A stretch of DNA of 64,000 bases from a virus. Shown one piece after another: positions 1 through 64,000 of this stretch; within the stretch, counting starts at the first letter, position 1; each line of letters begins with the position of its first letter. Position numbers and translations under genes: made by a program. The notes beneath the pieces were generated by a model. The model worked only from the letters and a program-made list of their open reading frames with translations. It did no database searches and was not told the DNA's origin. The stretch lies in IMG/VR virus record IMGVR_UViG_3300025120_000020; one strand, given 5' to 3'.

Positions 1-200
1 CCCGCTGCTGATCGCAACGACATGCCTACCTTCTCCCGACGCTCACGGATCAGACGACCAATAATTAGCTCGTCATGCCTCCATGACTGCCTTGCCTTAA
101 TTGGAATGTTGTGAGCCTCTGAGCCGTCACGAAGCCACTCTGGGAGCGCTTCAAGAGCTTTTGGAGCAGAATCATATTCAGCCTGCAAGCTCTTCGGCAT
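1..200 (-). CDS. XRE-family helix-turn-helix protein (partial, runs off left edge)
   Basis: Manual translation from ATG at 200: MPKSLQAEY...IIGRLIRERREKVGMSLRSAA, a typical start of an HTH_XRE domain; absent from the ORF track because it is truncated. Confidence 0.6.
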   Translation of the reverse strand, partial: MPKSLQAEYDSAPKALEALPEWLRDGSEAHNIPIKARQSWRHDELIIGRLIRERREKVGMSLRSAA

Positions 201-378
201 ATTCTTTAAGCTCAGTTTCAATTTCTTCAAAAGCGGTCGCGTCATAAGGGTCATCTTCGCCTTGCGAGCGGGCTTCCACATTTGCCACTTTCATCTTTTC
301 AATAGCGGCGTTACACCGACATGCGTTTGCATGAGCAGCAAGAATGCCTCTCATCTCATTTTCTATTTCTATATCCAT
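178..378 (-). CDS. hypothetical phage protein
   Basis: 66-aa ORF tightly packed between neighbours on the same strand. Confidence 0.5.
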   Translation of the reverse strand: MDIEIENEMRGILAAHANACRCNAAIEKMKVANVEARSQGEDDPYDATAFEEIETELKEYAEELAG

Positions 379-387
379 ACTGTCAAC

Positions 388-606
388 CTAAAGTGGCGGA
401 CAGGATACGTCAATAGGATTTTTACTAAGAACCCAGTTCAGTAATGGGCGATCATGGATCAACCACTCAAGACCGTGTCGAGTGGTCTTGCCTTCATAAC
501 AATGCAACAGGGAGCGACCAGATAACTTGATCTTACTGTCGTGGCCGATGTCTATCCATTTCCCTTCGCGAACGACGGGGGCGAGTCTATTCATGAGCTT
601 GCTCAT
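388..606 (-). CDS. hypothetical phage protein
   Basis: 72-aa ATG ORF in a run of co-oriented genes. Confidence 0.5.
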   Translation of the reverse strand: MSKLMNRLAPVVREGKWIDIGHDSKIKLSGRSLLHCYEGKTTRHGLEWLIHDRPLLNWVLSKNPIDVSCPPL

Positions 607-650
607 GTGGCTAAGATTTCAGAAAAGCAAACAATTTACAAGTGCAAATT

Positions 651-1283
651 TCAACTCGACCACTTCTCGATAGTGTCCCTGTTCCCCTTAGATCGAAGCA
701 TTTCACCCATAGAGCGGGAAATAACCTCAGCCTCAACCGGAGTGTCAGGCTGATCTGGAACCTCTTGCAACGCCTCCTCCGCCTCTTCTTCATCTCCTTC
801 CAGCATGGCTTCTGCTGGCACCTCAATAATTTCACCGTCTTCCTCCTTTGATTTATCCAGCATCCTACCAACCGCTCGTCGTAGCGCGGGAGACTTTTGC
901 ATCTTGTTCTCCAAGGTTTGCATAGTGTCTACGTTATGGACAATAGCCTCAGTGCGGGCTACAGGCATTCCTATCTGGTATTGCAACAGCAATTTCAAAG
1001 AATCGAGTTGAGTTTTGAAGTCAGGAACCTCAAGCGGTCGTCCTCCAACCGCCATGGTCTTTGTCGCCTTTAGTAGACCCTCCAGCTTATCTACGACTTT
1101 TTTGGGGCCAAATCTCGTTGCAAGTTCTTCAATAACTTTCGTCGAGAGGTCAGCGGGAGTAATCGACAACCTTCCCTCCTCTGCGGCGCTCTCGATTTCT
1201 TTTGTTTTTACGTGAACAGTTGTTGTTTCCTCAGGCTCTCCTCCCTCCGGAGGGGGAGTGAGAGTTGGTGCTGAATTACTCAT
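651..1283 (-). CDS. hypothetical protein, possibly terminase small subunit
   Basis: Start MSNSAP at 1283 is supported by a leaderless promoter; helical PDFKTQLDSLKLLLQY segment and acidic tail resemble small terminases. Confidence 0.45.
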   Translation of the reverse strand: MSNSAPTLTPPPEGGEPEETTTVHVKTKEIESAAEEGRLSITPADLSTKVIEELATRFGPKKVVDKLEGLLKATKTMAVGGRPLEVPDFKTQLDSLKLLLQYQIGMPVARTEAIVHNVDTMQTLENKMQKSPALRRAVGRMLDKSKEEDGEIIEVPAEAMLEGDEEEAEEALQEVPDQPDTPVEAEVISRSMGEMLRSKGNRDTIEKWSS

Positions 1284-1290
1284 TGCAACG

Positions 1291-1319
1291 AGGCTATCTG
1301 TATGATTTAATAATTGCAA
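1291..1319 (-). promoter_or_regulatory. sigma70-like promoter TTGCAA-17-TAGCCT, 7 nt before ATG 1283
   Basis: Seen directly; lies in a divergent intergenic region with two TTGCAA copies (1283, 1314). Confidence 0.55.
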
Positions 1320-1336
1320 GCCTCCAACCACTGACC

Positions 1337-2161
1337 ATGTCTACACCTCAAAGAATGTCAATGTCCCTCCCGACCGCGCCAACAAATCTCTTCAGCCTAT
1401 CCTCTGGGATAAACAAAACGCGAGACAGCAGGGATCTTCCCGGCGCAACTGGGAATAATCCCAATCCAGTTAAAAACACGGGGCCGTCAGGAGCAAGAAA
1501 CAGAGGATTTGAACGATTTATGGAGTTTGAGCGGAGCGGTCGCGGGGGTCGTAGGCTTTCTGGAAAAGATAAAAAATCGGGAGCGGTTTACACCGAAGGC
1601 TCATTTAAGGGCATGACCCAAGGACAAGCTGACAATAGGCAGCGGCCTCTCCTTAGGAATAAATGGAATAGCATGACCTCGGAGCAGCAAGATCAATACC
1701 GTGATGTGACTGCTGCTGATATGGAGTCAGATCGCCAAGCTGCCATTCAAGCCGAGCGCGACAAGGCGATGGTCGCGAGAGAGGCTGATACGCAAAGGCG
1801 TCAAGACGAGGAAAGGTTTAGGATGGAGGCCGACAAGCGAGATAGAGAAGAAGCCAAAAAAAACGCAGCGACTGAATTTAAGCCTAACACTGGCCAAGGC
1901 TCCGGTGATAATGTTGTCGAAAACAAAAAAGCTCCGGTTACAAACCCAAGTTCTCCTCCTGCCGAGACTGCTTCTGCAAAAGTTAGCCCCGTAAAACAGG
2001 TGGGAACAATAAGCGGAATCTCGGCTAAGCGTTACAATGAGACAACCAAGGATCAGCGAGACTTTGCGGATCAAAATAGCGGAACGGCTACACGATTAAA
2101 AAATAAGTCCCAAAAAATGGCGGAAGATGCCAAAAAGAAAAAAGAGGAAGACAACGCCTAA
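1337..2161 (+). CDS. hypothetical low-complexity protein, possible internal virion protein
   Basis: ATG MSTPQ at 1337; hydrophilic/coiled-coil; immediately upstream of the giant gene. Confidence 0.6.
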   Translation: MSTPQRMSMSLPTAPTNLFSLSSGINKTRDSRDLPGATGNNPNPVKNTGPSGARNRGFERFMEFERSGRGGRRLSGKDKKSGAVYTEGSFKGMTQGQADNRQRPLLRNKWNSMTSEQQDQYRDVTAADMESDRQAAIQAERDKAMVAREADTQRRQDEERFRMEADKRDREEAKKNAATEFKPNTGQGSGDNVVENKKAPVTNPSSPPAETASAKVSPVKQVGTISGISAKRYNETTKDQRDFADQNSGTATRLKNKSQKMAEDAKKKKEEDNA

Positions 2162-2182
2162 AAACTTTCGCAACAAAATCTG

Positions 2183-5100
2183 ATGCCTGATGATTCCACT
2201 TATAGAGAGGACGCCCCAACTCCGGACCCCTACAAGGGATTCAGCGAAGGCGTAGACCGCCACCGACGAGCCATTGAGGCTACCCGCCGAGCGGCAGAAT
2301 ATGATCGAGCTGCACGAAGAAAGGTGCAGGCAGATCAGGAAGCAGAAGCTGAGCGCATTGCAAAACAGCGTCAAACCGAACGCAATGCAGCTTTTCAAGA
2401 TCAAGCCAAAGAAGAAGGATTTGGCGACTACACCTACAGTGACGCGGAGGGGGACAAGCAATCAGCGCTGACTGAAGAACAAACTCAAGCTCTTAGGCGA
2501 GAAAATCAGGAAGAGATTGCAAGGGAAGCCGCAAAAAGCGCCGCAGCATTCCGCAAAACTGATCTAACTCGGGAGCATGGTCGAGTTAAGTCTGGACTTC
2601 TTACTAAGGATAAATACGAGAAAAAGCTGGGAGCTATCGAAGCTGCTGAACAAAACCTCAGCTATCTTGAGAGCGAGCGCAACGATAACCTAATCAGCTC
2701 CGATGAATACCAAGCTGACTTTAATAGAGTGAGCCAAGAGCTTAGCACCCTCCGGGGGGAGGTAGAGGCTGACGACACAGCCCGCGCTAAGGCTGAAGAG
2801 CTTCAAAAAGAAATATATGCTCAAGAAGATATTGTATCTGATCGTCCAGATTTGCCGACTGCAATCCCTGATGACCCACAGGAAAGAATAGATTATATCG
2901 ATTCATACAACGCCCGAACAAAAAGAGCCAATGCTGCATCCAAAAATCTTTCTATCAATGTTGCGGAGCAATACGAAGCTCACACTAAGCGAGTAGATCA
3001 GCTAAAGCAAAGTTTTAATGAGTGGCAATCGCAAGGCGTAACGCCAGAGGAGTTCAATGAGGCTCAGAATGTGCTGAGAGGGGAATTTGCAAAATCTCAA
3101 TCTCAATATTTGCAAAATCGTTTTGATTACGATCAAGGCATAAAGAGACTTGAGGACGATCAGGAGGATTTGGAATTACTCCGCCCTTACGTCATGGACG
3201 TAATACAGGCGCAAAAGGCATTTGGAATAAAGACAGAAAAAGAAGCCAAGGAGAAGCTGGAACGAGATCGTGCAGAGATCAAGAAGCCCTTGGAAGATAC
3301 GGCCAAGGATTACGAAAGAGTCTCCAAAGAAGCAGCAGAACAGCAGCGCGAGGTAATCAAACTCTTGGACCTTCCACCTGCTAAAACCAAAGAGGAGCAG
3401 GATGAGCGATTGAGCCAAATACAAGAGGAAAGCGACAAAGCACAAGCCACAGCATCGCTGGCCCTTGGTCGTCTTGCTGATGGTCGCCAAAAAATCATGG
3501 CCGCTCTCGTTAATGACAAAGGAAGCAATGAGATTCTTGAAGCCATTGCTTTCAAAGGAGCGGAGAAGCGTTCAGATGGATGGTATGTTCCTGTCGTAGG
3601 AGACGGTAAACTCACTGAAAAGTTCGATACTACAGGTGGAACGTGGTATGAAAATATTGGAAATGTTGCGTTGGGGGCGCTTGCAAACACTGGCGAGTTC
3701 CTTGGGCAGTCAGTTTACAAAATGCAACCCGGAACGCAGCGAGTTAAAAGCCACGTTCTCAACAATCTCCAAGAGGAGCTTGGTTTTGACGACAGTCAAA
3801 TGTGGGAAATGATGTATGACATCAGATATGAGAACGGAGAATGGGAGGACGGAGAAAAAGCTCGCGCTCTTAGCGACGGAAAGATCATTTTTAATCCTTC
3901 CTTAAACATCCTCGACAAAGAAACGTATGACGACGCGGTAAAATCCAGCGGTGCTCCGAGTTGGATGGTGGATTATATGACCAAAGAGAGCATAAGGAAT
4001 GACTACATGTCAACCTACGCCTCGACGGCTCAAGAAGACATGATGCTCGCTTCCGCGCTTCCGGGAGGCATGCCGACTCCGAGCGAATGGTATATGGAGC
4101 ACTACGGCAAATCCGGGAAAAACCCAGATCACACCCAGTGGATGAGAGAGTATCTCGACCAGTATGCTCCTGAGAATCAAAACTTTGGCCAAAGAACGCG
4201 GGCCAAAGCCTCTCTTGTATTAAGGGCTTACTCTATTGGTGGAGGCAAGGTGGTTCAAATGTTTACCGGAGCTGCTGCGATAGGAGGTTCTTCAAACGCT
4301 CGCGACTATGCGTCCACTCTTCAAGATCAGATGGAGGAGCAAAGGCGGGGTCTTGATTCTCAGGGAGGAGAATTTTTCGGCTCTGGTATAGTAAGAACTG
4401 TCCTTGAAGAAGGTCCTTCCGTTTTGCTTACTCTCCCGTTTGGAGGAGTTGGAGGAGGCATCGCTAAATCAGCTTTTGGTCAAGCAATCAAAAAAGGGGC
4501 TCTCAGAGTCCCTACTAAGTATGTCGGAGAGAAGGGTGTTCAGCAATACCTCCAGAGGGTAGGGACAAAAGGAGCACTCGCTGGATCTTCTGTTGGAAGT
4601 GGTTTCCAATCTCTGGGCTTGTCGTTTCAGCATTATTACGATCAAGCGTTAAAGGTAGCGGAAGAGAAAAAAGGAGGCCCTCTCACAGAAGCTGAGAAAG
4701 ACGAGTTAGTAAGCAGCCCAGCCGTTAGGGGCCGATCAGTCGCTGCTGGATTGCTCACCGCAACGATCACCAGAGCTTTTGGGGCCCAACTTCAAAGCAC
4801 GGTTCTCAGAGGGATGTTTGGTGGCAGCAAGACACCACACACTATTCGTGATGTAATGCGCTATATTAAGCGCAATGGACCGAAAGGGATGGCTGACGCA
4901 GAGATCAAAAAGCGTCTAAAAAGTTCTCTTTTTGATGTTCTAAAAGCATCAGGGATTGAGGGTCTTGAGGAAGCCACTGATGAGTTTATTGCTGCAATGA
5001 TGCTCGACCCAGAAGCGAGTCTTGAGTCTGCTTTTGATGTAGCAGTGCAGGCAGGCAGGGCTGGCATAATTCTTGGTGGAGCCAGTAAAATTGCTATGTC

Positions 5101-8100
5101 CTCTTTTTCATCGGGAGTCACTTCGGCAAACGCTTCTGACCCCGAGGTTGCATTGGAGGCCCTCAAGGATTACTACGGAAACGACGTTGACATTACTCAG
5201 ACAGATGTTGAGGAAGCTCTGACTTTTATCAACTACAAGGCGGGCCAAGATGGCGACGGTGACGTTGGAGTAGAGAAGCTCGGCACCGCCATTAAGACCA
5301 ATAAGCAACTCGCCTCACAGGAGGCAGAAGCCGTTTCTGAGCTAACAAGAGCCACTGATGCTGGCGATAGCGCTCGCGCCAAACAGGCTCAGAGAGCCCT
5401 CGATAAGACCAGAATTGCCCGAGCTGTTATCAAGGTTGCAAACGGCCAAGACGTAAACGATCTGACTTTCACCGAACAGAAAGCGATGAACTCCAAGCTG
5501 GTCGATGGCTCTCCAGTAATGGAGATGGTCGATGGACAGATTGTTCTGACTGATTCAGCAATAAATTTAGTCGCCAAGCAAAATTCCGATGCCGCCAGTC
5601 AACTTATTGGCCTTTCCGAAAGCGGTCGCCGCCAAGAGATCCGTCAGCAGGCCAAAGAACGCGCCGAAGCTACTCCCGAAGCTACTCCCGAAGCTACTCC
5701 CGAAGCTACTCCCGAAGGTGCTCCCAAAGGTGCTCCCAAAGGTGCTCCCGAAGCTACTCCCGAAGCTACTCCCGCAACTGAAGCTCCGAAGCCTCTCTCT
5801 CCAGAGAAAGTTGCAGAGAAAGTTGAACGCCGGAAAAAGGCTGGCGTCACCGGAAAGAAAGACGAGAAAATCCTCACCCAAAAAGGTGAGGGCTACAAAA
5901 ACAAAAATACAGCGAAAGTAAGACTCAAAGCCTTAAACGAAAACCCTGCTGATTTTAATTTTGTGGAGGTTGAAAACGGGAAGATAGTCCCAGTTCGCAA
6001 AGCTGACAAGACGACTCCTTATGAAGGTGAAGCCCAAGCCCAAGCCGCTTCAGCAAAACCAGAGGAAGTAACTGGCTCGTCCAAGCCTAAGTGGCGCATT
6101 GGCATTCAGAAGCCGGGAGGGGCTGTTCGCTATGTAGAGGTCGAAGGAAACACCCGTGCGAAAGCCGCCGCCGAAGCCGCCAAGCAGGCTCGCAAAGGAG
6201 AAACGGTAAACCCCTCTCTTGCAGAGCAAATCAAAACGCCCACAGAAGCTAAGGCGCCCAAAAAAGAGGCGCCAGCAGCCAAAAAAGCTGCCACGAAAAA
6301 AGCTGCCACGAAAAAAGCTGCCACGAAAAAAGCTGCCACGAAAAAAAGGACAACAGCGGGAGACGCAAAGGGGGGTATAGGTGTTTTTGGTTCTGGATTA
6401 ACCGAGGCGGCGCACAGAGAAGGACTCAAAAAATTCAAGAGTGGAGAAAAAACAAAGCTCACCACTAAGGCTGAAATTGAAGCGGCCAAGAATGACCCTA
6501 ACTTCATCTTAGGTGAAGACGGAACCATCTTTGCCATAAAAGATTTGGATACTGGTAAGTGGGTGCATGCATCTACTTCCGAAGTCTCTCAGTCTTCTGC
6601 ACCCTATATCGGACAGAGCGCTGAACTCGATAAAGCAATAAAATCCGACAAAACGGGGCTTATTTCCAAAGTTCTCAAGGCGGCAAAAGATGCCGGGATA
6701 CAAATCAACTACTTCAAAAATCCTGCTGAAGCGGAGGAGAAGGGCATCTTGCCCCCACTGAAAACGAATCGGAAAAGGAGAAAAAACGTGCAACCGCGGG
6801 CACACGCTTGGATAAAGGATGACTATACTTTCGGGATTGTTATTTATGACCGTGGGATAAAAGGCAAGAAGAATGCTCAAATCTTACAAACTCTCAAGCA
6901 TGAACTGAAGCATGTCGCGGGATTCCTATACGAAAACACTCCTGAAGGTAATGCTCTTGCGAACAAAATCCAACAGATGTATGACCCCAGTAGCCCGAAT
7001 TATGACCAGAAGGCTGATGATTTGGGTCGAAAAGAATATCCCAGTTGGGATGCTCTTAGCAACAGAAATAAGTTGCGCGAGCAGGCAAGAGCTTTGCTTG
7101 AGGCTGAGGAAGATAACACTTTGAGCGGACTTCGGGACAGCCTTCAGCTTAAAAAATACGTCAAGGCATTCCTTGAATTCCTTGCGGAAATCTTTTCCGC
7201 AAACGGCAACCCTGATTTTGCTAAATTTCTTCGCAAGACCAAAGAGAATCTTGATGCAATAATGTCTGGTGACCTCACTGTTGAATCGACCAGCAAAAAG
7301 AAAAGCAAAACTAAATCCAATGAAGACGTTGAAGGAGACGTGGCACAAGCAATGCCAGCAACTCCTAAGGATGTGCAATTCGCCGATGTGGAAGAGGCGA
7401 TTAGTGGCATGTTCACAAGTATCGAAGAGGCTCCCACTAAAGACGACATCCAAAAGATGCGTGACGACGGTGAGAGCAAGGAGGATATTGAAAAAGCAGA
7501 GGCTAAGATTCTCCCTGAGGGAACCAGCTTCCGACTCGACGAAAAGGGTAGATTGATCATCAGAAAGGATCTTTCTCGCGAGAAAGCTCAGGTAACCCTA
7601 ATCAAAGCGCTTGCGCAACAAGCATCTCGAAAGGCGCTAACCGAATCCGAAGGAGAGTCCCTCTATTCTCTGATGCCGCCTAATCTTCGCAAGATGGTCC
7701 TAAAAAGAGCATCTAAAGTTACGGGCAAAGAGGTCAGCCCGTCTGAGGCTGCTCAATACCTCGTCACACACCTTCTTACTGATAAGACTCTTGCCGCCAC
7801 AGTCCGTGCGCAGGCTCGTAAAAGCACCAATCCCCTCAAGCAAGGCAAGGGGATTACTGGCAGCGAACGAAAATTCCTTGGCATGATTCTTCGTCTTCTC
7901 CGTGGGTTTACCAATAACGTGCGGAAGATAATGGATCGGCTCTCGACGAAAACTGGTCGCCAGCAGCTACAGTTTTATGAGAACTTAGCTCAGTCTATTC
8001 TTATTGACCTTACCGATGCAAGGGCTCTTTCGTCTCTTGGTATTGCGCTCCCCCAGACTCGGCTCACAAGCCCGTCTGATGTTGTTCTTCCGCCAAATGT

Positions 8101-11100
8101 CAGCAAAAAAAGAGGGGGCTACATTGTGGAAATGCCGAATGGCCGAGAAGTTACAGCTCGCACCCGGAATGAGGCGGTCGATATTAACGCGACAAAATTT
8201 GAATCTCAGTTCGACCGAGACATGCGTATTGCTCTGGCGCTTGGGGTTAAAAGAGGTGGTCTTTCAATAGAAGAACTTGAAGCTGACTTAAAGCTGACGA
8301 AGCGGATGGTCGAAGCAGTTTCCGGCAAGATTGGACTGAGCAAAGAGGCCATCTACGCGATGATTCAAGCTCGTTTTGCGGGAGGAGAGACTAACAGTAT
8401 TTTGGATGCCTTTGCTAAAGGCAAGGTTGAGGCAGCATCAGCCCTTCAGCAAAAAATGGAGGTGCTCAAAAGTATCGGAAATCAGGTGGACGGAACTTTG
8501 CAAGAAGGGTCGATCACTGAATTTGCCCGACGAGCACTGGCTGCAAGCCGAGCTTCTACTCAAATCGGCAGCGACTTGGATGGCAACCCCGCTGCAATCG
8601 AATCTATGCGAGCCGCACAGCGACGGTTCATAGAGATTGCAGGAGGGAAATCTTCTAAAAAAGTCCTGTCTTCCCTTAAAGCACTGGACACTAAAAAGAT
8701 GGGTCTGGTTGACCGCCTTGGGGCGTTGCAAACTGAGGATTTCTTAGTTGGCGAAGTTCCTACAAAAGAGTCTCAATCTATCCTTGATGAGATGTCCAAG
8801 GTGGATGACGAGATTGCAAAAGTCCTTAGCGGCGAGGCTTTCTCAGGAGCCTACAAAAAAGCCCTTTTGCGAAATACCGACACTAAGGGTCTTGCCGGGA
8901 GAGGGAATATTGCTGGTCTTGTGGCCTTCACCGAAGCAGCCGATGCGGGAACGGTGATGCATGAGTTTGTTCACGTTCTCCAGAGCCTTAGCGATCCTCG
9001 GACGGGAAAAAGTCTTCTCGATTCCGCTCTCGGATCAAGAGGTGTGCAGAAGATGGAGAAGTGGATTCAGAGAGTCTATCCGGGTGTTGACGAGGGGACC
9101 TACAACTGGAATGAGGCCCTCGCTGAGGGAATGGAGGCATGGTTGCGTGAGGGAGGAAAGGAAGATGCAGAACTTGCAGATGAATTTGCAACCGTTGCAG
9201 GCGCGGTTGGCCGAGCATACAACGGGATGAAAGATCAGCCGGGCTTCGATCTTAATGACGATGCTCGCGAAGTTCTGGAGTCGCTGCTATCACTCGATCC
9301 TGTTGTCGATAACCAAATGCAGGCCAATATTACTCGGGTCCAGCAAATATTCCAAGGCGTCTCGGCTAACACAAAGTTCTTTGGGGACGACATGATTCTT
9401 CCTCTTAATACGGGAGGAATGCAAGTTGGCTTCAAGAAGGAGAAGCCCGCAAGGAATCTCGCCAAAAATCTTGGCAAAAGGTATGAGGATGTGCGCGTAG
9501 CTCAGCACGAAGGCAAATACTACGCCGTCATCACCAGACCGGGGCTCCAGTTTGACCAAAAGGAGTTGAGAATAAAGCTAATTGCAAACCTGCAACAAAG
9601 GGCTCGCAAAGTTAAGATTTCCAAGGTGAGTAAAGCGCGTAACGGCTTCCGAGTTGGAACGATGCTAAATACGAGCAAGCCAGCAGGAGGAAAGAAAAAT
9701 GCCGCTCTCCCCGATCTTGGCGACAACATTACACGGAATAGGATTCCTGAGGAGACCTACAGAAAGCATATGGCCAAGTTCAACTACGGCCACCTTCCAA
9801 AGGCGATCACTGACATCACTGACCCGGACGAGAAGCGTGATGCAGCCATTGCATTCATGAAGGATAACCTCATCGCATTGCACGACGAGGCTAAGTTGCA
9901 ACTCGGGGATGACTTCTACCGGATGGCAACTCAATGGTATGACGGGGCCAACAAGATCGCCAAGCAAATGGCGGCCAAGTATAATGTCTCGGAAGAGCAG
10001 GCCGCAGGAGTAATTGCTGTGCTCTCCCCCCAGAGGGATTGGTTCATGAATCTTGGTCTGGCCGAGAGGGTTCTTGATGTGCTTGCAAACAATAAGCAAA
10101 CCATCATCAACGTGAAGCGGTTTGGTAAAGCGATGGATGACATTGTTGCAAGTGCCTCTTTCAAAGCGACGAGATCGCCCGGCATGACTGATGAGCAGTG
10201 GGCTAAAAGAAAGAGAGGGTTGGCGATTTCAGCAAAGAGTGAACGCCGAAAGATTCTAAACAAACTGAAGGGCAAGTCGATTGCAAGCCTTGCAAACAAC
10301 CCAACAGCTCAAGCGTGGGCGGTTCGAGTTATTGCTCACGGCAAGTTTGGAACTGACTTCCGGGTGTATTCTCCAGATGGGCAGAAGATGCATGTTCAGA
10401 GAAATAACCCTTCCAAATCCCAGATTAAGAAAGGAGAACTCGGGAAACCGTCCAAGATCCAGTGGGGAGGAACTGGTTCCATCTCAGATGCTGTCTCGAT
10501 CTTTGAAGATGGCGCTCGCGTTAATATTAGCCGCCGACTGGGCGCGGAGCACAAAGTCCGAAGCTTCTATAACAACATCATCGCTCCGAACTCGGATATG
10601 GGTGACGTAACTATCGACACCCACGCCGTCGCTGCCTCTCACCTGATGCCATTTGGTGCGTCCGCGATTGAGGTGAAGCACAACTTTGGAGCGATGGGGA
10701 AATCTAATACGGGAGTCTCCGGAGGATACCACCTCTATGCTGACGCCTACCGTCAAGCAGCGGAGGAAGTTGGACTGATGCCACGCCAGATGCAATCGAT
10801 CACATGGGAGGCTATCCGGCTTCTTTATCCAGATTACATGCGCCGGGGAGTTCAGAAAACTAATTTGGTTGCAAAGAACAAATCTCTTTGGCAGGGTCCA
10901 TTCAGTTATGGCGAAGCAAGAACAGGAATCCTCCGAGGAAGCAAACTTCATAGCCCTGAGTGGCTTGGGAGAGGACGAGATCAGTCAGCTCAGACGAGCA
11001 CAGGCAAATTACAAAAAGGAGTTTCAGATGGATCTGACTCTGGAAGAAGTAGCAGGACTGGAGCTGGACGCGCCGGAAGAGGAAGAGGAGGAGTTCAACT

Positions 11101-14100
11101 CTCCGGAGAACGAAGAGGAATCGACCCAGATGACTCGAAATCAAGAACTCCAAGCGAGGACAGCATCCGCAGCTTTGGCTCATCTCTCGCTCGCTTCCAT
11201 CGAGCTTCCACCGATGCCAACGGAAGATTCGTAGAGAACGCCAACGTCCGGAGGTTTATTGAGAGCGTTGAGCTGACTAAGTCAGCAAGCAAGTTCGGAG
11301 CCGCAGTAGATTCAGTAAGTCCGGAAAAGCTGGCTGGATCTGACATTTTCATGCTCGATGACAATCTGGGCGGGGCTGTCGTTTCAAGAGAGGGCGACCT
11401 TTTCGGGGTATTTAAGCATCCCGACTCCAAGGAGGACATGAAAGAGCTTTTGGTGGAGCTTGGCCGCAATCACCCAAAACTTCTTACGCTTGACGCCTAC
11501 GACGTAAAAGGGTTTCTCCCGAATCTTTACTATCGGACCATGGGGTTTGCCCCGCTTGCTCGCGTCCCATTCAATCGAGAGCTTGCACCTGAGGATTTCC
11601 CTTATGATATAATGGGAGAGCCTGATGTCGTTCTCATGGCCCGCACTGAAAATCCTCCAATGATGGTGGATTACAACACTGTCAGGCCCAATATTGCAGT
11701 ATTTTCTGATTGGGACGACGGGATTGCGCATCGCGAGAAGCGCATGGAAACTCTTGGAACTCCAGTCCAGCTTCAGAGCAACGCTGCTGCCCAGAAGGCT
11801 TTCAAGGCAGCTGGCATGATGGAGTCAAAGAAGAAGATGCCAGACTCCCTGTTTGATGACAAAAGCGGAGCGTTTAAGCATGTTCGCCCCTCCCGAGGGA
11901 AGGTGGTTAAGCTCACCGAGTCTAACTCGGGCTACAATTTCCTACAGGAATACACGTTCTTTATTGCTAACGAAAACAATCAGACTTTCGGGGCGCACTT
12001 CGACCGAGACTCTCTTGAGTGGATTGCAACCCCGCTTGATGAAAACGGGTCTCCCAACGCGAGGTTTGAACAGAGAAATCGTTACACAGGAAAGCCTGAG
12101 AGTGTTGGCAGTAGATATTTCTCTCCCGGTGACCGTGCCGACGAGATTAGTCTGCTAATGGATGACCTTAACGCATACACCCGTCCAAGCGATGGATTTG
12201 TGCAGTTGCAAGTCTCTCCAGAGCAGGACGCTGAGTATATGGAACTTGCGAAGAATCCTGAGAAGAACAGGAGTGCTTTGCAGAAGATGGTGGACAATGC
12301 CGGTAAGGCGGCGGGATATTCAAGGAAAGGTGTCCGGTTAGGATTTTATGTTGATGGGGTTCCTTTGGAGCCAAATTTCCACGTTAATTACATTCCGGGG
12401 TATTTTATTGCGGAAGAAGCGAAAGTTTCGCTAAGGGCAGAGGATGTGTCCGTAAATAAAAGACTTGACCAATATTCGTTAGATCTAAATGGCCTCACAG
12501 AAGATCAAGTTGAATACCGCGAAGAGAGAGTCCTTGTAAAGGCGGATAAGGCCCTGCAAATGAATTCTACGGACGGGGATTTCAGCGGATTGACTAAGGT
12601 TCAAATGGATCTTGTTGACGCCGTAGTAGAGCTGGAATCAGCGATAAACGAGGGTTATGACTCACGGGGAATGTGGCGTGTTGGTGAGACTGTCCAAGAT
12701 AGACGGGGAGTATCTCGCGCAGACTCCAAGATACGAATATACAATCGCAAAAACCTTGGACGGCAAACAACCAACCGCTTAGCGGCAATCTCTAAGTTGA
12801 TGAGGGAGGGTAGACTTCCCTTTGATTCTGTTCGCGGAATAGGCGGTCGAGCAACCGCCGGGATGATGGCTTCAGAGTTAATTGTTCCGAGCGCGTCCCA
12901 GTTTAAGTCCCGCGACTTCATTACCCGTGACTCCGATGGCAACGTTATCCCACTTAGTCGGCGTTTCGATTCAACCTCTCCAAATATCCAGCTTTCAGCT
13001 CCCAGAACGCGAGCCGAGGACGCTGCGTATATGGAGCTGGCGAAGAATCCCGAGAAGAACAGGAGCGCTTTGCAGAAGATGGTGGACTCTGCTGCTAAGG
13101 CGGCGGGGTATGTTTCTCAGAAGGTTTACCATGGGACTTGGCAAAAGGACATAATCACAAATCGCAAAAAAAGATCCGAGGAAGCGAAACCTTTCAACGT
13201 ATTCAAAACGGCTAAAAGAGGTTCAACAAACAACGTCTTAAACCGTCTTGGCTTCTTTTTCTCCCCCAACCAACAAATTGCCGAGCATTATGCCTATACT
13301 TCTGGCGGGCGTAAAATAGGGGGTGAGCCGAGGTTAATCTCCGCTTACTTATCTGGGAAGTTTAAAGAAGTTCCATTTGAAGAAGCATCGCAAATGAACC
13401 AATGGAGGTTTGATGCGTCAAAATACAAAACAAAGAAAGATGCTGTTGCCGCTGCGGAAAAACTAAAAGCCGATGCAATTGCTGAGGGCTTTGATGGCTT
13501 GCGCCTCATGCTTGAACGTGGCGGGGTCACGGAGCCGGTAGAAATAATTGCATTCAGCCCCAACCAGATCAAATCCGCCGACCCGGTTACCAAGGACGCT
13601 GACGGTAACGTCATCCCACTTAGCCAGCGGTTCGATTCAACCTCACCAAATATCCAGCTTTCAGCTCCTAAATCGAGAGCCGAGGGTGCCGCCAATGCAG
13701 CGAAACGCATGAAGAAGTCTGTTGGCAAGGCATTGAAGTGGAAAAATCGTGACGCTCGCGATGCGAAGGGAGAGAAAAAGGTAAAAGGAGATCCGAGCCG
13801 CGCCAACATATCTACCAACGAGAGCGTTCGTAACGCCTTCAGTGTCAATCAGGAAATCTACAACGAAAACTTTATTAACCAAAATTGGGATGGCTGGGTT
13901 GCCGGAGCAAACAAGCTACAAAAAGCAACCCCCGCATCCGATATTGAGTTGCAGATTTTCCGAGCCGCAGAGCAGAGCGGTGAGGGAGCGACTCCCGAAT
14001 TCCAAATAGTTGCAAAACGTGTAGTTTCAAACAGATTGCAACAAGCAATGGCCTCTGGGGTCCAGTCAGATATCGACTACGCCTTAGAGTTGGCTCAGGC

Positions 14101-16915
14101 CGAACAGGAAATGCGCGGAGTAATTGCGAGGTCGATGGCCGCAATGCGCGACCCATTCCAATCCCCAGCTCAGAGAGCAGCCTATGCGCTTGGAACTATT
14201 ATCCACACCGCGCCTACGAGCCAAGTCAACGCTCTCAAAAAGAAGCATGGAGGAGGCGTCGGAGTGCAAGTTCCCTCTACAAACAAAAAAGCCTACAATG
14301 ATGAGCTTCGGAAGATGCAAAACTACCGAGTTGAGCAGGCTCGCAAGATTCTTGATAAGGAAGGCATAAAAATTGAGGAGATTTTCAATTCTCAAAAAGA
14401 GGGCGTTGGCATCAACACCAAAGCGGACACAGAAACTCTGGCTAAAATGACCGAAAAGCAGAGCAAGGTAGTCAACATGGTGCGCGAGGGATTTGAGCCT
14501 AAAGAAATTAAGATGCAAACAGGCGTTAGCCCTGAGGGGCAGAAGAAGGCTGTTGAAAAGTATCGCAAACTTCTTGAGCCAGTAGTCAAAAACCTGATCG
14601 AACGTGGATACACTCCCGAAACTATCGACTCTTACGCTCGCGGCGAAGCCCCCACAGAGGGAAGCCGAGAAGCGAAAAAGGAAGACGTAGAAGAGATCAT
14701 GTCTCGGAGTTTCGGGGTCGGACTCAAGAAAAAGAAAGGATTCAATGTCAACGATCCTCGCCAAGTAATGGCCGTAGCCCGAGTGCTCGATGACTTGGAT
14801 CTTGATTGGATCTCCCGATCCACCGGATCTTGGTATGCTAACGTGTTCAGCATGAAGACGGTGATGGTCAACCTCATGTCTATTCCGTTTGCTGGATACC
14901 GCATGATCGGTGAGCGGAGCGCAGAAATGATTGTCAACTCTCTGGTCAAAAATCCCAAGAACGCTCAGTTTGGGGAGTTCAAATATATGGCCGAGGGGTT
15001 GAAAACCTACTACGCAATGGCTTTCACTCAAGGATATCTCGCATTCGATACTGAACGCGCTTACTTCAATACCTTTGCAAAGGGCAAAGGGGGGCCATAT
15101 GAGCAAGCTGCTGGAGAGTCACATGAAGACGTTCGCGGTTATCAAATGGGCCACCTGATGGATTACCTTGACATGGCGCTCGAAAAGGTCGGGGTAAACG
15201 TCAAATACCCTAATATGATTCGGCGAGCGGCAGGTCAAAAGGGCGCCATGAAGAAGTTTGAATTAGGCAAGACCAGTCGCGGAATATTGCGATTCAATAT
15301 GGGGGTTGACGAGTTTATGCGTTTCATCATCGCGGGAACCGAAGTCGGAGCAATCGCTTATCGTCTTGGTCGCTCCAAGGGCCTTAAAGGCGACGCGCTC
15401 AAGGAGTTTGTTAAGATGGAGATGACTGTTCAAGGCTCCAGCTCTTGGGAGATGGCAGGGGATCAGGCTGACATTAGCGTATTTACGAAAGATTTGCCTG
15501 ACAGCTACAAGAATACCCCAAAAGGTCCGCTTGAACTTTTCGCGTATTTAGCAAACAAGCTTGACCAGTCCCTCAAGGGTATCGATAAGGCTCTTCTCGG
15601 AGAGAAAGTCATGCACCGCTCGACCAGCGATGGCATGAGCAAGCTGACAAACATCGCTCGGCTTGACGCGATGCGTGTTGGTGTAAATCTTACCCGAGTA
15701 ACCCTGATGCCATTTACTCGCGTTTTGATGAACATCATTCGGGAAGGTGGATCGCGTGTTCCTAACCCGATTACCACCGTTGTGTCGCTCCAAAGAATGT
15801 GGTCATACATGGCCAATAATCGTGGCAACCCTGACCCAGTAGCTGCAAAGGCCGTTTCTGACTTCAGCTCTCAGATGCAGTCAATGCTTATAACGTATAT
15901 GATTTACGGAATGGTCGAAGGAGACGAGGACGACCGGGAGAAATCCATACTAATAACTGGTTCCATGCCAAAGTTTGGACCTCAAGCCACCGAGAATAAA
16001 GCAGCAGCCTACAGAGAAGGAATGGGCCCATATCGGATCAGAGTGGGTGGGTTTACTTTTGACTATGGACGCATAGACCCGCTTGCGCTCACTCTCGGAA
16101 CCACGATTGACCTTATACGAGAGTTCAAGCTGAACCGTCGCGGTGAAAAAGACATACCGGAGTCTCTGCAAACTCTCGCCTTCGACACTGGAATTGGTCA
16201 GCTTACTGACAAGACAATGTTGCGCGGGATCAATGATACGTTCTCAATGTCAACTGGGAAACTTCCTGTCTCTAAGTTCGCGGCGCGTCAACTTACAACT
16301 TTCCTCGTCCCGAACATTATTCGTCAACCTCTCCGCGATACCAACACCTACTACGATCACAACCTGTCCGAAGGTGGCTGGGCTGGCTTCCAGAACACAT
16401 TGCTCTATGAGCTGTGGCCGAACGCTGAGGATAAGTTGGGAGGAGCAATACCCAAAAACCCTTGGAGCATTCCACCGTCTGGCATTGACGCCTACGGAGA
16501 AAAGAAGAAGCGCCCCAACACTTTGACCGAGAAAAGCTCGATGCTTACTCCTCTTGATTGGATTTTCCGTCCTCAGGATTATAAACCAAACCGCTTTGAT
16601 CAAACTGTGCGCCGTGAACAGCGCCGAGACCCCGGAAACGAAAATATTCGGATGCCCGGCGCTCCCTCCAAGAAATATACTTACAAGAACCCCTCTACTG
16701 GTCAGAGCGAGAGCCATAAGATGAGTGGCGAGCAAACCGAAATATTCCACCGTCTTTACCGTCAGTTCTGGCGTCAGGAGCGCGGATCTGCTACAACAGC
16801 CAAGGGAATCGCAGGCGCCAAAGACAAAGCGTCTAAACTTGCAAGAGCAGTTGCAATGAAAGATCCTCGCTTTTTGAAAGCGGCTCGGGAACAATCCAGA
16901 AAGAAAAAGAAATGA
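2183..16915 (+). CDS. giant (4910 aa) polyvalent/internal virion (ejection) protein
   Basis: Two zincin HExxH motifs (HELKH ~6900, HEFVH ~8960); VTIDTHAV..QMQSITWE domain (~9.9-10.8 kb); GNAT-like LDAYD..LPNLY..GF (~11.4-11.7 kb); ART-like VYHGT..GFFFS..YA..E (13.1-13.6 kb); LPD38-like YGRIDP C-terminus; adjacent to portal. Confidence 0.85.
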   Translation: MPDDSTYREDAPTPDPYKGFSEGVDRHRRAIEATRRAAEYDRAARRKVQADQEAEAERIAKQRQTERNAAFQDQAKEEGFGDYTYSDAEGDKQSALTEEQTQALRRENQEEIAREAAKSAAAFRKTDLTREHGRVKSGLLTKDKYEKKLGAIEAAEQNLSYLESERNDNLISSDEYQADFNRVSQELSTLRGEVEADDTARAKAEELQKEIYAQEDIVSDRPDLPTAIPDDPQERIDYIDSYNARTKRANAASKNLSINVAEQYEAHTKRVDQLKQSFNEWQSQGVTPEEFNEAQNVLRGEFAKSQSQYLQNRFDYDQGIKRLEDDQEDLELLRPYVMDVIQAQKAFGIKTEKEAKEKLERDRAEIKKPLEDTAKDYERVSKEAAEQQREVIKLLDLPPAKTKEEQDERLSQIQEESDKAQATASLALGRLADGRQKIMAALVNDKGSNEILEAIAFKGAEKRSDGWYVPVVGDGKLTEKFDTTGGTWYENIGNVALGALANTGEFLGQSVYKMQPGTQRVKSHVLNNLQEELGFDDSQMWEMMYDIRYENGEWEDGEKARALSDGKIIFNPSLNILDKETYDDAVKSSGAPSWMVDYMTKESIRNDYMSTYASTAQEDMMLASALPGGMPTPSEWYMEHYGKSGKNPDHTQWMREYLDQYAPENQNFGQRTRAKASLVLRAYSIGGGKVVQMFTGAAAIGGSSNARDYASTLQDQMEEQRRGLDSQGGEFFGSGIVRTVLEEGPSVLLTLPFGGVGGGIAKSAFGQAIKKGALRVPTKYVGEKGVQQYLQRVGTKGALAGSSVGSGFQSLGLSFQHYYDQALKVAEEKKGGPLTEAEKDELVSSPAVRGRSVAAGLLTATITRAFGAQLQSTVLRGMFGGSKTPHTIRDVMRYIKRNGPKGMADAEIKKRLKSSLFDVLKASGIEGLEEATDEFIAAMMLDPEASLESAFDVAVQAGRAGIILGGASKIAMSSFSSGVTSANASDPEVALEALKDYYGNDVDITQTDVEEALTFINYKAGQDGDGDVGVEKLGTAIKTNKQLASQEAEAVSELTRATDAGDSARAKQAQRALDKTRIARAVIKVANGQDVNDLTFTEQKAMNSKLVDGSPVMEMVDGQIVLTDSAINLVAKQNSDAASQLIGLSESGRRQEIRQQAKERAEATPEATPEATPEATPEGAPKGAPKGAPEATPEATPATEAPKPLSPEKVAEKVERRKKAGVTGKKDEKILTQKGEGYKNKNTAKVRLKALNENPADFNFVEVENGKIVPVRKADKTTPYEGEAQAQAASAKPEEVTGSSKPKWRIGIQKPGGAVRYVEVEGNTRAKAAAEAAKQARKGETVNPSLAEQIKTPTEAKAPKKEAPAAKKAATKKAATKKAATKKAATKKRTTAGDAKGGIGVFGSGLTEAAHREGLKKFKSGEKTKLTTKAEIEAAKNDPNFILGEDGTIFAIKDLDTGKWVHASTSEVSQSSAPYIGQSAELDKAIKSDKTGLISKVLKAAKDAGIQINYFKNPAEAEEKGILPPLKTNRKRRKNVQPRAHAWIKDDYTFGIVIYDRGIKGKKNAQILQTLKHELKHVAGFLYENTPEGNALANKIQQMYDPSSPNYDQKADDLGRKEYPSWDALSNRNKLREQARALLEAEEDNTLSGLRDSLQLKKYVKAFLEFLAEIFSANGNPDFAKFLRKTKENLDAIMSGDLTVESTSKKKSKTKSNEDVEGDVAQAMPATPKDVQFADVEEAISGMFTSIEEAPTKDDIQKMRDDGESKEDIEKAEAKILPEGTSFRLDEKGRLIIRKDLSREKAQVTLIKALAQQASRKALTESEGESLYSLMPPNLRKMVLKRASKVTGKEVSPSEAAQYLVTHLLTDKTLAATVRAQARKSTNPLKQGKGITGSERKFLGMILRLLRGFTNNVRKIMDRLSTKTGRQQLQFYENLAQSILIDLTDARALSSLGIALPQTRLTSPSDVVLPPNVSKKRGGYIVEMPNGREVTARTRNEAVDINATKFESQFDRDMRIALALGVKRGGLSIEELEADLKLTKRMVEAVSGKIGLSKEAIYAMIQARFAGGETNSILDAFAKGKVEAASALQQKMEVLKSIGNQVDGTLQEGSITEFARRALAASRASTQIGSDLDGNPAAIESMRAAQRRFIEIAGGKSSKKVLSSLKALDTKKMGLVDRLGALQTEDFLVGEVPTKESQSILDEMSKVDDEIAKVLSGEAFSGAYKKALLRNTDTKGLAGRGNIAGLVAFTEAADAGTVMHEFVHVLQSLSDPRTGKSLLDSALGSRGVQKMEKWIQRVYPGVDEGTYNWNEALAEGMEAWLREGGKEDAELADEFATVAGAVGRAYNGMKDQPGFDLNDDAREVLESLLSLDPVVDNQMQANITRVQQIFQGVSANTKFFGDDMILPLNTGGMQVGFKKEKPARNLAKNLGKRYEDVRVAQHEGKYYAVITRPGLQFDQKELRIKLIANLQQRARKVKISKVSKARNGFRVGTMLNTSKPAGGKKNAALPDLGDNITRNRIPEETYRKHMAKFNYGHLPKAITDITDPDEKRDAAIAFMKDNLIALHDEAKLQLGDDFYRMATQWYDGANKIAKQMAAKYNVSEEQAAGVIAVLSPQRDWFMNLGLAERVLDVLANNKQTIINVKRFGKAMDDIVASASFKATRSPGMTDEQWAKRKRGLAISAKSERRKILNKLKGKSIASLANNPTAQAWAVRVIAHGKFGTDFRVYSPDGQKMHVQRNNPSKSQIKKGELGKPSKIQWGGTGSISDAVSIFEDGARVNISRRLGAEHKVRSFYNNIIAPNSDMGDVTIDTHAVAASHLMPFGASAIEVKHNFGAMGKSNTGVSGGYHLYADAYRQAAEEVGLMPRQMQSITWEAIRLLYPDYMRRGVQKTNLVAKNKSLWQGPFSYGEARTGILRGSKLHSPEWLGRGRDQSAQTSTGKLQKGVSDGSDSGRSSRTGAGRAGRGRGGVQLSGERRGIDPDDSKSRTPSEDSIRSFGSSLARFHRASTDANGRFVENANVRRFIESVELTKSASKFGAAVDSVSPEKLAGSDIFMLDDNLGGAVVSREGDLFGVFKHPDSKEDMKELLVELGRNHPKLLTLDAYDVKGFLPNLYYRTMGFAPLARVPFNRELAPEDFPYDIMGEPDVVLMARTENPPMMVDYNTVRPNIAVFSDWDDGIAHREKRMETLGTPVQLQSNAAAQKAFKAAGMMESKKKMPDSLFDDKSGAFKHVRPSRGKVVKLTESNSGYNFLQEYTFFIANENNQTFGAHFDRDSLEWIATPLDENGSPNARFEQRNRYTGKPESVGSRYFSPGDRADEISLLMDDLNAYTRPSDGFVQLQVSPEQDAEYMELAKNPEKNRSALQKMVDNAGKAAGYSRKGVRLGFYVDGVPLEPNFHVNYIPGYFIAEEAKVSLRAEDVSVNKRLDQYSLDLNGLTEDQVEYREERVLVKADKALQMNSTDGDFSGLTKVQMDLVDAVVELESAINEGYDSRGMWRVGETVQDRRGVSRADSKIRIYNRKNLGRQTTNRLAAISKLMREGRLPFDSVRGIGGRATAGMMASELIVPSASQFKSRDFITRDSDGNVIPLSRRFDSTSPNIQLSAPRTRAEDAAYMELAKNPEKNRSALQKMVDSAAKAAGYVSQKVYHGTWQKDIITNRKKRSEEAKPFNVFKTAKRGSTNNVLNRLGFFFSPNQQIAEHYAYTSGGRKIGGEPRLISAYLSGKFKEVPFEEASQMNQWRFDASKYKTKKDAVAAAEKLKADAIAEGFDGLRLMLERGGVTEPVEIIAFSPNQIKSADPVTKDADGNVIPLSQRFDSTSPNIQLSAPKSRAEGAANAAKRMKKSVGKALKWKNRDARDAKGEKKVKGDPSRANISTNESVRNAFSVNQEIYNENFINQNWDGWVAGANKLQKATPASDIELQIFRAAEQSGEGATPEFQIVAKRVVSNRLQQAMASGVQSDIDYALELAQAEQEMRGVIARSMAAMRDPFQSPAQRAAYALGTIIHTAPTSQVNALKKKHGGGVGVQVPSTNKKAYNDELRKMQNYRVEQARKILDKEGIKIEEIFNSQKEGVGINTKADTETLAKMTEKQSKVVNMVREGFEPKEIKMQTGVSPEGQKKAVEKYRKLLEPVVKNLIERGYTPETIDSYARGEAPTEGSREAKKEDVEEIMSRSFGVGLKKKKGFNVNDPRQVMAVARVLDDLDLDWISRSTGSWYANVFSMKTVMVNLMSIPFAGYRMIGERSAEMIVNSLVKNPKNAQFGEFKYMAEGLKTYYAMAFTQGYLAFDTERAYFNTFAKGKGGPYEQAAGESHEDVRGYQMGHLMDYLDMALEKVGVNVKYPNMIRRAAGQKGAMKKFELGKTSRGILRFNMGVDEFMRFIIAGTEVGAIAYRLGRSKGLKGDALKEFVKMEMTVQGSSSWEMAGDQADISVFTKDLPDSYKNTPKGPLELFAYLANKLDQSLKGIDKALLGEKVMHRSTSDGMSKLTNIARLDAMRVGVNLTRVTLMPFTRVLMNIIREGGSRVPNPITTVVSLQRMWSYMANNRGNPDPVAAKAVSDFSSQMQSMLITYMIYGMVEGDEDDREKSILITGSMPKFGPQATENKAAAYREGMGPYRIRVGGFTFDYGRIDPLALTLGTTIDLIREFKLNRRGEKDIPESLQTLAFDTGIGQLTDKTMLRGINDTFSMSTGKLPVSKFAARQLTTFLVPNIIRQPLRDTNTYYDHNLSEGGWAGFQNTLLYELWPNAEDKLGGAIPKNPWSIPPSGIDAYGEKKKRPNTLTEKSSMLTPLDWIFRPQDYKPNRFDQTVRREQRRDPGNENIRMPGAPSKKYTYKNPSTGQSESHKMSGEQTEIFHRLYRQFWRQERGSATTAKGIAGAKDKASKLARAVAMKDPRFLKAAREQSRKKKK
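5666..5773 (+). repeat. 9 x 12-bp tandem repeat (EATP/EGAP/KGAP)
   Basis: gaagctactccc units and variants seen directly. Confidence 0.95.
6281..6340 (+). repeat. 4 x 15-bp tandem repeat (KKAAT, histone H1-like)
   Basis: aaaaaagctgccacg x4. Confidence 0.95.
12224..13668 (+). repeat. two pairs of direct repeats bounding two variable modules inside the giant gene
   Basis: 12224-12319 ~ 13017-13111 (DAxYMELAKNPEKNRSALQKMVD..KAAGY); 12929-13002 ~ 13595-13668 (DxDGNVIPLSxRFDSTSPNIQLSAP). Confidence 0.9.
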
Positions 16916-19188
16916 GCGAACAATCGACATCAGATAGCGGCCACCAGAGCCAAGTTAAAGCAGTAGCGGACAATCTGTTTCCTTCCCCCAAGGACCCAAC
17001 TGTTGGAGGCGGAGAAAAAGATAAACCCAAGGTGGTTTTTGATACGCCTTTACAGCTCAGTTCTGAGCAGGAGAAACGCATGGTCGAGTACGCCATGGGC
17101 CGAATACAGAGCCTTGAAAAAGAGCTTGGGCGCACCGACACCTCTCAGGCTAACTGGTATGGACGAGGCGAGGACGACACCGTAAAGAGCGCGGCAGGGT
17201 CGTTCATGGGCAAGCGTCAGCTCTACGAAATGACTTTCCACAACCAAATCGACTGGCGCTCATATTTGGTCGGAGGAATTTTCGCTGAATCAAACCTTAC
17301 CGTTCCCCTCTCTCGACGCATTGCTCAGCAGCAGATTGCAAGGGCTACCAACTATTTCCTTGGCACTGATCCTTGGTTCGGTGCCTACCCTGTAGGTGCA
17401 GCCGACGAGGACGAGGCCCGTCTGACCGATAAGTATTGCAAACACAAAGCTCGTCAGGCTGATCTTAAAGGATGTGTCATGGGTGCCGTCGAAGGAGCTA
17501 TCATTCGCGGTGAGACAGTGACAAAAACCGTCTACCGTCAGGACTGGACTCAATTCCAGAAAAACGCGACAGTCGCAATAGATGAGTCAGGAACTCCTTA
17601 TGTAGCAAGCGACGCCGACTACATCTACCCCTACGACAAATGGGCCACTGTTCCGAGCAGGATGCCGAGTGAAGAAGAGGCGATGATGATGGAGCAAGGC
17701 CAAGCCCCTGATATTCCAATGCTGTTTGTCCTGCAACGTGACGGCCAGACACAACTGCCAGAAGGTGTAAGTGATCCTTCACAGCTAAACTTCGTGGAGC
17801 AAATCGTCCCTCGCCAGCAAGTCCGATACCGTGGCGCTGACGCCAAGCCAGTATATTACAAAGACTTTCTCGCTCCTTTAGACGCTCATAGCCTCGATGA
17901 AGCTGATTGCGTCGTTCACCTTTACGATAAGCCAGCAATCGAAATTGCCTCTATCTATGTGTCAGCGCTTGAGTCAGAAAACAAGACCACTCGCGAGACG
18001 GCTTCAAAGATTTTTGAATCGTTGCAAGAGCTGACAAACTACGATGACCAGCCTAAATCCCGAGGCTCTATGGATCGTCCTGAACTTGGCGAATCTGCCG
18101 GGAACGACAAGGGCAATAATGAGTCATCCGAGCCTGACGCCCGTAGTGGCGAGCCCGTGGTGGAGATTGCTGAAGTTTATATGCACTTCGACGCCAACGA
18201 GGATGGGGTGCAGGAAGACATCGTTCTGATGCTCGACAAAGCCAATCAGCGCCCACTTTTCTACGATTACGTCGCAAACCGGACACCACACGGTCGTCGC
18301 CCGTTCAAGGTTACTCGCGTGAACCGTGTTGAAGGACGCTGGCACGGGATTGGAACTATGGAAGTCTTCCAGCCCTTGCAGGAAGTCGTTGACCTACTTA
18401 CAAACCGCTGGAATCTCTCGCAGTCCCGCTCGGGACAGGTAGTCTTTTGGAATCCGGAACTCACGTTAGAAGGAGAAGAAAACCCTCACCTCGACCTTAA
18501 TGGAGGCCAAACATATACGCCAAAAGGGAATATCAACCCAGAAAACATCCTCAAGGTTATCCCGCTTTATGACATAAAAGGACGGGAAATATACAAGGAG
18601 ATCGAGTTTTTCATGCAGGTTGCAATCAACATGTCTGGCGTCTCGCATGTCAACGATGCCGCCATGCTGGGTATGGACACCGCCAAGCTCGCAACCGGGG
18701 TTAAGAATATCGAGCGTAGTGGTCAGGAAATGTTCTCGATCTACCTTAGTCAGTTGCAAGACGGACTTGAGGAGGTGCTCCGGGATTTCTGCATTTACAC
18801 ACTGGCTTATCTCGATCAGACCGAGGCGTTCCTTTACACCGAAGATGAAAAAGTCCAGATGCTTGAGTATTCTCCCGAGAATGTTGAAGGCCAAATGGAT
18901 CTTGATATTAGGCTGGAGATGACCCGCTACAAGAACGAGCAGGATTTGGTGCAGGCTCAGCAAGCATCAGCCAAGGTTATAGAGTTCTACTCTCTACCTC
19001 CCGAGTTGCAACAGCGCACGGCGACTCTGTATCGACAAATGCTTAAAGCGATGCAAGTGGCTCACGTTGATCAGATTATTCAGCCGGGATACCAGATTCC
19101 AGCTCAGCCACCATCCGGAGGACAAGGAAGCTCGACAGCGCTAAATACCTCCGATAACATGCCGGGGCAGCAACCACCCGTGGTATGA
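16912..19188 (+). CDS. portal protein
   Basis: 758 aa; RRPF..RV..RWHGIG..E..PLQ motif typical of podovirus portals; Gln/Pro-rich tail; upstream of scaffold and capsid. Confidence 0.8.
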   Translation: MSEQSTSDSGHQSQVKAVADNLFPSPKDPTVGGGEKDKPKVVFDTPLQLSSEQEKRMVEYAMGRIQSLEKELGRTDTSQANWYGRGEDDTVKSAAGSFMGKRQLYEMTFHNQIDWRSYLVGGIFAESNLTVPLSRRIAQQQIARATNYFLGTDPWFGAYPVGAADEDEARLTDKYCKHKARQADLKGCVMGAVEGAIIRGETVTKTVYRQDWTQFQKNATVAIDESGTPYVASDADYIYPYDKWATVPSRMPSEEEAMMMEQGQAPDIPMLFVLQRDGQTQLPEGVSDPSQLNFVEQIVPRQQVRYRGADAKPVYYKDFLAPLDAHSLDEADCVVHLYDKPAIEIASIYVSALESENKTTRETASKIFESLQELTNYDDQPKSRGSMDRPELGESAGNDKGNNESSEPDARSGEPVVEIAEVYMHFDANEDGVQEDIVLMLDKANQRPLFYDYVANRTPHGRRPFKVTRVNRVEGRWHGIGTMEVFQPLQEVVDLLTNRWNLSQSRSGQVVFWNPELTLEGEENPHLDLNGGQTYTPKGNINPENILKVIPLYDIKGREIYKEIEFFMQVAINMSGVSHVNDAAMLGMDTAKLATGVKNIERSGQEMFSIYLSQLQDGLEEVLRDFCIYTLAYLDQTEAFLYTEDEKVQMLEYSPENVEGQMDLDIRLEMTRYKNEQDLVQAQQASAKVIEFYSLPPELQQRTATLYRQMLKAMQVAHVDQIIQPGYQIPAQPPSGGQGSSTALNTSDNMPGQQPPVV

Positions 19189-19475
19189 GCCAAATCAATC
19201 CTAAGAAGCAAGCCTACGACACCGCACAGAAACTCGGCGAAGCCGTCGAAGTCATGAGCAACTCAACCGGATGGAGGGAATACTTTATCCCAAAAATGGA
19301 AGAAAAGCGCGAGGAGGCGCAAGAAGCCATTAACAAGAAAGGCGTCGAGCAGCGAGAAGCAGATCACGCACGGGGGCTCATCGAGCTTGCTGACTATGTT
19401 ATTGGATACGGAGAAGAGAAAAAGAAGCAGGCTCTCACAATAATGCGGAAAAACACTACTGCGAAGTTGACTTAA
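19185..19475 (+). CDS. small helical protein downstream of portal
   Basis: ATGA overlap with portal; 96 aa helical with GW motif, like small post-portal proteins. Confidence 0.65.
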   Translation: MSQINPKKQAYDTAQKLGEAVEVMSNSTGWREYFIPKMEEKREEAQEAINKKGVEQREADHARGLIELADYVIGYGEEKKKQALTIMRKNTTAKLT

Positions 19476-20298
19476 TCTTGTCTTCAAGGAAGTCCACGAA
19501 CGCTTCCATATGGTCAGTAGCTCTTTCCCGACGGCCCTCCGGGGTCCGCAAGTCAATCTTCATCAGGCTCCCGAAGGTTACTGTGGCGTAGCGTAACAAT
19601 TCCTGATGGTATTCGGGAGAAACCTTCTGAGGGTGGTTATAGTCTGCGGTATAGGAGCGCGAAGCCTCTTTACTGATCCTGTAATCGAGAACTCCCTCAG
19701 GCCCGAATACTTTCCGGAATGCATATCGGTGATACACATCCTCAAATCTGCACTGATGCTTGAAGAAACACCCCTCGCTTTGCAAGATTGCAACCTTCTG
19801 CAAAGACTCCCTTCGCATCAAATAGCACCAGCCATGAACAACTTTACGACGAGCATTTGCTGCCATGATCATGTGATTATCTCCGATCCATAGCGGGAGG
19901 TCCGCCCCGGTGACGACAACATCGGAATCAATCTTGCAAAGTATATCGGCTCCAACCTCGCTCGCAAAATCTGCAAAAGCTGCGCACTGGCTGGCCATGT
20001 GGTCGCGAGTAAAATTCCCTTTTGTTGATTTCCCTCGCTCCCAATCACTCTTGCGGTAGCAGGCTCCAAGTTTCACTAACCTCCGCGCAACATCTGGCTC
20101 CATGGGACAGTTTGCATCATCAAGAATAAGCATGGGCGATTTTGGATAGAACGTCCTTATGGAGCGAACCGCTTGCACGGCCATATACTGGTCGCGCCGA
20201 AACGAAATCATCGCAAAGGCAATAGTGGGAGCCTTTTTTGGGATTGAAGTTACAACCTCCTCAGGGAGGGCTAAATTCTTATCCTCCACTGCCATCAT
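19456..20298 (-). CDS. GT-A fold (family 2-like) glycosyltransferase
   Basis: AVRSIR, ILDD, KIDSD (DxD), G.CY and FED motifs; start uncertain (20298 or 20379). Confidence 0.65.
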   Translation of the reverse strand: MMAVEDKNLALPEEVVTSIPKKAPTIAFAMISFRRDQYMAVQAVRSIRTFYPKSPMLILDDANCPMEPDVARRLVKLGACYRKSDWERGKSTKGNFTRDHMASQCAAFADFASEVGADILCKIDSDVVVTGADLPLWIGDNHMIMAANARRKVVHGWCYLMRRESLQKVAILQSEGCFFKHQCRFEDVYHRYAFRKVFGPEGVLDYRISKEASRSYTADYNHPQKVSPEYHQELLRYATVTFGSLMKIDLRTPEGRRERATDHMEAFVDFLEDKIKSTSQ

Positions 20299-21541
20299 CT
20301 GAGATCCAACTGATGGTAATTTTGTCGTCACCTTCGAGGACTTTAATTCGATCTCCAGCGACAATGTGTCTAAACTCATGTTTGTAGGTGTCTTGGTTAA
20401 ATCTCTTGTAGACTCGGGCTTGTTTATCTTCTACCGGCTCCGCATCTCCTAACAAATTATCGTGCAACCAGCGATACCATGAAATGTCGCCAGAGTGAAA
20501 TATCCGAGCGACCAGCTTATCTCCTGCCGCTGTAATCTCAAACAGCTTCCACTTGTAAGTCCCCGCCCCCTCGTCAGGGGTTTCGTCAGTAACTCCTTTC
20601 TCGGGCGGCTGGAACGGAGTCACCTCAGGGGCCTCGGAAGTGATTGTAAGCTCCTCGGGGACGCCGAGATTGCTGGTTTTTAGTTTAAAATACCATGTTT
20701 CTCCGCTGTTGACCAATATCTCTGTTTCGTTGTCGCAACGCTCAACTTTGTGATGTTCCCCCTTGTGAAGGTCATGGACGTTTCCATAGTAGACCTTCAT
20801 ATACCAAGAGGAGTCGCCGTCATCGCCAATCTCAGTCTTTTTTTGATATAGTGTTGGGTAGAAGGAATGAGTGTTCCGGTCGGTGGCTGGAACAAACGGG
20901 CATGCGTAGTATTCTTCATTGACAACCTTAACATCATCGTCTCCTGAGCCCTCGATAGACCACTTCGCGAGATTCCAAACAACACCATCGCTGACGTTTG
21001 ACGGGGGTGAGGGCGGATTGTCCCCTGCGCTTTGAACAATGATTTCCGCATCGTAGCCATCAAGCTTTAGCCATGCTGCCCAGTTACCGTCACTCATCAT
21101 CATGCCGTCGCCGTCTTCAACGGGGTCCATTGGCTTATCGAGAGGGATTCCGTTAAATGTAGGGGTCACGGGAATTAGCCCGCCACTATCCCCGCCGGGG
21201 AGAAGGAGGTAGGCGGGTCGAAAAAAGGCTGTTAATTTTTTGTTTTCCTGAAAGAAGGCAGGCTTCAAGCATCCACCTGTTCCTCCTTCTCCTTCCCCGC
21301 CTTGTCTCCGGGAGAGCACTGTGTGCTTGTAGCCAAGGAGGTCGGTAATGGAGTTTTCCTCAAACATATGAAGATATTGGAGAACGCTTTGCAACTTCCC
21401 TCCTTGCTCGTTCCCAGCGCTGGCGTTGCCCCGAAAAAACTCTCCAGAGTCAAAATCACCAACATCAAGACCCACAGGTGGACCTTGCATCGGGGCGTTT
21501 ACAAACTCTGCTTCTGGTAACCTTCTGTCCGCTCCGCTCAT
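20279..21541 (-). CDS. hypothetical beta-rich protein, possibly virion/tail associated
   Basis: Long ORF, ATG MSGADRR at 21541, divergent from the scaffold gene. Confidence 0.65.
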   Translation of the reverse strand: MSGADRRLPEAEFVNAPMQGPPVGLDVGDFDSGEFFRGNASAGNEQGGKLQSVLQYLHMFEENSITDLLGYKHTVLSRRQGGEGEGGTGGCLKPAFFQENKKLTAFFRPAYLLLPGGDSGGLIPVTPTFNGIPLDKPMDPVEDGDGMMMSDGNWAAWLKLDGYDAEIIVQSAGDNPPSPPSNVSDGVVWNLAKWSIEGSGDDDVKVVNEEYYACPFVPATDRNTHSFYPTLYQKKTEIGDDGDSSWYMKVYYGNVHDLHKGEHHKVERCDNETEILVNSGETWYFKLKTSNLGVPEELTITSEAPEVTPFQPPEKGVTDETPDEGAGTYKWKLFEITAAGDKLVARIFHSGDISWYRWLHDNLLGDAEPVEDKQARVYKRFNQDTYKHEFRHIVAGDRIKVLEGDDKITISWISDDGSGG

Positions 21542-21593
21542 ATTTGCAACTTTAATCTTGCAAATTGCAAATGAAAGCCTAAAAATTACTTCC

Positions 21594-22874
21594 ATGATGA
21601 GTCAGGCGAACGCCGATTCCCCACAACAGACGGCGACAGCGGAGGCGAATGCCCCGACTATCGATAGCAACCACGAAACTACAACACCCGAGGTCGGAAA
21701 TCAGACCGAAGGGGGTTCGGGCGAGGCGGATTCTCAGGAATCCACCCCAACACTGGACGAACGGATTGCAAATGTAACAGATCCTGCGGACTTTGAAGCC
21801 ATGATGGCTGAGGTTCAACAGAATCCTAATTCATTTGCAAACCCCAGCGAAGACCAGCAACCCGACAATCAGCAAGCCCAAGGAGAGGATCAACCCCCTC
21901 CGGAGGGAGAAGTTGAGCAGGAGGAATCCGCTAACGAAGAAGCTGAGCAGTCGGAAGTTGATGAGATCGAAGAGGGGGAATTCGACGAAAGTGAAGAGGA
22001 GGAAGAAGAAGAGGAGTCACATCCTCGGTTTCGACTTCGCCCATCGGATAAGGTGGATGCTGAGGCAATGCGCATAAAAAAGGCCGCTGAGGCCGCTGGA
22101 ACAGCCCTAAACCTCTCTGAGGCTCTGGAGCTTGCAAGGCGGAATCTTGGGGTTGAGGAAAATCCTAATACTCACACTGAAGATTCGGAAGAATTTGAAT
22201 CTGAATCTGAAGAGTCTACGGAAGACCCAACTCAAGGAGTTACCTTCGCGGAGGCGAAAGCCGACCTCAAAGATTTGCGGAAACAAGCATCTCAAGCCCT
22301 TCGTGAAGGAGATTTGGACGAGGCTGCTGATTTGAATGATCAGATTAGCGACACCGAAGAACTTATTGAAGAAATCGCGGAAAGGGACGAACGAGATAGC
22401 TACACACAACGCCATGAGCACGATACGACTTTCGAGTCCAGTGTTTCAAAAGCTGCTGACCTCTACCCCGACTTTGGGAATGAGGGCTCGGAGTTCTTTG
22501 AGCGTTGCTCCGAAATCGACGATAGCCTTCAAGATACCGACGATCCGCGCTACTTCGATGCCAACAAACCTCTCTTGATCGCCAAAATGGCGGCAGCGGA
22601 GTTAAATGTTGCACCGAAGCGCAAGGGAAGCAAATCCACTAAGACAGCCACTGCAAAGGCTGCAAATACTGCCGCACAACCTCAGCAACAATCCACTTCG
22701 CCCCAACCTCCAAGGACTGAAAAACCCGGCCAACTACCCGCTGCCAGCGGTGCATCCCGCACTTCTGGCGCTCCAACTGGAGCAGCGGCCTCACTGGCTG
22801 AGCAGGTTGGGAATATTAACAACCCCGAGGACTTTGAGCGTCTTGCAAAAGCGGTCTACAGGGAAAATCGTTAA
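21594..22874 (+). CDS. capsid scaffolding protein
   Basis: Very acidic, coiled-coil, YPD motif; located directly before the major capsid gene; ATG at 21594. Confidence 0.75.
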   Translation: MMSQANADSPQQTATAEANAPTIDSNHETTTPEVGNQTEGGSGEADSQESTPTLDERIANVTDPADFEAMMAEVQQNPNSFANPSEDQQPDNQQAQGEDQPPPEGEVEQEESANEEAEQSEVDEIEEGEFDESEEEEEEEESHPRFRLRPSDKVDAEAMRIKKAAEAAGTALNLSEALELARRNLGVEENPNTHTEDSEEFESESEESTEDPTQGVTFAEAKADLKDLRKQASQALREGDLDEAADLNDQISDTEELIEEIAERDERDSYTQRHEHDTTFESSVSKAADLYPDFGNEGSEFFERCSEIDDSLQDTDDPRYFDANKPLLIAKMAAAELNVAPKRKGSKSTKTATAKAANTAAQPQQQSTSPQPPRTEKPGQLPAASGASRTSGAPTGAAASLAEQVGNINNPEDFERLAKAVYRENR

Positions 22875-22950
22875 TCTCCCCATTCTGCCACAATCTGTGT
22901 AAGCCGTTGATCCTTAATCAACAAAAAAAAACAACTAACACAAAAAAATT

Positions 22951-24522
22951 ATGCCATTCCATACTTCAAATGTAACAGGACAAGGATTGGGCAACGCCCT
23001 CTCAAATGATCCAGCAAACGCCTTCGGTGATGCTGCGTCAGTACGCGAACTCTGGCGCAAAGGTGTCGAGGTCTATGAACAGACCACCGACTTCTTTGCT
23101 CAAATGGAGGGCGGCTCCGACGCAATCATCGAAACCATCGCCGACACCACCAAGGGTCGGGGGCAGAAGATTACCTTCACCCAGATGGCTGGCCTCTACA
23201 ACGAGCCTAAACACGGCGACGAACTGTTCAACGACGGGGACGACTTTGAGAGCATTAAGCTCCACAGTTATGATCTCTCAGTTGACTTCCTTCGTCACGG
23301 GGTTCGCTACACAGAGCGAGCTGAAGAGTTTATGGGGATGCGCGGCGAAATTACCGTCGGCATTCCTCGCGAACTCGGAAAGTGGATGGGCCGTCAGAAG
23401 AGCGAGAAGCTCTTTATGATGTTCCTTCACAAAGGCTCCGCTGAAAACCACATTTTTGCTGGTGACAAAGCCGGATACAACAGCCTCGTATCTGCCGACA
23501 CCCTCGACTATGACACCATTGTCGCGGCAAACACTCAGCTTGCTCGCCTTAATGGTCAGCCAGCTAAGGTCGGAACCGATCAAGCAGGAAACCCTATCCA
23601 CCGCTATTGCACTGTTGCAACTACCGACACCCTGTTCTCTTTGGAGCAGGATTCTGACTACAAGTCATTGCAAGAAAATGCTGGACCTAACTCTTACAGC
23701 AATGTTCTGTTTAAGGGTGGTTACACCGACATCCGGGGTAACATCATCAAGAAATACAATCCCATCGACCATGACGGATTCGGCGCGATTGCATCTCCTC
23801 TGAACCCGAAAGCTGACATCGGTTGCGATACTACCAACGGATTCGCCACTTCCACTATTAGTTCTGGTGCAGGAACAGCAAACACCATCTACGCTGGTGG
23901 ATCGAAAGCGGCTGGGGCTCTGTCTGGAAAGGCTTACTTCAAGTATTTCCCGCTTTACCAGTTCAAGTTCCTTGCAACTGAGACAATGGCTCTGTCAGAC
24001 TCGCTGGCCTACGCCGATCTCAACACCGCTGGTGGCTTCTACGTCGCTGTGGTGAACGCTCCGAACGCTGCGGTAGATCCGGGTAAGATTGGTTATTACC
24101 ATGTAACAGCCAACGACGGCAACAAGCTGACGGTAACAAGCGGTAACGCTGGTCGATTCAACGGAACAACCGATACGACCAACTTTACCAAGCTTACCGC
24201 TAAGCTCGGCGCCGCTGTAGTGGGAACTAACACCACCCAAACCCACGTTGCTGGGACATCTACGGCATACTTCATTAACGAAGTCGGCGTTCCTATCGGC
24301 CACACGCTCTTCCTTGGAAAAGCTGCGGCTCGCCGGGGATACGGCAAATACCGCAACCAGCGTTCGTCTGACGATCATGAGGGCGGTTTCGTTAAGGACA
24401 TCTTCGTCACTTCCGTCTTCGGACAGGAGCACTGCGAGGATGCAGCAGGTCGCAAGCCCGGATATCTTGTCATCAGTCACGCTGTGCAGTATGCTGGGGT
24501 TCCGTTCGCTAACATCAGCTAA
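22951..24522 (+). CDS. major capsid protein (N4-gp56/DUF4043-like) with insertion domain
   Basis: KGRGQKITF, VDFLRHGV and TLFLGKAA motifs; A-rich leader; follows scaffold. Confidence 0.8.
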   Translation: MPFHTSNVTGQGLGNALSNDPANAFGDAASVRELWRKGVEVYEQTTDFFAQMEGGSDAIIETIADTTKGRGQKITFTQMAGLYNEPKHGDELFNDGDDFESIKLHSYDLSVDFLRHGVRYTERAEEFMGMRGEITVGIPRELGKWMGRQKSEKLFMMFLHKGSAENHIFAGDKAGYNSLVSADTLDYDTIVAANTQLARLNGQPAKVGTDQAGNPIHRYCTVATTDTLFSLEQDSDYKSLQENAGPNSYSNVLFKGGYTDIRGNIIKKYNPIDHDGFGAIASPLNPKADIGCDTTNGFATSTISSGAGTANTIYAGGSKAAGALSGKAYFKYFPLYQFKFLATETMALSDSLAYADLNTAGGFYVAVVNAPNAAVDPGKIGYYHVTANDGNKLTVTSGNAGRFNGTTDTTNFTKLTAKLGAAVVGTNTTQTHVAGTSTAYFINEVGVPIGHTLFLGKAAARRGYGKYRNQRSSDDHEGGFVKDIFVTSVFGQEHCEDAAGRKPGYLVISHAVQYAGVPFANIS

Positions 24523-24556
24523 TAGCAGGGCTTCCACATCGTGAGCCCAAAATCTC

Positions 24557-24596
24557 ACCGGGGCCTTGGTTGCAAGCTTGCAACTGGGGCCCCGGT
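24557..24596. terminator. long stem-loop after the capsid gene containing two TTGCAA sites
   Basis: ACCGGGGCCTTGGTTGCAAG-CTTGCAACTGGGGCCCCGGT, complementary with G-U pairs; no long U tract. Confidence 0.55.
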
Positions 24597-24607
24597 TCTG
24601 CTATAAT
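24578..24607 (+). promoter_or_regulatory. sigma70-like promoter TTGCAA-18-TATAAT with extended -10 (TGn)
   Basis: Seen directly; ATG at 24614 lies 6 nt after the -10 (leaderless). Confidence 0.65.
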
Positions 24608-24613
24608 ATGGCC

Positions 24614-25012
24614 ATGGCCATAAAAACAGCAGCAGTATTGGAACTTCCCGGTAAAGGAAACTTCGCCCCTAATAAGTTCGGAAGTCGTTACGGCGCCTTC
24701 ATTAAGACTAATATTCCGGGACAAAAAAAAGCCATTTGGATATTCAAGAGCAAGCTGTATGACGTAACCAAGCAGGAAGACATTGACGAATTTAATGAAA
24801 TGTGCGCCAACGTAATTCCGAATTGCTACAAAGTCATAAAACTGACTCCTACTCCTCGACTTATTGTTCTTCCCGAAGAAGCTAAAAAACCCACAAACAA
24901 AAAGGGCGACGAGCCCGAAACCAATCAAACTAAAGAGCCTAAAAAGAAAAAGGGTAAGGCATCCGCCTCCCCGACGCCCCCGGCTCTTGCAATCCCTCCC
25001 TCCGGAGGATAA
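24614..25012 (+). CDS. hypothetical protein
   Basis: ORF following the promoter; basic C-terminus; alternative start at 24608. Confidence 0.6.
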   Translation: MAIKTAAVLELPGKGNFAPNKFGSRYGAFIKTNIPGQKKAIWIFKSKLYDVTKQEDIDEFNEMCANVIPNCYKVIKLTPTPRLIVLPEEAKKPTNKKGDEPETNQTKEPKKKKGKASASPTPPALAIPPSGG

Positions 25013-25018
25013 AGCACC

Positions 25019-25783
25019 ATGACTCTCCTTGAACTTCGTGACAATGTCGCCCGCGCCCTCTTTCTTGAACAGGAGGCCACCGTTCCTGATTACATTTGGA
25101 ACGATGTGACCACTGCAATCAACTCAGGGTTGCAACTGATGTTCTCCTCGCCACTCGACTACTTCCGCAAAGAGGAGATAGACGTTGTTTTTGGCGTAGG
25201 CGAATCTGAAAAGAACCTCTACAACGAAGCTCAAGTCCAAGAGGTAATCGGCCCCTGCTGGATTCCAGCGGAAGATAGCCGAGAGTTGCATCAAATCACC
25301 GATCAATCGGAGTTTAACCAATTTTTCCAGCGATTCTACGGAAAGAACGAGACCGACGCCATCGCTAACGGAGCACCCGAGGCTCTTATTTACCTGATTC
25401 GCACCCGACGATCCCGCTCCGAGGATAGCGGGAAGGACGCTTCGGCCTGTTTTCTTGCAATCAAACCTACCCCGACAGCAGCTATCACTGTTCGTCTTTT
25501 AGTGGCTAAATCAGCTCCCGTATTCTCTAAATCTACAATTAAGAACCTAACCGGAACCGAAGTTACCCCTGTCCCAGCCGATAAGGTAGAGACAATTCTT
25601 CTACCTCTATGCCGGATGTATGCAATGCGGTCACATTTCTTCTTTGAGAAGGACAAGAGCCCTCTATTTGAGCAAGATGCCGCTCGGGCTATGCAAACCC
25701 TACAAGTATCCGATCCAGAAAATGGAACTATGTCTCACATGTCCGAGCAGATGAAAAAGCAATCATCCCGAACAGCCCAGTAA
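25019..25783 (+). CDS. head-tail adaptor / tail tubular protein A-like
   Basis: MTLLELRDNV..AIN, P.P and L.L..M motifs of phage adaptors; position after capsid. Confidence 0.65.
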   Translation: MTLLELRDNVARALFLEQEATVPDYIWNDVTTAINSGLQLMFSSPLDYFRKEEIDVVFGVGESEKNLYNEAQVQEVIGPCWIPAEDSRELHQITDQSEFNQFFQRFYGKNETDAIANGAPEALIYLIRTRRSRSEDSGKDASACFLAIKPTPTAAITVRLLVAKSAPVFSKSTIKNLTGTEVTPVPADKVETILLPLCRMYAMRSHFFFEKDKSPLFEQDAARAMQTLQVSDPENGTMSHMSEQMKKQSSRTAQ

Positions 25784-25786
25784 ATT

Positions 25787-26686
25787 ATGACCGTCGCCCA
25801 ATTTTCCCAGCGCCTTGCAAGGTGGACTTCCTCCAAGACTCTCTCACAGATGCCTATAGAGGATCGACTTGTCTTAGTCGATTGCATTAACGCAGCGGTC
25901 TACAACTGGTTTGCTGCGGCTCCGGAGAGGATGCGTATGACGACAATTAGCCATTTGCTACGCGCCCCGGAGCAAGGAAGCGCCACTGTCACCGCTGGGG
26001 CTAACGATCTTACCGGGGTTACATTGCAAGATCACCACCTTGGAGGGTCTATAGAGTTTGATAACGAGCCAAACTTCAATGAAATCGTGTCGGTTACAGG
26101 AACTCCTAAAGTTTTGAACTCCTTCCGGAACTCTGGACTTCAGCAATACACAATCTACTTCGATACGATCATGGTCACTGATCACTTGATCAACCGAATT
26201 GCAAATCACCCTCGCATCCTTGATACAGGAGAAGAGCTATACCGGGACGACGAGGCTATGCGCTTTAAGGGGGCTGAGCGCCGAGGGTCTATCTTCAATC
26301 CAAACGCTCGTAGCATTGGATCTCCTTACCGCTACGTTTTCGAAAACACTGGTCTCTCGCTGCAAGATGAGGCTCGCGCAATGATTCGGATTGACCCTAT
26401 CCCTGATCGCGCTCTTACCATTAACTTTGATGCCGTTGTAGACGCTCCCACTCTGGAGGTGGATAGTATGAACGGCAGCGTGGACATTGCGGTTCCTGAC
26501 CAGTATGTTCTTCCGCATCTTCTCCCACTTGCGCTTAGCGACCTTGCCCTCACCCCGATTTGGAGTGGCAGTAACGCCGACTCCGCAATCGCTAAAGGAC
26601 AGGCTACTATAGCAAAAATCCAAGGACAAATAACTCAAAACCAAGGAGCGCCTCAAAACCGTTTCCGCACCCGCCCCGGCTGGTAA
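25787..26686 (+). CDS. second adaptor-like virion protein
   Basis: MTVAQ...DCINAA, IDPIPD and VP..Y motifs; paralogous pattern to the previous gene. Confidence 0.55.
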   Translation: MTVAQFSQRLARWTSSKTLSQMPIEDRLVLVDCINAAVYNWFAAAPERMRMTTISHLLRAPEQGSATVTAGANDLTGVTLQDHHLGGSIEFDNEPNFNEIVSVTGTPKVLNSFRNSGLQQYTIYFDTIMVTDHLINRIANHPRILDTGEELYRDDEAMRFKGAERRGSIFNPNARSIGSPYRYVFENTGLSLQDEARAMIRIDPIPDRALTINFDAVVDAPTLEVDSMNGSVDIAVPDQYVLPHLLPLALSDLALTPIWSGSNADSAIAKGQATIAKIQGQITQNQGAPQNRFRTRPGW

Positions 26687-26689
26687 ATT

Positions 26690-27076
26690 ATGATCGTCGA
26701 AGCAACAAAACTACAAGAAGCAATCCAGCAAGCACTGCGGGAGGTAAATGACTCCTGCCTTGCCCTCAGGGCCGAGGGCGTGACCGTATTACTTCCAGAA
26801 TCTATCGATTTTGAAGTGCGAATGGTGACCAATAGCGACATCAATGCCGTCCAACGAGCCGTCACCGAGGCTGAGGCTGATGGGGGCCAGACCGTCACCA
26901 CCCGCTCCCAGCTTTCTCCCGATACCGAACTATCGAAAAAAAGCGGTGAGAAATTTCAAACCGCGAGGACTGGAAGTGCTGGAAGCGAGAGAACCGAAAT
27001 TTCTCACCCGTCTGTTACAACCCAGCAGGGCGGATCAGACAACTCTGAGGAGAATGTTACTTACACATACGAATAA
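26690..27076 (+). CDS. hypothetical protein (Trypco2-like N-terminal half, long Ser/Thr-rich strand)
   Basis: LQEAIQQAL helix, IDFEVRMV strand, then 82 polar residues. Confidence 0.6.
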   Translation: MIVEATKLQEAIQQALREVNDSCLALRAEGVTVLLPESIDFEVRMVTNSDINAVQRAVTEAEADGGQTVTTRSQLSPDTELSKKSGEKFQTARTGSAGSERTEISHPSVTTQQGGSDNSEENVTYTYE

Positions 27077-27084
27077 TATAAGCC

Positions 27085-27387
27085 ATGGCAGATTTCAAAA
27101 TAACTAACCGGGACACTGATTCGAAGACAAACCGGGGATCAAAGTCTATTCAAAGCTATGGCTCGCAAACTGTCCGAGCCGTCACCTCAACTCCATCAGG
27201 ATACACCGAGACAAGGACTCAAATCGGAACCATTACTACCGACTCAACCACTAACCGTGGAGATGTTCGCGAGACCCGAACGACCACTGGTGTCTCAAAG
27301 ACTACCACCCAAAGCGAAGACAAGGGTGTCATCCTCAAGTTTCGCATTCCCATCCAACAAAAAAACCCAATTCAGCGTCAATCATGA
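27085..27387 (+). CDS. hypothetical Thr-rich protein (Trypco2-like C-terminal half)
   Basis: 81 Thr/Ser-rich residues followed by VILKFRIPI. Confidence 0.6.
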   Translation: MADFKITNRDTDSKTNRGSKSIQSYGSQTVRAVTSTPSGYTETRTQIGTITTDSTTNRGDVRETRTTTGVSKTTTQSEDKGVILKFRIPIQQKNPIQRQS

Positions 27388-27671
27388 CTTTGATTGCAAC
27401 AGCAATCTTGATCATCGCCATTTCAATTTTCATGATCTCAAGATCCAATAACCAGCACCTCGGCAACGGAAAAGGAGCACAAGGAACCGAAGAGCCTTGG
27501 GTTCTTGATACCGAATCTACTCCTTTCGAGCTTGCCCCTTGCGATCCCGCTAACTCCAAGCGCGGACATTCCCCCGCATGGCTTGAGACTAAAAACGATC
27601 TTGCCATCAAGGATGGCGCAGCGAGCGACAACAACTGGACGCTTTCTGGTGAAGACCTCAAACCAAACTAA
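27384..27671 (+). CDS. hypothetical protein with N-terminal hydrophobic segment
   Basis: ATGA overlap; TM-like N-terminus. Confidence 0.5.
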   Translation: MTLIATAILIIAISIFMISRSNNQHLGNGKGAQGTEEPWVLDTESTPFELAPCDPANSKRGHSPAWLETKNDLAIKDGAASDNNWTLSGEDLKPN

Positions 27672-27676
27672 CAAAA

Positions 27677-29632
27677 ATGGCCACTCCAAACATAGTTCCA
27701 AACTCAAATAACGAAGGTCGCCTTGGCCGCTCTGGCTTGCAATGGCTTGAAGTGCGAGGTCAGTCTATTTATCAGAACGGCAATCAGGTCGCGGACCTCG
27801 CGAGCCCTGCTTTTACCGGAAACCCAACTGCGCCAACGCAGTCTTCTTCAGATAATTCGACCAAGATTGCAACGACCGCCTTCGTCAAGAATGTGCTGTT
27901 TAATGATGGCTACCCCTTGTTTTCAGCTCACGCGGACCAAAGAATCCCGAAATATGTTACATCAAGTGGTAAATATGAGGACTCAGGCTACACATCCGCT
28001 GATTTCTTCAACCTCGCCAATGCAACCGGAACACTTACGAGCACTGGTAGTTTAATCGGACCTACTGGAGTTATTGGTGGTTCGTCAGACCTTCAAGATG
28101 ACATTTCCAACATCAACACTCGATTGGCTACTGTCGAAGGGGCGAGTCATGCCGCAGTTAGCCACACCCATGTCAGCGCCGACATCACTGATGCGAGCGC
28201 TACCGGAACTGCCAGCGTCCTTGTTCTCAGAGGCAGCACTGGAGAGGTAGTAGGGGGCAGCTCAGCCTCGACAGGCAATGGTATTACAGGTGACGCAACT
28301 GGAACACAAGGAATTGGAGTATTCGGGTCTAATATTGCTGGAGCAAGCGGAGCAGGGGGATCTTTTGTGTCCACAGCAACTTCCTCACCCGGCGCTGGCG
28401 TTATTTCCGAAATGAGCGGTAGCGCAACCAGACCAAACTTTTGGGGGTTTGGAACAGGCACTGGCAACTTTCTTGAATTTGCAGCCACTGCGGTTAGCGC
28501 GGCTCTTTTTTACATCACTAAGGCCGCTGAAATAGTCTGGGGGGTAGGAGCAAACACTAAAAAGATTGCTCCCGGAACGGCTACAGGAAACCGTGTTGCA
28601 ACTCTTCCTGACGCAACCGGGACTATTGTTCTTGGTGATGGTTCTGGAGTTACTGGTGCCACAGCTTTCAGAACCGCCATTGGCCTCGGAAGCTCATCCG
28701 ATCCCGAGTTCACGACTGTAGCAGTCGATGCAGGCACAAGCTCTGGATTGCTATTTGGATCTGGCGGGGCAAAGCTTGCATTGCAATCTGCCTCTTCCAC
28801 CACCACATACAGACTACCCTCTGGAGGGGGATCTGCTGAAAATCTTGTTGACGGAAAAGGGAATGGATTAACAGCCTCTAATTTCCGAACAGCCCTTGGG
28901 GTAGTTGCGGGCAGCGGCGGAACCATGACAGGAACGCTGATAATTAATCCTTCTTCGGGTTCGACCCAGTTGCAACTGACTGGAGCCAGCGGAAACACTG
29001 GAAGCATTATTTGCAATCCCGGTGGAGCAAGAACCTACACTATGCCCGACGCGACGGGAACCTTTGTTCTTGGAGATGGATCAGGAATTACCAGTGCTGC
29101 AAGTTTCAGAACCGCCCTTGGCGTTAGCCAAATCGGCTCCGATGTATCTATCGGGTATGCCCACGCTTACATAAAGCAGACATCAGCAGCAGCGGTAGCT
29201 ACGCCTGCGAGTGCCTCCCCGTCCATTGTAGTAGCTCCTTCAGCCAGCTTCCTGATGAGCAGCACAAGCCTGTTCACCATCCCAAATGCCGCATCAGCAA
29301 GCCTCACCTATGGTGGAGCTGGGGCTGACTCGTCGGGATCTGCTAATTTTGTTGTGTCTGCGTCGGTTTCTGTAGAAGACGCTGGAGCTAATCACGAAAT
29401 TGAACTTTCCATTGGTAAGGGAGGGACTCAGCAAACTGGCACAGTAATGAAGGCTACATATGGCTTATCGGGCACCCCCGGAGCCGATACCTCCATAAAC
29501 ATTGCCACTCAAGGAATTGTCAGTTTAGCTTTCAATGATACCATTCAGGTAATGATTCAAGACAAGGATGGAACCCCGGCAGACCTCAAGGTTGCTATGC
29601 TACATATCTCAATTATGCCGTTAAATAGTTAA
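27677..29632 (+). CDS. tail fibre protein
   Basis: ASPAFTGNPTAPT..DNSTKIATTAFV fibre motif; Gly/Ser/Thr rich; internal repeats T(L/M)PDATGT.VLGDGSG...FRTA(I/L)G. Confidence 0.8.
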   Translation: MATPNIVPNSNNEGRLGRSGLQWLEVRGQSIYQNGNQVADLASPAFTGNPTAPTQSSSDNSTKIATTAFVKNVLFNDGYPLFSAHADQRIPKYVTSSGKYEDSGYTSADFFNLANATGTLTSTGSLIGPTGVIGGSSDLQDDISNINTRLATVEGASHAAVSHTHVSADITDASATGTASVLVLRGSTGEVVGGSSASTGNGITGDATGTQGIGVFGSNIAGASGAGGSFVSTATSSPGAGVISEMSGSATRPNFWGFGTGTGNFLEFAATAVSAALFYITKAAEIVWGVGANTKKIAPGTATGNRVATLPDATGTIVLGDGSGVTGATAFRTAIGLGSSSDPEFTTVAVDAGTSSGLLFGSGGAKLALQSASSTTTYRLPSGGGSAENLVDGKGNGLTASNFRTALGVVAGSGGTMTGTLIINPSSGSTQLQLTGASGNTGSIICNPGGARTYTMPDATGTFVLGDGSGITSAASFRTALGVSQIGSDVSIGYAHAYIKQTSAAAVATPASASPSIVVAPSASFLMSSTSLFTIPNAASASLTYGGAGADSSGSANFVVSASVSVEDAGANHEIELSIGKGGTQQTGTVMKATYGLSGTPGADTSINIATQGIVSLAFNDTIQVMIQDKDGTPADLKVAMLHISIMPLNS

Positions 29633-29635
29633 GCT

Positions 29636-30349
29636 ATGAAATTACACCTCGCACTAATATCACTTGCGGCTCTATTGCTTGCAAGTTGTGCGACTTCGGA
29701 CTCTAATACTTTAGCTCCGCAGGCTGTTCCGGTTCCCCCTCCTGTTGCAACACCAAATATTGGACGGGCTGAAGAGCAGGTTCGCAAGGTGGAGGACAAG
29801 GTGGAGGATGTTGAGGATGCTGTCCGCGAGGTAGGGAGCCAACTGGAAGCGGCAAGAGCTTCGGCTAAATCAATTGAGGCGATTGCGGAGGAGGCTTATG
29901 CCAACGGGCTTGAGGCGGGATCATCGTCAGCAACAGACCTCAGAGCCTTTGTTAGTGAGCTGAAGGATGAGCTTAAAAGGTCAACTGAGGCGCGTGAGTC
30001 AGCGATGGTTGCGCTCGCTCAGACTAAAGTGGAGCTTGATAAGACTGAGCAGGCTAATGCCTTATTGCGGACGCAAATAACAACCATGGACGAGCAGAAC
30101 AAAGCGCTCGCAGCAAGGCTCAATGAGGCCAACGCAAGGATCAGGATAGGAGTCAAGATTGCAAAAGAGCGTGACGAGGCGCTTACAAAGTTGACAAAAA
30201 CTGAGGAAAAGCTATCCGGAGCCCGTAAATATGTTATCGGCGTCTGGATTGCTATAGTCCTAATTATCTTATACGTTGTCTTGAAAGTTCTTATTGCAAC
30301 TGGCAAGATCACACCGCAAGGCCGAATGGCTTCATTTCTTTTCCGATAA
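29636..30349 (+). CDS. lipoprotein with coiled coil and C-terminal TM (candidate unimolecular spanin)
   Basis: Lipobox LLASC, Pro-rich linker, long heptad region, C-terminal VIGVWIAIVLIILYVVL. Confidence 0.6.
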   Translation: MKLHLALISLAALLLASCATSDSNTLAPQAVPVPPPVATPNIGRAEEQVRKVEDKVEDVEDAVREVGSQLEAARASAKSIEAIAEEAYANGLEAGSSSATDLRAFVSELKDELKRSTEARESAMVALAQTKVELDKTEQANALLRTQITTMDEQNKALAARLNEANARIRIGVKIAKERDEALTKLTKTEEKLSGARKYVIGVWIAIVLIILYVVLKVLIATGKITPQGRMASFLFR

Positions 30350-30367
30350 CCATAACAAAAACCAACC

Positions 30368-30649
30368 ATGCCCACACATCTAAACCAGACCATGAACGTG
30401 AAGCACAAGTTTCAGGATAGCGCTATTGATGTGCTAAACCTTTCTGCTGCTGGAGCCGCTCCCGGCTCAGACTCAACCTTCAATAGTGTTGCAAGAGGCG
30501 TAATCTGTCAAACGGCAGGAAACCTTGAAGTCACCACTCTTGCGGATCATAAAGTAGTCATCCCTGTGCCTGTCGGTCAGCTTTCTATTTGCATTAAGAA
30601 AGTTTGGTCTGCAAGCACGACCGCTCAAGGAGTTTCAGTTCTTTTTTAA
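30368..30649 (+). CDS. head-spike base protein (RcGTA Rcc01079-like)
   Basis: ARGV..AGNLEV..PVG.L.I.IKKV..TTA pattern. Confidence 0.6.
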   Translation: MPTHLNQTMNVKHKFQDSAIDVLNLSAAGAAPGSDSTFNSVARGVICQTAGNLEVTTLADHKVVIPVPVGQLSICIKKVWSASTTAQGVSVLF

Positions 30650-30652
30650 GTC

Positions 30653-31936
30653 ATGCCCGGATCATTGCAACTCGGATTGGGGATTCAATGCGCTCAGGGG
30701 TTTCCATCCTCGTTCGACCCCTTATCCCTCAACCCGATTCTCGCATTTGAGGCAGAGAAGTCGATGATGGCCCCGCTGGCTTCCGAGTCCCTTGACCTTG
30801 ATCCGGCTACTCCATCGACGTTGGATATTATTACGGCTACCAGAGCGGGAACAGCAACATTCACTGACGCGAGTGGTAACATCCAAACCGCCTCACCAAA
30901 TACAGTTCGTGTTGATCACGTTGGCGGAGTGCCTATGATGCTTATTGAGCAAGCAGCTACTAACTTGGTTGTTAATAGTGAGGACTTTAGTGGGGTTGAT
31001 TGGAGTTATAGTTCTAACGCGATAGAAGTAAGTGAATCCAATAGCACACTGTCTCCGACGGGGTTACAGACAGCAGACAAACTTTCAAAAACTACAACCA
31101 GAGTATATGCTTACGCACATACGAACCAAACAATAACTTCAGGCCAAGCTTACACTTGGTCTGTGTTTATGAAGAAAGGAACTCACGATATCGGTTACTT
31201 ATCCTTAAATCAAGGCGACACTGAATACAAAGCATTTTATGATTTAACAGGTGGCACAAGCGGAATGATTACTGGGAGTGCGACTTCCAGCATAGAAGAT
31301 TTTGGAAATGATTGGTTTAGATGTTCTTTGCGCGGCGTTTCTTCTACTTCTGATGTTTCTGTAAGGTTCAATTTTGGTATGTCTTACACTACCTCTGGTG
31401 AAAATTGGCCGTCAGGCAGTCAGGGAGCTGGGCTATATGTTTACATATGGGGAGCGCAGCTTGAACAAGGCACAGTCGCCACATCCTTTATCCCCACATC
31501 AGGAAGCGCGGTGACGCGAGCGGCTGATGATCTTGTGATTGATGGTAGTGACTTTACAAACTTCTACAATACAAGTGAGGGAACCTTTTACGTAGAATTC
31601 ACTCCAAAGGATATTACCGTTGGAGAGCAGTATTTGTTGCGAGGGGGAGACAGTAATCGTAGAATTATTTATTCTAACGGAAACCTTAGTAACATTCGAA
31701 GCTATGATGGAGCTAATATTTTAACAATGTCCAATGCTGTTGCATCAAATGTTCTCCACAGAATAGCGGTGTCTTTCGATAGTAATACCATGAAAGGATC
31801 ACTTGATGGAGAAACTGAAGTCACATCTAATCATAGTGGAAATCTTCTTACATCATCCCTGCTTCAGGTAGGCACAAACTACATAGGCCACGTCAAGCGT
31901 CTCATCTACTGGCCTCATCACTCAGACAATCTCTAA
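30653..31936 (+). CDS. head-spike/fibre protein with carbohydrate-binding-like domains
   Basis: TRAGTATF.D..G..R.DH..LIEQAATNL, WGAQLE.G..ATSFIPT..VTRAAD and LamG-like C-terminus. Confidence 0.7.
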   Translation: MPGSLQLGLGIQCAQGFPSSFDPLSLNPILAFEAEKSMMAPLASESLDLDPATPSTLDIITATRAGTATFTDASGNIQTASPNTVRVDHVGGVPMMLIEQAATNLVVNSEDFSGVDWSYSSNAIEVSESNSTLSPTGLQTADKLSKTTTRVYAYAHTNQTITSGQAYTWSVFMKKGTHDIGYLSLNQGDTEYKAFYDLTGGTSGMITGSATSSIEDFGNDWFRCSLRGVSSTSDVSVRFNFGMSYTTSGENWPSGSQGAGLYVYIWGAQLEQGTVATSFIPTSGSAVTRAADDLVIDGSDFTNFYNTSEGTFYVEFTPKDITVGEQYLLRGGDSNRRIIYSNGNLSNIRSYDGANILTMSNAVASNVLHRIAVSFDSNTMKGSLDGETEVTSNHSGNLLTSSLLQVGTNYIGHVKRLIYWPHHSDNL

Positions 31937-31939
31937 ACA

Positions 31940-33529
31940 ATGGCACTCAATTTACAGACACTGACCAACTCCAGCACCAGTGCGGGGATTCTTACTGACT
32001 TGGCCAAGAGCGCGTCAAACCTTGACCTTGTCGCGTCCTTAGAGAACCAAGTAAGCGGAGGCGCGAATGCGACCCAGACCACAGCATCCAAACAGCCCCG
32101 CGCACACGCTCCAGTCGGCGGAGGTCATTTGTATCTATCAGGAGTGAGTGGGAACTACGCGAGTGTGCCTACAAGCACAGACTACGACAACCTTGCGAGC
32201 TTCACGATCGAGACCGAAGTGAGCCTGACCGATTGGAACGACACCTCAGATGCTCAAGCTCTCATGGCGAGGGCTTATAGCTGGGAAATCAGAGTGCAAG
32301 ACGGAGGCAAAATTCTTGTGGTTAATCGTAATTCATCGGGGTCGCAATACAATATCATATCGACAGCATCGCTGGGCCTCACCAACGGCACACTGGCTAA
32401 GGTCAGAGTCATGCGTGATGGTTACGATTGGAGCTTTTATAAGGATGATGGGTCAGGCTTTGTGCAAGTAGGGTCTACCGTAACGACCGCGCAAAACACC
32501 AATCAGGTCAACACAAGACCCATCGAGGTGGGTGCTTATAACAACGGCACTAATAAACCAGCAACGGGTTCGTTCAAACGTGCGCGACTGTGGGACAACG
32601 CATCACCAGACTCGACTGACCCCATTCTGGATATGTCCTTCTCCGACGGCGACCATGAGGCATCCTCCTTCACCTGCTCGACAGGGCAGACGGTAACCAT
32701 CAACACCTCAGGAACCGACCCCGCCACCATTGTTCGTAAATCATTCATGCGGATGGATATCGTCGATGACGAATATGAGTTCACAACGGATTCATCAGCG
32801 GTCAACGGAACCATCGTCGTTGGAACACTTGAGGGAACCTACAGCGCAAACATCTCCCTTGATGCTTCTACGCAATACGACCTGCAAGCGCGTGGTGTGG
32901 CATCTTCAGCGAACGTGGGATTCTTGAAGAACCCTGTGGGTTATCTCGTCTCCTCGTCGCCACTTAGTGAAAGTGAGGTCACTCAGATGGAGAACTACTT
33001 TGTTGATAAAGGGGCAGCAGCGAGGAGTGCATTTGGGAGTGTTACGAACTTCAATTCCGCATGGAAAGACTGCTCCTCAATCACATCATTCCCTGCGATC
33101 AACGCGCCATCAGTAACGGACTTCTATCGAGCATGGCGCCAATGCTCCTCTCTCACATCCTTTCCGCTGATTAATCCCGAATCGGCACTGCGCTTCCGTG
33201 AAACATGGTATGGCTGCACATCCCTCACCACGTTCCCTGCTAACTTCTTTGATGATTGGTCTCCCTCATCGCTATATACCAAAACGTTCGATAACGCATG
33301 GTATAACTGCACCTCCCTCACCGCTCAGTCCGTAGAAAACATCCTTGCCTCCATCGACACCAGCGGAGTCTACGGAACAAACACAGGGGCAAGCGGAGGC
33401 ACTCAGCTATCAGACATCACAATCGACATCGACTACGACGGAACCACGTTGTCATCCGCTACCGCCACGGCAATCACCAGCCTCAAATCTAAGAATTGGG
33501 CCATCTCAATCAACTCAGTAATTCAATAA
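31940..33529 (+). CDS. LamG-like plus BspA/DUF285-type LRR adhesin/fibre protein
   Basis: Concanavalin-like N-terminal part; repeats F..AW..C.S(L/I)T.FP. Confidence 0.65.
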   Translation: MALNLQTLTNSSTSAGILTDLAKSASNLDLVASLENQVSGGANATQTTASKQPRAHAPVGGGHLYLSGVSGNYASVPTSTDYDNLASFTIETEVSLTDWNDTSDAQALMARAYSWEIRVQDGGKILVVNRNSSGSQYNIISTASLGLTNGTLAKVRVMRDGYDWSFYKDDGSGFVQVGSTVTTAQNTNQVNTRPIEVGAYNNGTNKPATGSFKRARLWDNASPDSTDPILDMSFSDGDHEASSFTCSTGQTVTINTSGTDPATIVRKSFMRMDIVDDEYEFTTDSSAVNGTIVVGTLEGTYSANISLDASTQYDLQARGVASSANVGFLKNPVGYLVSSSPLSESEVTQMENYFVDKGAAARSAFGSVTNFNSAWKDCSSITSFPAINAPSVTDFYRAWRQCSSLTSFPLINPESALRFRETWYGCTSLTTFPANFFDDWSPSSLYTKTFDNAWYNCTSLTAQSVENILASIDTSGVYGTNTGASGGTQLSDITIDIDYDGTTLSSATATAITSLKSKNWAISINSVIQ

Positions 33530-33530
33530 T

Positions 33531-33920
33531 ATGCCTGAAGAAAATATAGAACTAACTCCAATCGAACAAAGCCGCGCCGAAACAGGACGGAGATATTTCG
33601 CGGTCGAACCTGATGTCTATGTCGCGATGTCTCAAGGAGTAGACCAAATTCGCAACTACCCAAAAGGTATAAATACAATTGCCCAGACACTGACGGGTCT
33701 AATCCCAATTGAGAAGCTGGAGACTGCAAATGATGACAGTGGCTTTGTCCTGACCTCTTTAGAGGTCTCGCGATTTACTGAGGCGGATGAAGCAATGATG
33801 GCTGATCCTATTGCATTAGGTCTGATTATAGAGATGACCAAAGCGGAGTTCGATACCCTAAAACCTTTGCCAATAGAGGAAATAGAGGAAATAGAGGAAA
33901 TAGAGGAAGATATAATTTAA
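33531..33920 (+). CDS. hypothetical acidic protein
   Basis: 129-aa ORF ending in IEE repeats. Confidence 0.6.
   Translation: MPEENIELTPIEQSRAETGRRYFAVEPDVYVAMSQGVDQIRNYPKGINTIAQTLTGLIPIEKLETANDDSGFVLTSLEVSRFTEADEAMMADPIALGLIIEMTKAEFDTLKPLPIEEIEEIEEIEEDII
33873..33908 (+). repeat. 4 x ATAGAGGAA tandem repeat at the strand/GC switch
   Basis: Seen directly. Confidence 0.95.
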
Positions 33921-33923
33921 AGG

Positions 33924-34175
33924 TTAAAAAGACTGCCTCTTCAAAGTTTTAAACATGTCATACAGGTATTGATCCTGCTTGCCAGCTTTTCTTACTTTAG
34001 TCTTCATTTCAAATGAATGTGATGTATGGGCGATCTCTCTTTTAATCACCCAGCCATCTTCAATAAAATAGTCGGTATCCCATTCAAATAACTCTGAAAT
34101 ATAATCAAGAGCAATCAAGTGTCTTTGACCCTCGGATATCTCAATTTCGACTTCCTGCTTACCTGTAATCTTCAT
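33924..34175 (-). CDS. hypothetical protein
   Basis: 83 aa; preceded by TTGACA-16-TGTAAT. Confidence 0.65.
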   Translation of the reverse strand: MKITGKQEVEIEISEGQRHLIALDYISELFEWDTDYFIEDGWVIKREIAHTSHSFEMKTKVRKAGKQDQYLYDMFKTLKRQSF

Positions 34176-34183
34176 GAATTGTT

Positions 34184-34211
34184 ATTACACTATTTGTGTC
34201 CAGATTGTCAA
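34184..34211 (-). promoter_or_regulatory. promoter TTGACA-16-TGTAAT (overlaps a GTGTAA motif)
   Basis: Seen directly, 8 nt before ATG 34175. Confidence 0.6.
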
Positions 34212-34243
34212 GAGGATTATATTTGGGTTTTATTTCTTCACAA

Positions 34244-34933
34244 TTAATCTTTAATAAAAGTGGAGTGCATCAAAGGAGTATGGTCAACACCATGAAATCC
34301 AAATGTGTCATAAGTTGAGAGTTCATCCGTAATGTGCTTTTGTTCTGGACACGCATTCCACTCAACTCCGAATTTAGCTGCCAACTCAACGGGAGCAAAT
34401 TTAATTTTATAAAGGGACTCTAGCTCCTCCTTTGACTTTAAACAAATAAATACATCTTCATTTCCAAAGGGACCATTAAGAGGATCTGTTATCTTCTTAG
34501 TGGCTTGCAATAATTTCTTACTTCTAAGAGAGAAGCCTCCATTCCCAACCCTACGAGATTTATCATTTATTGGATCGCGCCAAGGAGAACCAATGTAATC
34601 ATAGTTAAGGAATTCATCTTTCCAAAGCGAAGCATCGATTATAAATCCATCGTTTTCAATCGTTAAAACAAAATCCGTATTTATGTGATTGTCCAAACGA
34701 TTAAGTTTGAAAAAATTATAAGATTCATAACTGGAGTCCAAGTCATCTTCAAAGACGAATCTAACTCCAAGCGCTTCAAATTTAGAGGTATCTAGGTTGG
34801 GGATTTTTGAGCAAATCACGAAATCATCGAATTCAAAAACAGAGATGCAATGTTTAACAATCCCCAAGGTTATCTCTACCTCATCTTCTGATGAAATATA
34901 AGTAAAAAGAGATATGGTTTTATTGGATTTCAA
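34244..34933 (-). CDS. DUF5672-like glycosyltransferase-related protein
   Basis: DGF, YDYIGSPW, VGNGGFSLRSK, EDVF and FGFH motifs. Confidence 0.75.
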   Translation of the reverse strand: MKSNKTISLFTYISSEDEVEITLGIVKHCISVFEFDDFVICSKIPNLDTSKFEALGVRFVFEDDLDSSYESYNFFKLNRLDNHINTDFVLTIENDGFIIDASLWKDEFLNYDYIGSPWRDPINDKSRRVGNGGFSLRSKKLLQATKKITDPLNGPFGNEDVFICLKSKEELESLYKIKFAPVELAAKFGVEWNACPEQKHITDELSTYDTFGFHGVDHTPLMHSTFIKD

Positions 34934-34935
34934 GA

Positions 34936-35130
34936 CTAATCTTCAGTAAAAGTTATATCACGAACTTCAAGGTCTTCTGGGTTTTTCGCAGCGCGAGCTT
35001 CTGCTTTTTTTAGTTCATTTTCTGTAAAGAGAAAGTGTCTATCATCATCAGAACTAATCTGAATATAGACAAGCGCACCATTACCTCTCTTATCATTATT
35101 GACAACAGCCTTGATATATGCGTATTTCAT
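34936..35130 (-). CDS. hypothetical protein
   Basis: 64 aa, packed in operon. Confidence 0.55.
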   Translation of the reverse strand: MKYAYIKAVVNNDKRGNGALVYIQISSDDDRHFLFTENELKKAEARAAKNPEDLEVRDITFTED

Positions 35131-35148
35131 GATGGTATTAGCCTGAAT

Positions 35149-35385
35149 TTATTCGTATTCAAAAAACGACTCTTCAATGCCACCCATAATATTGTCTTCC
35201 TCTATTGGACAATCGCTCAGAATGTTAGATAACATTTCATTTTCCTCTTCTGTAGGCTGTTCAGAGTCATCAAGTATCTTCTGAAATCTTTCGATAGAGC
35301 CAAAATTATCAATAATATCTCCATCCTCCAACTCATAAGTGCGAACTTGCTGGAGAGAGCGAAGTTCAATTTTTTTTATTTGCAT
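35149..35385 (-). CDS. hypothetical acidic protein
   Basis: 78 aa, packed in operon. Confidence 0.55.
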   Translation of the reverse strand: MQIKKIELRSLQQVRTYELEDGDIIDNFGSIERFQKILDDSEQPTEEENEMLSNILSDCPIEEDNIMGGIEESFFEYE

Positions 35386-35388
35386 AAT

Positions 35389-36006
35389 TTAATAACCCCA
35401 ACTATTTAAGGTATGTCTAAACGGATTTTCTTCGATATTCCTAACCAAGTCAAGCATTTTTTGAGCGATTTCTCTTATTTCTTTTTGAGCGTGTTCACTA
35501 TTCCTAAGTTTTAGGAAGTTTGCAAAGCTTCTCATGTTGAATTGAACATCTGCTTGAATACGACTATTGTAAGTCTTGAAGAACCGTGCGGATTCCTTTG
35601 CTCGTTTGCGCCCTAACTCTGGCTCAAGTTCAGCAATGCATTGGTGGTAAAGCTCATTCCCTTTTTGTGTGTAAGACACTAACATTTCCTGCCAAAACGC
35701 TGGCCAATCTTCAGGAAGAAACATTTTGTCTTCCTTAAGCTCTTTGTAGCGAGCCGATTCAGCATTGAGCGAAGAAATCCTATGTTTAAGCAAATGTATA
35801 TGACTGGCAATATCACAATCAACAAGAAAGTGAACGCTACCCTTCTCAAAGGGTGTCTCATGTCCGTTACTCCAAAGCATGTCGATGAGCTTCGGAATTC
35901 TCTGTCTTTTCTCTTCATTTAACTCTCTACTTGTTGAAGTCCATGCGCTACAAGCGATGACTTCATCAGATCCATAGTGTCCAAGTAATTCTACTGTATT
36001 TGTCAT
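35389..36006 (-). CDS. thyX: FAD-dependent thymidylate synthase
   Basis: GHETPFE, KHR.SS.N.ESARY and N.RS..NFL.LR..HAQ.EIR motifs. Confidence 0.9.
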   Translation of the reverse strand: MTNTVELLGHYGSDEVIACSAWTSTSRELNEEKRQRIPKLIDMLWSNGHETPFEKGSVHFLVDCDIASHIHLLKHRISSLNAESARYKELKEDKMFLPEDWPAFWQEMLVSYTQKGNELYHQCIAELEPELGRKRAKESARFFKTYNSRIQADVQFNMRSFANFLKLRNSEHAQKEIREIAQKMLDLVRNIEENPFRHTLNSWGY

Positions 36007-36012
36007 ATTTTA

Positions 36013-36783
36013 TCAATATTTAAATGGATTTGCCGTGATAAATGTATTTGGCATTATCTTCCTAACATAAACATACCCTGAATTACGATAAGAGTCAAGC
36101 ATGTGATTTGTTAATGTTCTAAAAACCTTTGGAGTTCTATCTTTTACGCCCTTATTATTCATGGTAATACTCCAATCAGAATAAGTGGTTGCTTGGCCCA
36201 TTTCAAAGTCCATGCCCAACTGTTTCGCTATTCCCCAAAAATAAAACTCATCAGCAAAGATAACTTTTTCTTTCACAAAGAACTGTGACCAGTGCTCAAA
36301 AGTCTCAACAAACACTTCCACATCTTTTCTTCGGCAAACAAAAAACTGACAAACAGCGTTATACTCACCAAAATCGTAACCTTTTATCCCCTCCTTGAAA
36401 ATCTTTTGACCTTTAACTTTTGTGTGGAAGCTAAAATGCTTGGTAAAAGTCGTTTTTTTATATTTTTTTTTGATCAGGTCTACTGTGGTATCCAAATCAT
36501 ACAGGGGGAAATGAGAATCGCTAATTAAAGTAAAGTATTCATTGTCCTCGTCCTCTAAAGCTGCCCTCATTAGCTCTATTGTCGCTTCTACTAATGAAAA
36601 ATGACCCCAAGCTGTTGGAACGGTATTTTTTATGCAGTAATTAGAGAATGGGTGCTTAGTTTGATGTTTTGAGTGCAAATAAAGATTAAAACAGTCCTTG
36701 TCTCCCTGATTAAAAAACTCCTCCCAAACGCGATTGTGATAAAAAGAATTGATTGTTAAATTCAAAAAAGCTACTTTTTCCAT
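36013..36783 (-). CDS. core-2/I-branching (GT14-like) glycosyltransferase
   Basis: LY.H, TAWG.FSLV.A..L..AL.D..N.YF.LIS.S..PL, DEFYF and TY.DW motifs. Confidence 0.75.
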   Translation of the reverse strand: MEKVAFLNLTINSFYHNRVWEEFFNQGDKDCFNLYLHSKHQTKHPFSNYCIKNTVPTAWGHFSLVEATIELMRAALEDEDNEYFTLISDSHFPLYDLDTTVDLIKKKYKKTTFTKHFSFHTKVKGQKIFKEGIKGYDFGEYNAVCQFFVCRRKDVEVFVETFEHWSQFFVKEKVIFADEFYFWGIAKQLGMDFEMGQATTYSDWSITMNNKGVKDRTPKVFRTLTNHMLDSYRNSGYVYVRKIMPNTFITANPFKY

Positions 36784-36829
36784 TAATTTGTGTTTATAGT
36801 GTATTATAATAGTATAACCCAATTATACT

Positions 36830-37186
36830 ATGGACAATTTTGAAAATCCCTTAGAAAGTCAGGCCAGCGTCAATGATGCTGGAGAAATGGAAGTAACCAT
36901 CGCCAAGAAGTATTCTCAAGCAGAAGCTGGAGTTTACAAGTCTTACATGCACATGTGCGCTATGGACGATAAAATGTTTACAGATACAGCTGGGATGGGT
37001 GATAAGGATACTTACGGTGCTTGTGCCATGCAATATGGTAAAATGCGAGCCATGATGATGGACGATAGCAAAGGAGAACTCACTGAAAAACAAAAGAAAT
37101 TACCCCCAGCATTACAAAAAGCCATCATCGAGAAGATGAAAAAAGAGGGTAAGAATAAAGAAGACGAGAAAGAAGAAAAAGAATAA
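36830..37186 (+). CDS. hypothetical protein, possible internal head protein
   Basis: LTEKQKKLPPALQKAI motif; SxA sites; GTGTAT upstream. Confidence 0.6.
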   Translation: MDNFENPLESQASVNDAGEMEVTIAKKYSQAEAGVYKSYMHMCAMDDKMFTDTAGMGDKDTYGACAMQYGKMRAMMMDDSKGELTEKQKKLPPALQKAIIEKMKKEGKNKEDEKEEKE

Positions 37187-37215
37187 TTGATTTTTATATC
37201 TTTTTTCTATAAAAT
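37187..37215 (+). promoter_or_regulatory. promoter TTGATT-17-TAAAAT, 6 nt before GTG 37222
   Basis: Seen directly. Confidence 0.5.
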
Positions 37216-37221
37216 CTTTTA

Positions 37222-37521
37222 GTGAAAACGATTGTTAAAAAGAAATTAGAAATCGAAACTAAAAGACATGATTTCGATAACGAATTTGCTTATATCGAAA
37301 CGTGGCACAACACACAGCTGAAAGATTGTTTTTTCGCAGAGAAGCAATTCCTCTGGCCTGATGGTAGCTTGAAGGCTGGAGGAAAAAAATATTTCTTAGG
37401 CAGGAGTCTTGATTCCCCAGAAAAAGAGATTAAATGTATTAATTATAATAATTTTAACTACTTCGACCATCTATACTTTTTTGGTGAAACTGGAGAGGTT
37501 ATAAATATATTGAACAAGTGA
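37222..37521 (+). CDS. hypothetical protein
   Basis: 99 aa, GTG start with a leaderless promoter. Confidence 0.55.
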   Translation: MKTIVKKKLEIETKRHDFDNEFAYIETWHNTQLKDCFFAEKQFLWPDGSLKAGGKKYFLGRSLDSPEKEIKCINYNNFNYFDHLYFFGETGEVINILNK

Positions 37522-37522
37522 T

Positions 37523-38395
37523 ATGGCTGAAGAAGTAGAAGAGGTAAAATCGCTAACTTACCACGTTCAAGGAAATAGAGCAAACGCTGCTACATATACT
37601 TTTTATTCAGCTCCTTTCTTCCCAGAGATAAAAGAGGAAGCGGATACAATTAAGGTCAAATTCAATGAGGGTTATATTTACGATCATGCGAATATGACAA
37701 CGGATGATTTTGAGGATAAAACTAGCGATAATGCCTCCATCCCCCGAATTAAAGTCGAAGACTTAGAGCATACTCATGCCGAAGGTGAGAAGGTCGAATA
37801 TTCTATAGAAATCATAAGAAACGAGAAAACTGGAGAAGTAGTTTCAGCAAAAATTATTAGAACTGATCAAAAAACTAATGCCGAGACTTTTAGGAATTTT
37901 ATTGTAGAAAATGAATTAGAAACCCCCCCGCAACTTTTAAATCCACCAAATAAAACTCCAGAAGGGAAAGAAAGTTTTATCTACATCGATTTAGCTGATT
38001 TTAAAGGGTTTGAACTTAAAGAACTTTATGTAAGAGAAAATATTCACGTTTACTATAGGGGTTTTGAACAATTATCGGATAAAGATTCTGATAAAGTAGG
38101 CTCCGAAGAAGATCCATTCCCAATATTACTTACAACAGGAACGACTGGAGCGAATGGGATGATAGGAGTAAAGGCTTTAGTTGAGGAGAAAGATCGCTCG
38201 GACAATGTATCGGATGAAAACATCCTTGACATAACTGATGATGAGAATCAGATTTACCTATTTGTGCCAAAGTTCGACGATTCATTTTTGCAAGAGCAAA
38301 TTGACGCTTGTGCAACGACAGCACAACTAACCGCTTTGCAAGCCTCGGTCACCACCTCACTTGCGGCGATGCAAGCTCAAATTGATGATCTCTAG
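37523..38395 (+). CDS. hypothetical acidic protein with C-terminal coiled coil, possibly virion associated
   Basis: 290 aa; LQEQID/MQAQID tail. Confidence 0.6.
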   Translation: MAEEVEEVKSLTYHVQGNRANAATYTFYSAPFFPEIKEEADTIKVKFNEGYIYDHANMTTDDFEDKTSDNASIPRIKVEDLEHTHAEGEKVEYSIEIIRNEKTGEVVSAKIIRTDQKTNAETFRNFIVENELETPPQLLNPPNKTPEGKESFIYIDLADFKGFELKELYVRENIHVYYRGFEQLSDKDSDKVGSEEDPFPILLTTGTTGANGMIGVKALVEEKDRSDNVSDENILDITDDENQIYLFVPKFDDSFLQEQIDACATTAQLTALQASVTTSLAAMQAQIDDL

Positions 38396-38420
38396 ATTGA
38401 TTCGATCAATGCGGCAATCT

Positions 38421-38729
38421 TTAAAAATAAAGTTCATCAAAGAACCTATTTCCATTATATGCCTTGTCATCAATCCAAAAATCATATGCTGGCTTGTTCA
38501 TCTTAAGCTCTGTATATTTGACCCCCCACTCTTTAAGTTGCTTCTTTGTAAGCTCCGACCAATCTTTTCCTGAGTTCCCTCCTCTCGCAGTCCAGTAGAT
38601 TACTGTATTGCCACTATCAACCAATCCATTGAAATATTGAATACGAGCTTTCATAGGGCGAGCTAATTCATATCTGCCCCGACTATCTGTGCAAATAGTC
38701 CCATCAATGTCTACGATAAAAGTTTTCAT
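38421..38729 (-). CDS. small HAD-family phosphatase (candidate heptose-bisphosphate phosphatase)
   Basis: VDIDGT, WTARG, KP and WIDDK motifs. Confidence 0.75.
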   Translation of the reverse strand: MKTFIVDIDGTICTDSRGRYELARPMKARIQYFNGLVDSGNTVIYWTARGGNSGKDWSELTKKQLKEWGVKYTELKMNKPAYDFWIDDKAYNGNRFFDELYF

Positions 38730-39202
38730 AGTTCTTTAATTTTTGTTATAATTTTCGTGGCACTTATATCCTCAGAGAATGGAATGAAATATACCTCTGT
38801 TTGTCCACAGGATGCCTTCTCAGACGGATGTAATGTCGCAATGCTATAATCTCCACCTTTATACCAACGAGAGGGCTTAAGGTGTCTCAGGTAGCCAGAA
38901 ACTGTTGCGTCATTAAACACAAACACATGGTCAACGCACTCATGACAAGCTACAAGAAAGGCTCTCTGTTTTTGGCTGATAATAGGTCTTTCTGAACCCT
39001 TATTTTGCTTAACGCTTTCATCTCCATTCACGCCGACAACTAATTCGTAATCATCGGGCAAATCTTCCTTAATTGATTTCAGAAGGTGTGCATGACCTGC
39101 GTGAAACAAATCAAAGCAACCATTAGTAAAGGCCATATTTTTCGTTCCCGTCGAAAAATGGTGCATAATCTTAGTTATATTAGCTATTTTAGGATGATTC
39201 AT
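38726..39202 (-). CDS. hldC: heptose-1-phosphate nucleotidyltransferase (HldE/RfaE domain II, stand-alone)
   Basis: FTNGCFDLFHAGH, VGVN.D.SV..KG..RPI and KGGDY motifs. Confidence 0.85.
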   Translation of the reverse strand: MNHPKIANITKIMHHFSTGTKNMAFTNGCFDLFHAGHAHLLKSIKEDLPDDYELVVGVNGDESVKQNKGSERPIISQKQRAFLVACHECVDHVFVFNDATVSGYLRHLKPSRWYKGGDYSIATLHPSEKASCGQTEVYFIPFSEDISATKIITKIKEL

Positions 39203-39948
39203 ATCGTTGCTGTTCCAGCTTTACTGATGACAATGCTACAGCAAGTCTGAGCGTAGTCAATCGCTGAATCTATATCTTGATTGAATAAATAGTTAGTCGC
39301 AAAAGCAGCAAGGAAAGTGTCTCCAGCACCACTCACATCTCTCACTTGAGCGACAGATTTCAAAGGGTATTTCTTTCCTTTGAACCTACATCCTCCACCC
39401 CCTAAAGTAACAATAAGGTTATCCATACCCATCCCTTTAAATCCATTCTCTTTGTATTCCTTTTCGTTGATTTTAATCAGATCAAATGAATTAGCCCACT
39501 TTGAATTATATTTCTTTTTAGTGTCTAAAAAAGACATTTGAGCATTATCTGCAATATATTTTAAATCTTTGTCTGTCAGATATCCCTTATTGTAATCAGA
39601 AACGATTACAGCATCATAAGACCACACGTTTGCTTCATGCAACTTTAATTCATCAATCTCTTTATACTCATCTGAATCAACGCGCAAAAACATTTGATTA
39701 GAATTAGAGTCAATATATCTAACCTTTGCTCCAGTGCTTTTATTGCTTTTAATCTCTACCTCTGCCTTTTTACCTAAATCATCAAGGCAAGCAATGACAT
39801 TTCTATGGACGTTAAAGGCCATACCCATAAAGGTAACTGAGTCCTCCTGCTTAAAAACAGGGACTGGAGCTTCTGGGCATAATCTATCAGCAGACCCATA
39901 AGTAAAAATGTCTAAGCATGACTCTCCAATAACAAGAATTTTTTTCAT
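39199..39948 (-). CDS. hldA: heptose-7-phosphate kinase (HldE/RfaE domain I, PfkB family)
   Basis: ILVIGE..LD, RLCPEAPVPV, VSDYNKG and DVSGAGDTF motifs. Confidence 0.85.
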   Translation of the reverse strand: MKKILVIGESCLDIFTYGSADRLCPEAPVPVFKQEDSVTFMGMAFNVHRNVIACLDDLGKKAEVEIKSNKSTGAKVRYIDSNSNQMFLRVDSDEYKEIDELKLHEANVWSYDAVIVSDYNKGYLTDKDLKYIADNAQMSFLDTKKKYNSKWANSFDLIKINEKEYKENGFKGMGMDNLIVTLGGGGCRFKGKKYPLKSVAQVRDVSGAGDTFLAAFATNYLFNQDIDSAIDYAQTCCSIVISKAGTATI

Positions 39949-40319
39949 TTCTGCGAATCTCCTTTTTGAACCCTGTAAGAATCTTCCTCAAAATGCTGAG
40001 TGCTTACTTCAAATACAGAAGATTCTTCTATAGCAATGAGTTTATGAGGTATACAAGGCTTTAAATGAATTGTCTCTCCAACCCGCAAGATCATTTCTTT
40101 TTCCTCGGCATTACTCAAATCATAATATTTTAAAAGAAGTTTACCTTTTATTACGGCCCAAGTTTCTTCCTTCTTGATATGGTAGTGCATGGAGAACTCC
40201 GCTCCTTTATTAAACTTTAGAATTTTTCCGCAATAAAGTTCGTTGTTCGTAATCCAGATCTCTTTACCCCAGCCCTTTGCATAAGTCTCAACAATACCTT
40301 TGATTGGCTCCATGCTCAT
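39945..40319 (-). CDS. cupin sugar-isomerase-like protein
   Basis: KGWG.E.W, SMHYH..KEETW, H.L and FEVST cupin metal motifs. Confidence 0.75.
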   Translation of the reverse strand: MSMEPIKGIVETYAKGWGKEIWITNNELYCGKILKFNKGAEFSMHYHIKKEETWAVIKGKLLLKYYDLSNAEEKEMILRVGETIHLKPCIPHKLIAIEESSVFEVSTQHFEEDSYRVQKGDSQK

Positions 40320-40325
40320 TAAGTA

Positions 40326-40353
40326 ATTTTAGCTAGAATACATGAAAATTCAA
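40326..40353 (-). promoter_or_regulatory. promoter TTGAAT-16-TAAAAT, 6 nt before ATG 40319
   Basis: Seen directly; heads the heptose operon. Confidence 0.6.
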
Positions 40354-40363
40354 TAGCTAATCA

Positions 40364-40392
40364 TAAAAAAACCGTCCCGAAGGACGGCTTTT
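40364..40392. terminator. intrinsic terminator (possibly bidirectional)
   Basis: aaaaaaa-ccgtcc-cgaa-ggacgg-ctttt. Confidence 0.8.
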
Positions 40393-40552
40393 AAATTATT
40401 TAAAATGATTTATGTTTATTGCTGCTCTTTCCCCCTCTCCTTTCCTTTTACCTCGCCTTTATTAGAAATAGCTGAGTAACAAAAAAAAGATGAGATAGCT
40501 GACAATACAATTATCCTCACGGTTTAATCACATAAATTATGATGCGTTATTT

Positions 40553-40753
40553 TTACTTATCGCCTTTATCTTTGGCTTTACCAAAATTAATGCTGAGAAA
40601 ATCTACGACTTTGTAAGCTTTCGACAGCCAAGTCCCCTGTTTTGGGGTTGGGGAAGCAGCAGCAAATGCACTAGCCGCAGCAATAACAGCACAAGCCCAG
40701 TTAAACCAAACTTTATCTTCAACGAACGATGTAATAATCTCAATAATATCCAT
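40553..40753 (-). CDS. small membrane protein (holin-like)
   Basis: Hydrophobic ACAVIAAASAFAA; TP..YK.VD.L.IN.GKAK motif. Confidence 0.6.
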   Translation of the reverse strand: MDIIEIITSFVEDKVWFNWACAVIAAASAFAAASPTPKQGTWLSKAYKVVDFLSINFGKAKDKGDK

Positions 40754-40931
40754 AACAATATTTTGTTTGTATAGCTTATTACACCAAGCGAGGCAACAGG
40801 GAATTATCTGCCTTGTCCCCTGTAGGGTTTTTTGTAATTTTTAGAGCTTTTAATGCTAGAGGTCTTGCTTTTAGCATGAACTCCTTTGCGCCTAATCTTC
40901 TTCTTTTCCTCGTAAGTTTTGTTTGCTTTTT

Positions 40932-41477
40932 TCATTTTTTTAATTCTTCTAATAAACTTTCTAAATTTCTCATTAGAGAGTCTTCTTTGAGCCAAATATT
41001 GTCACAAATTGTCCTGCGATATTCGCCATGTTTATCGACATCACTAGCGTAATTCCAACCTTTTAAAGTTACTTCTCCAGTCACAGAATCAGCCTCTGTT
41101 GTTGTCCAAATCACAATAGCACCTTTATTTAAGTATTGTTTCAATTGACGGGGAGGGATACACCTTTTAAATTTCTCCCAGTGAGAATTCCTTAAACCTT
41201 TTACTTCTATAAACGAATCTTTTATTGCAATGTCAGGCTTGCCTCTAGAGTTTTCAAAATCAATAAAGCATGGAGATACTTCTACATCTTTTAAATTTTC
41301 TCTTAACCAAACTACAGTAGCTACCTCGGACTTTACGCCAATTAAATTACTATCAACTCTATTGTGATTGTAAGATCCAGAGCCTTTGGTTTTATCGCCT
41401 CCGTATTTTTCAACAATTTTTTTGGCATGATCCTCACACCAATCCAGTTGTTCTTGCGATAACTCTATTTCAATCAT
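40932..41477 (-). CDS. hypothetical protein, PD-(D/E)xK-like
   Basis: G..SE, PD and IEVK motifs. Confidence 0.55.
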   Translation of the reverse strand: MIEIELSQEQLDWCEDHAKKIVEKYGGDKTKGSGSYNHNRVDSNLIGVKSEVATVVWLRENLKDVEVSPCFIDFENSRGKPDIAIKDSFIEVKGLRNSHWEKFKRCIPPRQLKQYLNKGAIVIWTTTEADSVTGEVTLKGWNYASDVDKHGEYRRTICDNIWLKEDSLMRNLESLLEELKK

Positions 41478-41842
41478 TAATCTTTGACAAATTGTCCATC
41501 CACCATCTTTCCAGTGCGGCCCTTAATTACATCATAAGCTGCATTTAAACAGTCTGTAGTGTCTAGCTCTACCATCTTAGCGAGTAAAACAATAGTAACC
41601 AACATGTCTCCAATACCGTCCTTAACTTCTGCAAGAATATCCTCTTTATTTTCAGGAGGAATTCCAAGAACTTCCATCAAGTTAGGTTGACGATCAAGAT
41701 CATTTAGTTTTTTTAAAGCTGCTCTTGTTTCATCAAGCTCTTCTTGCGTCTTGTCTAGTTGTCTAAGTGGGGTAGAAGAATCTAAAATCCCTTTACTTTC
41801 CCCCCACTCAATCACTAATTTACTTAGTTCTTCGTGTTCCAT
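41477..41842 (-). CDS. MazG-like nucleotide pyrophosphohydrolase
   Basis: QEELDE, DGIGDMLV and AY..IKGRTGKM.DG.FVK motifs. Confidence 0.8.
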   Translation of the reverse strand: MEHEELSKLVIEWGESKGILDSSTPLRQLDKTQEELDETRAALKKLNDLDRQPNLMEVLGIPPENKEDILAEVKDGIGDMLVTIVLLAKMVELDTTDCLNAAYDVIKGRTGKMVDGQFVKD

Positions 41843-41852
41843 ATCTGCTCTT

Positions 41853-41880
41853 AGTATAAGGAAATTTTAAGCCGTGTCAA
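41853..41880 (-). promoter_or_regulatory. promoter TTGACA-16-TATACT
   Basis: Seen directly, 10 nt before ATG 41842. Confidence 0.7.
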
Positions 41881-41887
41881 CTATTTT

Positions 41888-42184
41888 TCATAATTTAACA
41901 GTCTTAGGGGATATTTCCTCTATTTCTTCGCATAACCTAAGTATCTCTGAAGTCTGCATATCAGGAGCTTTTGCTTTTAACTTAAAAAGCTCTTTATAAA
42001 AATAAATATAATCCCTGTCCTGATTAACATATTCTTGATCTCTGATATTAAAAATGTGATCTATGTATGTCTCGTAAATTGTAGCATCAATGCACTTCTC
42101 TACTGGATCATAAACAGAATTAGACACAACGTAGTCAAAGATGTCGTGACGGCTCACATTGATATGAAATATCTCTTCATTCAC
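41888..42184 (-). CDS. hypothetical protein
   Basis: 98-aa ORF in operon. Confidence 0.55.
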   Translation of the reverse strand: MNEEIFHINVSRHDIFDYVVSNSVYDPVEKCIDATIYETYIDHIFNIRDQEYVNQDRDYIYFYKELFKLKAKAPDMQTSEILRLCEEIEEISPKTVKL

Positions 42185-42186
42185 TG

Positions 42187-42819
42187 TTAAAGCTCTTTTA
42201 TACGTTTGATGACCATTTGGTAGGTTTCATCTGAAGGGTCATTCTTTCTATTCGGCGCAATCATTTTGTGCGTTAGAATGTTTTCTATTCCAAGGTCAAA
42301 TTTATCCATAAGGTATTTGCATTTCTTGGCAGCAGAATCAATTTCAACCGCACTTGGTGTGCGTTTATTAGTATCTCCATAAAAAGAAATGCCGACACTA
42401 TGGCCATTTAGACCACTTACACCTTTCCAAGAAGATCTTCCTGCATGCCAAGCCCTTTTTTTGTCATAAACAAATTGTGTGCGAGATCCATCAGGCGCAA
42501 TAAGATAGTGATAACTAACCTTTGATGCAGCATTTAAAATCCATGAACGAGTCCCATCATGACTTCCACTGCTATGATGCAGAACCACATACTTAGGTTT
42601 AATGGCTCCAGATTGGTTTGGAGAAGCTTTATAAACTTCAGGGTAATCATCTTTAAGTTCTTGAGCTTCAGGCTCTGGCTTTTCTGGCTCACCTTTATCA
42701 TCATGAATCAGATTCTCCCAAATCATTTTCCATGTAGCAGGACCATCAATCCCGTCAGCTTTAAGGCCAAGTTTTTTTTGAACTTGCTTAACGATACGGT
42801 CTTTACCAGAAAACTTCAT
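42187..42819 (-). CDS. endolysin: PG-binding domain plus N-acetylmuramoyl-L-alanine amidase (Amidase_2)
   Basis: LKADGIDGPAT; VLHH, SYHY, RAWHAG and HK..AP.RK.DP motifs. Confidence 0.9.
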   Translation of the reverse strand: MKFSGKDRIVKQVQKKLGLKADGIDGPATWKMIWENLIHDDKGEPEKPEPEAQELKDDYPEVYKASPNQSGAIKPKYVVLHHSSGSHDGTRSWILNAASKVSYHYLIAPDGSRTQFVYDKKRAWHAGRSSWKGVSGLNGHSVGISFYGDTNKRTPSAVEIDSAAKKCKYLMDKFDLGIENILTHKMIAPNRKNDPSDETYQMVIKRIKEL

Positions 42820-42879
42820 AATCACCTAATTATATTCTTTGGCAAGATAAATTCAAGCAATTAATATTACATTAATTTC

Positions 42880-43194
42880 TTATTTTTTTAAAAATTTATC
42901 AGGATTCTTTTCAAACTTCTTCGCTAATGCAATTAACCCATTTGTAATCTCTGGAGCTACTACTCCAACTACGCCATAAGAAATAGCCTTAATAAAATCA
43001 CTTATAGGAGCATCATGCAATACGAACCATAAAATGCCTGATAATATAGCAGCAGCCAAAACATTCCTAAAAAAACATTTTAAGGAAACCCTTCCCTTAA
43101 AAGTAAGCATGCGAACAATCATACCTGATGCTCCAATAACAGGAATAACCCAGCCACCGTCTAAAAACTCCCTGATTATGCTTTTAAAATCCAT
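42880..43194 (-). CDS. holin
   Basis: Three hydrophobic segments, basic C-terminus, adjacent to endolysin. Confidence 0.7.
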   Translation of the reverse strand: MDFKSIIREFLDGGWVIPVIGASGMIVRMLTFKGRVSLKCFFRNVLAAAILSGILWFVLHDAPISDFIKAISYGVVGVVAPEITNGLIALAKKFEKNPDKFLKK

Positions 43195-43279
43195 ACAAAA
43201 TATATTACACAAAAATATGCCACAAACATATATTTATAAAAAGATTCTAGAAACAGAAGCCTTTAATAATGAAGGTTTT

Positions 43280-43531
43280 CTATTGGTTATAAACTTGTCG
43301 CTCTAGCTTTCTGTAACGAGCGTCTGAGTGCCAAACCTCATCGGTCTGCGGAGTATAAACGCCCTCTTCAGTCTGAATTGGCTGACCCTCCTTCAGCTTC
43401 AACGAAGACGGCTGATATATGTTTAAACTGCTTGTTTTCGGTGAGGAGCTGCCCCCGCAAGAAGTCAGCGCGATCACTGGACTCATTGTCGCCAATATCC
43501 CGTAGCTTTTCAATTTCTTCGATAAGTTCAT
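43280..43531 (-). CDS. lipoprotein, candidate o-spanin (Rz1-like)
   Basis: Basic N-region, lipobox ALTSC; overlaps the 3' part of 43368-43637 in another frame. Confidence 0.55.
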   Translation of the reverse strand: MNLSKKLKSYGILATMSPVIALTSCGGSSSPKTSSLNIYQPSSLKLKEGQPIQTEEGVYTPQTDEVWHSDARYRKLERQVYNQ

Positions 43532-43637
43532 ATTTTCTTTTGTTATGTTTCTCTGTAATTTCAGAGAATGCGAGTTTATTTCTCAAATTGAGGTATAACT
43601 CCACGCTTTTTAATACAGATTTAATTAGAGATACCAT
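43368..43637 (-). CDS. candidate i-spanin (Rz-like)
   Basis: Coiled-coil; overlapping lipoprotein gene; in lysis cassette; TM segment weak. Confidence 0.45.
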   Translation of the reverse strand: MVSLIKSVLKSVELYLNLRNKLAFSEITEKHNKRKYELIEEIEKLRDIGDNESSDRADFLRGQLLTENKQFKHISAVFVEAEGGSANSD

Positions 43638-43644
43638 TTCTTTA

Positions 43645-44445
43645 TTATACACACTCTAAGACTTGTTTCCAATCCATTTCTCCAATCGCAGATGTTAGCT
43701 TTGTAATGTCTGCTTGGGTAAATTTTTGATACTTGCCCTTGAGTTTTGTGGGCATCGCTATCTGCTTGACCTTTGCCCCAGAGTTTTCTGCCATTTTATC
43801 TGCAATTTCTTTAAAAGAAACAGAGTTGCCAGTCCCAACATTAAAAACCCCATTAGTATCATGATGAAGCATCCTATAATGAACTTCACAAACATCTTCC
43901 ACATGCACGAAGTCTCTACTAGCTTTTCCCCTAAATACTTTGATCTCGCCATCTTCTTGAATTTGTTTGATGAATTTCGTTATCGGACTTGCCTGATCTC
44001 CTTTATGTTCCTCATGTGGACCATATACATTAAAATAGCGAAATCCTTGATAGGGATGATCTTCGTTCAAAAGCCAGTTGTCAAACATATATTTGCTATA
44101 AGCATAAGGGTTTAGAGGGACGCAGAACTGATCCTCTTCAAATGTCTCTGCTGCACCATAGACAGAACCACTGCTAGCGTATTGAAATTTAACACCCATA
44201 TTCGCACATAATTGATAAAGTGTGCCAGAGAATATAAAATTCTCATTTAAAATCTTTTTTAAGTCGGTTTCCGTAGTGCTAGAGTTAGCTCCAAGATGAA
44301 TGACGGCATCAATACCATTCAAAGGAGGCAAACTACCACCGAACTTAATATCGTAAGGAACGACCTCTATTCCTCTTTTCTCAAGATAAGGACAGAGATT
44401 TTTGCCAATAAACCCCTCACTGCCCGTAACTAATACCCTTTTCAT
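43645..44445 (-). CDS. hldD: ADP-L-glycero-D-manno-heptose 6-epimerase
   Basis: VTGSEGFIG, GANSSTT, PLNPYAYSK and RYFNVYGP.E.HKG motifs. Confidence 0.85.
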   Translation of the reverse strand: MKRVLVTGSEGFIGKNLCPYLEKRGIEVVPYDIKFGGSLPPLNGIDAVIHLGANSSTTETDLKKILNENFIFSGTLYQLCANMGVKFQYASSGSVYGAAETFEEDQFCVPLNPYAYSKYMFDNWLLNEDHPYQGFRYFNVYGPHEEHKGDQASPITKFIKQIQEDGEIKVFRGKASRDFVHVEDVCEVHYRMLHHDTNGVFNVGTGNSVSFKEIADKMAENSGAKVKQIAMPTKLKGKYQKFTQADITKLTSAIGEMDWKQVLECV

Positions 44446-44457
44446 AAAGGTATTATA

Positions 44458-45429
44458 TTACAGTTCGCCTTCGTCCTCTACAATTTCTTTTACTGATTCC
44501 AAGAATGGATAGCCATTCAATAAATCTTGATGCTCTGCGAAAGACTCGTCATCCCAACACCACTGAGAAAACTTTTCATCCTCATCCCAAGCAATAACCT
44601 CTTCTGAAGCCATTGAACTTACAGGTTTTTTAGACCAAAATTTACAACTCCAGTAACGAGGAGTAGTTTTATCTTTAGCTGTATCGCACTTGTGTCGAGC
44701 ACGGAAATTACGGCGACGATCTGGGTCATCACGCTTGATTTCCATGTTAGGGTCACCAAATTTAACCATGATGACATTACCAGTCTCTGGGTTTTTTACA
44801 TAAACGCCAAACTTCTTTTTACCGTCTTTTAATCGGAAGGGCTTATTTAAAGTTTTTTTTTCAGCGTCTGAATACTCAAGATCTTCGATGTCTTGGTCAG
44901 ACTCCTCTAAAGCATCGATTCTTTGAAGATCTAAGCGAGCGCAAGCAAAATCAAGCTCGTCAAAATCAACAAAAGCGCTGTTTGGATCTTCCATATAATA
45001 ATCTTCAGATCCTTTGGCGACATCTTGATCTGCTGCGCGGTAAGACTTCTTGACTTTACCTCCACGCACCATCTTCAGGAACATATTAACCCTAGCCATC
45101 GCCCACTGACCTCTGGTCTTGCCGGGCCTATGGCTAGAGCTGAATGCCCCCGAACCTCGACGGTATATTTTTTTAAGTTGTGTAAGCGAAACTTTTTTAG
45201 AATACTTCTTGTTATGCTCCTTAACTTTGTTTTTTAGAGCAGTAACAACTTTCTCTGAGAAGTTAATCTTCTTTCCATCTTTACCCGCGCTGCCCTTTTT
45301 GTTCTTACTAGAACCTTTCTTACGCTCACTAGGTTTTGCTGGAGTTTGTGCTTCACCTTTAGGCCCAGATCGCTTGGCAGCTTGAGACTCAAGAAATTCC
45401 TTAGCTTCTTTAGAGAAATCGTATTCCAT
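44458..45429 (-). CDS. two-domain basic protein (DUF5824-like plus DUF6321-like), probable internal head protein
   Basis: YRRG.GAF..SHRPG..QWAMARVN and KFGDPNM.IK..RR.NFRARHKC..RYWSC motifs. Confidence 0.65.
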   Translation of the reverse strand: MEYDFSKEAKEFLESQAAKRSGPKGEAQTPAKPSERKKGSSKNKKGSAGKDGKKINFSEKVVTALKNKVKEHNKKYSKKVSLTQLKKIYRRGSGAFSSSHRPGKTRGQWAMARVNMFLKMVRGGKVKKSYRAADQDVAKGSEDYYMEDPNSAFVDFDELDFACARLDLQRIDALEESDQDIEDLEYSDAEKKTLNKPFRLKDGKKKFGVYVKNPETGNVIMVKFGDPNMEIKRDDPDRRRNFRARHKCDTAKDKTTPRYWSCKFWSKKPVSSMASEEVIAWDEDEKFSQWCWDDESFAEHQDLLNGYPFLESVKEIVEDEGEL

Positions 45430-45444
45430 CAAAGGATGTTACAC

Positions 45445-45627
45445 TTATTTTTCAAAAACTTCGTTATAACTTTGAAGTTTTTCTTCATCAGTCATTTTAC
45501 TAAGCTTTTCCTCAACCTCTTTGTTTACCAAGGTAGAAATAACTTCAATTAGCTCTGCGAAAGTCAAATTACTTGTAATATGATTTACGAAGGCTTCATG
45601 AAGCTCTTGTTCTTGCTCTGGAGACAT
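45445..45627 (-). CDS. hypothetical protein
   Basis: 60 aa, translationally coupled to upstream gene. Confidence 0.55.
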   Translation of the reverse strand: MSPEQEQELHEAFVNHITSNLTFAELIEVISTLVNKEVEEKLSKMTDEEKLQSYNEVFEK

Positions 45628-46022
45628 TATTTCTGTAGGGCTTTGCTTTTATAGATGCGTAGATCAGGCTGATTATCCTTCTCTTTGAATTTATTCTTGA
45701 AAATAACGATTTCCGTCTTTTCATCTTTTACCGACAAGCTTCCAGAATAAAAAGGCTTATCGTCACCTTTACGCCACAAAGCCCCGATTTCACGTTCTGA
45801 CCAGTCATCATTAGTCTGGGTAGAATCTTGCGGTCTACTCAGATAGATCCGAAGATCAGGTTGGGCATCCTTCTCCTTAAACTTATTCTGAAAAATAACA
45901 ATTTCGGTAGTAGAACCAGAAACGGTAAAGTTACCAGAATAAAATGGCTTTTCGCCACCTTTGCGCCAAAGAGCACCAACTTCTCGGTCACTCCATTCAC
46001 TATTTTTTTTATTTTCTTCCAT
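45627..46022 (-). CDS. tandem DUF736-like (putative ssDNA-binding) domain protein
   Basis: Two copies of WS.RE.GALWRKG..KPFYSG..EIVIF.NKFKEKD.QPDLRIY. Confidence 0.65.
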   Translation of the reverse strand: MEENKKNSEWSDREVGALWRKGGEKPFYSGNFTVSGSTTEIVIFQNKFKEKDAQPDLRIYLSRPQDSTQTNDDWSEREIGALWRKGDDKPFYSGSLSVKDEKTEIVIFKNKFKEKDNQPDLRIYKSKALQK

Positions 46023-46169
46023 GAGTCTTTAAGTAATCTTTGATTAGATGTTTTTTGTCGTGAGGGAGCTTAGTATAGCGCTGTTTAACGCGCTTGTAAA
46101 CCCTTTTCATGATCGGATCAGCTTGAAAATTAAGCAAACCTCTCAAATATCTTGAAGTAGACCCACTCA

Positions 46170-46379
46170 TTACTGACTAAACGAAACCCTATCAAGGCTA
46201 GTTTTAGCAAAACGACGAATAAGTCCGTTATTACGGTCAAATACCTGAATGTAGTTCCCAGTTTCTCCACGGAACTGAGCGTTCAAAGTTTCTCCTTGAG
46301 TGGTTTGGAGGCCGAAGAAGCGACCACGGGTTCCACGAATAAGACTTAAGGCAGTTTTCTGCTTTCGATTTAATTTCAT
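46170..46379 (-). CDS. small beta-barrel-like hypothetical protein
   Basis: 69 aa with its own TTGACA-16-TAGAAT promoter. Confidence 0.6.
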   Translation of the reverse strand: MKLNRKQKTALSLIRGTRGRFFGLQTTQGETLNAQFRGETGNYIQVFDRNNGLIRRFAKTSLDRVSFSQ

Positions 46380-46387
46380 AACACGTT

Positions 46388-46415
46388 ATTCTAAGTGGAA
46401 TTGGGACTTTGTCAA
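46388..46415 (-). promoter_or_regulatory. promoter TTGACA-16-TAGAAT
   Basis: Seen directly, 8 nt before ATG 46379. Confidence 0.7.
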
Positions 46416-46442
46416 CTAAAAAGTCGAACAATTCGTCGCAGA

Positions 46443-46622
46443 TCAACGGGCTTCGCCCGTGTCTGGATAGTTAGCGTTCTCCTTGCAAAAAATAGGGTTA
46501 GCATCTGCTTCAACATCAAAAGGGGTGTCCACAAACTCGCAATGAAAAACCCTTGTATATCCGTCCCCCTCCATATTGCCCCCACAGTTAGGGCAACAGA
46601 ACAATATTCGTTCTTCGTTCAT
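46443..46622 (-). CDS. 59-aa Zn-ribbon-like protein (below ORF-track cutoff)
   Basis: Manual translation MNEERILFCCPNCGGNMEGDGYTRVFHCEF...PIFC; ATGA overlap with the Clp gene. Confidence 0.65.
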   Translation of the reverse strand: MNEERILFCCPNCGGNMEGDGYTRVFHCEFVDTPFDVEADANPIFCKENANYPDTGEAR

Positions 46623-48901
46623 ACGTTAATTTTGTTCAGGTTTATTTCTGAGCAGTTTTCTGTGATTTTTTCGCAAATGAACTTGTTAATATGAGTTTCA
46701 AATCGTTCTTCAAAATCAACTAGATTTTTACAGGAGCGAGCAAACTTTTTCAAAAAACTCAAGGTGAATATAACTTCTATTTTGTTTAAGCGGAGATCAT
46801 CATTAATTTTTTGAAGCTTGTTATAAAGGATTCTAAAAATATCCTTCTTTTTAATGTGCTGCAATAATACATTGCAATCAACCAGAGATAATAATTCTTT
46901 AAAAATAGACGAGGTTGGAGATTCTTTGTCGGAATTAAAGCCCATTGATGAAGTATTTTCTACTCCGCTAGTCACAAAAATTTTGACGTTGGAAAAGTCA
47001 GCGATATCTCCATTGGACATTTGCAACTTTCCGTCCTTTAGTATTTGAGCAAATAGACTCTTAACAGACAAGTGTAACTTATGGAAATCGTCAATAATAA
47101 TGACGCTATTAGGATGTATATTGATCTTCTCGCATAAAGAAGTGTTGTTCATGATTTCTGGTAAGATTTTAAACTTAGCGAACTCATCTGAGAAATGAAC
47201 TCCACTATAATTTAAGACATTCACCCCACTCTTTTCCAGAGAATCCTTTAAGGTAGAGCAGAAAAAACTTTTGCCCGTAGACTCTTCACCAGTGATGCAG
47301 TAAATACTTGGAACTGAACTTTTTTTATGTATACCGTAACTTGAAAGTGATATTGATTCAATAAGAGAATCGATGATTTTATCATTACCCACAAACTTTT
47401 CTTTTAAGCTGACAGACAGATCTGATAAAATATTTGACTTCCTCAAGGGATTTTCCTTTTTAGAGAAAAATTCTTTTAAGTGTTTTACTGTAACATCCGG
47501 TAACTCTTCTTCTTTTTCGTTTGTCCAAGAAGTCAACTGATCTGTGACAAAAGAAAGAATAGAATCTTCAGAATCAAGGTCAATATTTTTTTCTTTTATA
47601 TTCTCTTTAATTTGTTTAAAAGAGGAGTCTTGGCCCCAATGAGAAACTTTTGCTTGTGCGCCACAATGATCTATAACATCAATAGCTTTATCTGGATAAA
47701 ACTTATTTGGAAGATATTTCTCACAAAAGTTAATGACATTGTTTATGAAGTTGTCTGTATAACGGACACAATGAAACTCTTCATAATATGAAGCAATAAC
47801 GGGTAATATCTCTTGCATCTGGAACTTAGAAGGCTCCTTGATGATTACCCTTTCAAAGCGACGATCTAGAGCAGTATCTTTTTTAATTGTATTAGTATAT
47901 TCATTAATTGTAGTCGCCCCGATACAACTTATAGTGCCTCTTGCTAATTCTGGCTTGAGTATATTTGAGGCTTCCAAAGAGTTCTCAGTTGTTCCTCCCG
48001 CTCCCACCAAAGTATGGATTTCGTCTATAAAGAGAATGATATTATCATACTTTTTAACCTCATTGACAAACTTCTCCAACCTCTCTTCAAACTGCCCCCT
48101 GTATTGAGTTCCAGCAACCATGCTAGACAAACTCAAGGAGTAAATAACCTTATTGGCTATAAGCTCTGGAGCCTCCTCATTAACAATATTAGACGCTAGT
48201 CCCTCGATCAAAGAGGTTTTACCCGTTCCCGCTGGCCCCACTAAAATCGCATTGGGCTTTTTCTTCCTACAGAGGATGGTGGCTATCTCTGATATTTTAT
48301 CATCAAAGTCCACAACCTTATCGAACTCGTCGCGGGAGGCTTTTAGGTTTAAATTTTCCGCGAATTGATCTAGGATCTTATTTTCGTCAAACATCCCGAT
48401 CCAGTTTCCCATAGGTAGATCAAAATCGTTGTTTTCGGAATTAAATTCTATTTCCACCTCTTCTTCATCTTTTACGAAAAAAGAAATGTCATTAATTAGT
48501 TCATTGCGATCATCTACGTCGAAAACTTCTGCTAAAGCCTTCGGAGTATATTCATCGCTTAACATACACAAAAGCATTGACTCTGTGCTAATATAATCTA
48601 ACCCAAAAAGCTGTTTTTGGATAAACTCAGAATGATCAATAAGCTGAGATAATTTTTTTGAATACTGCCTAGAAATCTCCTTATTTGGATTTTTCTTTTC
48701 AATAACACGTTGCGAAGCTATATTAAGTGCTTTGATGCTATCATATCTACCTAAAATAGTTTCACATGACAAACTTAGGTTATCCATGAAACAGGAGAAG
48801 AAAATATCTAAATCAACTTTATTCCTGCCAAGATGTTCAGTTAAGTCTTGAGATTTTTTTAATATAGAAGCTAGTTGAGGAGTGAAGGGCAAATCGTTCA
48901 T
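46619..48901 (-). CDS. ClpA/ClpC-like Hsp100 ATPase
   Basis: Clp N-domain; GPAGTGKT, AGTQYRG, LFIDEIH and PDKAID motifs; degenerate second AAA domain; MGF loop. Confidence 0.85.
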   Translation of the reverse strand: MNDLPFTPQLASILKKSQDLTEHLGRNKVDLDIFFSCFMDNLSLSCETILGRYDSIKALNIASQRVIEKKNPNKEISRQYSKKLSQLIDHSEFIQKQLFGLDYISTESMLLCMLSDEYTPKALAEVFDVDDRNELINDISFFVKDEEEVEIEFNSENNDFDLPMGNWIGMFDENKILDQFAENLNLKASRDEFDKVVDFDDKISEIATILCRKKKPNAILVGPAGTGKTSLIEGLASNIVNEEAPELIANKVIYSLSLSSMVAGTQYRGQFEERLEKFVNEVKKYDNIILFIDEIHTLVGAGGTTENSLEASNILKPELARGTISCIGATTINEYTNTIKKDTALDRRFERVIIKEPSKFQMQEILPVIASYYEEFHCVRYTDNFINNVINFCEKYLPNKFYPDKAIDVIDHCGAQAKVSHWGQDSSFKQIKENIKEKNIDLDSEDSILSFVTDQLTSWTNEKEEELPDVTVKHLKEFFSKKENPLRKSNILSDLSVSLKEKFVGNDKIIDSLIESISLSSYGIHKKSSVPSIYCITGEESTGKSFFCSTLKDSLEKSGVNVLNYSGVHFSDEFAKFKILPEIMNNTSLCEKINIHPNSVIIIDDFHKLHLSVKSLFAQILKDGKLQMSNGDIADFSNVKIFVTSGVENTSSMGFNSDKESPTSSIFKELLSLVDCNVLLQHIKKKDIFRILYNKLQKINDDLRLNKIEVIFTLSFLKKFARSCKNLVDFEERFETHINKFICEKITENCSEINLNKINV

Positions 48902-51459
48902 TTCTTCTTGAGATCCATTAATTTCATCATAATCTTGGTATCTACGACCCTTGCTGAGTCTACGAAATTACTACCACGACCTTTGCTTGCATTCAAGATC
49001 AAAATACAGTCTTTTGAAATTTTGTATTGATCAAGAAAATCAGAAAGAGTTTCAGACCTTGAGTTATCCATAATTAGAAAGCTAGTTGAAGCAGTATTAT
49101 CTGAACCTTCAATAAGCATATATTTGTTGCCGTTTTGAGATATCCTTGTAAAGAAATCTTTAACTTGGCAAACAGTTTTGAACTTAGAGTTCTCTGGAAT
49201 CTCATCCAAGTCTTTCAGAGAATTCATTGAGCCAAACTCGTCCTCAAAGCAGTCCTTCAAGTCAAAAGAATAACTGTAGCCCAATAAACTATTTTCATAC
49301 CACCAATTAGAAAACTTGCGATATGGTTTATTCTTGTCAAAAATTTCTTTATAGCTCTTAAACTTCTTTTTAAAAGTCTCAAACCTAGACTCCTTCATTA
49401 TAGGGCGACCATCATCAGCGATAGCCTTAGCCTCAATGACTTTAGATATTGCATGTAAAATATCATCACCGAACCTGTCTTTAAAAAGAATAAAATTCCT
49501 CTTTTCTCTATCAGTCAAGATATTGAATGCTTGAGCTTCTAGAACCAAACGACTCCTTTTCTCTGTGGTTTCCCCCATAGCTCCAGCTTGAATTAACGCA
49601 ACTAGAACAGAAATATTAATACCACAGCTTTTCGCAGCGGAAAAAACATCATACTTACTCGAAAAGCCATCAGAACCCTTAAAGTTTATAAGACCCTCAA
49701 TCGATTTCGCTGAAATACCTTTAATGCTATTTAAGCCATATCTAATGTTGTCCCCTTCAATCGAAAAATTCATTTTTGATTTAAATAAGTTTGGGGGCAG
49801 TAGTTTGATGCCGAAATGATCTAATTCTTGGTGGACAGAGGCGACAACTGCCAAGGGATCTGGATCAAACTCTGAAGATTCAAGGACAGACAAAAAGAAC
49901 TCTCTAGGATACTTATACTTTAGATAAACCGTCTTAGCTGCCAACTCAGCATAAGCAAAACTGTGAGACTTGTTGAAAGAGTAATCTGCTGAAGCTTGAA
50001 GAGCACTCCAATAGAAGTCACTAATCTGAGAGTCTAATCCTAAATCTTCTGCTGCCTGATAAATCCTATCTCTCCACTTGGGCATCTCGTCAGCTTTCTT
50101 TTTGCCAACAATGCGACGAAGAGTTTCTGCCTCTTCTAGGGTCAAACCGAAAACCTTATTAGCAATCTGCATCAACTGCTCTTGATACAAAATAACATTT
50201 TTAGACCAAGATAGGATTTCGTCTAGTTCTTTATGAAGGTCACTTGATTGGGGGGCTTGTTTTTGTCGAATGTATTCGTCAACAAATTGTAAAGCACCCG
50301 GTCTAGCAAGAGCTACAACATCAGAAAGTTCATTTAAATTATCTGGCTTAACGTCTTGGCACACTCTAAAGTTTGTGCTAGCAGAAATCTGGAATAAGCC
50401 TTCTGGATGATTGTAATCCTGAAGCTTCTCGTATATGAATCCATCATTAGGGTCAACGTCATCTATATTGATTCCAATCTTGTCGCAAGTCCTATGAGCA
50501 ATAGTTAGAGTTCTTAGGCCAAGAATATCGAACTTAACCATAAGGTCAGCGACATCATGCATATTGTAGCCTGTTATAAGGTCTCCATCTTTAGTTTTTT
50601 GTAGAGGAACAACATCTCCTATTGATTGGGAGCAAATGGCGATACCAGATGGATGAACTCCCGTGTTTTTAATTAAATTTTCTATCTTCTTCGCGTTGGT
50701 GAAAGTCTTATTGTGTTTCTTAACCCAATCGTCGAATTTTTCATTATCTTCTCTTGCATTTTCCAGAGAGGATACTTTACCGTGAAGCTTCGGAATCATG
50801 TCGCTAACCGCATTAGCTTGTTCCTCCCTAGCTTCATCAAAATACTTGGTCGCTTCTCTGATACAGAGCTTAGAACTAAAAGTGTTGAAGGTTAAGATCT
50901 TTGCTGTCCTGCCCTCATGTTTTTCTTCGATGTATTGAATAACTCTCTGTCTTTGCTCATAACTAATGTCTGAGTCAACATCAGGAAGTAGGCTACCAAC
51001 AAGAAACTCTTTATTGCGTTTATCGTAAACTTTTTTAGCACGACTCTTCGAAACAAAACGCTCAAAGAATAAGTTGTGAGGGATAGGATCAATATTGGTT
51101 ACCCCAAGCAAATACAAAACTAAAGATCCAGCAGCAGAACCACGACCTGCTCCAGTGGGGATACTGTTTTCATGGCAGAAGTTTAGAACATCCCAGTTTA
51201 ACAAAATATAATCTGTAAACCCAAGCTCTTCGAAAGTCTCTAATTCTTGTTTCGCACGATCAAAATATTCTTTTTTATTCTCATGCTTTGTAATTCCTTT
51301 ATCCCGCAATCCTTTGCGGGTAAGCTCATACATAATTTCTTTAGTGGAGCTTTCTTTGCCAAGCCCAATACTACTCAATACAGCTTCGCTGACAGAAGTC
51401 TTAGGTAATTCAACGCCAATAGGCTCACAATCGTCGTAAACAGAAAAATCTCCAAACAT
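48898..51459 (-). CDS. dnaE: DNA polymerase III alpha catalytic part (no PHP domain)
   Basis: GRGSAAGSLV, LPDVDSD, GVHPSG, KFDILGL and FNKSH motifs. Confidence 0.92.
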   Translation of the reverse strand: MFGDFSVYDDCEPIGVELPKTSVSEAVLSSIGLGKESSTKEIMYELTRKGLRDKGITKHENKKEYFDRAKQELETFEELGFTDYILLNWDVLNFCHENSIPTGAGRGSAAGSLVLYLLGVTNIDPIPHNLFFERFVSKSRAKKVYDKRNKEFLVGSLLPDVDSDISYEQRQRVIQYIEEKHEGRTAKILTFNTFSSKLCIREATKYFDEAREEQANAVSDMIPKLHGKVSSLENAREDNEKFDDWVKKHNKTFTNAKKIENLIKNTGVHPSGIAICSQSIGDVVPLQKTKDGDLITGYNMHDVADLMVKFDILGLRTLTIAHRTCDKIGINIDDVDPNDGFIYEKLQDYNHPEGLFQISASTNFRVCQDVKPDNLNELSDVVALARPGALQFVDEYIRQKQAPQSSDLHKELDEILSWSKNVILYQEQLMQIANKVFGLTLEEAETLRRIVGKKKADEMPKWRDRIYQAAEDLGLDSQISDFYWSALQASADYSFNKSHSFAYAELAAKTVYLKYKYPREFFLSVLESSEFDPDPLAVVASVHQELDHFGIKLLPPNLFKSKMNFSIEGDNIRYGLNSIKGISAKSIEGLINFKGSDGFSSKYDVFSAAKSCGINISVLVALIQAGAMGETTEKRSRLVLEAQAFNILTDREKRNFILFKDRFGDDILHAISKVIEAKAIADDGRPIMKESRFETFKKKFKSYKEIFDKNKPYRKFSNWWYENSLLGYSYSFDLKDCFEDEFGSMNSLKDLDEIPENSKFKTVCQVKDFFTRISQNGNKYMLIEGSDNTASTSFLIMDNSRSETLSDFLDQYKISKDCILILNASKGRGSNFVDSARVVDTKIMMKLMDLKKK

Positions 51460-52073
51460 TACAAATTCATTTCTTTTTTAAGTGCAGAAAAAACCTTAAA
51501 GCACATCTTGTTGTCATATAAGGCATCATGCAGCTTCTCTTCTTCAAACTCTATGCCAAAGAATTTAAGCAATTGGTTTTGAGAAACTCTCGCCTTGAGG
51601 GATCGGTCATGGATTATCTTATACTGCCAACTCAATAAATCTTTCTTGGGCTTATCGAGATCTTCCCTGTAAGCCTTGCCGAAGGCTCTAGTGTCATAAA
51701 TTCGATTAAGATACGAGTAATCAGGAGTTTCCCCCAATAACCTTTGCATCCCAGCTACCATGTAGACATCAAAGCCCAAAAGGTTCTGACCAACAATTTT
51801 ATATTCTGGGTTGAATAAATCAGCTTTAAAATCAGCCCAAACTTTCTTCAAAGGTTCTTTTCTTTCGTCATACTTGTCCCAAGTGAAACCAGTAAGGCGC
51901 TCTACTAATTTATTGATTTGCAGATCTTTATGACTAATATACCTATCGTTCTCTTCGATGATTCTATTACCTTGACAGATCAACCATGAAACCTGCCAAG
52001 TGCGAGAAGAATGTAAATTAAGTCCTTCAGTTTCCGTATCGAAAACTAGATATTTTTGATTATGTGGTAGCAT
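51459..52073 (-). CDS. DEDDh 3'-5' exonuclease (DnaQ-like)
   Basis: VFDTETEGL, N..GFD and HDALYD motifs. Confidence 0.85.
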   Translation of the reverse strand: MLPHNQKYLVFDTETEGLNLHSSRTWQVSWLICQGNRIIEENDRYISHKDLQINKLVERLTGFTWDKYDERKEPLKKVWADFKADLFNPEYKIVGQNLLGFDVYMVAGMQRLLGETPDYSYLNRIYDTRAFGKAYREDLDKPKKDLLSWQYKIIHDRSLKARVSQNQLLKFFGIEFEEEKLHDALYDNKMCFKVFSALKKEMNL

Positions 52074-52761
52074 CTTTATAAGACTCCCAGCAGAACTCGT
52101 CTGAGCAGAAGTGATTTAGGTTTGGGCTTTGGAAAGTTGGAGATTTGCCTCCAGATCTATTGCAAGTAGCTTTATACATTTGTGAAGCTGCAAATTCATC
52201 TTTGTTGTGATGAACAATTGTCTTAACTGCTTGCGTCTTGACTCCAAGTCCATCAATAACAGACTTGATTTGAAAATCAAAAGGATGATTATTATCTTCA
52301 ATAAAATAAACTGGGTCTAAGTGTTTAATATCTATATGAGATAATCCAAAATAAAATAAATTATTAAAAATATAAGAGTCGTAAAAGGGGACGCAAACCT
52401 TAAGGTTTTTAAAATCTTCCTTACTGTATTCGGATAAAATCAGGGAATTGCAATCATTCAAAGATGCACTGGAATACATTTTTTTTAAATCTTTTACCCC
52501 TTCATTATTTTTTGCAAAAAGAACTAACTTGCTAGACCTTTCGTTTTCATCAACTCCATTATTTATAACAGGAATCCTAAGACCAAATACTAAATTAATA
52601 CGCTCCTCTTGAAAAAGATTGTTAAATATTCTAAATCCATAAAAGCTATCCTCAACCAAGACAACGCGATCCAAGGAGTTGAGCTTTGCGATTTCCAATA
52701 TTTTCTCTGCGGTCAGAATAGACTTACCTATACTAAACTGGCTCTTAAAGAGAGGTATCAT
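52060..52761 (-). CDS. stand-alone PHP domain of DnaE (probably metal-deficient)
   Basis: PLFKSQFSIGKSIL start; LVLFAKNNEG.K.L motif. Confidence 0.75.
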   Translation of the reverse strand: MIPLFKSQFSIGKSILTAEKILEIAKLNSLDRVVLVEDSFYGFRIFNNLFQEERINLVFGLRIPVINNGVDENERSSKLVLFAKNNEGVKDLKKMYSSASLNDCNSLILSEYSKEDFKNLKVCVPFYDSYIFNNLFYFGLSHIDIKHLDPVYFIEDNNHPFDFQIKSVIDGLGVKTQAVKTIVHHNKDEFAASQMYKATCNRSGGKSPTFQSPNLNHFCSDEFCWESYKDATT

Positions 52762-52767
52762 GCAGAA

Positions 52768-52796
52768 ATCTTAAAGGAGGTCACTTGGGCTGTCAA
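52768..52796 (-). promoter_or_regulatory. promoter TTGACA-17-TAAGAT, 6 nt before ATG 52761
   Basis: Seen directly. Confidence 0.7.
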
Positions 52797-53817
52797 ACGA
52801 AAAAGACGGACAACCAGAATATTTTTTCTTCTCGATATGTGTGCCTACTCCTTCGTCAAGCATGACTTGTAAATCTTCTTTTACATAAGATGACTTGATG
52901 AACTTATCTTTTCCCCCAAGCAGGTGATAATAATCGAATGGAAACTTGAATGGACAGTGCCACATCAAATCTCCATTCTTTTTCAATTGCCCTACATGAG
53001 TAGCTCTACCACAAACAATTTTACCAGCGAACCCGTCTTCCTTTGCTGGATAACCCTTGTCCCAAGCAAGACCGCTAACCGCAGTCTTTTCACTGAAGTT
53101 GTTGATTACCTGCTGAACATCCGTCAAAAAATATTCAAAACCTTCTAAGTCTAGTTCATCTAACGGCTCCATAGCCATAAGACCTTCCGCATTTAAGTCG
53201 AACTTTAAGAATAAGAACTCCATGCGCCTCTTCAGGTATTCTGGATACAAATATTTAACAGCAAGGCAATACATATAATCCTGCATGTTGTCTGTATACT
53301 CCTTACCTTCGAAAACATTTTTAGAGGTTTTAAAGTCTCGGATTATAGCTGTTTTTTTTCTTTTAAAGAGGAATAGCTTATCTATAAACCCTAGTATCCG
53401 ATAATTCTTATCTCCTTCATCTACAGATATATCGAAATCTTTCTCAGAGATAGCTTCTGTAGGTTTCCCCTCTGTATCCCCAAAGAAGTCAAAATTCAAA
53501 CCCTCAACTGTCATCTTATTGATTAGGTCCATATTCTCAAAGTCGTCTATCTCATACTTTTTAGCATAAGCTTCGACCATCCTCTTAATAGGAGAGCTAA
53601 CATTTATATCTTGAGCTTTAATAATAGCCCTATAATGCTTCCTATGTCTAGGGTTACCTAAGTTCTCAAAAATAGCATGACAGATTGTCCCACGCAAAGA
53701 TCCATGATTAGATTTGTCTGGTAGACGCAAATGATACTTAGCCCAATATTGCCAAGTGCAAGTCTGCATTGTTTTAATGCGTGAGGCTGACAGAGGCTTG
53801 TTTTCAGATTTCTCCAT
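52771..53817 (-). CDS. PD-(D/E)xK exonuclease (Cas4/AddB-like)
   Basis: LSASRIK..C, G...H, GFIDKL, DFKTSK and Q..MY motifs; C-terminal cysteines. Confidence 0.8.
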   Translation of the reverse strand: MEKSENKPLSASRIKTMQTCTWQYWAKYHLRLPDKSNHGSLRGTICHAIFENLGNPRHRKHYRAIIKAQDINVSSPIKRMVEAYAKKYEIDDFENMDLINKMTVEGLNFDFFGDTEGKPTEAISEKDFDISVDEGDKNYRILGFIDKLFLFKRKKTAIIRDFKTSKNVFEGKEYTDNMQDYMYCLAVKYLYPEYLKRRMEFLFLKFDLNAEGLMAMEPLDELDLEGFEYFLTDVQQVINNFSEKTAVSGLAWDKGYPAKEDGFAGKIVCGRATHVGQLKKNGDLMWHCPFKFPFDYYHLLGGKDKFIKSSYVKEDLQVMLDEGVGTHIEKKKYSGCPSFSFDSPSDLL

Positions 53818-54853
53818 AATGGAAGTCGTATTTTTTTTCGAACTTCCGTAAATTAGAAGTAAATGTTTTATTGACCCCACGTTTATTCATCTCTTTGGCA
53901 AAATCAATAACGTTGGCTATTGTTTCATTATGCTTAATTGATGCACAATATTCAACATATTTGTTTATTTGGTCTTTATCCATGTCTCCGAAATCATTTT
54001 CTGGAGGTGGAGAAAAAAATACTTTATCAAAATCAATTTGATCGCAGAGCTTGAATATAGACTTAATTGAACCTTCAAATCCCCTGTTAGAACCTGAATT
54101 AAAATCATTATTAAATGCAATAAAAATTTTATCTAAGGGCAAGCCATGCAACTTAGATATGAACTTAGGTGAAATATTAAGACCGAAAGAAACAAGAACA
54201 TTTTTGATTCCAGCATCAAATAATGAAATACAATCTCCAATCGATTCTACAACATAAACACTGCGACTTTCTTCAATAGCAGTTCGAACTTTGTCAATCG
54301 TATAATATGGATAAAACCAATCAGAACACCTCCCATTGTGCAACCATTTAGGTCTAGGGTCATCCGTTACCTTTCGGCCCGAAAAGCCATGTATCCTCCC
54401 GTCAGGGCGGCAAATGGGGAATATGACTCGCTGATACATTTTTCCAGACATTGCCAATCCGCACTTGAACTTCTTCAAAGTGTCTTCTGATATCCCCCTA
54501 TTCAAATAAAAGTCATAATGGGGTAGCAAGCGATTTAAACAAGAATCTGGATATGTTTTTTCTTCATTCAAAAGTTTTTTTTGAGCAGAGCGTTCATATA
54601 TATTTACACTATTACTCTTTAGGTAAGAGCTTAAAATACTTTTGTCATTAGTATTTAAAGTTTTCTGAAGTAAGGCTTCAAAGGGGAGAAACATAGAGTC
54701 TTCCACATAATCTTTCCAAACCCCAGTATCTTTATAAATCTGTAGTGCTGTAGAATTATCACCAGACCTATATACAGCGCTAGTTCTCCAATAAGAGCCA
54801 TGATCTTTTAGTCGATAACCAAGATCTTCTAAAACAGATTTGTAATCGGTCAT
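53804..54853 (-). CDS. dnaG: DnaG-like primase
   Basis: R..FPI..G.I.GFSGR, KW and TOPRIM VVESIGD motifs. Confidence 0.8.
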   Translation of the reverse strand: MTDYKSVLEDLGYRLKDHGSYWRTSAVYRSGDNSTALQIYKDTGVWKDYVEDSMFLPFEALLQKTLNTNDKSILSSYLKSNSVNIYERSAQKKLLNEEKTYPDSCLNRLLPHYDFYLNRGISEDTLKKFKCGLAMSGKMYQRVIFPICRPDGRIHGFSGRKVTDDPRPKWLHNGRCSDWFYPYYTIDKVRTAIEESRSVYVVESIGDCISLFDAGIKNVLVSFGLNISPKFISKLHGLPLDKIFIAFNNDFNSGSNRGFEGSIKSIFKLCDQIDFDKVFFSPPPENDFGDMDKDQINKYVEYCASIKHNETIANVIDFAKEMNKRGVNKTFTSNLRKFEKKYDFHYGEI

Positions 54854-56400
54854 TGCGAAAGACTGATTGGGATGTCATCACTTTCGTTGCTAGACTCCAA
54901 ATTAACATCAACGTTATTAATAGAATTAACAATATCCTGAAGGTCTCCGCGCTCTTCGATTCTAAAGTTTTGAATATTCAAGTTTATAAAATTCTTGCGA
55001 TTAGAGCCATCTGGCATTTCTATGGGATTAATGTCACGAAGAGGGTTTTTACCTAGATGACGAGCTTTAAGATTTACTAGCTTGTGAGTTCCGAATCGAT
55101 CTCCATCTTCATGAATTTCATCTGGAACTTTCCTCCTCAATAAAAACAGATGAGAACAGAATTGAGTGATCCCATCAGAAAGAGAGACCACACTTTCATT
55201 ATCGACTATCGAATCTGTTCCCCTGTTACCCGTAATCCCAAGTCTATTTGCTTGAACAGAAGTCATCATTGAAACGCAGGGCTTGCCATCAAAACACAAA
55301 TCCCTATGGATAGTTTGCTTGAACAAGTGAACCATCAAAGAAACTTGCTGCCAACCAGAATCGTTTTTGCCAACGCTATTAAAGTCTGTCTTGATATAAT
55401 CAAAACTAAAAATCATTTTATTACCCCTGCCAACTTTAGAGTAGTAATACCTTTTTAGATAAGAGCACATTTCTTCAGCAGACATACCAGCAACATTCAC
55501 ATAATAAAACTGCATATTACCAGACTTTATCTTATCCCAAGTTTGACGAACCTTTGCTACAACCTCTTCAACAGACCAATTCTTATAACTAGAAGTCCTC
55601 CACTTCCCACTTTGCAAGAGGTAAACAGGTATGCCGCTCATTGCAGAACATTGACGAAAAATAAGCTCCTCTTCACTCATTTCACCATTGTCAAAATGTA
55701 AGACAGGAATATTGTATTTAGCTCCAGTTCTTATTGTGTAATCCATGCAGAACTGAGTCTTTCCCACGCCAGAACGAGCAACAATAACAGAGATGTTTCC
55801 CTCTAAAAGTAAAGATCCGTAAATCTCGTTTATTCTTTCATGTGGCCCCATTAATCCAGATTCTTCAATAGGATTATTTCCCCTATCTTCAACCAAATCT
55901 TCCATCATATCAAAAAGATTAATTGGCCCATCATCAGTAAACTCAAAATCTTTAATATTTTTGTTATAAATCTCGTCAGCTTTATCTATAATTTCTGAAT
56001 ATTTTATATCAGGATCGACCTTTTTGACATAAGAAGCTACGTCCCTTGCGGAGCGATAGATCTCTCTACGAGCAGAGAACTTTTTCAATTCCTTTACTGA
56101 AGAAATAAAGATATCTTCAGTAATCTTATGGTAAACAAGGGATCGGATGTATTCTGGCAGGTCAATACTGTCTGGGAAACTAACCTTTAGTTGCTCCAAT
56201 CTTGGAATAAGAATAGTGTCATCAATTGACTCCATATTATTCAATGCATTGCGGATCAATTTAAAAATAGAAAGATGAACCTGAGAGTCTTCACTAAAGA
56301 AATCTTTCTCATTGAGAAACACTGAAACTTCAGCCCACTTGTGAGGGTGCTGGAGAAGACCCTTTAATACAGTCTTCTCTAGATCCATGCTAGATATCAT
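54850..56400 (-). CDS. dnaB: replicative DNA helicase
   Basis: ARSGVGKT, NGEM, FDYIK, Q.NR and KAR motifs. Confidence 0.88.
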   Translation of the reverse strand: MISSMDLEKTVLKGLLQHPHKWAEVSVFLNEKDFFSEDSQVHLSIFKLIRNALNNMESIDDTILIPRLEQLKVSFPDSIDLPEYIRSLVYHKITEDIFISSVKELKKFSARREIYRSARDVASYVKKVDPDIKYSEIIDKADEIYNKNIKDFEFTDDGPINLFDMMEDLVEDRGNNPIEESGLMGPHERINEIYGSLLLEGNISVIVARSGVGKTQFCMDYTIRTGAKYNIPVLHFDNGEMSEEELIFRQCSAMSGIPVYLLQSGKWRTSSYKNWSVEEVVAKVRQTWDKIKSGNMQFYYVNVAGMSAEEMCSYLKRYYYSKVGRGNKMIFSFDYIKTDFNSVGKNDSGWQQVSLMVHLFKQTIHRDLCFDGKPCVSMMTSVQANRLGITGNRGTDSIVDNESVVSLSDGITQFCSHLFLLRRKVPDEIHEDGDRFGTHKLVNLKARHLGKNPLRDINPIEMPDGSNRKNFINLNIQNFRIEERGDLQDIVNSINNVDVNLESSNESDDIPISLSQ

Positions 56401-56618
56401 CGAGCACCTCCCTCGTCCAAAGAAATTTCGACCAACTTACTCAAAGCCATATCGACACAAGTATTTTCTGTCTTGGTTGCAAAAGTAGGTTGACCCACAT
56501 CATTAATATAATAAAGGAAGAATCCCTTGTTTCCTCCGCTCTCAGAACCCGTGCAATCAAAAAGCTTCGTTAGAATGCTTATAGGTAACGTATTATCCGT
56601 TTTGTCAAAATTGTTCAT
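56397..56618 (-). CDS. hypothetical protein
   Basis: 73 aa with ATGA overlaps on both sides. Confidence 0.6.
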   Translation of the reverse strand: MNNFDKTDNTLPISILTKLFDCTGSESGGNKGFFLYYINDVGQPTFATKTENTCVDMALSKLVEISLDEGGAR

Positions 56619-57022
56619 ATAATGTCTAATGCTCTTAGAAGCTCCTCGTCAATGGTATCCCTTTCCAATATTCTGACAAGCTTAATTTGGTTAATTTCAC
56701 AAAAATACTCCTTTTTCTCATCTCTCTGCAACTGAGAAAGGAAATTTTGCCTAGAGTTTGAGTGGAAGAACTTGTTGTATTTGTAATGTTGATTGCCATC
56801 CACCTCTACTGCAAGTTTTTTATTTGCGTTGTAAAAGTCTAATGTCATTCGTGTCCCAAGAACGGGAAGCTCCTCGAAAACAACATCAGAAACCCAATTT
56901 GAGTATAAGAGATCTTTAACTTTTTTTTGAAGCTTACTCCGACACTTTTTGTCCCAATCAATTAAATACTTTGTAGAGTTTTTGAGCTTTTGTTCCCGAC
57001 CAGTTGTCGTTAAAAAGATCAT
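56615..57022 (-). CDS. Vsr/DUF559-like endonuclease
   Basis: LDFY..LAVEVDG.QH, RD..K..C..N.I.LVRI motifs. Confidence 0.75.
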   Translation of the reverse strand: MIFLTTTGREQKLKNSTKYLIDWDKKCRSKLQKKVKDLLYSNWVSDVVFEELPVLGTRMTLDFYNANKKLAVEVDGNQHYKYNKFFHSNSRQNFLSQLQRDEKKEYFCEINQIKLVRILERDTIDEELLRALDII

Positions 57023-58146
57023 GCGAAAACGTTTTCAGCAATAAATAAGTGCATTGCTTTTGTCACCTCTTCGTTGCTCTCCAAGAGATCATACAAAGCT
57101 TTCATTCCTTGATACTTCTCCTGAAGTTCAATGCCTCTATCGCCAAGATATTTGATCAACTCCTCATCAAACTTAAACCAAGAAGCTGACTTCTCAATAA
57201 AGTTCCACATTAGAAGCATTTCAATAATCTCACGCTCAATCCAAATAGACTTTCCATCAGATCGACCATGCTTAATTGGATAGCGGATACGCATTCCCGT
57301 GCTCTCATTCGTAGACTTTTGAATATGAACCTTGGCATAATGCCCAATGATTGGATTCTCTGGGCTTGGCCTTGCCTTTTGGTCTTGCAAGATCAAGTCG
57401 GCCTGATTTCTCTTTTCGAAGTTAATGATCCAGTCTGGATAGTGAAGTGCTGCATTGCCACCGCTAGAATTGGTTTGGTTGTTTGGATCACTAGCTGCAT
57501 ACTGACTCGTCTTAATAGTTGACCGAACCTGAGAGATCATAATGCACATGTGACCAAATTTACCCATCCCAAGACTAACTCGCTTTAAGAAATCTGAAGT
57601 TAAAGATGCACCTGCTGCAACTTTTGCTGCGTCACTGGTAGTCTTCTCTAGGTCAGATTTAGGAATCAAGCCATCCATACTGTCGATGACAATGCAAAAT
57701 TTTTCTTTATCTGGGTTATTCTTTAGTAGTTCTCTAAGACCATCGAAAACTACATCATAAATATTGCACTCCCAAACAAGGCAAGTGCCGACTTCCCAGT
57801 CTTCTGGGTCAGTCACAAACTTCAATCCAGAACGCTTTTGGATGTCTCCTGATAGGCGACCCTCTGCTTTAATATAAAGACCCTTGGTTTTCTCTACTGT
57901 CTCAAGCATGTTCTTCATAACATGAAGAGCCTCGTTTGTTTTACCTCCTTCATTGCAGCCGATAAAACGCTGCAAACCAGCTCCAAGACCACCACCAATA
58001 AACTGGTCTAAAATCAAAGAACCAGTCGAAACTATATAAGGCTTCGCAGTATCTTCATAATTGTAATGAAACTCTTTGTTACTCTTAAAAAACTTCGACA
58101 TAAATTGCGAAGTGCCGATTGTTTCTTTTGCGCTTTTCTTACTCAT
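57019..58146 (-). CDS. recA: RecA/UvsX-like recombinase
   Basis: STGS..LD..GGG, G.NEGGKT, VIDS, ISQVR and SGG.A..HY motifs. Confidence 0.85.
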   Translation of the reverse strand: MSKKSAKETIGTSQFMSKFFKSNKEFHYNYEDTAKPYIVSTGSLILDQFIGGGLGAGLQRFIGCNEGGKTNEALHVMKNMLETVEKTKGLYIKAEGRLSGDIQKRSGLKFVTDPEDWEVGTCLVWECNIYDVVFDGLRELLKNNPDKEKFCIVIDSMDGLIPKSDLEKTTSDAAKVAAGASLTSDFLKRVSLGMGKFGHMCIMISQVRSTIKTSQYAASDPNNQTNSSGGNAALHYPDWIINFEKRNQADLILQDQKARPSPENPIIGHYAKVHIQKSTNESTGMRIRYPIKHGRSDGKSIWIEREIIEMLLMWNFIEKSASWFKFDEELIKYLGDRGIELQEKYQGMKALYDLLESNEEVTKAMHLFIAENVFA

Positions 58147-58585
58147 CTAAAAAATCTCTCAGGGTTTTTCTTTTTTCGATCAATCTATCTTCTCCGCATT
58201 TAAGCCTATGGTCAACCATTTTTTCGGAGTTTTTTGGCTTGTAGTAAAATTCTCTGAGCTTCTTGTCTAAGTATTCCAATCCATCTTTGGTTAAAAAATA
58301 TTTTATTGAACCATCGAACTTAAACGGAGGCTTAACCTTCAACAAAAAATCAGCATCATTTTCAAAGCGCTTGAAAACCTTCGTAGCTGTGATCATATCC
58401 AGCTTGTAATTCGTTGAAGGCTGATTATTCAGCATCTTCTTTATAAACTGCTGCCTCTCTCTAAAATAAGTAGGCTTTTTGGGTGTTTTTTTGTGGTTTT
58501 TAAATATAAACCCACACTCACACTCTAAAGCTCGGCTAGAACACAAAGAAGAACACTTTGGACATTCTTTTTTACCCCTTGGCAT
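58139..58585 (-). CDS. Zn-ribbon protein
   Basis: CPKC..CECG at N-terminus. Confidence 0.65.
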   Translation of the reverse strand: MPRGKKECPKCSSLCSSRALECECGFIFKNHKKTPKKPTYFRERQQFIKKMLNNQPSTNYKLDMITATKVFKRFENDADFLLKVKPPFKFDGSIKYFLTKDGLEYLDKKLREFYYKPKNSEKMVDHRLKCGEDRLIEKRKTLRDFLDE

Positions 58586-58591
58586 AAAGGT

Positions 58592-58620
58592 ATCCTAACA
58601 TGCATTCATATCGTTTGCAA
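58592..58620 (-). promoter_or_regulatory. promoter TTGCAA-17-TAGGAT, 6 nt before ATG 58585
   Basis: Seen directly; heads the recA-dnaB-dnaG run. Confidence 0.6.
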
Positions 58621-59623
58621 CCATTTTTCTCACCAAGCCTAAAAAATCTGTTTTTGGAGACCAACCCAACTCTCTTCTAGCTAAGTCAGAATCTCCCAAA
58701 AGCAACTCTACTTCAGCAGGGCGATAAAAAGCTGGACTAATCTGGACTAAGATCTTGTCTTCATGGTAATACTTCTCGTTAACACTATAGCCATCCCATC
58801 GACATTGATCTTTAGCAAATCCTGCAAAATTGAAAGCCTCCTCAACAAATTCTCTAATCGAGTGTGTTTCGTCTGAAGACAAGACATATTCTTTTGGATG
58901 CTCTTGGTTGAGCATCAACCAAACACCTTCAACAAAATCTTCAGCATCGCTCCAATCTCGCTTGGCATCTACATTACCTAACTCAAGAGGCATAAAATCG
59001 CCACTAGGGTATTCCTTTTGAATACGAGATACATTTTTGGTAATCTTACGAGTTACAAACTCTTCTCCGCGACGAGTTCCTTCATGGTTGAATAACCATC
59101 CTTGAATAGCAAACAAATGATAGGAATCTCTCCATACTTTTACCATGTGCCTCGCACTAGCCTTAGAAACACCATAAGGGCTTCTTGGTCGCAACGGATG
59201 AAGTTCTGACTGTGGAGAATGTAAAACGTCTCCAAACTCCTCTGAGGAGCCAGCGTTGTAATAACGGCATTTAGGACAATGCTTGCGAATTGCCTCAAGC
59301 TGATACATTACAGCCATAGCATTTGTGTTCATGTGGTTTGCTGGTTGGGTCCAACTAACCCCCACAAAAGAATTAGCCGCAAAATTAATAAAATAATCTG
59401 GCTTCTCTTTAGAGATAACCTCTTCTGTATTTACAGAATCAGTAACATCTAAGTCAATGAGTTTAAAGCGTGGATTATCTACCAGATGAGCAATATTGCT
59501 ATGATTTTTGACACTTAAACGCCGAACTCCAGCGATAATAGTGTGCTCAGTATTCTTCAGAAGATAGTCAGCCATGAAGCTGCCATCTTGACCTGTTACT
59601 CCTGTAATAATAACTTTTTTCAT
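58595..59623 (-). CDS. gmd: GDP-mannose 4,6-dehydratase
   Basis: ITGVTGQDGS, PRSPYG.SK, LFNHE..RRGE.FVTRKI and RPAEV.LLLGD motifs. Confidence 0.92.
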   Translation of the reverse strand: MKKVIITGVTGQDGSFMADYLLKNTEHTIIAGVRRLSVKNHSNIAHLVDNPRFKLIDLDVTDSVNTEEVISKEKPDYFINFAANSFVGVSWTQPANHMNTNAMAVMYQLEAIRKHCPKCRYYNAGSSEEFGDVLHSPQSELHPLRPRSPYGVSKASARHMVKVWRDSYHLFAIQGWLFNHEGTRRGEEFVTRKITKNVSRIQKEYPSGDFMPLELGNVDAKRDWSDAEDFVEGVWLMLNQEHPKEYVLSSDETHSIREFVEEAFNFAGFAKDQCRWDGYSVNEKYYHEDKILVQISPAFYRPAEVELLLGDSDLARRELGWSPKTDFLGLVRKMVANDMNAC

Positions 59624-60456
59624 CTATTTTTTATCCAATCAATTAAATTTTTAGTTGGCTCCCAGCCCAAAAGGTCTTTTGCTAAGACTGAATTACAAAG
59701 AGTATCTTGAGCTTCACCCATCCTATCGCCATGATAGTTAATTTTTTTTTCGCCATACATTTCCGAAACCTCCTTTACAGAGTGATTATCTCCTCTACCT
59801 AATTCAAATAAATTTCCAAAAGATTTTTCCTCAAAAATTAAAATCAAAGCATCGACAATATCATCTACATGAGTGAAATCTCTACGTTTTGATCCATCTC
59901 CATAAATATTAAATGCCATACCCTCTCTGTAAGCTTTGTCCCAAATACCAATTAAAGTTGCTGCTCCTTCCTCTAATTGATGAGGTCCGTATACATTATA
60001 AAACCTTGCGGTGCTTGCTTGTATATTAAATAGTTTTTGATAAAGTTCAACCGTTTCTTCAGACAAATCTTTTGTGAATGTGTATGGATTTTTAAATTTA
60101 CCTGAATGGTGAGAAGAACTCCCAGCAAAAATTAGTGGGATATTATTGGACCTACAATATTCGCAAACATTAAATGTTGCAATCACGTTGTTTTTTGCAT
60201 ATAAAACTGGATCTTTAAATGAGGGTTGGATTCTAGCTGAAGCAGCCAAGTGATAAACTATATCAACATCTTCCTCAATGTTTTCTAGGGGGTATTCTAA
60301 AATGTCAGCATTAATGTAATTAACACCAGAAATTTCATTTTCTTTTTTACCAGTAGAGTAATTATCTATGCTTACAACATCATGGCCATATTCCAATAAT
60401 CTTTTGCAAAGATTATAACCTACAAATCCCGCTCCTCCTGTAACTAATATTTTCAT
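59620..60456 (-). CDS. NAD-dependent epimerase/dehydratase
   Basis: VTGGAGFVG, Y...K, RFYNVYGP and RDFTHV motifs. Confidence 0.85.
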   Translation of the reverse strand: MKILVTGGAGFVGYNLCKRLLEYGHDVVSIDNYSTGKKENEISGVNYINADILEYPLENIEEDVDIVYHLAASARIQPSFKDPVLYAKNNVIATFNVCEYCRSNNIPLIFAGSSSHHSGKFKNPYTFTKDLSEETVELYQKLFNIQASTARFYNVYGPHQLEEGAATLIGIWDKAYREGMAFNIYGDGSKRRDFTHVDDIVDALILIFEEKSFGNLFELGRGDNHSVKEVSEMYGEKKINYHGDRMGEAQDTLCNSVLAKDLLGWEPTKNLIDWIKNR

Positions 60457-61622
60457 TTGTTTTTAGATTGAAAGTCTTGGATATCATCAATAATAATTAT
60501 TAAGTTACCCACTTTGTAATGACCAAGCAAATTATTGGAAGATATAGCTGAACTTAGATTTTTTATTAAGTTGAAATCTTTCTGATCAAAGTTTCTCCCG
60601 TCAACATAAACCGTTACCTGATGATAATTAAACTCTGTTATTTTTTTAATTCTGCTATCCAAATTAAATAATGTTTTGTCGCAGTTTTCTGAAACATAAC
60701 TTTTTACATTCTCAGAGCTACAATCTTGATAAATTACATCACAAACAGGCTCAAGATGATAAAGAAGAGTTGGATTGCAGTATTTACAAACAATAGCTAC
60801 GTCATATTTAGGGAAAATAATCGGACTCAAATATTGATCTAGTAAAACATCAGTCCCCCATTTTCTAAAGAAGTTTCTCTCATTTTTGTGGTTTGTTTTT
60901 TGCCACTCTGGAGAATCTACCCCTGTATCACCACCAGAGATTTTGTTAAACCTACTGCCTCTAGAGGTGAAATGATAAACTAATCCATCCCAAGTTTGAA
61001 TCAATTCATATCCATTAATAACAAACCTATAAAAAAGATCGGAATCTTCCCTGCTTTGAGGAGCGAACAATTCATCATGTCCACCTATGCTCAAAAAATC
61101 TTCTTTATACATGCACCAAGGAGCGAACATTCCATTAGTCGTTTCGGAATCAGGCTTTTTCTGGTAATCATTTTTACACCAATCCACAAACTTATCATAA
61201 TCAAAGTCTTTCACTTCTGAACCTAGATCAACTAAAACTTTTGATTGGTGATCTGGGTGAATGGGAGGCTCTAATCTAGTAGCGCAAACAACCTTCCTTT
61301 TATCTAAATGTTTTAATATTTGATAATCTAAGTCGGGAGCAGCAACCATATCAGCATGAAAAGCCATGATTATATCTGTTGGGGCCATAGCTATCCCCTT
61401 GTCGAACATACCAACAATACCGACTCTTTCTGGTCCAGAATTTTTATAACAATGAAGTCTTTCATCATCCAATGAATCTAACCATTCTGAAGTTCCATCT
61501 GAAGAAGCGTCATCCAAAATTAAAATATGGTGAGAACCCTCCAATTTCTTTAAAGAATTGTAACATATTTTTAAGAATTCTAAATTATTTCTAGCTGGGA
61601 TTACAAAAGTAATAGCTCTCAT
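60453..61622 (-). CDS. family 2 glycosyltransferase
   Basis: VIP, LDDASSDGT, HADM and GG.DE.F..REDSD motifs. Confidence 0.85.
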   Translation of the reverse strand: MRAITFVIPARNNLEFLKICYNSLKKLEGSHHILILDDASSDGTSEWLDSLDDERLHCYKNSGPERVGIVGMFDKGIAMAPTDIIMAFHADMVAAPDLDYQILKHLDKRKVVCATRLEPPIHPDHQSKVLVDLGSEVKDFDYDKFVDWCKNDYQKKPDSETTNGMFAPWCMYKEDFLSIGGHDELFAPQSREDSDLFYRFVINGYELIQTWDGLVYHFTSRGSRFNKISGGDTGVDSPEWQKTNHKNERNFFRKWGTDVLLDQYLSPIIFPKYDVAIVCKYCNPTLLYHLEPVCDVIYQDCSSENVKSYVSENCDKTLFNLDSRIKKITEFNYHQVTVYVDGRNFDQKDFNLIKNLSSAISSNNLLGHYKVGNLIIIIDDIQDFQSKNK

Positions 61623-61623
61623 A

Positions 61624-62265
61624 TTATTTTTTAAGGTTAATTAAGAAAAAGAAAACTCTACAATTATTAAGATCATTTGTAATGTCTGTCCCATACTGAT
61701 TTCTAGAATTCAACAATAATTCTTGTAAACCAAATCCTGATATTTTAGAGTCTGGAAAGTTTTTTGTTAGAATTTCTATCATCTCCTTTGAGTCGTATTC
61801 ATATAAGTGAGTTCCTCCATCATACTCCCAAGTAGGGGTTAATCTTCTTGGAGTAGTTATAATTATTGTTTTTTCCGTAACAAATTTTAAGGACTGTAAA
61901 TATTGATCTATTTTTTCTGGAGGAAGATGTTCAAATGTTTCTATCGAAGTGCATACATCAAATTCATTCTCTTCAAATTCATCTTTCAAATTGAAAATAT
62001 CGCAAGTTAAAAAATGAACATTATCTCTTCCGAACCTGCTCTGACTTTCTTTGATTGAATCTTCATCTATGTCAATCCCTGTAACAGACTTTGCGCCAAG
62101 AGAATAAAGGATCATAGCTCCATATCCTCTACCAGTAGCTGCATCTAAAACTTTCTGACCCTTCGTCCAATAGTCAGCTATCACATAACGATCAATCATG
62201 GTTGAGGTTGCAGGATTTTTGAGTCTGTTTATCTCTTCAAGAGTGTGATTATCTGTAGTTTTCAT
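61624..62265 (-). CDS. class I SAM-dependent methyltransferase
   Basis: RY, VLDAATGRGYG, GIDID and ETFEH motifs. Confidence 0.85.
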   Translation of the reverse strand: MKTTDNHTLEEINRLKNPATSTMIDRYVIADYWTKGQKVLDAATGRGYGAMILYSLGAKSVTGIDIDEDSIKESQSRFGRDNVHFLTCDIFNLKDEFEENEFDVCTSIETFEHLPPEKIDQYLQSLKFVTEKTIIITTPRRLTPTWEYDGGTHLYEYDSKEMIEILTKNFPDSKISGFGLQELLLNSRNQYGTDITNDLNNCRVFFFLINLKK

Positions 62266-62954
62266 TAAATTAAATCTTCAAAATTTTTAAAAGTAACTTT
62301 ATATTTGTCAAGAAGAATCTTCAAAGTATTTTTGAAATGAGTGTAATTTGACAAGTCCCAAACATTTTTATTAAATTTGCCTGATATGTGCGACTGAAAG
62401 TAAATAAACTTATCATCTACAATGGACTGCTCCTTACTTGTGATGCAGGTATTGTTCGCAAACAGTTTACAGTCTTCTCTAAAGTGGATGTTTTTATTAG
62501 TTAACTCGTGGATTGCTAAATACTTGAATTTTTCTTGTGCTGCATAAAAAGACCCTTGAGTAGCATTCCATCCACACATCCTCCATCCTAATGGATGAAC
62601 ATCAACAGAATCCCATTCAATTAGACAATCATTCAATCTTTTCTGAGATTCATAATAATCTAAATCCAAGAATTCATTTTCTCTACAGTAATTAGGATTA
62701 GTATATGGCCTACAGTGAGTGTGGCCATGACCAGCAAATTCTATCCAATCTTGATCTTTCCAAAACTTAACCCAATCTTTATGTTTCGAAAGGGGGTATA
62801 ATCCTTGGTAATTAGAGGGCGTAAACAAAACGAATTTACATCCAAACTCCTCATTTAAAAGTTGAATATATTTAGTGCATTCGTCATTAGGTAATCCCCA
62901 ACCTTCTTCTGGATGAAGGTCGTCAATTGCTATTACTATATCTAAACTTTTCAT
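62265..62954 (-). CDS. polysaccharide deacetylase-like (DUF2334-like) protein
   Basis: IDDLHP and HG.TH motifs. Confidence 0.65.
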   Translation of the reverse strand: MKSLDIVIAIDDLHPEEGWGLPNDECTKYIQLLNEEFGCKFVLFTPSNYQGLYPLSKHKDWVKFWKDQDWIEFAGHGHTHCRPYTNPNYCRENEFLDLDYYESQKRLNDCLIEWDSVDVHPLGWRMCGWNATQGSFYAAQEKFKYLAIHELTNKNIHFREDCKLFANNTCITSKEQSIVDDKFIYFQSHISGKFNKNVWDLSNYTHFKNTLKILLDKYKVTFKNFEDLI

Positions 62955-63888
62955 AAAATCTTTTTAAAAATATTTCTTCTGAATATTCTTTTTTATACAA
63001 TTGTTTTGTTTCCTTTGAGCAATGATTGTAAAAATCACTATCACTAAATAATTTTTCCATTAGCTTACGAGCCTTTTCTAAATCTCCATCTTCTACAGAT
63101 AAACTTGGGTGTAGCTTTCTTTGAGTATCTAAATAAGAATACGCTATACATGGTATACCTAAGTAAGAACAATTTAAAGAAAAAGTTCCTGCGGCAAAGG
63201 TTCTCATCAAATGGATTGAATATTTTCTCTTTGATAATTCAAACATCCAATTAGACCAATTTGTATAATCAATATGAGTTAAATTTTTTATTTTTGTCTC
63301 ATCTTCTTTAAACCTACTTCCGCGACCCATAGTTGGTGCATATAATTCTTCGCTAAACTTCGATGCAATAGCAAAAGAGTCAATACCTCCATACCAACTT
63401 GAACAATTACCTCCCAACATAACTCCAGACCTTTTATTCTCTGGGTGCAAATCTTTAATTGCGTCTTCAATCATTAACGATTGAAAAGTTTTTATGGATT
63501 TATTTGGGAAAATTCCTTTGTAATATTTTACATCTGATTCATTATGAGTAAATATAACGTCAGCTTCTGCCAAGTTATTAAGGTAGTGTAGTTGATCGTT
63601 AATTGAGTAATCTTGGAAATACCAAAATGGTCCTTCCTGCATAACTATTATGATCTTGCAAAATTTTTTAATTTCAGAGATTTTAAAGATGGAAGGATTT
63701 TTTTTAGATAAAATAACTATCCCAATGTCATAATGTCCATAAAGAGAATTATATTTTTCAAAAGGTGGGTTAAAAACATGAGCATTTAAAGAACAGGCCC
63801 AAGCCAAATCTGTTCTAATATTTGGATGTTCTCTACTAACCATATATGGAGCTGTAGAGTCTCCCTCTTGGAAAAAAGCCACCTTCAT
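62923..63888 (-). CDS. GT-B-like glycosyltransferase
   Basis: C-terminal AGTF...C..LG.PCI motif; located in the glycan cluster. Confidence 0.55.
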   Translation of the reverse strand: MKVAFFQEGDSTAPYMVSREHPNIRTDLAWACSLNAHVFNPPFEKYNSLYGHYDIGIVILSKKNPSIFKISEIKKFCKIIIVMQEGPFWYFQDYSINDQLHYLNNLAEADVIFTHNESDVKYYKGIFPNKSIKTFQSLMIEDAIKDLHPENKRSGVMLGGNCSSWYGGIDSFAIASKFSEELYAPTMGRGSRFKEDETKIKNLTHIDYTNWSNWMFELSKRKYSIHLMRTFAAGTFSLNCSYLGIPCIAYSYLDTQRKLHPSLSVEDGDLEKARKLMEKLFSDSDFYNHCSKETKQLYKKEYSEEIFLKRFYEKFRYSNSN

Positions 63889-63889
63889 T

Positions 63890-64000
63890 TTAAATTGTAT
63901 CGTATAAATTATTTTGACGCTCTTGCTTTTTGATATCTTTTACATGAAGAATACAAAAATGCTCAATAGGTTCACTAGATAATTTAACTTGATTCTTCGC
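63890..64000 (-). CDS. C-terminus of a probable glycosyltransferase (partial)
   Basis: Manual translation ...FCILHVKDIKKQERQNNLYDTI*. Confidence 0.5.
   Translation of the reverse strand, partial: AKNQVKLSSEPIEHFCILHVKDIKKQERQNNLYDTI

Follow-up and report, generated by a model that had tools for sequence, protein, structure and literature searches.

Avoidance of palindromes is textbook behavior of phage genomes. The DUS and USS are genome-wide identity tags of 9–12 nt, asymmetric and chromosomal, which build up in resident DNA, are missing from imports and have a known competence receptor. The operators of RHH proteins (e.g. the 8-bp met-boxes of MetJ and the 7-bp heptads of omega) are local and consist of short sites at 7–9 bp. 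To our knowledge, the characterized Chi sequences are all asymmetric and orientation-dependent. Chi, which is common to the host genome, is present at high density in certain lambdoid phages, where it is clustered terminally and kept by selection because a protein machine reads it (PMC12315714). Cyanobacteria carry HIP1 (GCGATCGC) and other, alternate highly iterated palindromes (HIPs), which occur together with cognate orphan methyltransferases and for which a model of repair bias has been put forward (Elhai 2015, PMC4390886).

Here we describe the palindrome TTGCAA in a window of 64,000 nucleotides of viral DNA (IMG/VR record IMGVR_UViG_3300025120_000020) and in the relatives of the phage to which it belongs. 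Its closest analogue is cyanobacterial HIP1; both are short, exact palindromes that are over-represented genome-wide, lie within coding DNA in all frames, are lineage-specific and replaceable, and are lacking from foreign DNA; the density of TTGCAA, ~2,300–2,600 per Mb, is near the top of the HIP range. The HIPs, however, are GC-rich words of cellular genomes with cognate methyltransferases, whereas TTGCAA is AT-flanked, belongs to a phage and comes with no detected methyltransferase, and a genome carrying TTGCAA purges its other palindromes, unlike in the HIP case. Similarly to Chi, TTGCAA is a short word at high density in phage genomes, but it is palindromic, evenly spread and often found in tight pairs. 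It resembles DUS/USS as a genome-wide tag of resident DNA while being shorter and symmetric, and its pairs at 6–9 bp recall the spacing of RHH operators, which do not number ~170 sites per genome. The words AGTACT and CAGTACTG of Rak2-like jumbo and other enterobacterial phages are different words, in unrelated phages with different hosts.

By exact search, TTGCAA occurs 70 times in positions 1–30,700 (block A; 2.3 per kb), not once in 30,701–33,900, and 18 times in the AT-rich positions 33,901–64,000, where ~16 are expected. These numbers bear out an earlier note on this DNA, which had counted about 68, none and about 17 by eye in the three stretches, and all of whose listed positions are present. 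A dinucleotide model predicts ~13 copies in block A and an order-3 model ~34; TTGCAA is the most frequent 6-mer of the block and, under an order-1 model (z=22), deviates further than any other 6-mer, the next words being its own overlaps; it is not one among many enriched words. Within-gene shuffling of synonymous codons, a null of the codon-preserving kind that the earlier note had proposed, left 12.4±3.2 coding copies compared with the 61 observed (1000 rounds, maximum 22). Sites are found on both strands and, as the earlier note had stated, in different codon phases, each of which is enriched (20/39/3 in phases 0/1/2 vs 4.1/7.2/1.2 expected from the shuffle). Although ~87% of the sites are intragenic, the non-coding bases of block A, only 783 in total, contain or overlap ~8 of them, a higher density than in coding DNA. 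That phase 1 (xTT-GCA-Axx) holds most of the copies is what an artefact of composition, codon usage or dipeptides would lead one to expect, but this reading, like that of one enriched word among many, is already refuted by the shuffle, the enrichment of all three phases, the outlier position of the word and its still higher density between genes. The earlier claim of selection at the DNA level is thereby upheld, and the data support an enrichment that acts on DNA and not via codons or peptides.

The word itself is a bare hexamer, with zero information at the flanking positions; an extended 8-mer, GTTGCAAC, was considered as the true word and rejected, as it accounts for only 10–16% of the sites. 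The observed/expected ratio (O/E) of TTGCAA, 5.3–7.0, is opposite to restriction-site avoidance, whereas the remaining 63 palindromic hexamers have a joint O/E of 0.37–0.51 and 22–34 of them are absent. The tetramer TGCA is not strongly purged outside of TTGCAA (98 vs ~124 expected), and the excess of TTGCAA is therefore no by-product of TGCA avoidance.

The earlier note had placed the enrichment in block A, i.e. in one half of a genome, and this restriction did not hold, as the pattern arises because the window joins two different phages. Positions 1–30,700 are part of a ~55–65 kb marine phage of ~50% GC, as indicated by the counts and by a relative (G006) that aligns over 13,547–30,771 at 91% identity. 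On the minus strand, positions 33,921–64,000 hold a module for replication and nucleotide sugars that belongs to another, larger phage of a different lineage; it is AT-rich (36% GC) and has TTGCAA at background. Between them, on the plus strand at 30,707–33,920, lies a tail-fibre cassette with a 129-aa gene and zero TTGCAA (exact search and comparison with G006), in which the fibre sequence past the first ~50 aa is swapped relative to G006, and whose near relatives occur in TTGCAA-poor phages (e.g. L292, 2 sites vs 6.1 expected). Two independent ENA contigs, one GC-type and one AT-type, end within a tandem-repeat stretch of the fibre gene at 32,965–33,168, which is probably the point at which the two phages were joined by mis-assembly. 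In complete relatives, unlike in the window, TTGCAA is found genome-wide.

The complete 64.9-kb relative G002 carries 171 copies, with enrichment in each of its early, giant-gene and late modules. Counts exceed those in synonymous shuffles in G002 (154 vs 33.2), G004 (112 vs 23.7) and G005 (74 vs 14.1), which together with the window gives a 4.6–5.2-fold enrichment. All relatives with at least 63% capsid identity are enriched, and a relative with 44% identity (L020) is not; in relatives of the G003 type, grouped with L020 as TTGCAA-poor, the enrichment is patchy. Orthologous sites are retained at 48% in G002 and G004, compared with 7.7% for control hexamers, and at 35% in G005, compared with 8.6%. 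Intragenic sites are conserved at synonymous positions: at conserved amino acids, 85% of the sites are retained vs 22% of control hexamers (p=4e-6), so that the earlier suggestion of sites being kept through synonymous codon choice passed its test. TTGCAA is thus a lineage-specific word held by selection across a family of ~55–65 kb uncultured marine phages. The TTGCAA-rich lineage is of lytic type.

The word is unevenly distributed within the giant gene, which encodes a giant polyvalent virion protein of 4910 aa (DUF7178, ART-PolyVal; positions 2183–16,915, plus strand) and carries 24 sites, at a density of 1.96 per kb in the parts also present in G002 and of 0.74 per kb where the gene is variable. 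Among 50,697 phage records, no cultured relative was matched by DNA or by capsid protein, and a prophage and host search with the portal alignment over 185k species genomes returned none. A search for three TTGCAA in short spans across genome and viral collections gave no genome-wide carrier among the matches listed, which were local tandem arrays or G002. Relatives of the TerL-like protein at 38–39% identity occur in prophages of Verrucomicrobiota, with the same TerL-plus-giant-protein layout and no TTGCAA enrichment. Verrucomicrobiota were rejected as an enriched host, with none enriched among 151 genomes of the phylum; a Cerasicoccus genome has 0.2 TTGCAA per kb and no enrichment, and apparent highs are AT-rich genomes with an O/E of about 1.

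The sites cluster at short range. Pairs 6–9 bp apart number 20 vs 3.0 expected, a 6.5-fold excess, and pairs 10–14 bp apart number 12 vs 3.7, while on the larger scale the word is evenly spread at ~1 per 400 bp without clustering near genome ends. Clusters that the earlier note had placed in intergenic regions and in the post-capsid hairpin (1283/1314, 21,544/21,558/21,565 and 24,570/24,578) are real. In one divergent intergenic region, two sites 31 bp apart (1283–1319) are positioned such that the left one shares bases with the start codon of the gene at 651–1283 (minus strand), and this pair is kept in G002 and G005 at a spacing of 30–31 bp. In the other, three copies lie upstream of the scaffold/capsid operon (21,544–21,570), of which a 14-bp-spaced pair is kept in G002, G005 and G006. 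Two more copies are found on the plus strand at the top of the GC-rich hairpin behind the capsid gene (24,570–24,607), the second of them 18 nt upstream of a TATAAT (24,602–24,607) that directly precedes an ATG. A further close pair, 12 bp apart by exact search, lies at the junction of the giant and portal genes (16,839–16,856).

Could TTGCAA be purely transcriptional, as a set of -35-like hexamers or promoter-only sites of a phage transcription factor, with the intragenic copies incidental? Each of the two divergent intergenic regions contains several sites, the density within 60 nt of start codons is 2.3-fold raised (12 vs 5.2 expected), and the window, G002 and G005 have in common a TTGCAA-N16-18-TATA(A/C/T)T that lies behind the capsid gene and directly precedes an ATG; this conserved post-capsid TTGCAA is a -35-like element. 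Five genomes, however, show no excess of TAnnnT 15–19 nt downstream of the word on either strand (at or below background), and because of this missing -10 partner most sites are not promoters. With the predominance and the synonymous conservation of intragenic sites also speaking against it, we regard a purely transcriptional role as very improbable. The earlier proposal that the word may double as a -35 element thus stands for one to three intergenic sites, such as the post-capsid one, and falls for the bulk.

As a bare 6-bp palindrome, TTGCAA has the typical form of a methyltransferase or restriction site, and it could, as for HIP1, be the target of a methyltransferase of the host or an unrecognized one of the phage, enriched either through a bias in methylation-linked mismatch repair or gene conversion, or because dense methylation is the mark under selection. 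The cyanobacterial precedent favors this (PMC4390886), and such a bias would give both the retention of sites and their slow accumulation in resident DNA. The earlier note had suggested a search of the rest of the genome for a methyltransferase; neither a methyltransferase nor a Vsr domain was found by Pfam in the 57 ORFs and the giant protein of G002. Furthermore, the one-mismatch neighbors of TTGCAA are not clearly depleted, and 0 of 12 single-nucleotide orthologous deviations, the small set on which this check of deamination repair is based, were C-to-T or G-to-A at the central GC. A methyltransferase target also gives no reason for the excess of pairs at 6–9 bp, and phages with the same tail-fibre cassette, which probably share the host, lack the word. 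We consider this explanation unlikely.

We give still less credence to a Chi-like word that modulates a helicase-nuclease of the host (RecBCD/AddAB-type) or another translocating defense enzyme, whether by protecting linear phage DNA or by recruiting the recombination machinery of the host, the way lambdoid phages do that are rich in Chi and lack a recombination module of their own. A short word over-represented across the whole genome, the lack of any recombinase recognized by Pfam in G002 and the precedent of phages enriched in host Chi (PMC12315714) are all in keeping with this idea. TTGCAA, however, is its own reverse complement, which leaves no orientation bias possible, it does not cluster near ends, tight pairs and promoter-proximal placement are unexpected for Chi, and no enriched candidate host was found, including the 151 Verrucomicrobiota and, among the matches listed, the short-span scan.

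The reading that we prefer, with a probability of roughly 40%, is that a dimeric DNA-binding protein encoded by the lineage reads TTGCAA as a distributed word. The reader would be a small, symmetric, sequence-specific protein acting on double-stranded DNA, either encoded by the lineage or borne by the virion; a compact symmetric reader would fit an exact 6-bp palindrome with zero flank information. Sites would act additively at ~1 per 400 bp, neighboring sites 6–9 bp apart would allow cooperative occupancy, and at a few intergenic sites over a -35 position, start codons or the terminator hairpin, the reader may also modulate transcription. TTGCAA would accumulate slowly in resident DNA, such that recent imports lack sites, which would account for the fibre cassette, the giant gene's variable segments and the second phage of the window. 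The enrichment, orthologous retention, short-range pairs, start-codon proximity, conserved intergenic architectures and lineage specificity argue for such a reader, as do the conserved HTH-type proteins of the lineage, namely an XRE-type HTH protein (HTH_31), of which the N-terminal 66 of 107 aa are encoded at 3–200 on the minus strand with the rest to the left of the window, and a LexA-type winged HTH of 166 aa that adjoins DnaB. Counting against it, classical HTH dimers usually want half-sites ~10 bp apart and not a contiguous 6-mer, and searches of the strongly enriched genomes for RHH_1 (PF01402) and Arc (PF03869) found neither family. About half of the sites turn over between lineages, which would also fit a bias in mutation or repair.

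No encoded protein of the lineage was tied to TTGCAA in this analysis. A candidate DNA-binding protein is the 210-aa product of the minus-strand gene at 651–1283, a conserved protein (60% identity in relatives) that lies beside a site-bearing divergent promoter; further candidates are its 66-aa neighbor and fragments of the giant virion protein. Sequence searches of Pfam, PHROG and PDB with the 210-aa protein gave no match, and its AlphaFold model (pLDDT 61.5, low confidence) gave no significant fold match; winged-helix rows in the fold search were very weak (E>1) and are not counted as evidence. We infer that a protein reads TTGCAA, that it is phage-encoded and that it serves to mark or handle the DNA of the phage itself (e.g. 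for protection, compaction or packaging; the earlier note had proposed protection, packaging, translocation or a self-mark), although the reader may instead be host-encoded, or a host genome may carry the same word. It is possible, though rather doubtful, that an unrecognized protein, phage-encoded or injected from the virion, reads the word specifically as a distributed identity tag on the phage's own DNA. If so, phage DNA could be told apart from that of the host or of competitors for nuclease protection, selective packaging or compaction, and TTGCAA would correspond, in phages, to the HIP, DUS or Chi words, with no need of methylation.

One palindrome is thus kept at 5–7 times expectation, with its synonymous sites conserved, while up to half of the other palindromic hexamers are eliminated, a combination that implies a sequence-specific reader at roughly 170 sites per genome. 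Within the literature searched, such a signal has not been described for phages. TTGCAA is also a sharp compositional marker of the lineage, of use in detecting imported DNA and assembly chimeras, as in the present window. Once found, its reader could reveal a new form of phage DNA marking, protection or organization, and might also bear on what cyanobacterial HIP1 does.

The window is composed of two pieces, one of ~50% GC from 1 to ~33.9 kb and one of ~36% GC from 33.9 to 64 kb; no tRNAs were found in it, nor was a cultured relative. The GC-richer piece (1 to ~33.9 kb) is a phage structural region, encoding a giant polyvalent protein of 4910 aa with DUF7178 and ART-PolyVal domains (2183-16915), as well as portal, major head, tail and tail-fibre proteins. 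The AT-rich piece (33.9-64 kb, minus strand) carries phage replication and sugar-nucleotide genes, which code for a Pol III alpha-like polymerase, a ClpB-like ATPase, DnaB, UvsX, ThyX and glycosyltransferases. Exact counting located 70 copies of the palindrome TTGCAA in 1-30,700 (block A), none in 30.7-33.9 kb and 18 in the AT-rich part, where ~16 are expected, bearing out the over-representation, gap and background level that the earlier note had described by eye. In block A, TTGCAA ranks first in frequency among all 4096 hexamers, with ~13 copies expected under a dinucleotide model and ~34 under an order-3 model, and is the lone outlier in both, the next outliers being its own overlaps. The enrichment persists when codons are preserved, as a within-gene synonymous-codon shuffle yielded 12.4±3.2 sites (maximum 22 in 1000) vs 61 coding sites observed. 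All three codon phases are enriched, ~8 sites fall wholly or partly within the 783 non-coding bases, the flanks carry no information at any position, and a minority of sites take the form of the palindromic 8-mer GTTGCAAC.

The saturation of block A alone, described in the earlier note, is not a property of one half of a genome, as the AT-rich half belongs to another phage. Starting exactly at 33,920, it matches G001, an IMG/VR record that is AT-rich throughout and runs on past the junction position into unrelated AT-rich DNA, at 86-97% identity. The halves also differ in which palindromes are purged, CCGG being affected in the AT-rich part alone and CTAG in the GC-rich part alone. An independent assembly in ENA has a GC-type contig that stops at window position 32,964 and an AT-type contig that begins at 33,169; each matches the window at 100% identity over the lengths compared, and a tandem repeat in a tail-fibre gene lies between the two. 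The join is therefore quite probably a mis-assembly that linked two co-occurring phages as a figure of eight through the shared fibre repeat, since the ENA contigs stop there and since a real cointegrate, the less likely reading, would comprise two complete genomes (~53 kb and ~99 kb) with two sets of structural genes, too large for either capsid. On both readings, the AT-rich DNA comes from outside the TTGCAA lineage. The fibre repeats are ~72 nt (24 aa) long at 33,038-33,240, with more copies in locus L298 (4314-4733), and the 129-aa gene of the 30.7-33.9 kb region carries a C-terminal (IEE)n repeat. Directly after the shared fibre module, a gene with ~80% protein identity is common to L292, a TTGCAA-poor locus of ~49% GC (13,401-14,173), and AT-rich G001 (40,294-41,063), a resemblance that suggests gene flow among co-infecting phages.

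Capsid and portal searches of IMG/VR gathered 31 related loci, which are spread over many samples. TTGCAA is enriched (1.2-2.9 sites per kb) in all relatives whose capsid identity is 63% or more, and is the commonest hexamer in nearly all of these; a 44% identity relative (L020) has one site in 8 kb. In the complete genome G002 (64.9 kb, uniformly 50-60% GC), 171 sites are spread over the full length (154 observed vs 33.2±5.0 in the shuffle null), and the early/replication, giant-gene and late modules are each enriched. Genes for DnaB, a primase, an SNF2 helicase and CobS/CobT-like proteins are present in G002 itself. In codon alignments, window sites were retained in 48% of cases in G002 and G004 vs 7.7% for all other hexamers, in 35% vs 8.6% in G005, and in 87% vs 63% in G006. 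At positions with all overlapped amino acids conserved, retention of the hexamer rises to 85% vs 22% (p=4e-6), so that orthologous sites are maintained through synonymous codons. Together with the codon shuffle, the enrichment thus passes both tests that the earlier note had named. The relative G003 (50.3 kb, 43% GC) is patchy, dense at 0-10 and 28-38 kb and with nearly no sites in its giant-gene region (10-28 kb), a pattern that may mean that the trait has been partly lost or replaced. Giant virion proteins reach 5,000-5,900 aa in relatives, with a Kinase-PolyVal domain in G002 and a Sigma70_r2 match within that of a distant verrucomicrobial prophage (L301, 12865-21872).

TTGCAA is the single exception (O/E 5.3-7.0) to a general purge of palindromes. 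In block A, G002, G004, G005 and G006, the other 63 palindromic hexamers pooled have an O/E of 0.37-0.51, with 22-34 wholly absent; GTAC has almost vanished from every member (0-6 sites), CTAG is missing from block A and G006, and AAGCTT occurs 0 times vs 25.6 expected in G002. The AT-rich phage (33,921-64,000 and G001) has its own purge, with no GTAC and 3-4 CCGG sites (O/E ~0.1), and a mild excess of AATATT (O/E 1.7). CCCGGG and TCCGGA stand at O/E ~1.5-2.1 in G002, G004 and G005, and in some relatives (L005, L010, L026, L027; L017, L018) CCAAGG/CCTTGG or CCCCGG/CCGGGG is very frequent as well.

A purely transcriptional role would accord with the 2.3-fold enrichment of sites within 60 nt of start codons and with TTGCAA-N16-18-TATA(A/C/T)T immediately ahead of an ATG, overlapping the post-capsid terminator hairpin and kept in the window, G002 and G005; it is nevertheless very improbable, as TAnnnT shows no surplus at 15-19 nt downstream of sites on either strand, which rules out TTGCAA as a general sigma-70 promoter element. 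The suggestion that it doubles as a -35 element thus survives for the post-capsid architecture, a credible promoter, and fails for the site population. Block A gene starts (e.g. 1337, 21594, 24608) lack Shine-Dalgarno sequences, their upstream regions being A-rich or short, and several promoters lie so near the ATG that mRNAs may be leaderless.

Close pairs of sites are over-represented, 6.5-fold at distances of 6-9 bp (20 vs 3.0 expected) and 3-fold at 10-14 bp, with no excess beyond 15 bp, and relatives conserve the intergenic pairs spaced by 14 bp and by 30-31 bp. Together with start-codon proximity, this suits a compact dimeric protein, which would bind neighboring sites cooperatively, more than it suits a methylation target or Chi-like word. 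Candidate readers include a conserved XRE-type HTH protein (N-terminus at 3-200, minus strand), a LexA-type winged HTH adjoining DnaB and a 210-aa protein (651-1283, minus strand); the strongly enriched genomes yielded no match to the RHH_1 or Arc families. Of the phenomena described so far, HIP1 and the alternate HIPs of cyanobacteria come closest; they are linked to cognate methyltransferases, and a repair-bias model has been proposed for them (PMC4390886). A search of G002 for methyltransferase, Vsr and similar domains was negative, so this defining link is missing there, and an origin in methylation or repair bias is unlikely. One-mismatch neighbors are not clearly depleted, and none of the 12 single-base deviations among orthologous sites is the transition at the central GC that deamination would leave. 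Chi-rich lambdoid phages show that selection for a dense word is possible in phages (PMC12315714), but Chi is asymmetric and TTGCAA palindromic, which leaves a Chi-like role rather improbable. Full-text searches found no literature on TTGCAA or over-represented palindromes in phages.

The TerL-like protein has relatives of 38-39% identity in Verrucomicrobiota prophages with the same TerL-plus-giant-polyvalent-protein layout; TTGCAA enrichment is absent from these prophages and from 151 genomes of the phylum. The site-free tail-fibre cassette (30.7-33.9 kb) shares only its first ~50 aa with G006, its nearest relatives sit in TTGCAA-poor phages (L292, 2 sites vs 6.1 expected), and the largest site-free gaps of G006 and G002 likewise fall on fibre genes. 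Within the giant gene, variable segments hold 0.74 sites per kb vs 1.96 in conserved ones. Imported DNA thus lacks TTGCAA, and sites accumulate slowly in resident DNA. Phages sharing receptor-binding modules probably share hosts, and such phages without TTGCAA argue for a lineage-specific cause over a host-imposed one. The enrichment is real, strong and conserved, and selection on it acts at the DNA level; tentatively, with a rough probability of 0.4, TTGCAA is read by a putative dimeric DNA-binding protein encoded by the lineage itself.

Follow-up and report, generated by a model that had tools for sequence, protein, structure and literature searches.

GmhA is regarded as the step through which all heptose synthesis has to start, and it is used to predict heptose capability. 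The locus described here raises the question whether the same pathway can be entered through a protein of an entirely different fold. It belongs to an uncultured marine phage (IMGVR_UViG_3300025120_000020), of which we analyzed a stretch of 64,000 nt, hereinafter the window. Based on the comparisons presented below, we consider it probable that five genes of this phage are responsible for the synthesis of ADP-heptose, with a cupin taking the place of GmhA in the first step.

Organization of the proposed heptose locus

Four genes of the minus strand form an operon (38421-40319) and encode a metal-binding cupin of 124 aa (39945-40319), a PfkB family kinase of 249 aa (39199-39948), a nucleotidyltransferase of 158 aa (NT; 38726-39202), and a cap-less HAD protein of only 102 aa, here referred to as mini-HAD (38421-38729). 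All three gene junctions are ATGA overlaps, and the positions, coupling and families of the four genes are as proposed in the initial annotation. The fifth gene, encoding an HldD-like short-chain dehydrogenase/reductase (SDR) of 266 aa (43645-44445, minus strand), is located 3.3 kb from the operon start, where, again as first described, it adjoins lysis genes, namely an amidase gene, a holin-like ORF and spanin-like ORFs. Directly upstream of the operon, a terminator-like hairpin with an 11-bp stem and a T run (40367-40392, minus strand) would end the preceding unit, consistent with the cupin gene being the first of a transcript of its own; eight such sites were found in the region versus 3.8 expected. 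The promoter that had been proposed to head the operon did not hold up to the same scrutiny: this sigma-70-like candidate, TTGAAT-16-TAAAAT (40326-40353, minus strand), matches 9 of 12 consensus positions, which alone is not above chance, given that 22 promoter-like sites were found in the region versus 20.7 expected.

No match to GmhA (TIGR00441/PF13580) was detected in the window, either with the GmhA profile against the six-frame translation or by tblastn with GmhA queries; tblastn also yielded no significant GT9 or GmhB-like match, and there is no gene for a GT9 heptosyltransferase (PF01075) anywhere in the window, in agreement with the reported absence of both SIS-fold gmhA and GT9. Although the rest of the source phage genome lies outside the window, gmhA is likewise missing from a relative (G020) that is 89% complete.

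The phage would be expected to follow the same five chemical steps as the bacterial ADP-L-glycero-beta-D-manno-heptose pathway (GmhA, HldE or HldA and HldC, GmhB, HldD). In the proposed scheme, the cupin would convert sedoheptulose-7-phosphate (S7P) to D-glycero-D-manno-heptose-7-phosphate in place of the SIS-fold GmhA; the PfkB kinase, a candidate heptose-7-phosphate 1-kinase, would phosphorylate O1; the mini-HAD would remove the 7-phosphate from heptose-1,7-bisphosphate in place of GmhB; the HldC-like NT would adenylylate the heptose-1-phosphate; and the HldD-like SDR, a candidate ADP-glyceromanno-heptose 6-epimerase, would epimerize C6. Whereas gene order and overlaps, protein families, the metal and HAD motifs and the linkage across genomes are direct observations, we infer the substrate of each step, the choice of nucleotide and the heptose acceptor from motifs and genomic context. 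The phage kinase and NT are homologues of domains I and II of HldE, respectively, and the epimerase is a homologue of HldD; kinase and NT are encoded separately, an arrangement also known from bacteria that have HldA and HldC. Unlike in the bacterial pathway, however, all three are shorter and fall under the equivalog cut-offs, and the slots of GmhA and GmhB are occupied by the cupin and the mini-HAD.

Kinase, nucleotidyltransferase and epimerase

Among the PfkB subfamilies, the kinase best matches TIGR02198 (rfaE_dom_I; E = 3.4e-35), followed by ribokinase (E = 1.7e-11). Its score of 121.7 bits lies below the cut-off (345), and with 249 aa it is shorter than the model (315 positions). The NT, the translation of which contains an HxGH motif (HAGH), matches TIGR02199 (rfaE_dom_II) over model positions 7-144 (E = 1e-37; 129.2 bits versus a cut-off of 181.5), the next family being at 1.3e-11. 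The HldD-like SDR carries the motifs GxxGxxG (GSEGFIG) and YxxxK (YAYSK) and scores 238 bits with TIGR02197 (E = 1.4e-70; cut-off 274.6) compared to 93 bits with GalE; its N-terminal domain is ~20 residues short of the model. Thus, all three remain under the NCBIfam equivalog cut-offs, but for each of them the HldE or HldD models are by a wide margin the best match.

The cupin and its affinity to sugar isomerases

The profile search assigned the cupin to Cupin_2, and its predicted structure is an all-beta barrel (pLDDT 92.9), not a SIS fold. The His-His-Glu-His metal site (H45, H47, E52, H92) is invariant in 20 homologues. In hhalign comparison with the phosphomannose isomerase (PMI)-like domain of E. 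coli CpsB (E = 3.5e-5, probability 71.6%), KGWG pairs with RPWG and SMHYH..E.W pairs with SVQMHHHRAEHW. The cupin passes the cut-off of the D-lyxose isomerase family PF07385 over residues 25-72 only (48 residues; 22.9 versus 20.8 bits) and stays just under that of type II PMI (PF01050; 23.0 versus 23.6 bits), which is exceeded by a fused cupin homologue from CPR bacteria (28.7 bits). Ranked by sequence identity, the nearest structural neighbours are the D-lyxose isomerases (Z = 14.4, 22-26% identity) and the archaeal mini-PMI 7zvm (Z = 15.0, rmsd 1.8, 21% identity); the top Z score, tied with those of the isomerases, belongs to the cupin domain of CapF (Z = 15.9, 13% identity), and fold searches cannot tell isomerase cupins from other cupins. 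The CapF domain is a C3-epimerase acting on a sugar nucleotide.

The cupin shares with type II PMI and D-lyxose isomerase the barrel, the metal-ligand pattern and a PWG-like motif, but is only distantly related to them by profile scores, and its clade displays an invariant set of its own (K15, E20, Y29, C30, E104, S106, T107, H109, D113, S114, R116). It is probably a remote relative of type II PMI that interconverts an aldose and a ketose in a metal-dependent manner. S7P is fructose-6-phosphate with one carbon more, and its isomerization has the same C1-C2 stereochemistry as that of fructose to mannose.

The mini-HAD and the sugar that is activated

The invariant residues of the mini-HAD (D7, D9, T11, T47, K79, D88) correspond to HAD motifs I-IV, whereas its family calls, HAD_PNKP and TIGR01689, are both weak (23.6 bits versus a cut-off of 162 for TIGR01689). 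Its nearest solved relative is AfhF (9iqw; profile E = 4.8e-23, Z = 13.1, 31% identity), with 1xpj also close (E = 3.6e-17, Z = 12.3), and the protein is a member of the 1xpj/AfhF/TIGR01689 cap-less HAD phosphatases, that is, a relative of TIGR01689 and no equivalog. Assignment to the GmhB family (HAD subfamily IIIA) was rejected: no GmhB model was matched at E <= 0.01, GmhB structures in the PDB were at E = 0.35-0.46, and the Z score was 8.4 as opposed to 13.1 for AfhF. The phage enzyme AfhF converts arabinofuranose-1,5-bisphosphate to the 1-phosphate (PMC13326640), the same kind of step as proposed for the mini-HAD. The window has no gmhB, and the mini-HAD is a candidate replacement for GmhB, as originally suggested, but it is no wholly new solution: the family already includes a characterized sugar-1,omega-bisphosphate phosphatase.

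In the phage route of UDP-arabinofuranose synthesis and DNA arabinosylation (HY126 AfhE/AfhF; RB69, DLP3), isomerization, 1-phosphorylation, removal of the distal phosphate and nucleotidyl transfer follow each other in the order proposed here. The sugar there is a pentose and ends up on DNA; no cytosine-hydroxylating or hydroxymethylating enzyme was recognized in the scanned ORFs of the window between 34 and 64 kb. The cassette might instead activate a sugar other than heptose, with the PMI-like cupin converting fructose-6-phosphate to mannose-6-phosphate, or acting on a different ketose phosphate, en route to an NDP-beta-hexose or NDP-pentose by Afh-like logic. This would agree with the profile families nearest to the cupin, with the activity of the only characterized relative of the mini-HAD on arabinose-1,5-bisphosphate, with the subthreshold scores of all HldE and HldD matches, and with the location of DPANN cupin homologues (5 loci) among housekeeping genes, suggestive of a general sugar-phosphate isomerase ancestry. 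However, the Afh route relies on a SIS-type isomerase and, in AfhE, on other NT and kinase folds. Furthermore, a 6-epimerase of the HldD type needs a heptose, and in many other phages and lineages HldD orthologues adjoin the cassette or show linkage to it; in three loci (L078, L080, L103), the cupin has a gene of the GT9 heptosyltransferase family as its neighbour; and the rfaE models surpass every other kinase and NT family by over 20 orders of magnitude. Activation of a sugar other than heptose is, in our assessment, unlikely.

Distribution of the cassette and near-exclusion of gmhA

Of 41 viral records with the cupin, 36 also have the kinase and 35 the NT, in several gene orders. Mutual exclusivity of cupin and gmhA had been set beforehand as a test of the proposal that the cupin is a new S7P isomerase, and the outcome did not refute it: gmhA is present in none of the 41 cupin-bearing viral records, and the cupin in only 2 of 45 gmhA-bearing ones; two viral contigs, L141 and L180, contain both the SIS GmhA and the cupin. 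Previously known viral heptose clusters, such as that of Caulobacter phage Cr30, resemble the present one in encoding a kinase, an epimerase and a glycosyltransferase, but possess SIS GmhA, mostly without a cupin, and the kinase in L180 is of the GHMP rather than the PfkB fold. Unlike these clusters, L191 has GmhA alongside a PfkB kinase of the phage type and the mini-HAD (order: kinase, mini-HAD, NT, GmhA). Its kinase is 51% identical to that of L199 (kinase, HldD, NT, mini-HAD, cupin), and the two are related cassettes differing only in GmhA versus cupin.

Relatives of the cassette also contain HAD-cupin, HAD-NT and kinase-cupin fusions, the latter represented in CPR bacteria by at least 80 protein clusters. 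In the CPR locus L103, the gene order is kinase-cupin, NT-HAD, HldD, GT9, and the respective genome (G060) has no gmhA or SIS_2 match. The cyanophages P-SSM2, S-SM2, S-SSM7, P-TIM68, S-CAM1, S-CAM3 and others carry clustered orthologues of all five genes (37-45% identity; 26-34% for the NT), corresponding to the "LPS" set T4-GC 304-308 of T4-like cyanophages; the phage in the window is unrelated to these, with a genome of ~110 kb and a DnaE-type replication module. The cassette itself is therefore no new DNA, being already present in published genomes of cyanomyoviruses, where it is mislabelled: the RefSeq names of the HAD ("phosphoheptose isomerase") and of the cupin ("cysteine dioxygenase") both look wrong. 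The cyanophage genes have been listed as heptose-related LPS genes (PMC7378029), whereas cyanobacterial LPS, according to a review, is devoid of heptose (PMC4390846), so that cyanophages with the cassette would need an isomerase of their own; gmhA is absent from all five complete cyanophage isolates that carry it.

These patterns also bear on the possibility that the cassette makes ADP-heptose from heptose-7-phosphate supplied by a host GmhA, with the cupin performing an accessory job, for instance epimerizing the heptose, with or without its nucleotide, to another isomer, or catalyzing a different metal-dependent reaction. The two contigs with both genes would be accounted for in this way, as would the top structural match to CapF and the cupin loci without a neighbouring kinase or NT (~25 of 80). 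Nevertheless, the near exclusivity of cupin and gmhA, the L191/L199 pair, the complete CPR cluster with GT9 in a genome lacking gmhA, and the five complete cyanophage genomes without gmhA, whose hosts reportedly have heptose-free LPS, all argue against an accessory cupin. In L180, GmhA sits with the GHMP kinase, presumably constituting a separate GDP-heptose route. Moreover, the cupin has a metal site, a feature that RmlC-type epimerases are not known to have. On balance, an accessory role appears quite improbable. Finally, phage genomes are mosaic and the promoter candidate does not rise above the chance expectation, but a fortuitous neighbourhood of genes with no common function is hardly credible in the face of ATGA coupling at three junctions and a set that is kept over cupin identities from 98% to ~40%, with several gene orders and fusions.

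Collectively, the HldE and HldD assignments, the near-exclusion of gmhA, the L191/L199 swap, the adjacency of GT9 and the gene fusions support the ADP-heptose reading, in line with the initial view of the cupin as a candidate S7P isomerase that completes a phage heptose route.

Possible use of the product and implications

A possible user of the heptose product is the GT14 "Branch"-type glycosyltransferase (36013-36822, minus strand), which is syntenic with the cassette in ~20 related contigs. The DUF5672 protein (34244-34933, minus strand), considered earlier as a glycosyltransferase candidate, is present in only a few close relatives, and GT9-like genes are found in the relative G020 and in G042. 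Tentatively, and with rather low confidence, one might envisage that the cupins represent a second, GmhA-independent class of S7P isomerases common to marine phages, CPR bacteria and DPANN archaea, and that phage ADP-heptose is transferred by GT9/TibC-like or other phage glycosyltransferases onto virion proteins or DNA rather than host LPS.

If the cupin indeed replaces GmhA, this would resolve a puzzle of long standing, the occurrence of "heptose LPS genes" in cyanophages despite the reportedly heptose-free LPS of their hosts and the absence of phage gmhA, and would correct the two widespread cyanophage protein names. It would also extend the newly characterized AfhF family of sugar-bisphosphate phosphatases to a second class of substrates and raise the question of how abundant ocean viruses use ADP-heptose. 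Genomes now classed as devoid of the pathway, among them those of numerous marine phages, CPR bacteria and DPANN archaea, may then possess it.

Gene content and genomic setting of the cassette

Four minus-strand genes of the window, encoding a cupin (39945-40319; 124 aa), a PfkB kinase resembling HldE domain I (39199-39948; 249 aa), an HldE domain II-like nucleotidyltransferase (NT; 38726-39202; 158 aa) and a minimal HAD protein (mini-HAD; 38421-38729; 102 aa), overlap by ATGA at each junction (38421-40319); both the ORFs and the coupling described in the initial annotation were thus recovered. The cassette is completed by an HldD-like SDR (43645-44445) which matches the NCBIfam HldD model with 238 bits versus 93 bits for GalE. 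In Pfam and NCBIfam profile searches, the kinase matched rfaE_dom_I (E = 3.4e-35; the runner-up family, ribokinase, 1.7e-11) and the NT matched rfaE_dom_II (1e-37; runner-up family, 1.3e-11), with the scores of the kinase, NT and SDR all falling under the curated equivalog cut-offs. The cupin matched Cupin_2 and, more weakly, D-lyxose isomerase, the PMI C-terminal domain and WbuC, and the HAD match was weak. Six-frame searches of the window with the GmhA profile and with GmhA, GT9 and GmhB-like queries yielded no match, confirming that gmhA, the gene for the SIS-fold sedoheptulose-7-phosphate (S7P) isomerase, and a GT9 heptosyltransferase gene are absent from it.

The proposal that the cassette is a heptose route, with the cupin standing in for GmhA and the mini-HAD for the phosphatase GmhB, drew support from gene co-occurrence, fusions and an apparent swap with GmhA, all described below, but not from the promoter thought to head the operon: the promoter-like site at 40353-40326 is 1 of 22 in the region, against a chance expectation of 20.7. 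A terminator-like hairpin with an 11-bp stem (40392-40367) lies directly upstream of this site. When a phage collection was searched with the window at the nucleotide level, only four short matches were obtained, all inside hldD.

All parts of the cassette sit in a low-GC block (33921-64000). The GC content falls at position 33920 from about 50% (1-33920) to about 36%, and similarity to the closest relative, L003, ends exactly there; none of five relatives of the low-GC block, among them the 89%-complete G020, matches the region 14000-33900 at the DNA level. The junction reflects either a chimeric assembly or the exchange of a structural module. A second nucleotide-sugar module (58595-62954) comprises a GDP-mannose 4,6-dehydratase (338.8 bits), an SDR epimerase/reductase, a GT2 glycosyltransferase, a SAM methyltransferase and a DUF2334 protein, and the phage also seems to make or modify a GDP-6-deoxyhexose. 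L003 carries ~1.7 kb of unmatched DNA (5400-7106) at the position where the window has 67 bp (43214-43281) separating the holin-like from the spanin-like ORFs.

The cupin family is predominantly viral and linked to the kinase and NT

The cupin family abounds in viral contigs (at least 562 loci) and is rare in cellular species representatives (21 loci); its ESM Atlas clusters are 86-100% viral. Of 41 cupin-bearing whole viral records, 36 encode the kinase and 35 the NT. Across 80 loci compared by tblastn, the four cassette genes stay clustered at cupin identities of 98% to about 50%, in the orders cupin-kinase-NT-HAD, cupin-NT-kinase and kinase-cupin-HAD-NT-HldD. Approximately 25 of these loci have a solitary cupin, although for G039 and the complete genome G042 the kinase and NT are encoded elsewhere on the same record. 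Furthermore, cassette proteins occur as fusions: HAD-cupin (221-232 aa), HAD-NT (in locus L047) and, in CPR bacteria, kinase-cupin (~435 aa; at least 80 clusters, proteins P0129-P0208), the last often named rfaE or heptose kinase in the source. The CPR kinase-cupin proteins represent an alternative bifunctional architecture to HldE. Twelve of the 16 cellular MAGs with the cupin encode an rfaE_dom_II-like NT, and the DPANN homologs examined, at five loci, are flanked by housekeeping genes.

Candidate functions of the cupin and mini-HAD

Residues H45, H47, E52 and H92, which form the classic cupin metal site, are invariant across 20 cupin homologs, which also share K15, W17, G18, E20, Y29, C30, E104, S106, T107, H109, D113, S114 and R116. 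The AlphaFold model of the cupin is confident (pLDDT 92.9), and structure searches returned many cupins tied in rank, including the CapF cupin domain (Z 15.9; 13% identity), the Thermococcus mini-PMI 7zvm (Z 15.0; rmsd 1.8; 21% identity), KdgF (Z 14.8) and D-lyxose isomerases (Z 14.4; 22-26% identity). Searches by Foldseek, VIA-align and PDB sequence or profile similarly gave generic cupins tied in rank, too unspecific to decide the function. Among the matches listed, none was an RmlC-type sugar-nucleotide epimerase. An hhalign comparison with the PMI-like C-terminal domain of Escherichia coli CpsB (probability 71.6%; E = 3.5e-5) paired KGWG of the cupin with RPWG, SMHYHIKKEETW with SVQMHHHRAEHW, and PHK with THC. 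Because of the invariant metal site and this alignment, the protein is predicted to be a metal cupin and a distant relative of enzymes interconverting fructo-type ketoses and manno-type aldoses. Conversion of S7P to D-glycero-D-manno-heptose-7-phosphate is a reaction of the same kind. Our literature searches turned up no published proposal that a cupin acts as a heptose isomerase.

In the mini-HAD, D7, D9, T11, T47, K79 and D88 are invariant. Its family profile retrieved PDB entries 9iqw (E = 4.8e-23) and 1xpj (3.6e-17), with GmhB at just 0.35-0.46, and the structural model is likewise closer to 9iqw (Z 13.1; 31% identity) than to GmhB (Z 8.4). As summarized in PMC13326640, citing He et al. 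(Nat Chem Biol 2026), 9iqw is AfhF, a Mg-dependent phosphatase of phage HY126 which converts arabinofuranose-1,5-bisphosphate to the 1-phosphate en route to UDP-arabinose. Both this reaction and the GmhB step strip the distal phosphate from a sugar-1,omega-bisphosphate. Of the two putative replacements, the HAD assignment is the best grounded, since distal-phosphate removal of the AfhF type would be exactly the GmhB step.

The cupin and GmhA rarely co-occur

The expected mutual exclusivity of the cupin and gmhA was observed with two exceptions: with sampling anchored on the cupin or GmhA rather than on the kinase, gmhA (TIGR00441) was found in none of the 41 cupin-bearing viral records, which include two complete genomes and G020, and the cupin was found in only 2 of 45 viral records with a GmhA relative (contigs L180 and L141). 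These two contigs, carrying both genes, count toward the less likely alternative that the cupin is not the isomerase. In L180, GmhA lies beside a GHMP kinase, at a distance of 5 kb from the cupin, which neighbors an HldC-like NT; GmhA together with GHMP kinase would represent the GDP-heptose route. Both L180 (7748-16243) and L141 encode the GHMP kinase with the SIS GmhA, plus a Cpn60 chaperonin, and the HldC-like NT, cupin and a 4Fe-4S ferredoxin stand separately. In total, GmhA relatives are encoded on 270 viral stretches; one high-GC record labelled as phage (L114, 4963-6522) encodes an apparent HAD (GmhB-like)-GmhA fusion of 519 aa.

The reading of the cupin as the isomerase is also illustrated by individual loci. 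The order in L191 is kinase (42% identical to that of the window), mini-HAD (54%), NT and SIS GmhA, without the cupin, and in L199 it is kinase (51% identical to that of L191), HldD, NT, mini-HAD and cupin, without GmhA; a scan anchored on the L191 kinase alone recovered 3 loci. On a 917-kb contig of a Levyibacteriota MAG (locus L103, 7035-11380), kinase-cupin, NT-HAD, HldD-like SDR and GT9 heptosyltransferase genes follow one another, and there is no GmhA/SIS_2 match in this genome. Nor was any GmhA/SIS_2 match detected at E<=0.1 in five cassette-bearing cyanophage isolates with complete genomes. A weak TIGR00441 match in genome G003 (E = 8.8e-4) was dismissed as noise; it falls inside a homolog of the window ORF 37523-38395 (plus strand, 290 aa), which has no Pfam family.

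The nature of the sugar

That the cassette yields a different sugar, hexose or pentose, appears unlikely given its links to HldD and GT9, and is retained at this low level because the kinase, NT and HldD models all score below cut-off. HldD orthologs adjoin the cassette in many phages. In locus L080 (7762-14269), the cupin-NT-kinase operon is immediately preceded by a gene for a 732-aa GT4-GT9 fusion that overlaps its start, and L078 has the same layout (tblastn). On the opposite strand beside this gene, L080 encodes an 813-aa collagen-repeat protein, possibly a fiber and a candidate glycosylation target. GT9-like genes are also present in G020 and G042, the latter product (L196, 1094-2296; 400 aa) weakly matching the TibC N-terminal domain (E = 0.0019); TibC-type enzymes heptosylate proteins. 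No DNA-hypermodification enzymes were recognized among the ORFs scanned in window 34-64 kb. An Afh-type arabinose route ranks below the heptose route, as it relies on other folds for the kinase, NT and isomerase and as HldD and GT9 are cassette-linked. Collectively, the heptose reading of the cupin and mini-HAD, drawn from comparative sequence analysis, is supported by independent genomic lines but unproven.

The cassette in isolated cyanophages

All five genes have orthologs in isolated cyanomyoviruses, for example P-SSM2, S-SM2, S-SSM7, P-TIM68, S-CAM1, S-CAM3, S-T4 and Bellamy. Cyanophage cassette genes have been listed as heptose-related LPS genes (PMC7378029), and rfaE has been reported in pelagimyophages (PMC7029224). 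According to a review, cyanobacterial LPS is devoid of heptose and Kdo (PMC4390846); therefore, without host heptose, a phage-encoded isomerase would be necessary in cyanophage systems. In P-TIM68, a gene annotated with a transketolase central region (L108, 1929-3074) immediately precedes the heptose kinase gene, a hint that this phage raises the supply of S7P as well.

The cyanophage proteins of 103-114 aa named "phosphoheptose isomerase" in RefSeq were rejected as co-occurring GmhA: BLASTP (41-45% identity to the window HAD) and Pfam (HAD_PNKP as the sole match) identify them as mini-HADs, and the complete genomes concerned contain no SIS or GmhA match. The cyanophage cupin, in turn, carries the label "cysteine dioxygenase" or "putative nucleotidyltransferase." The HAD and cupin are systematically misannotated in S-SM2, S-CAM3, P-SSM2, P-TIM68 and S-SSM7 (L084, L085, L107, L108 and L109, respectively). 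The cassette is a variation of a known pathway, already present in published phage genomes under wrong names.
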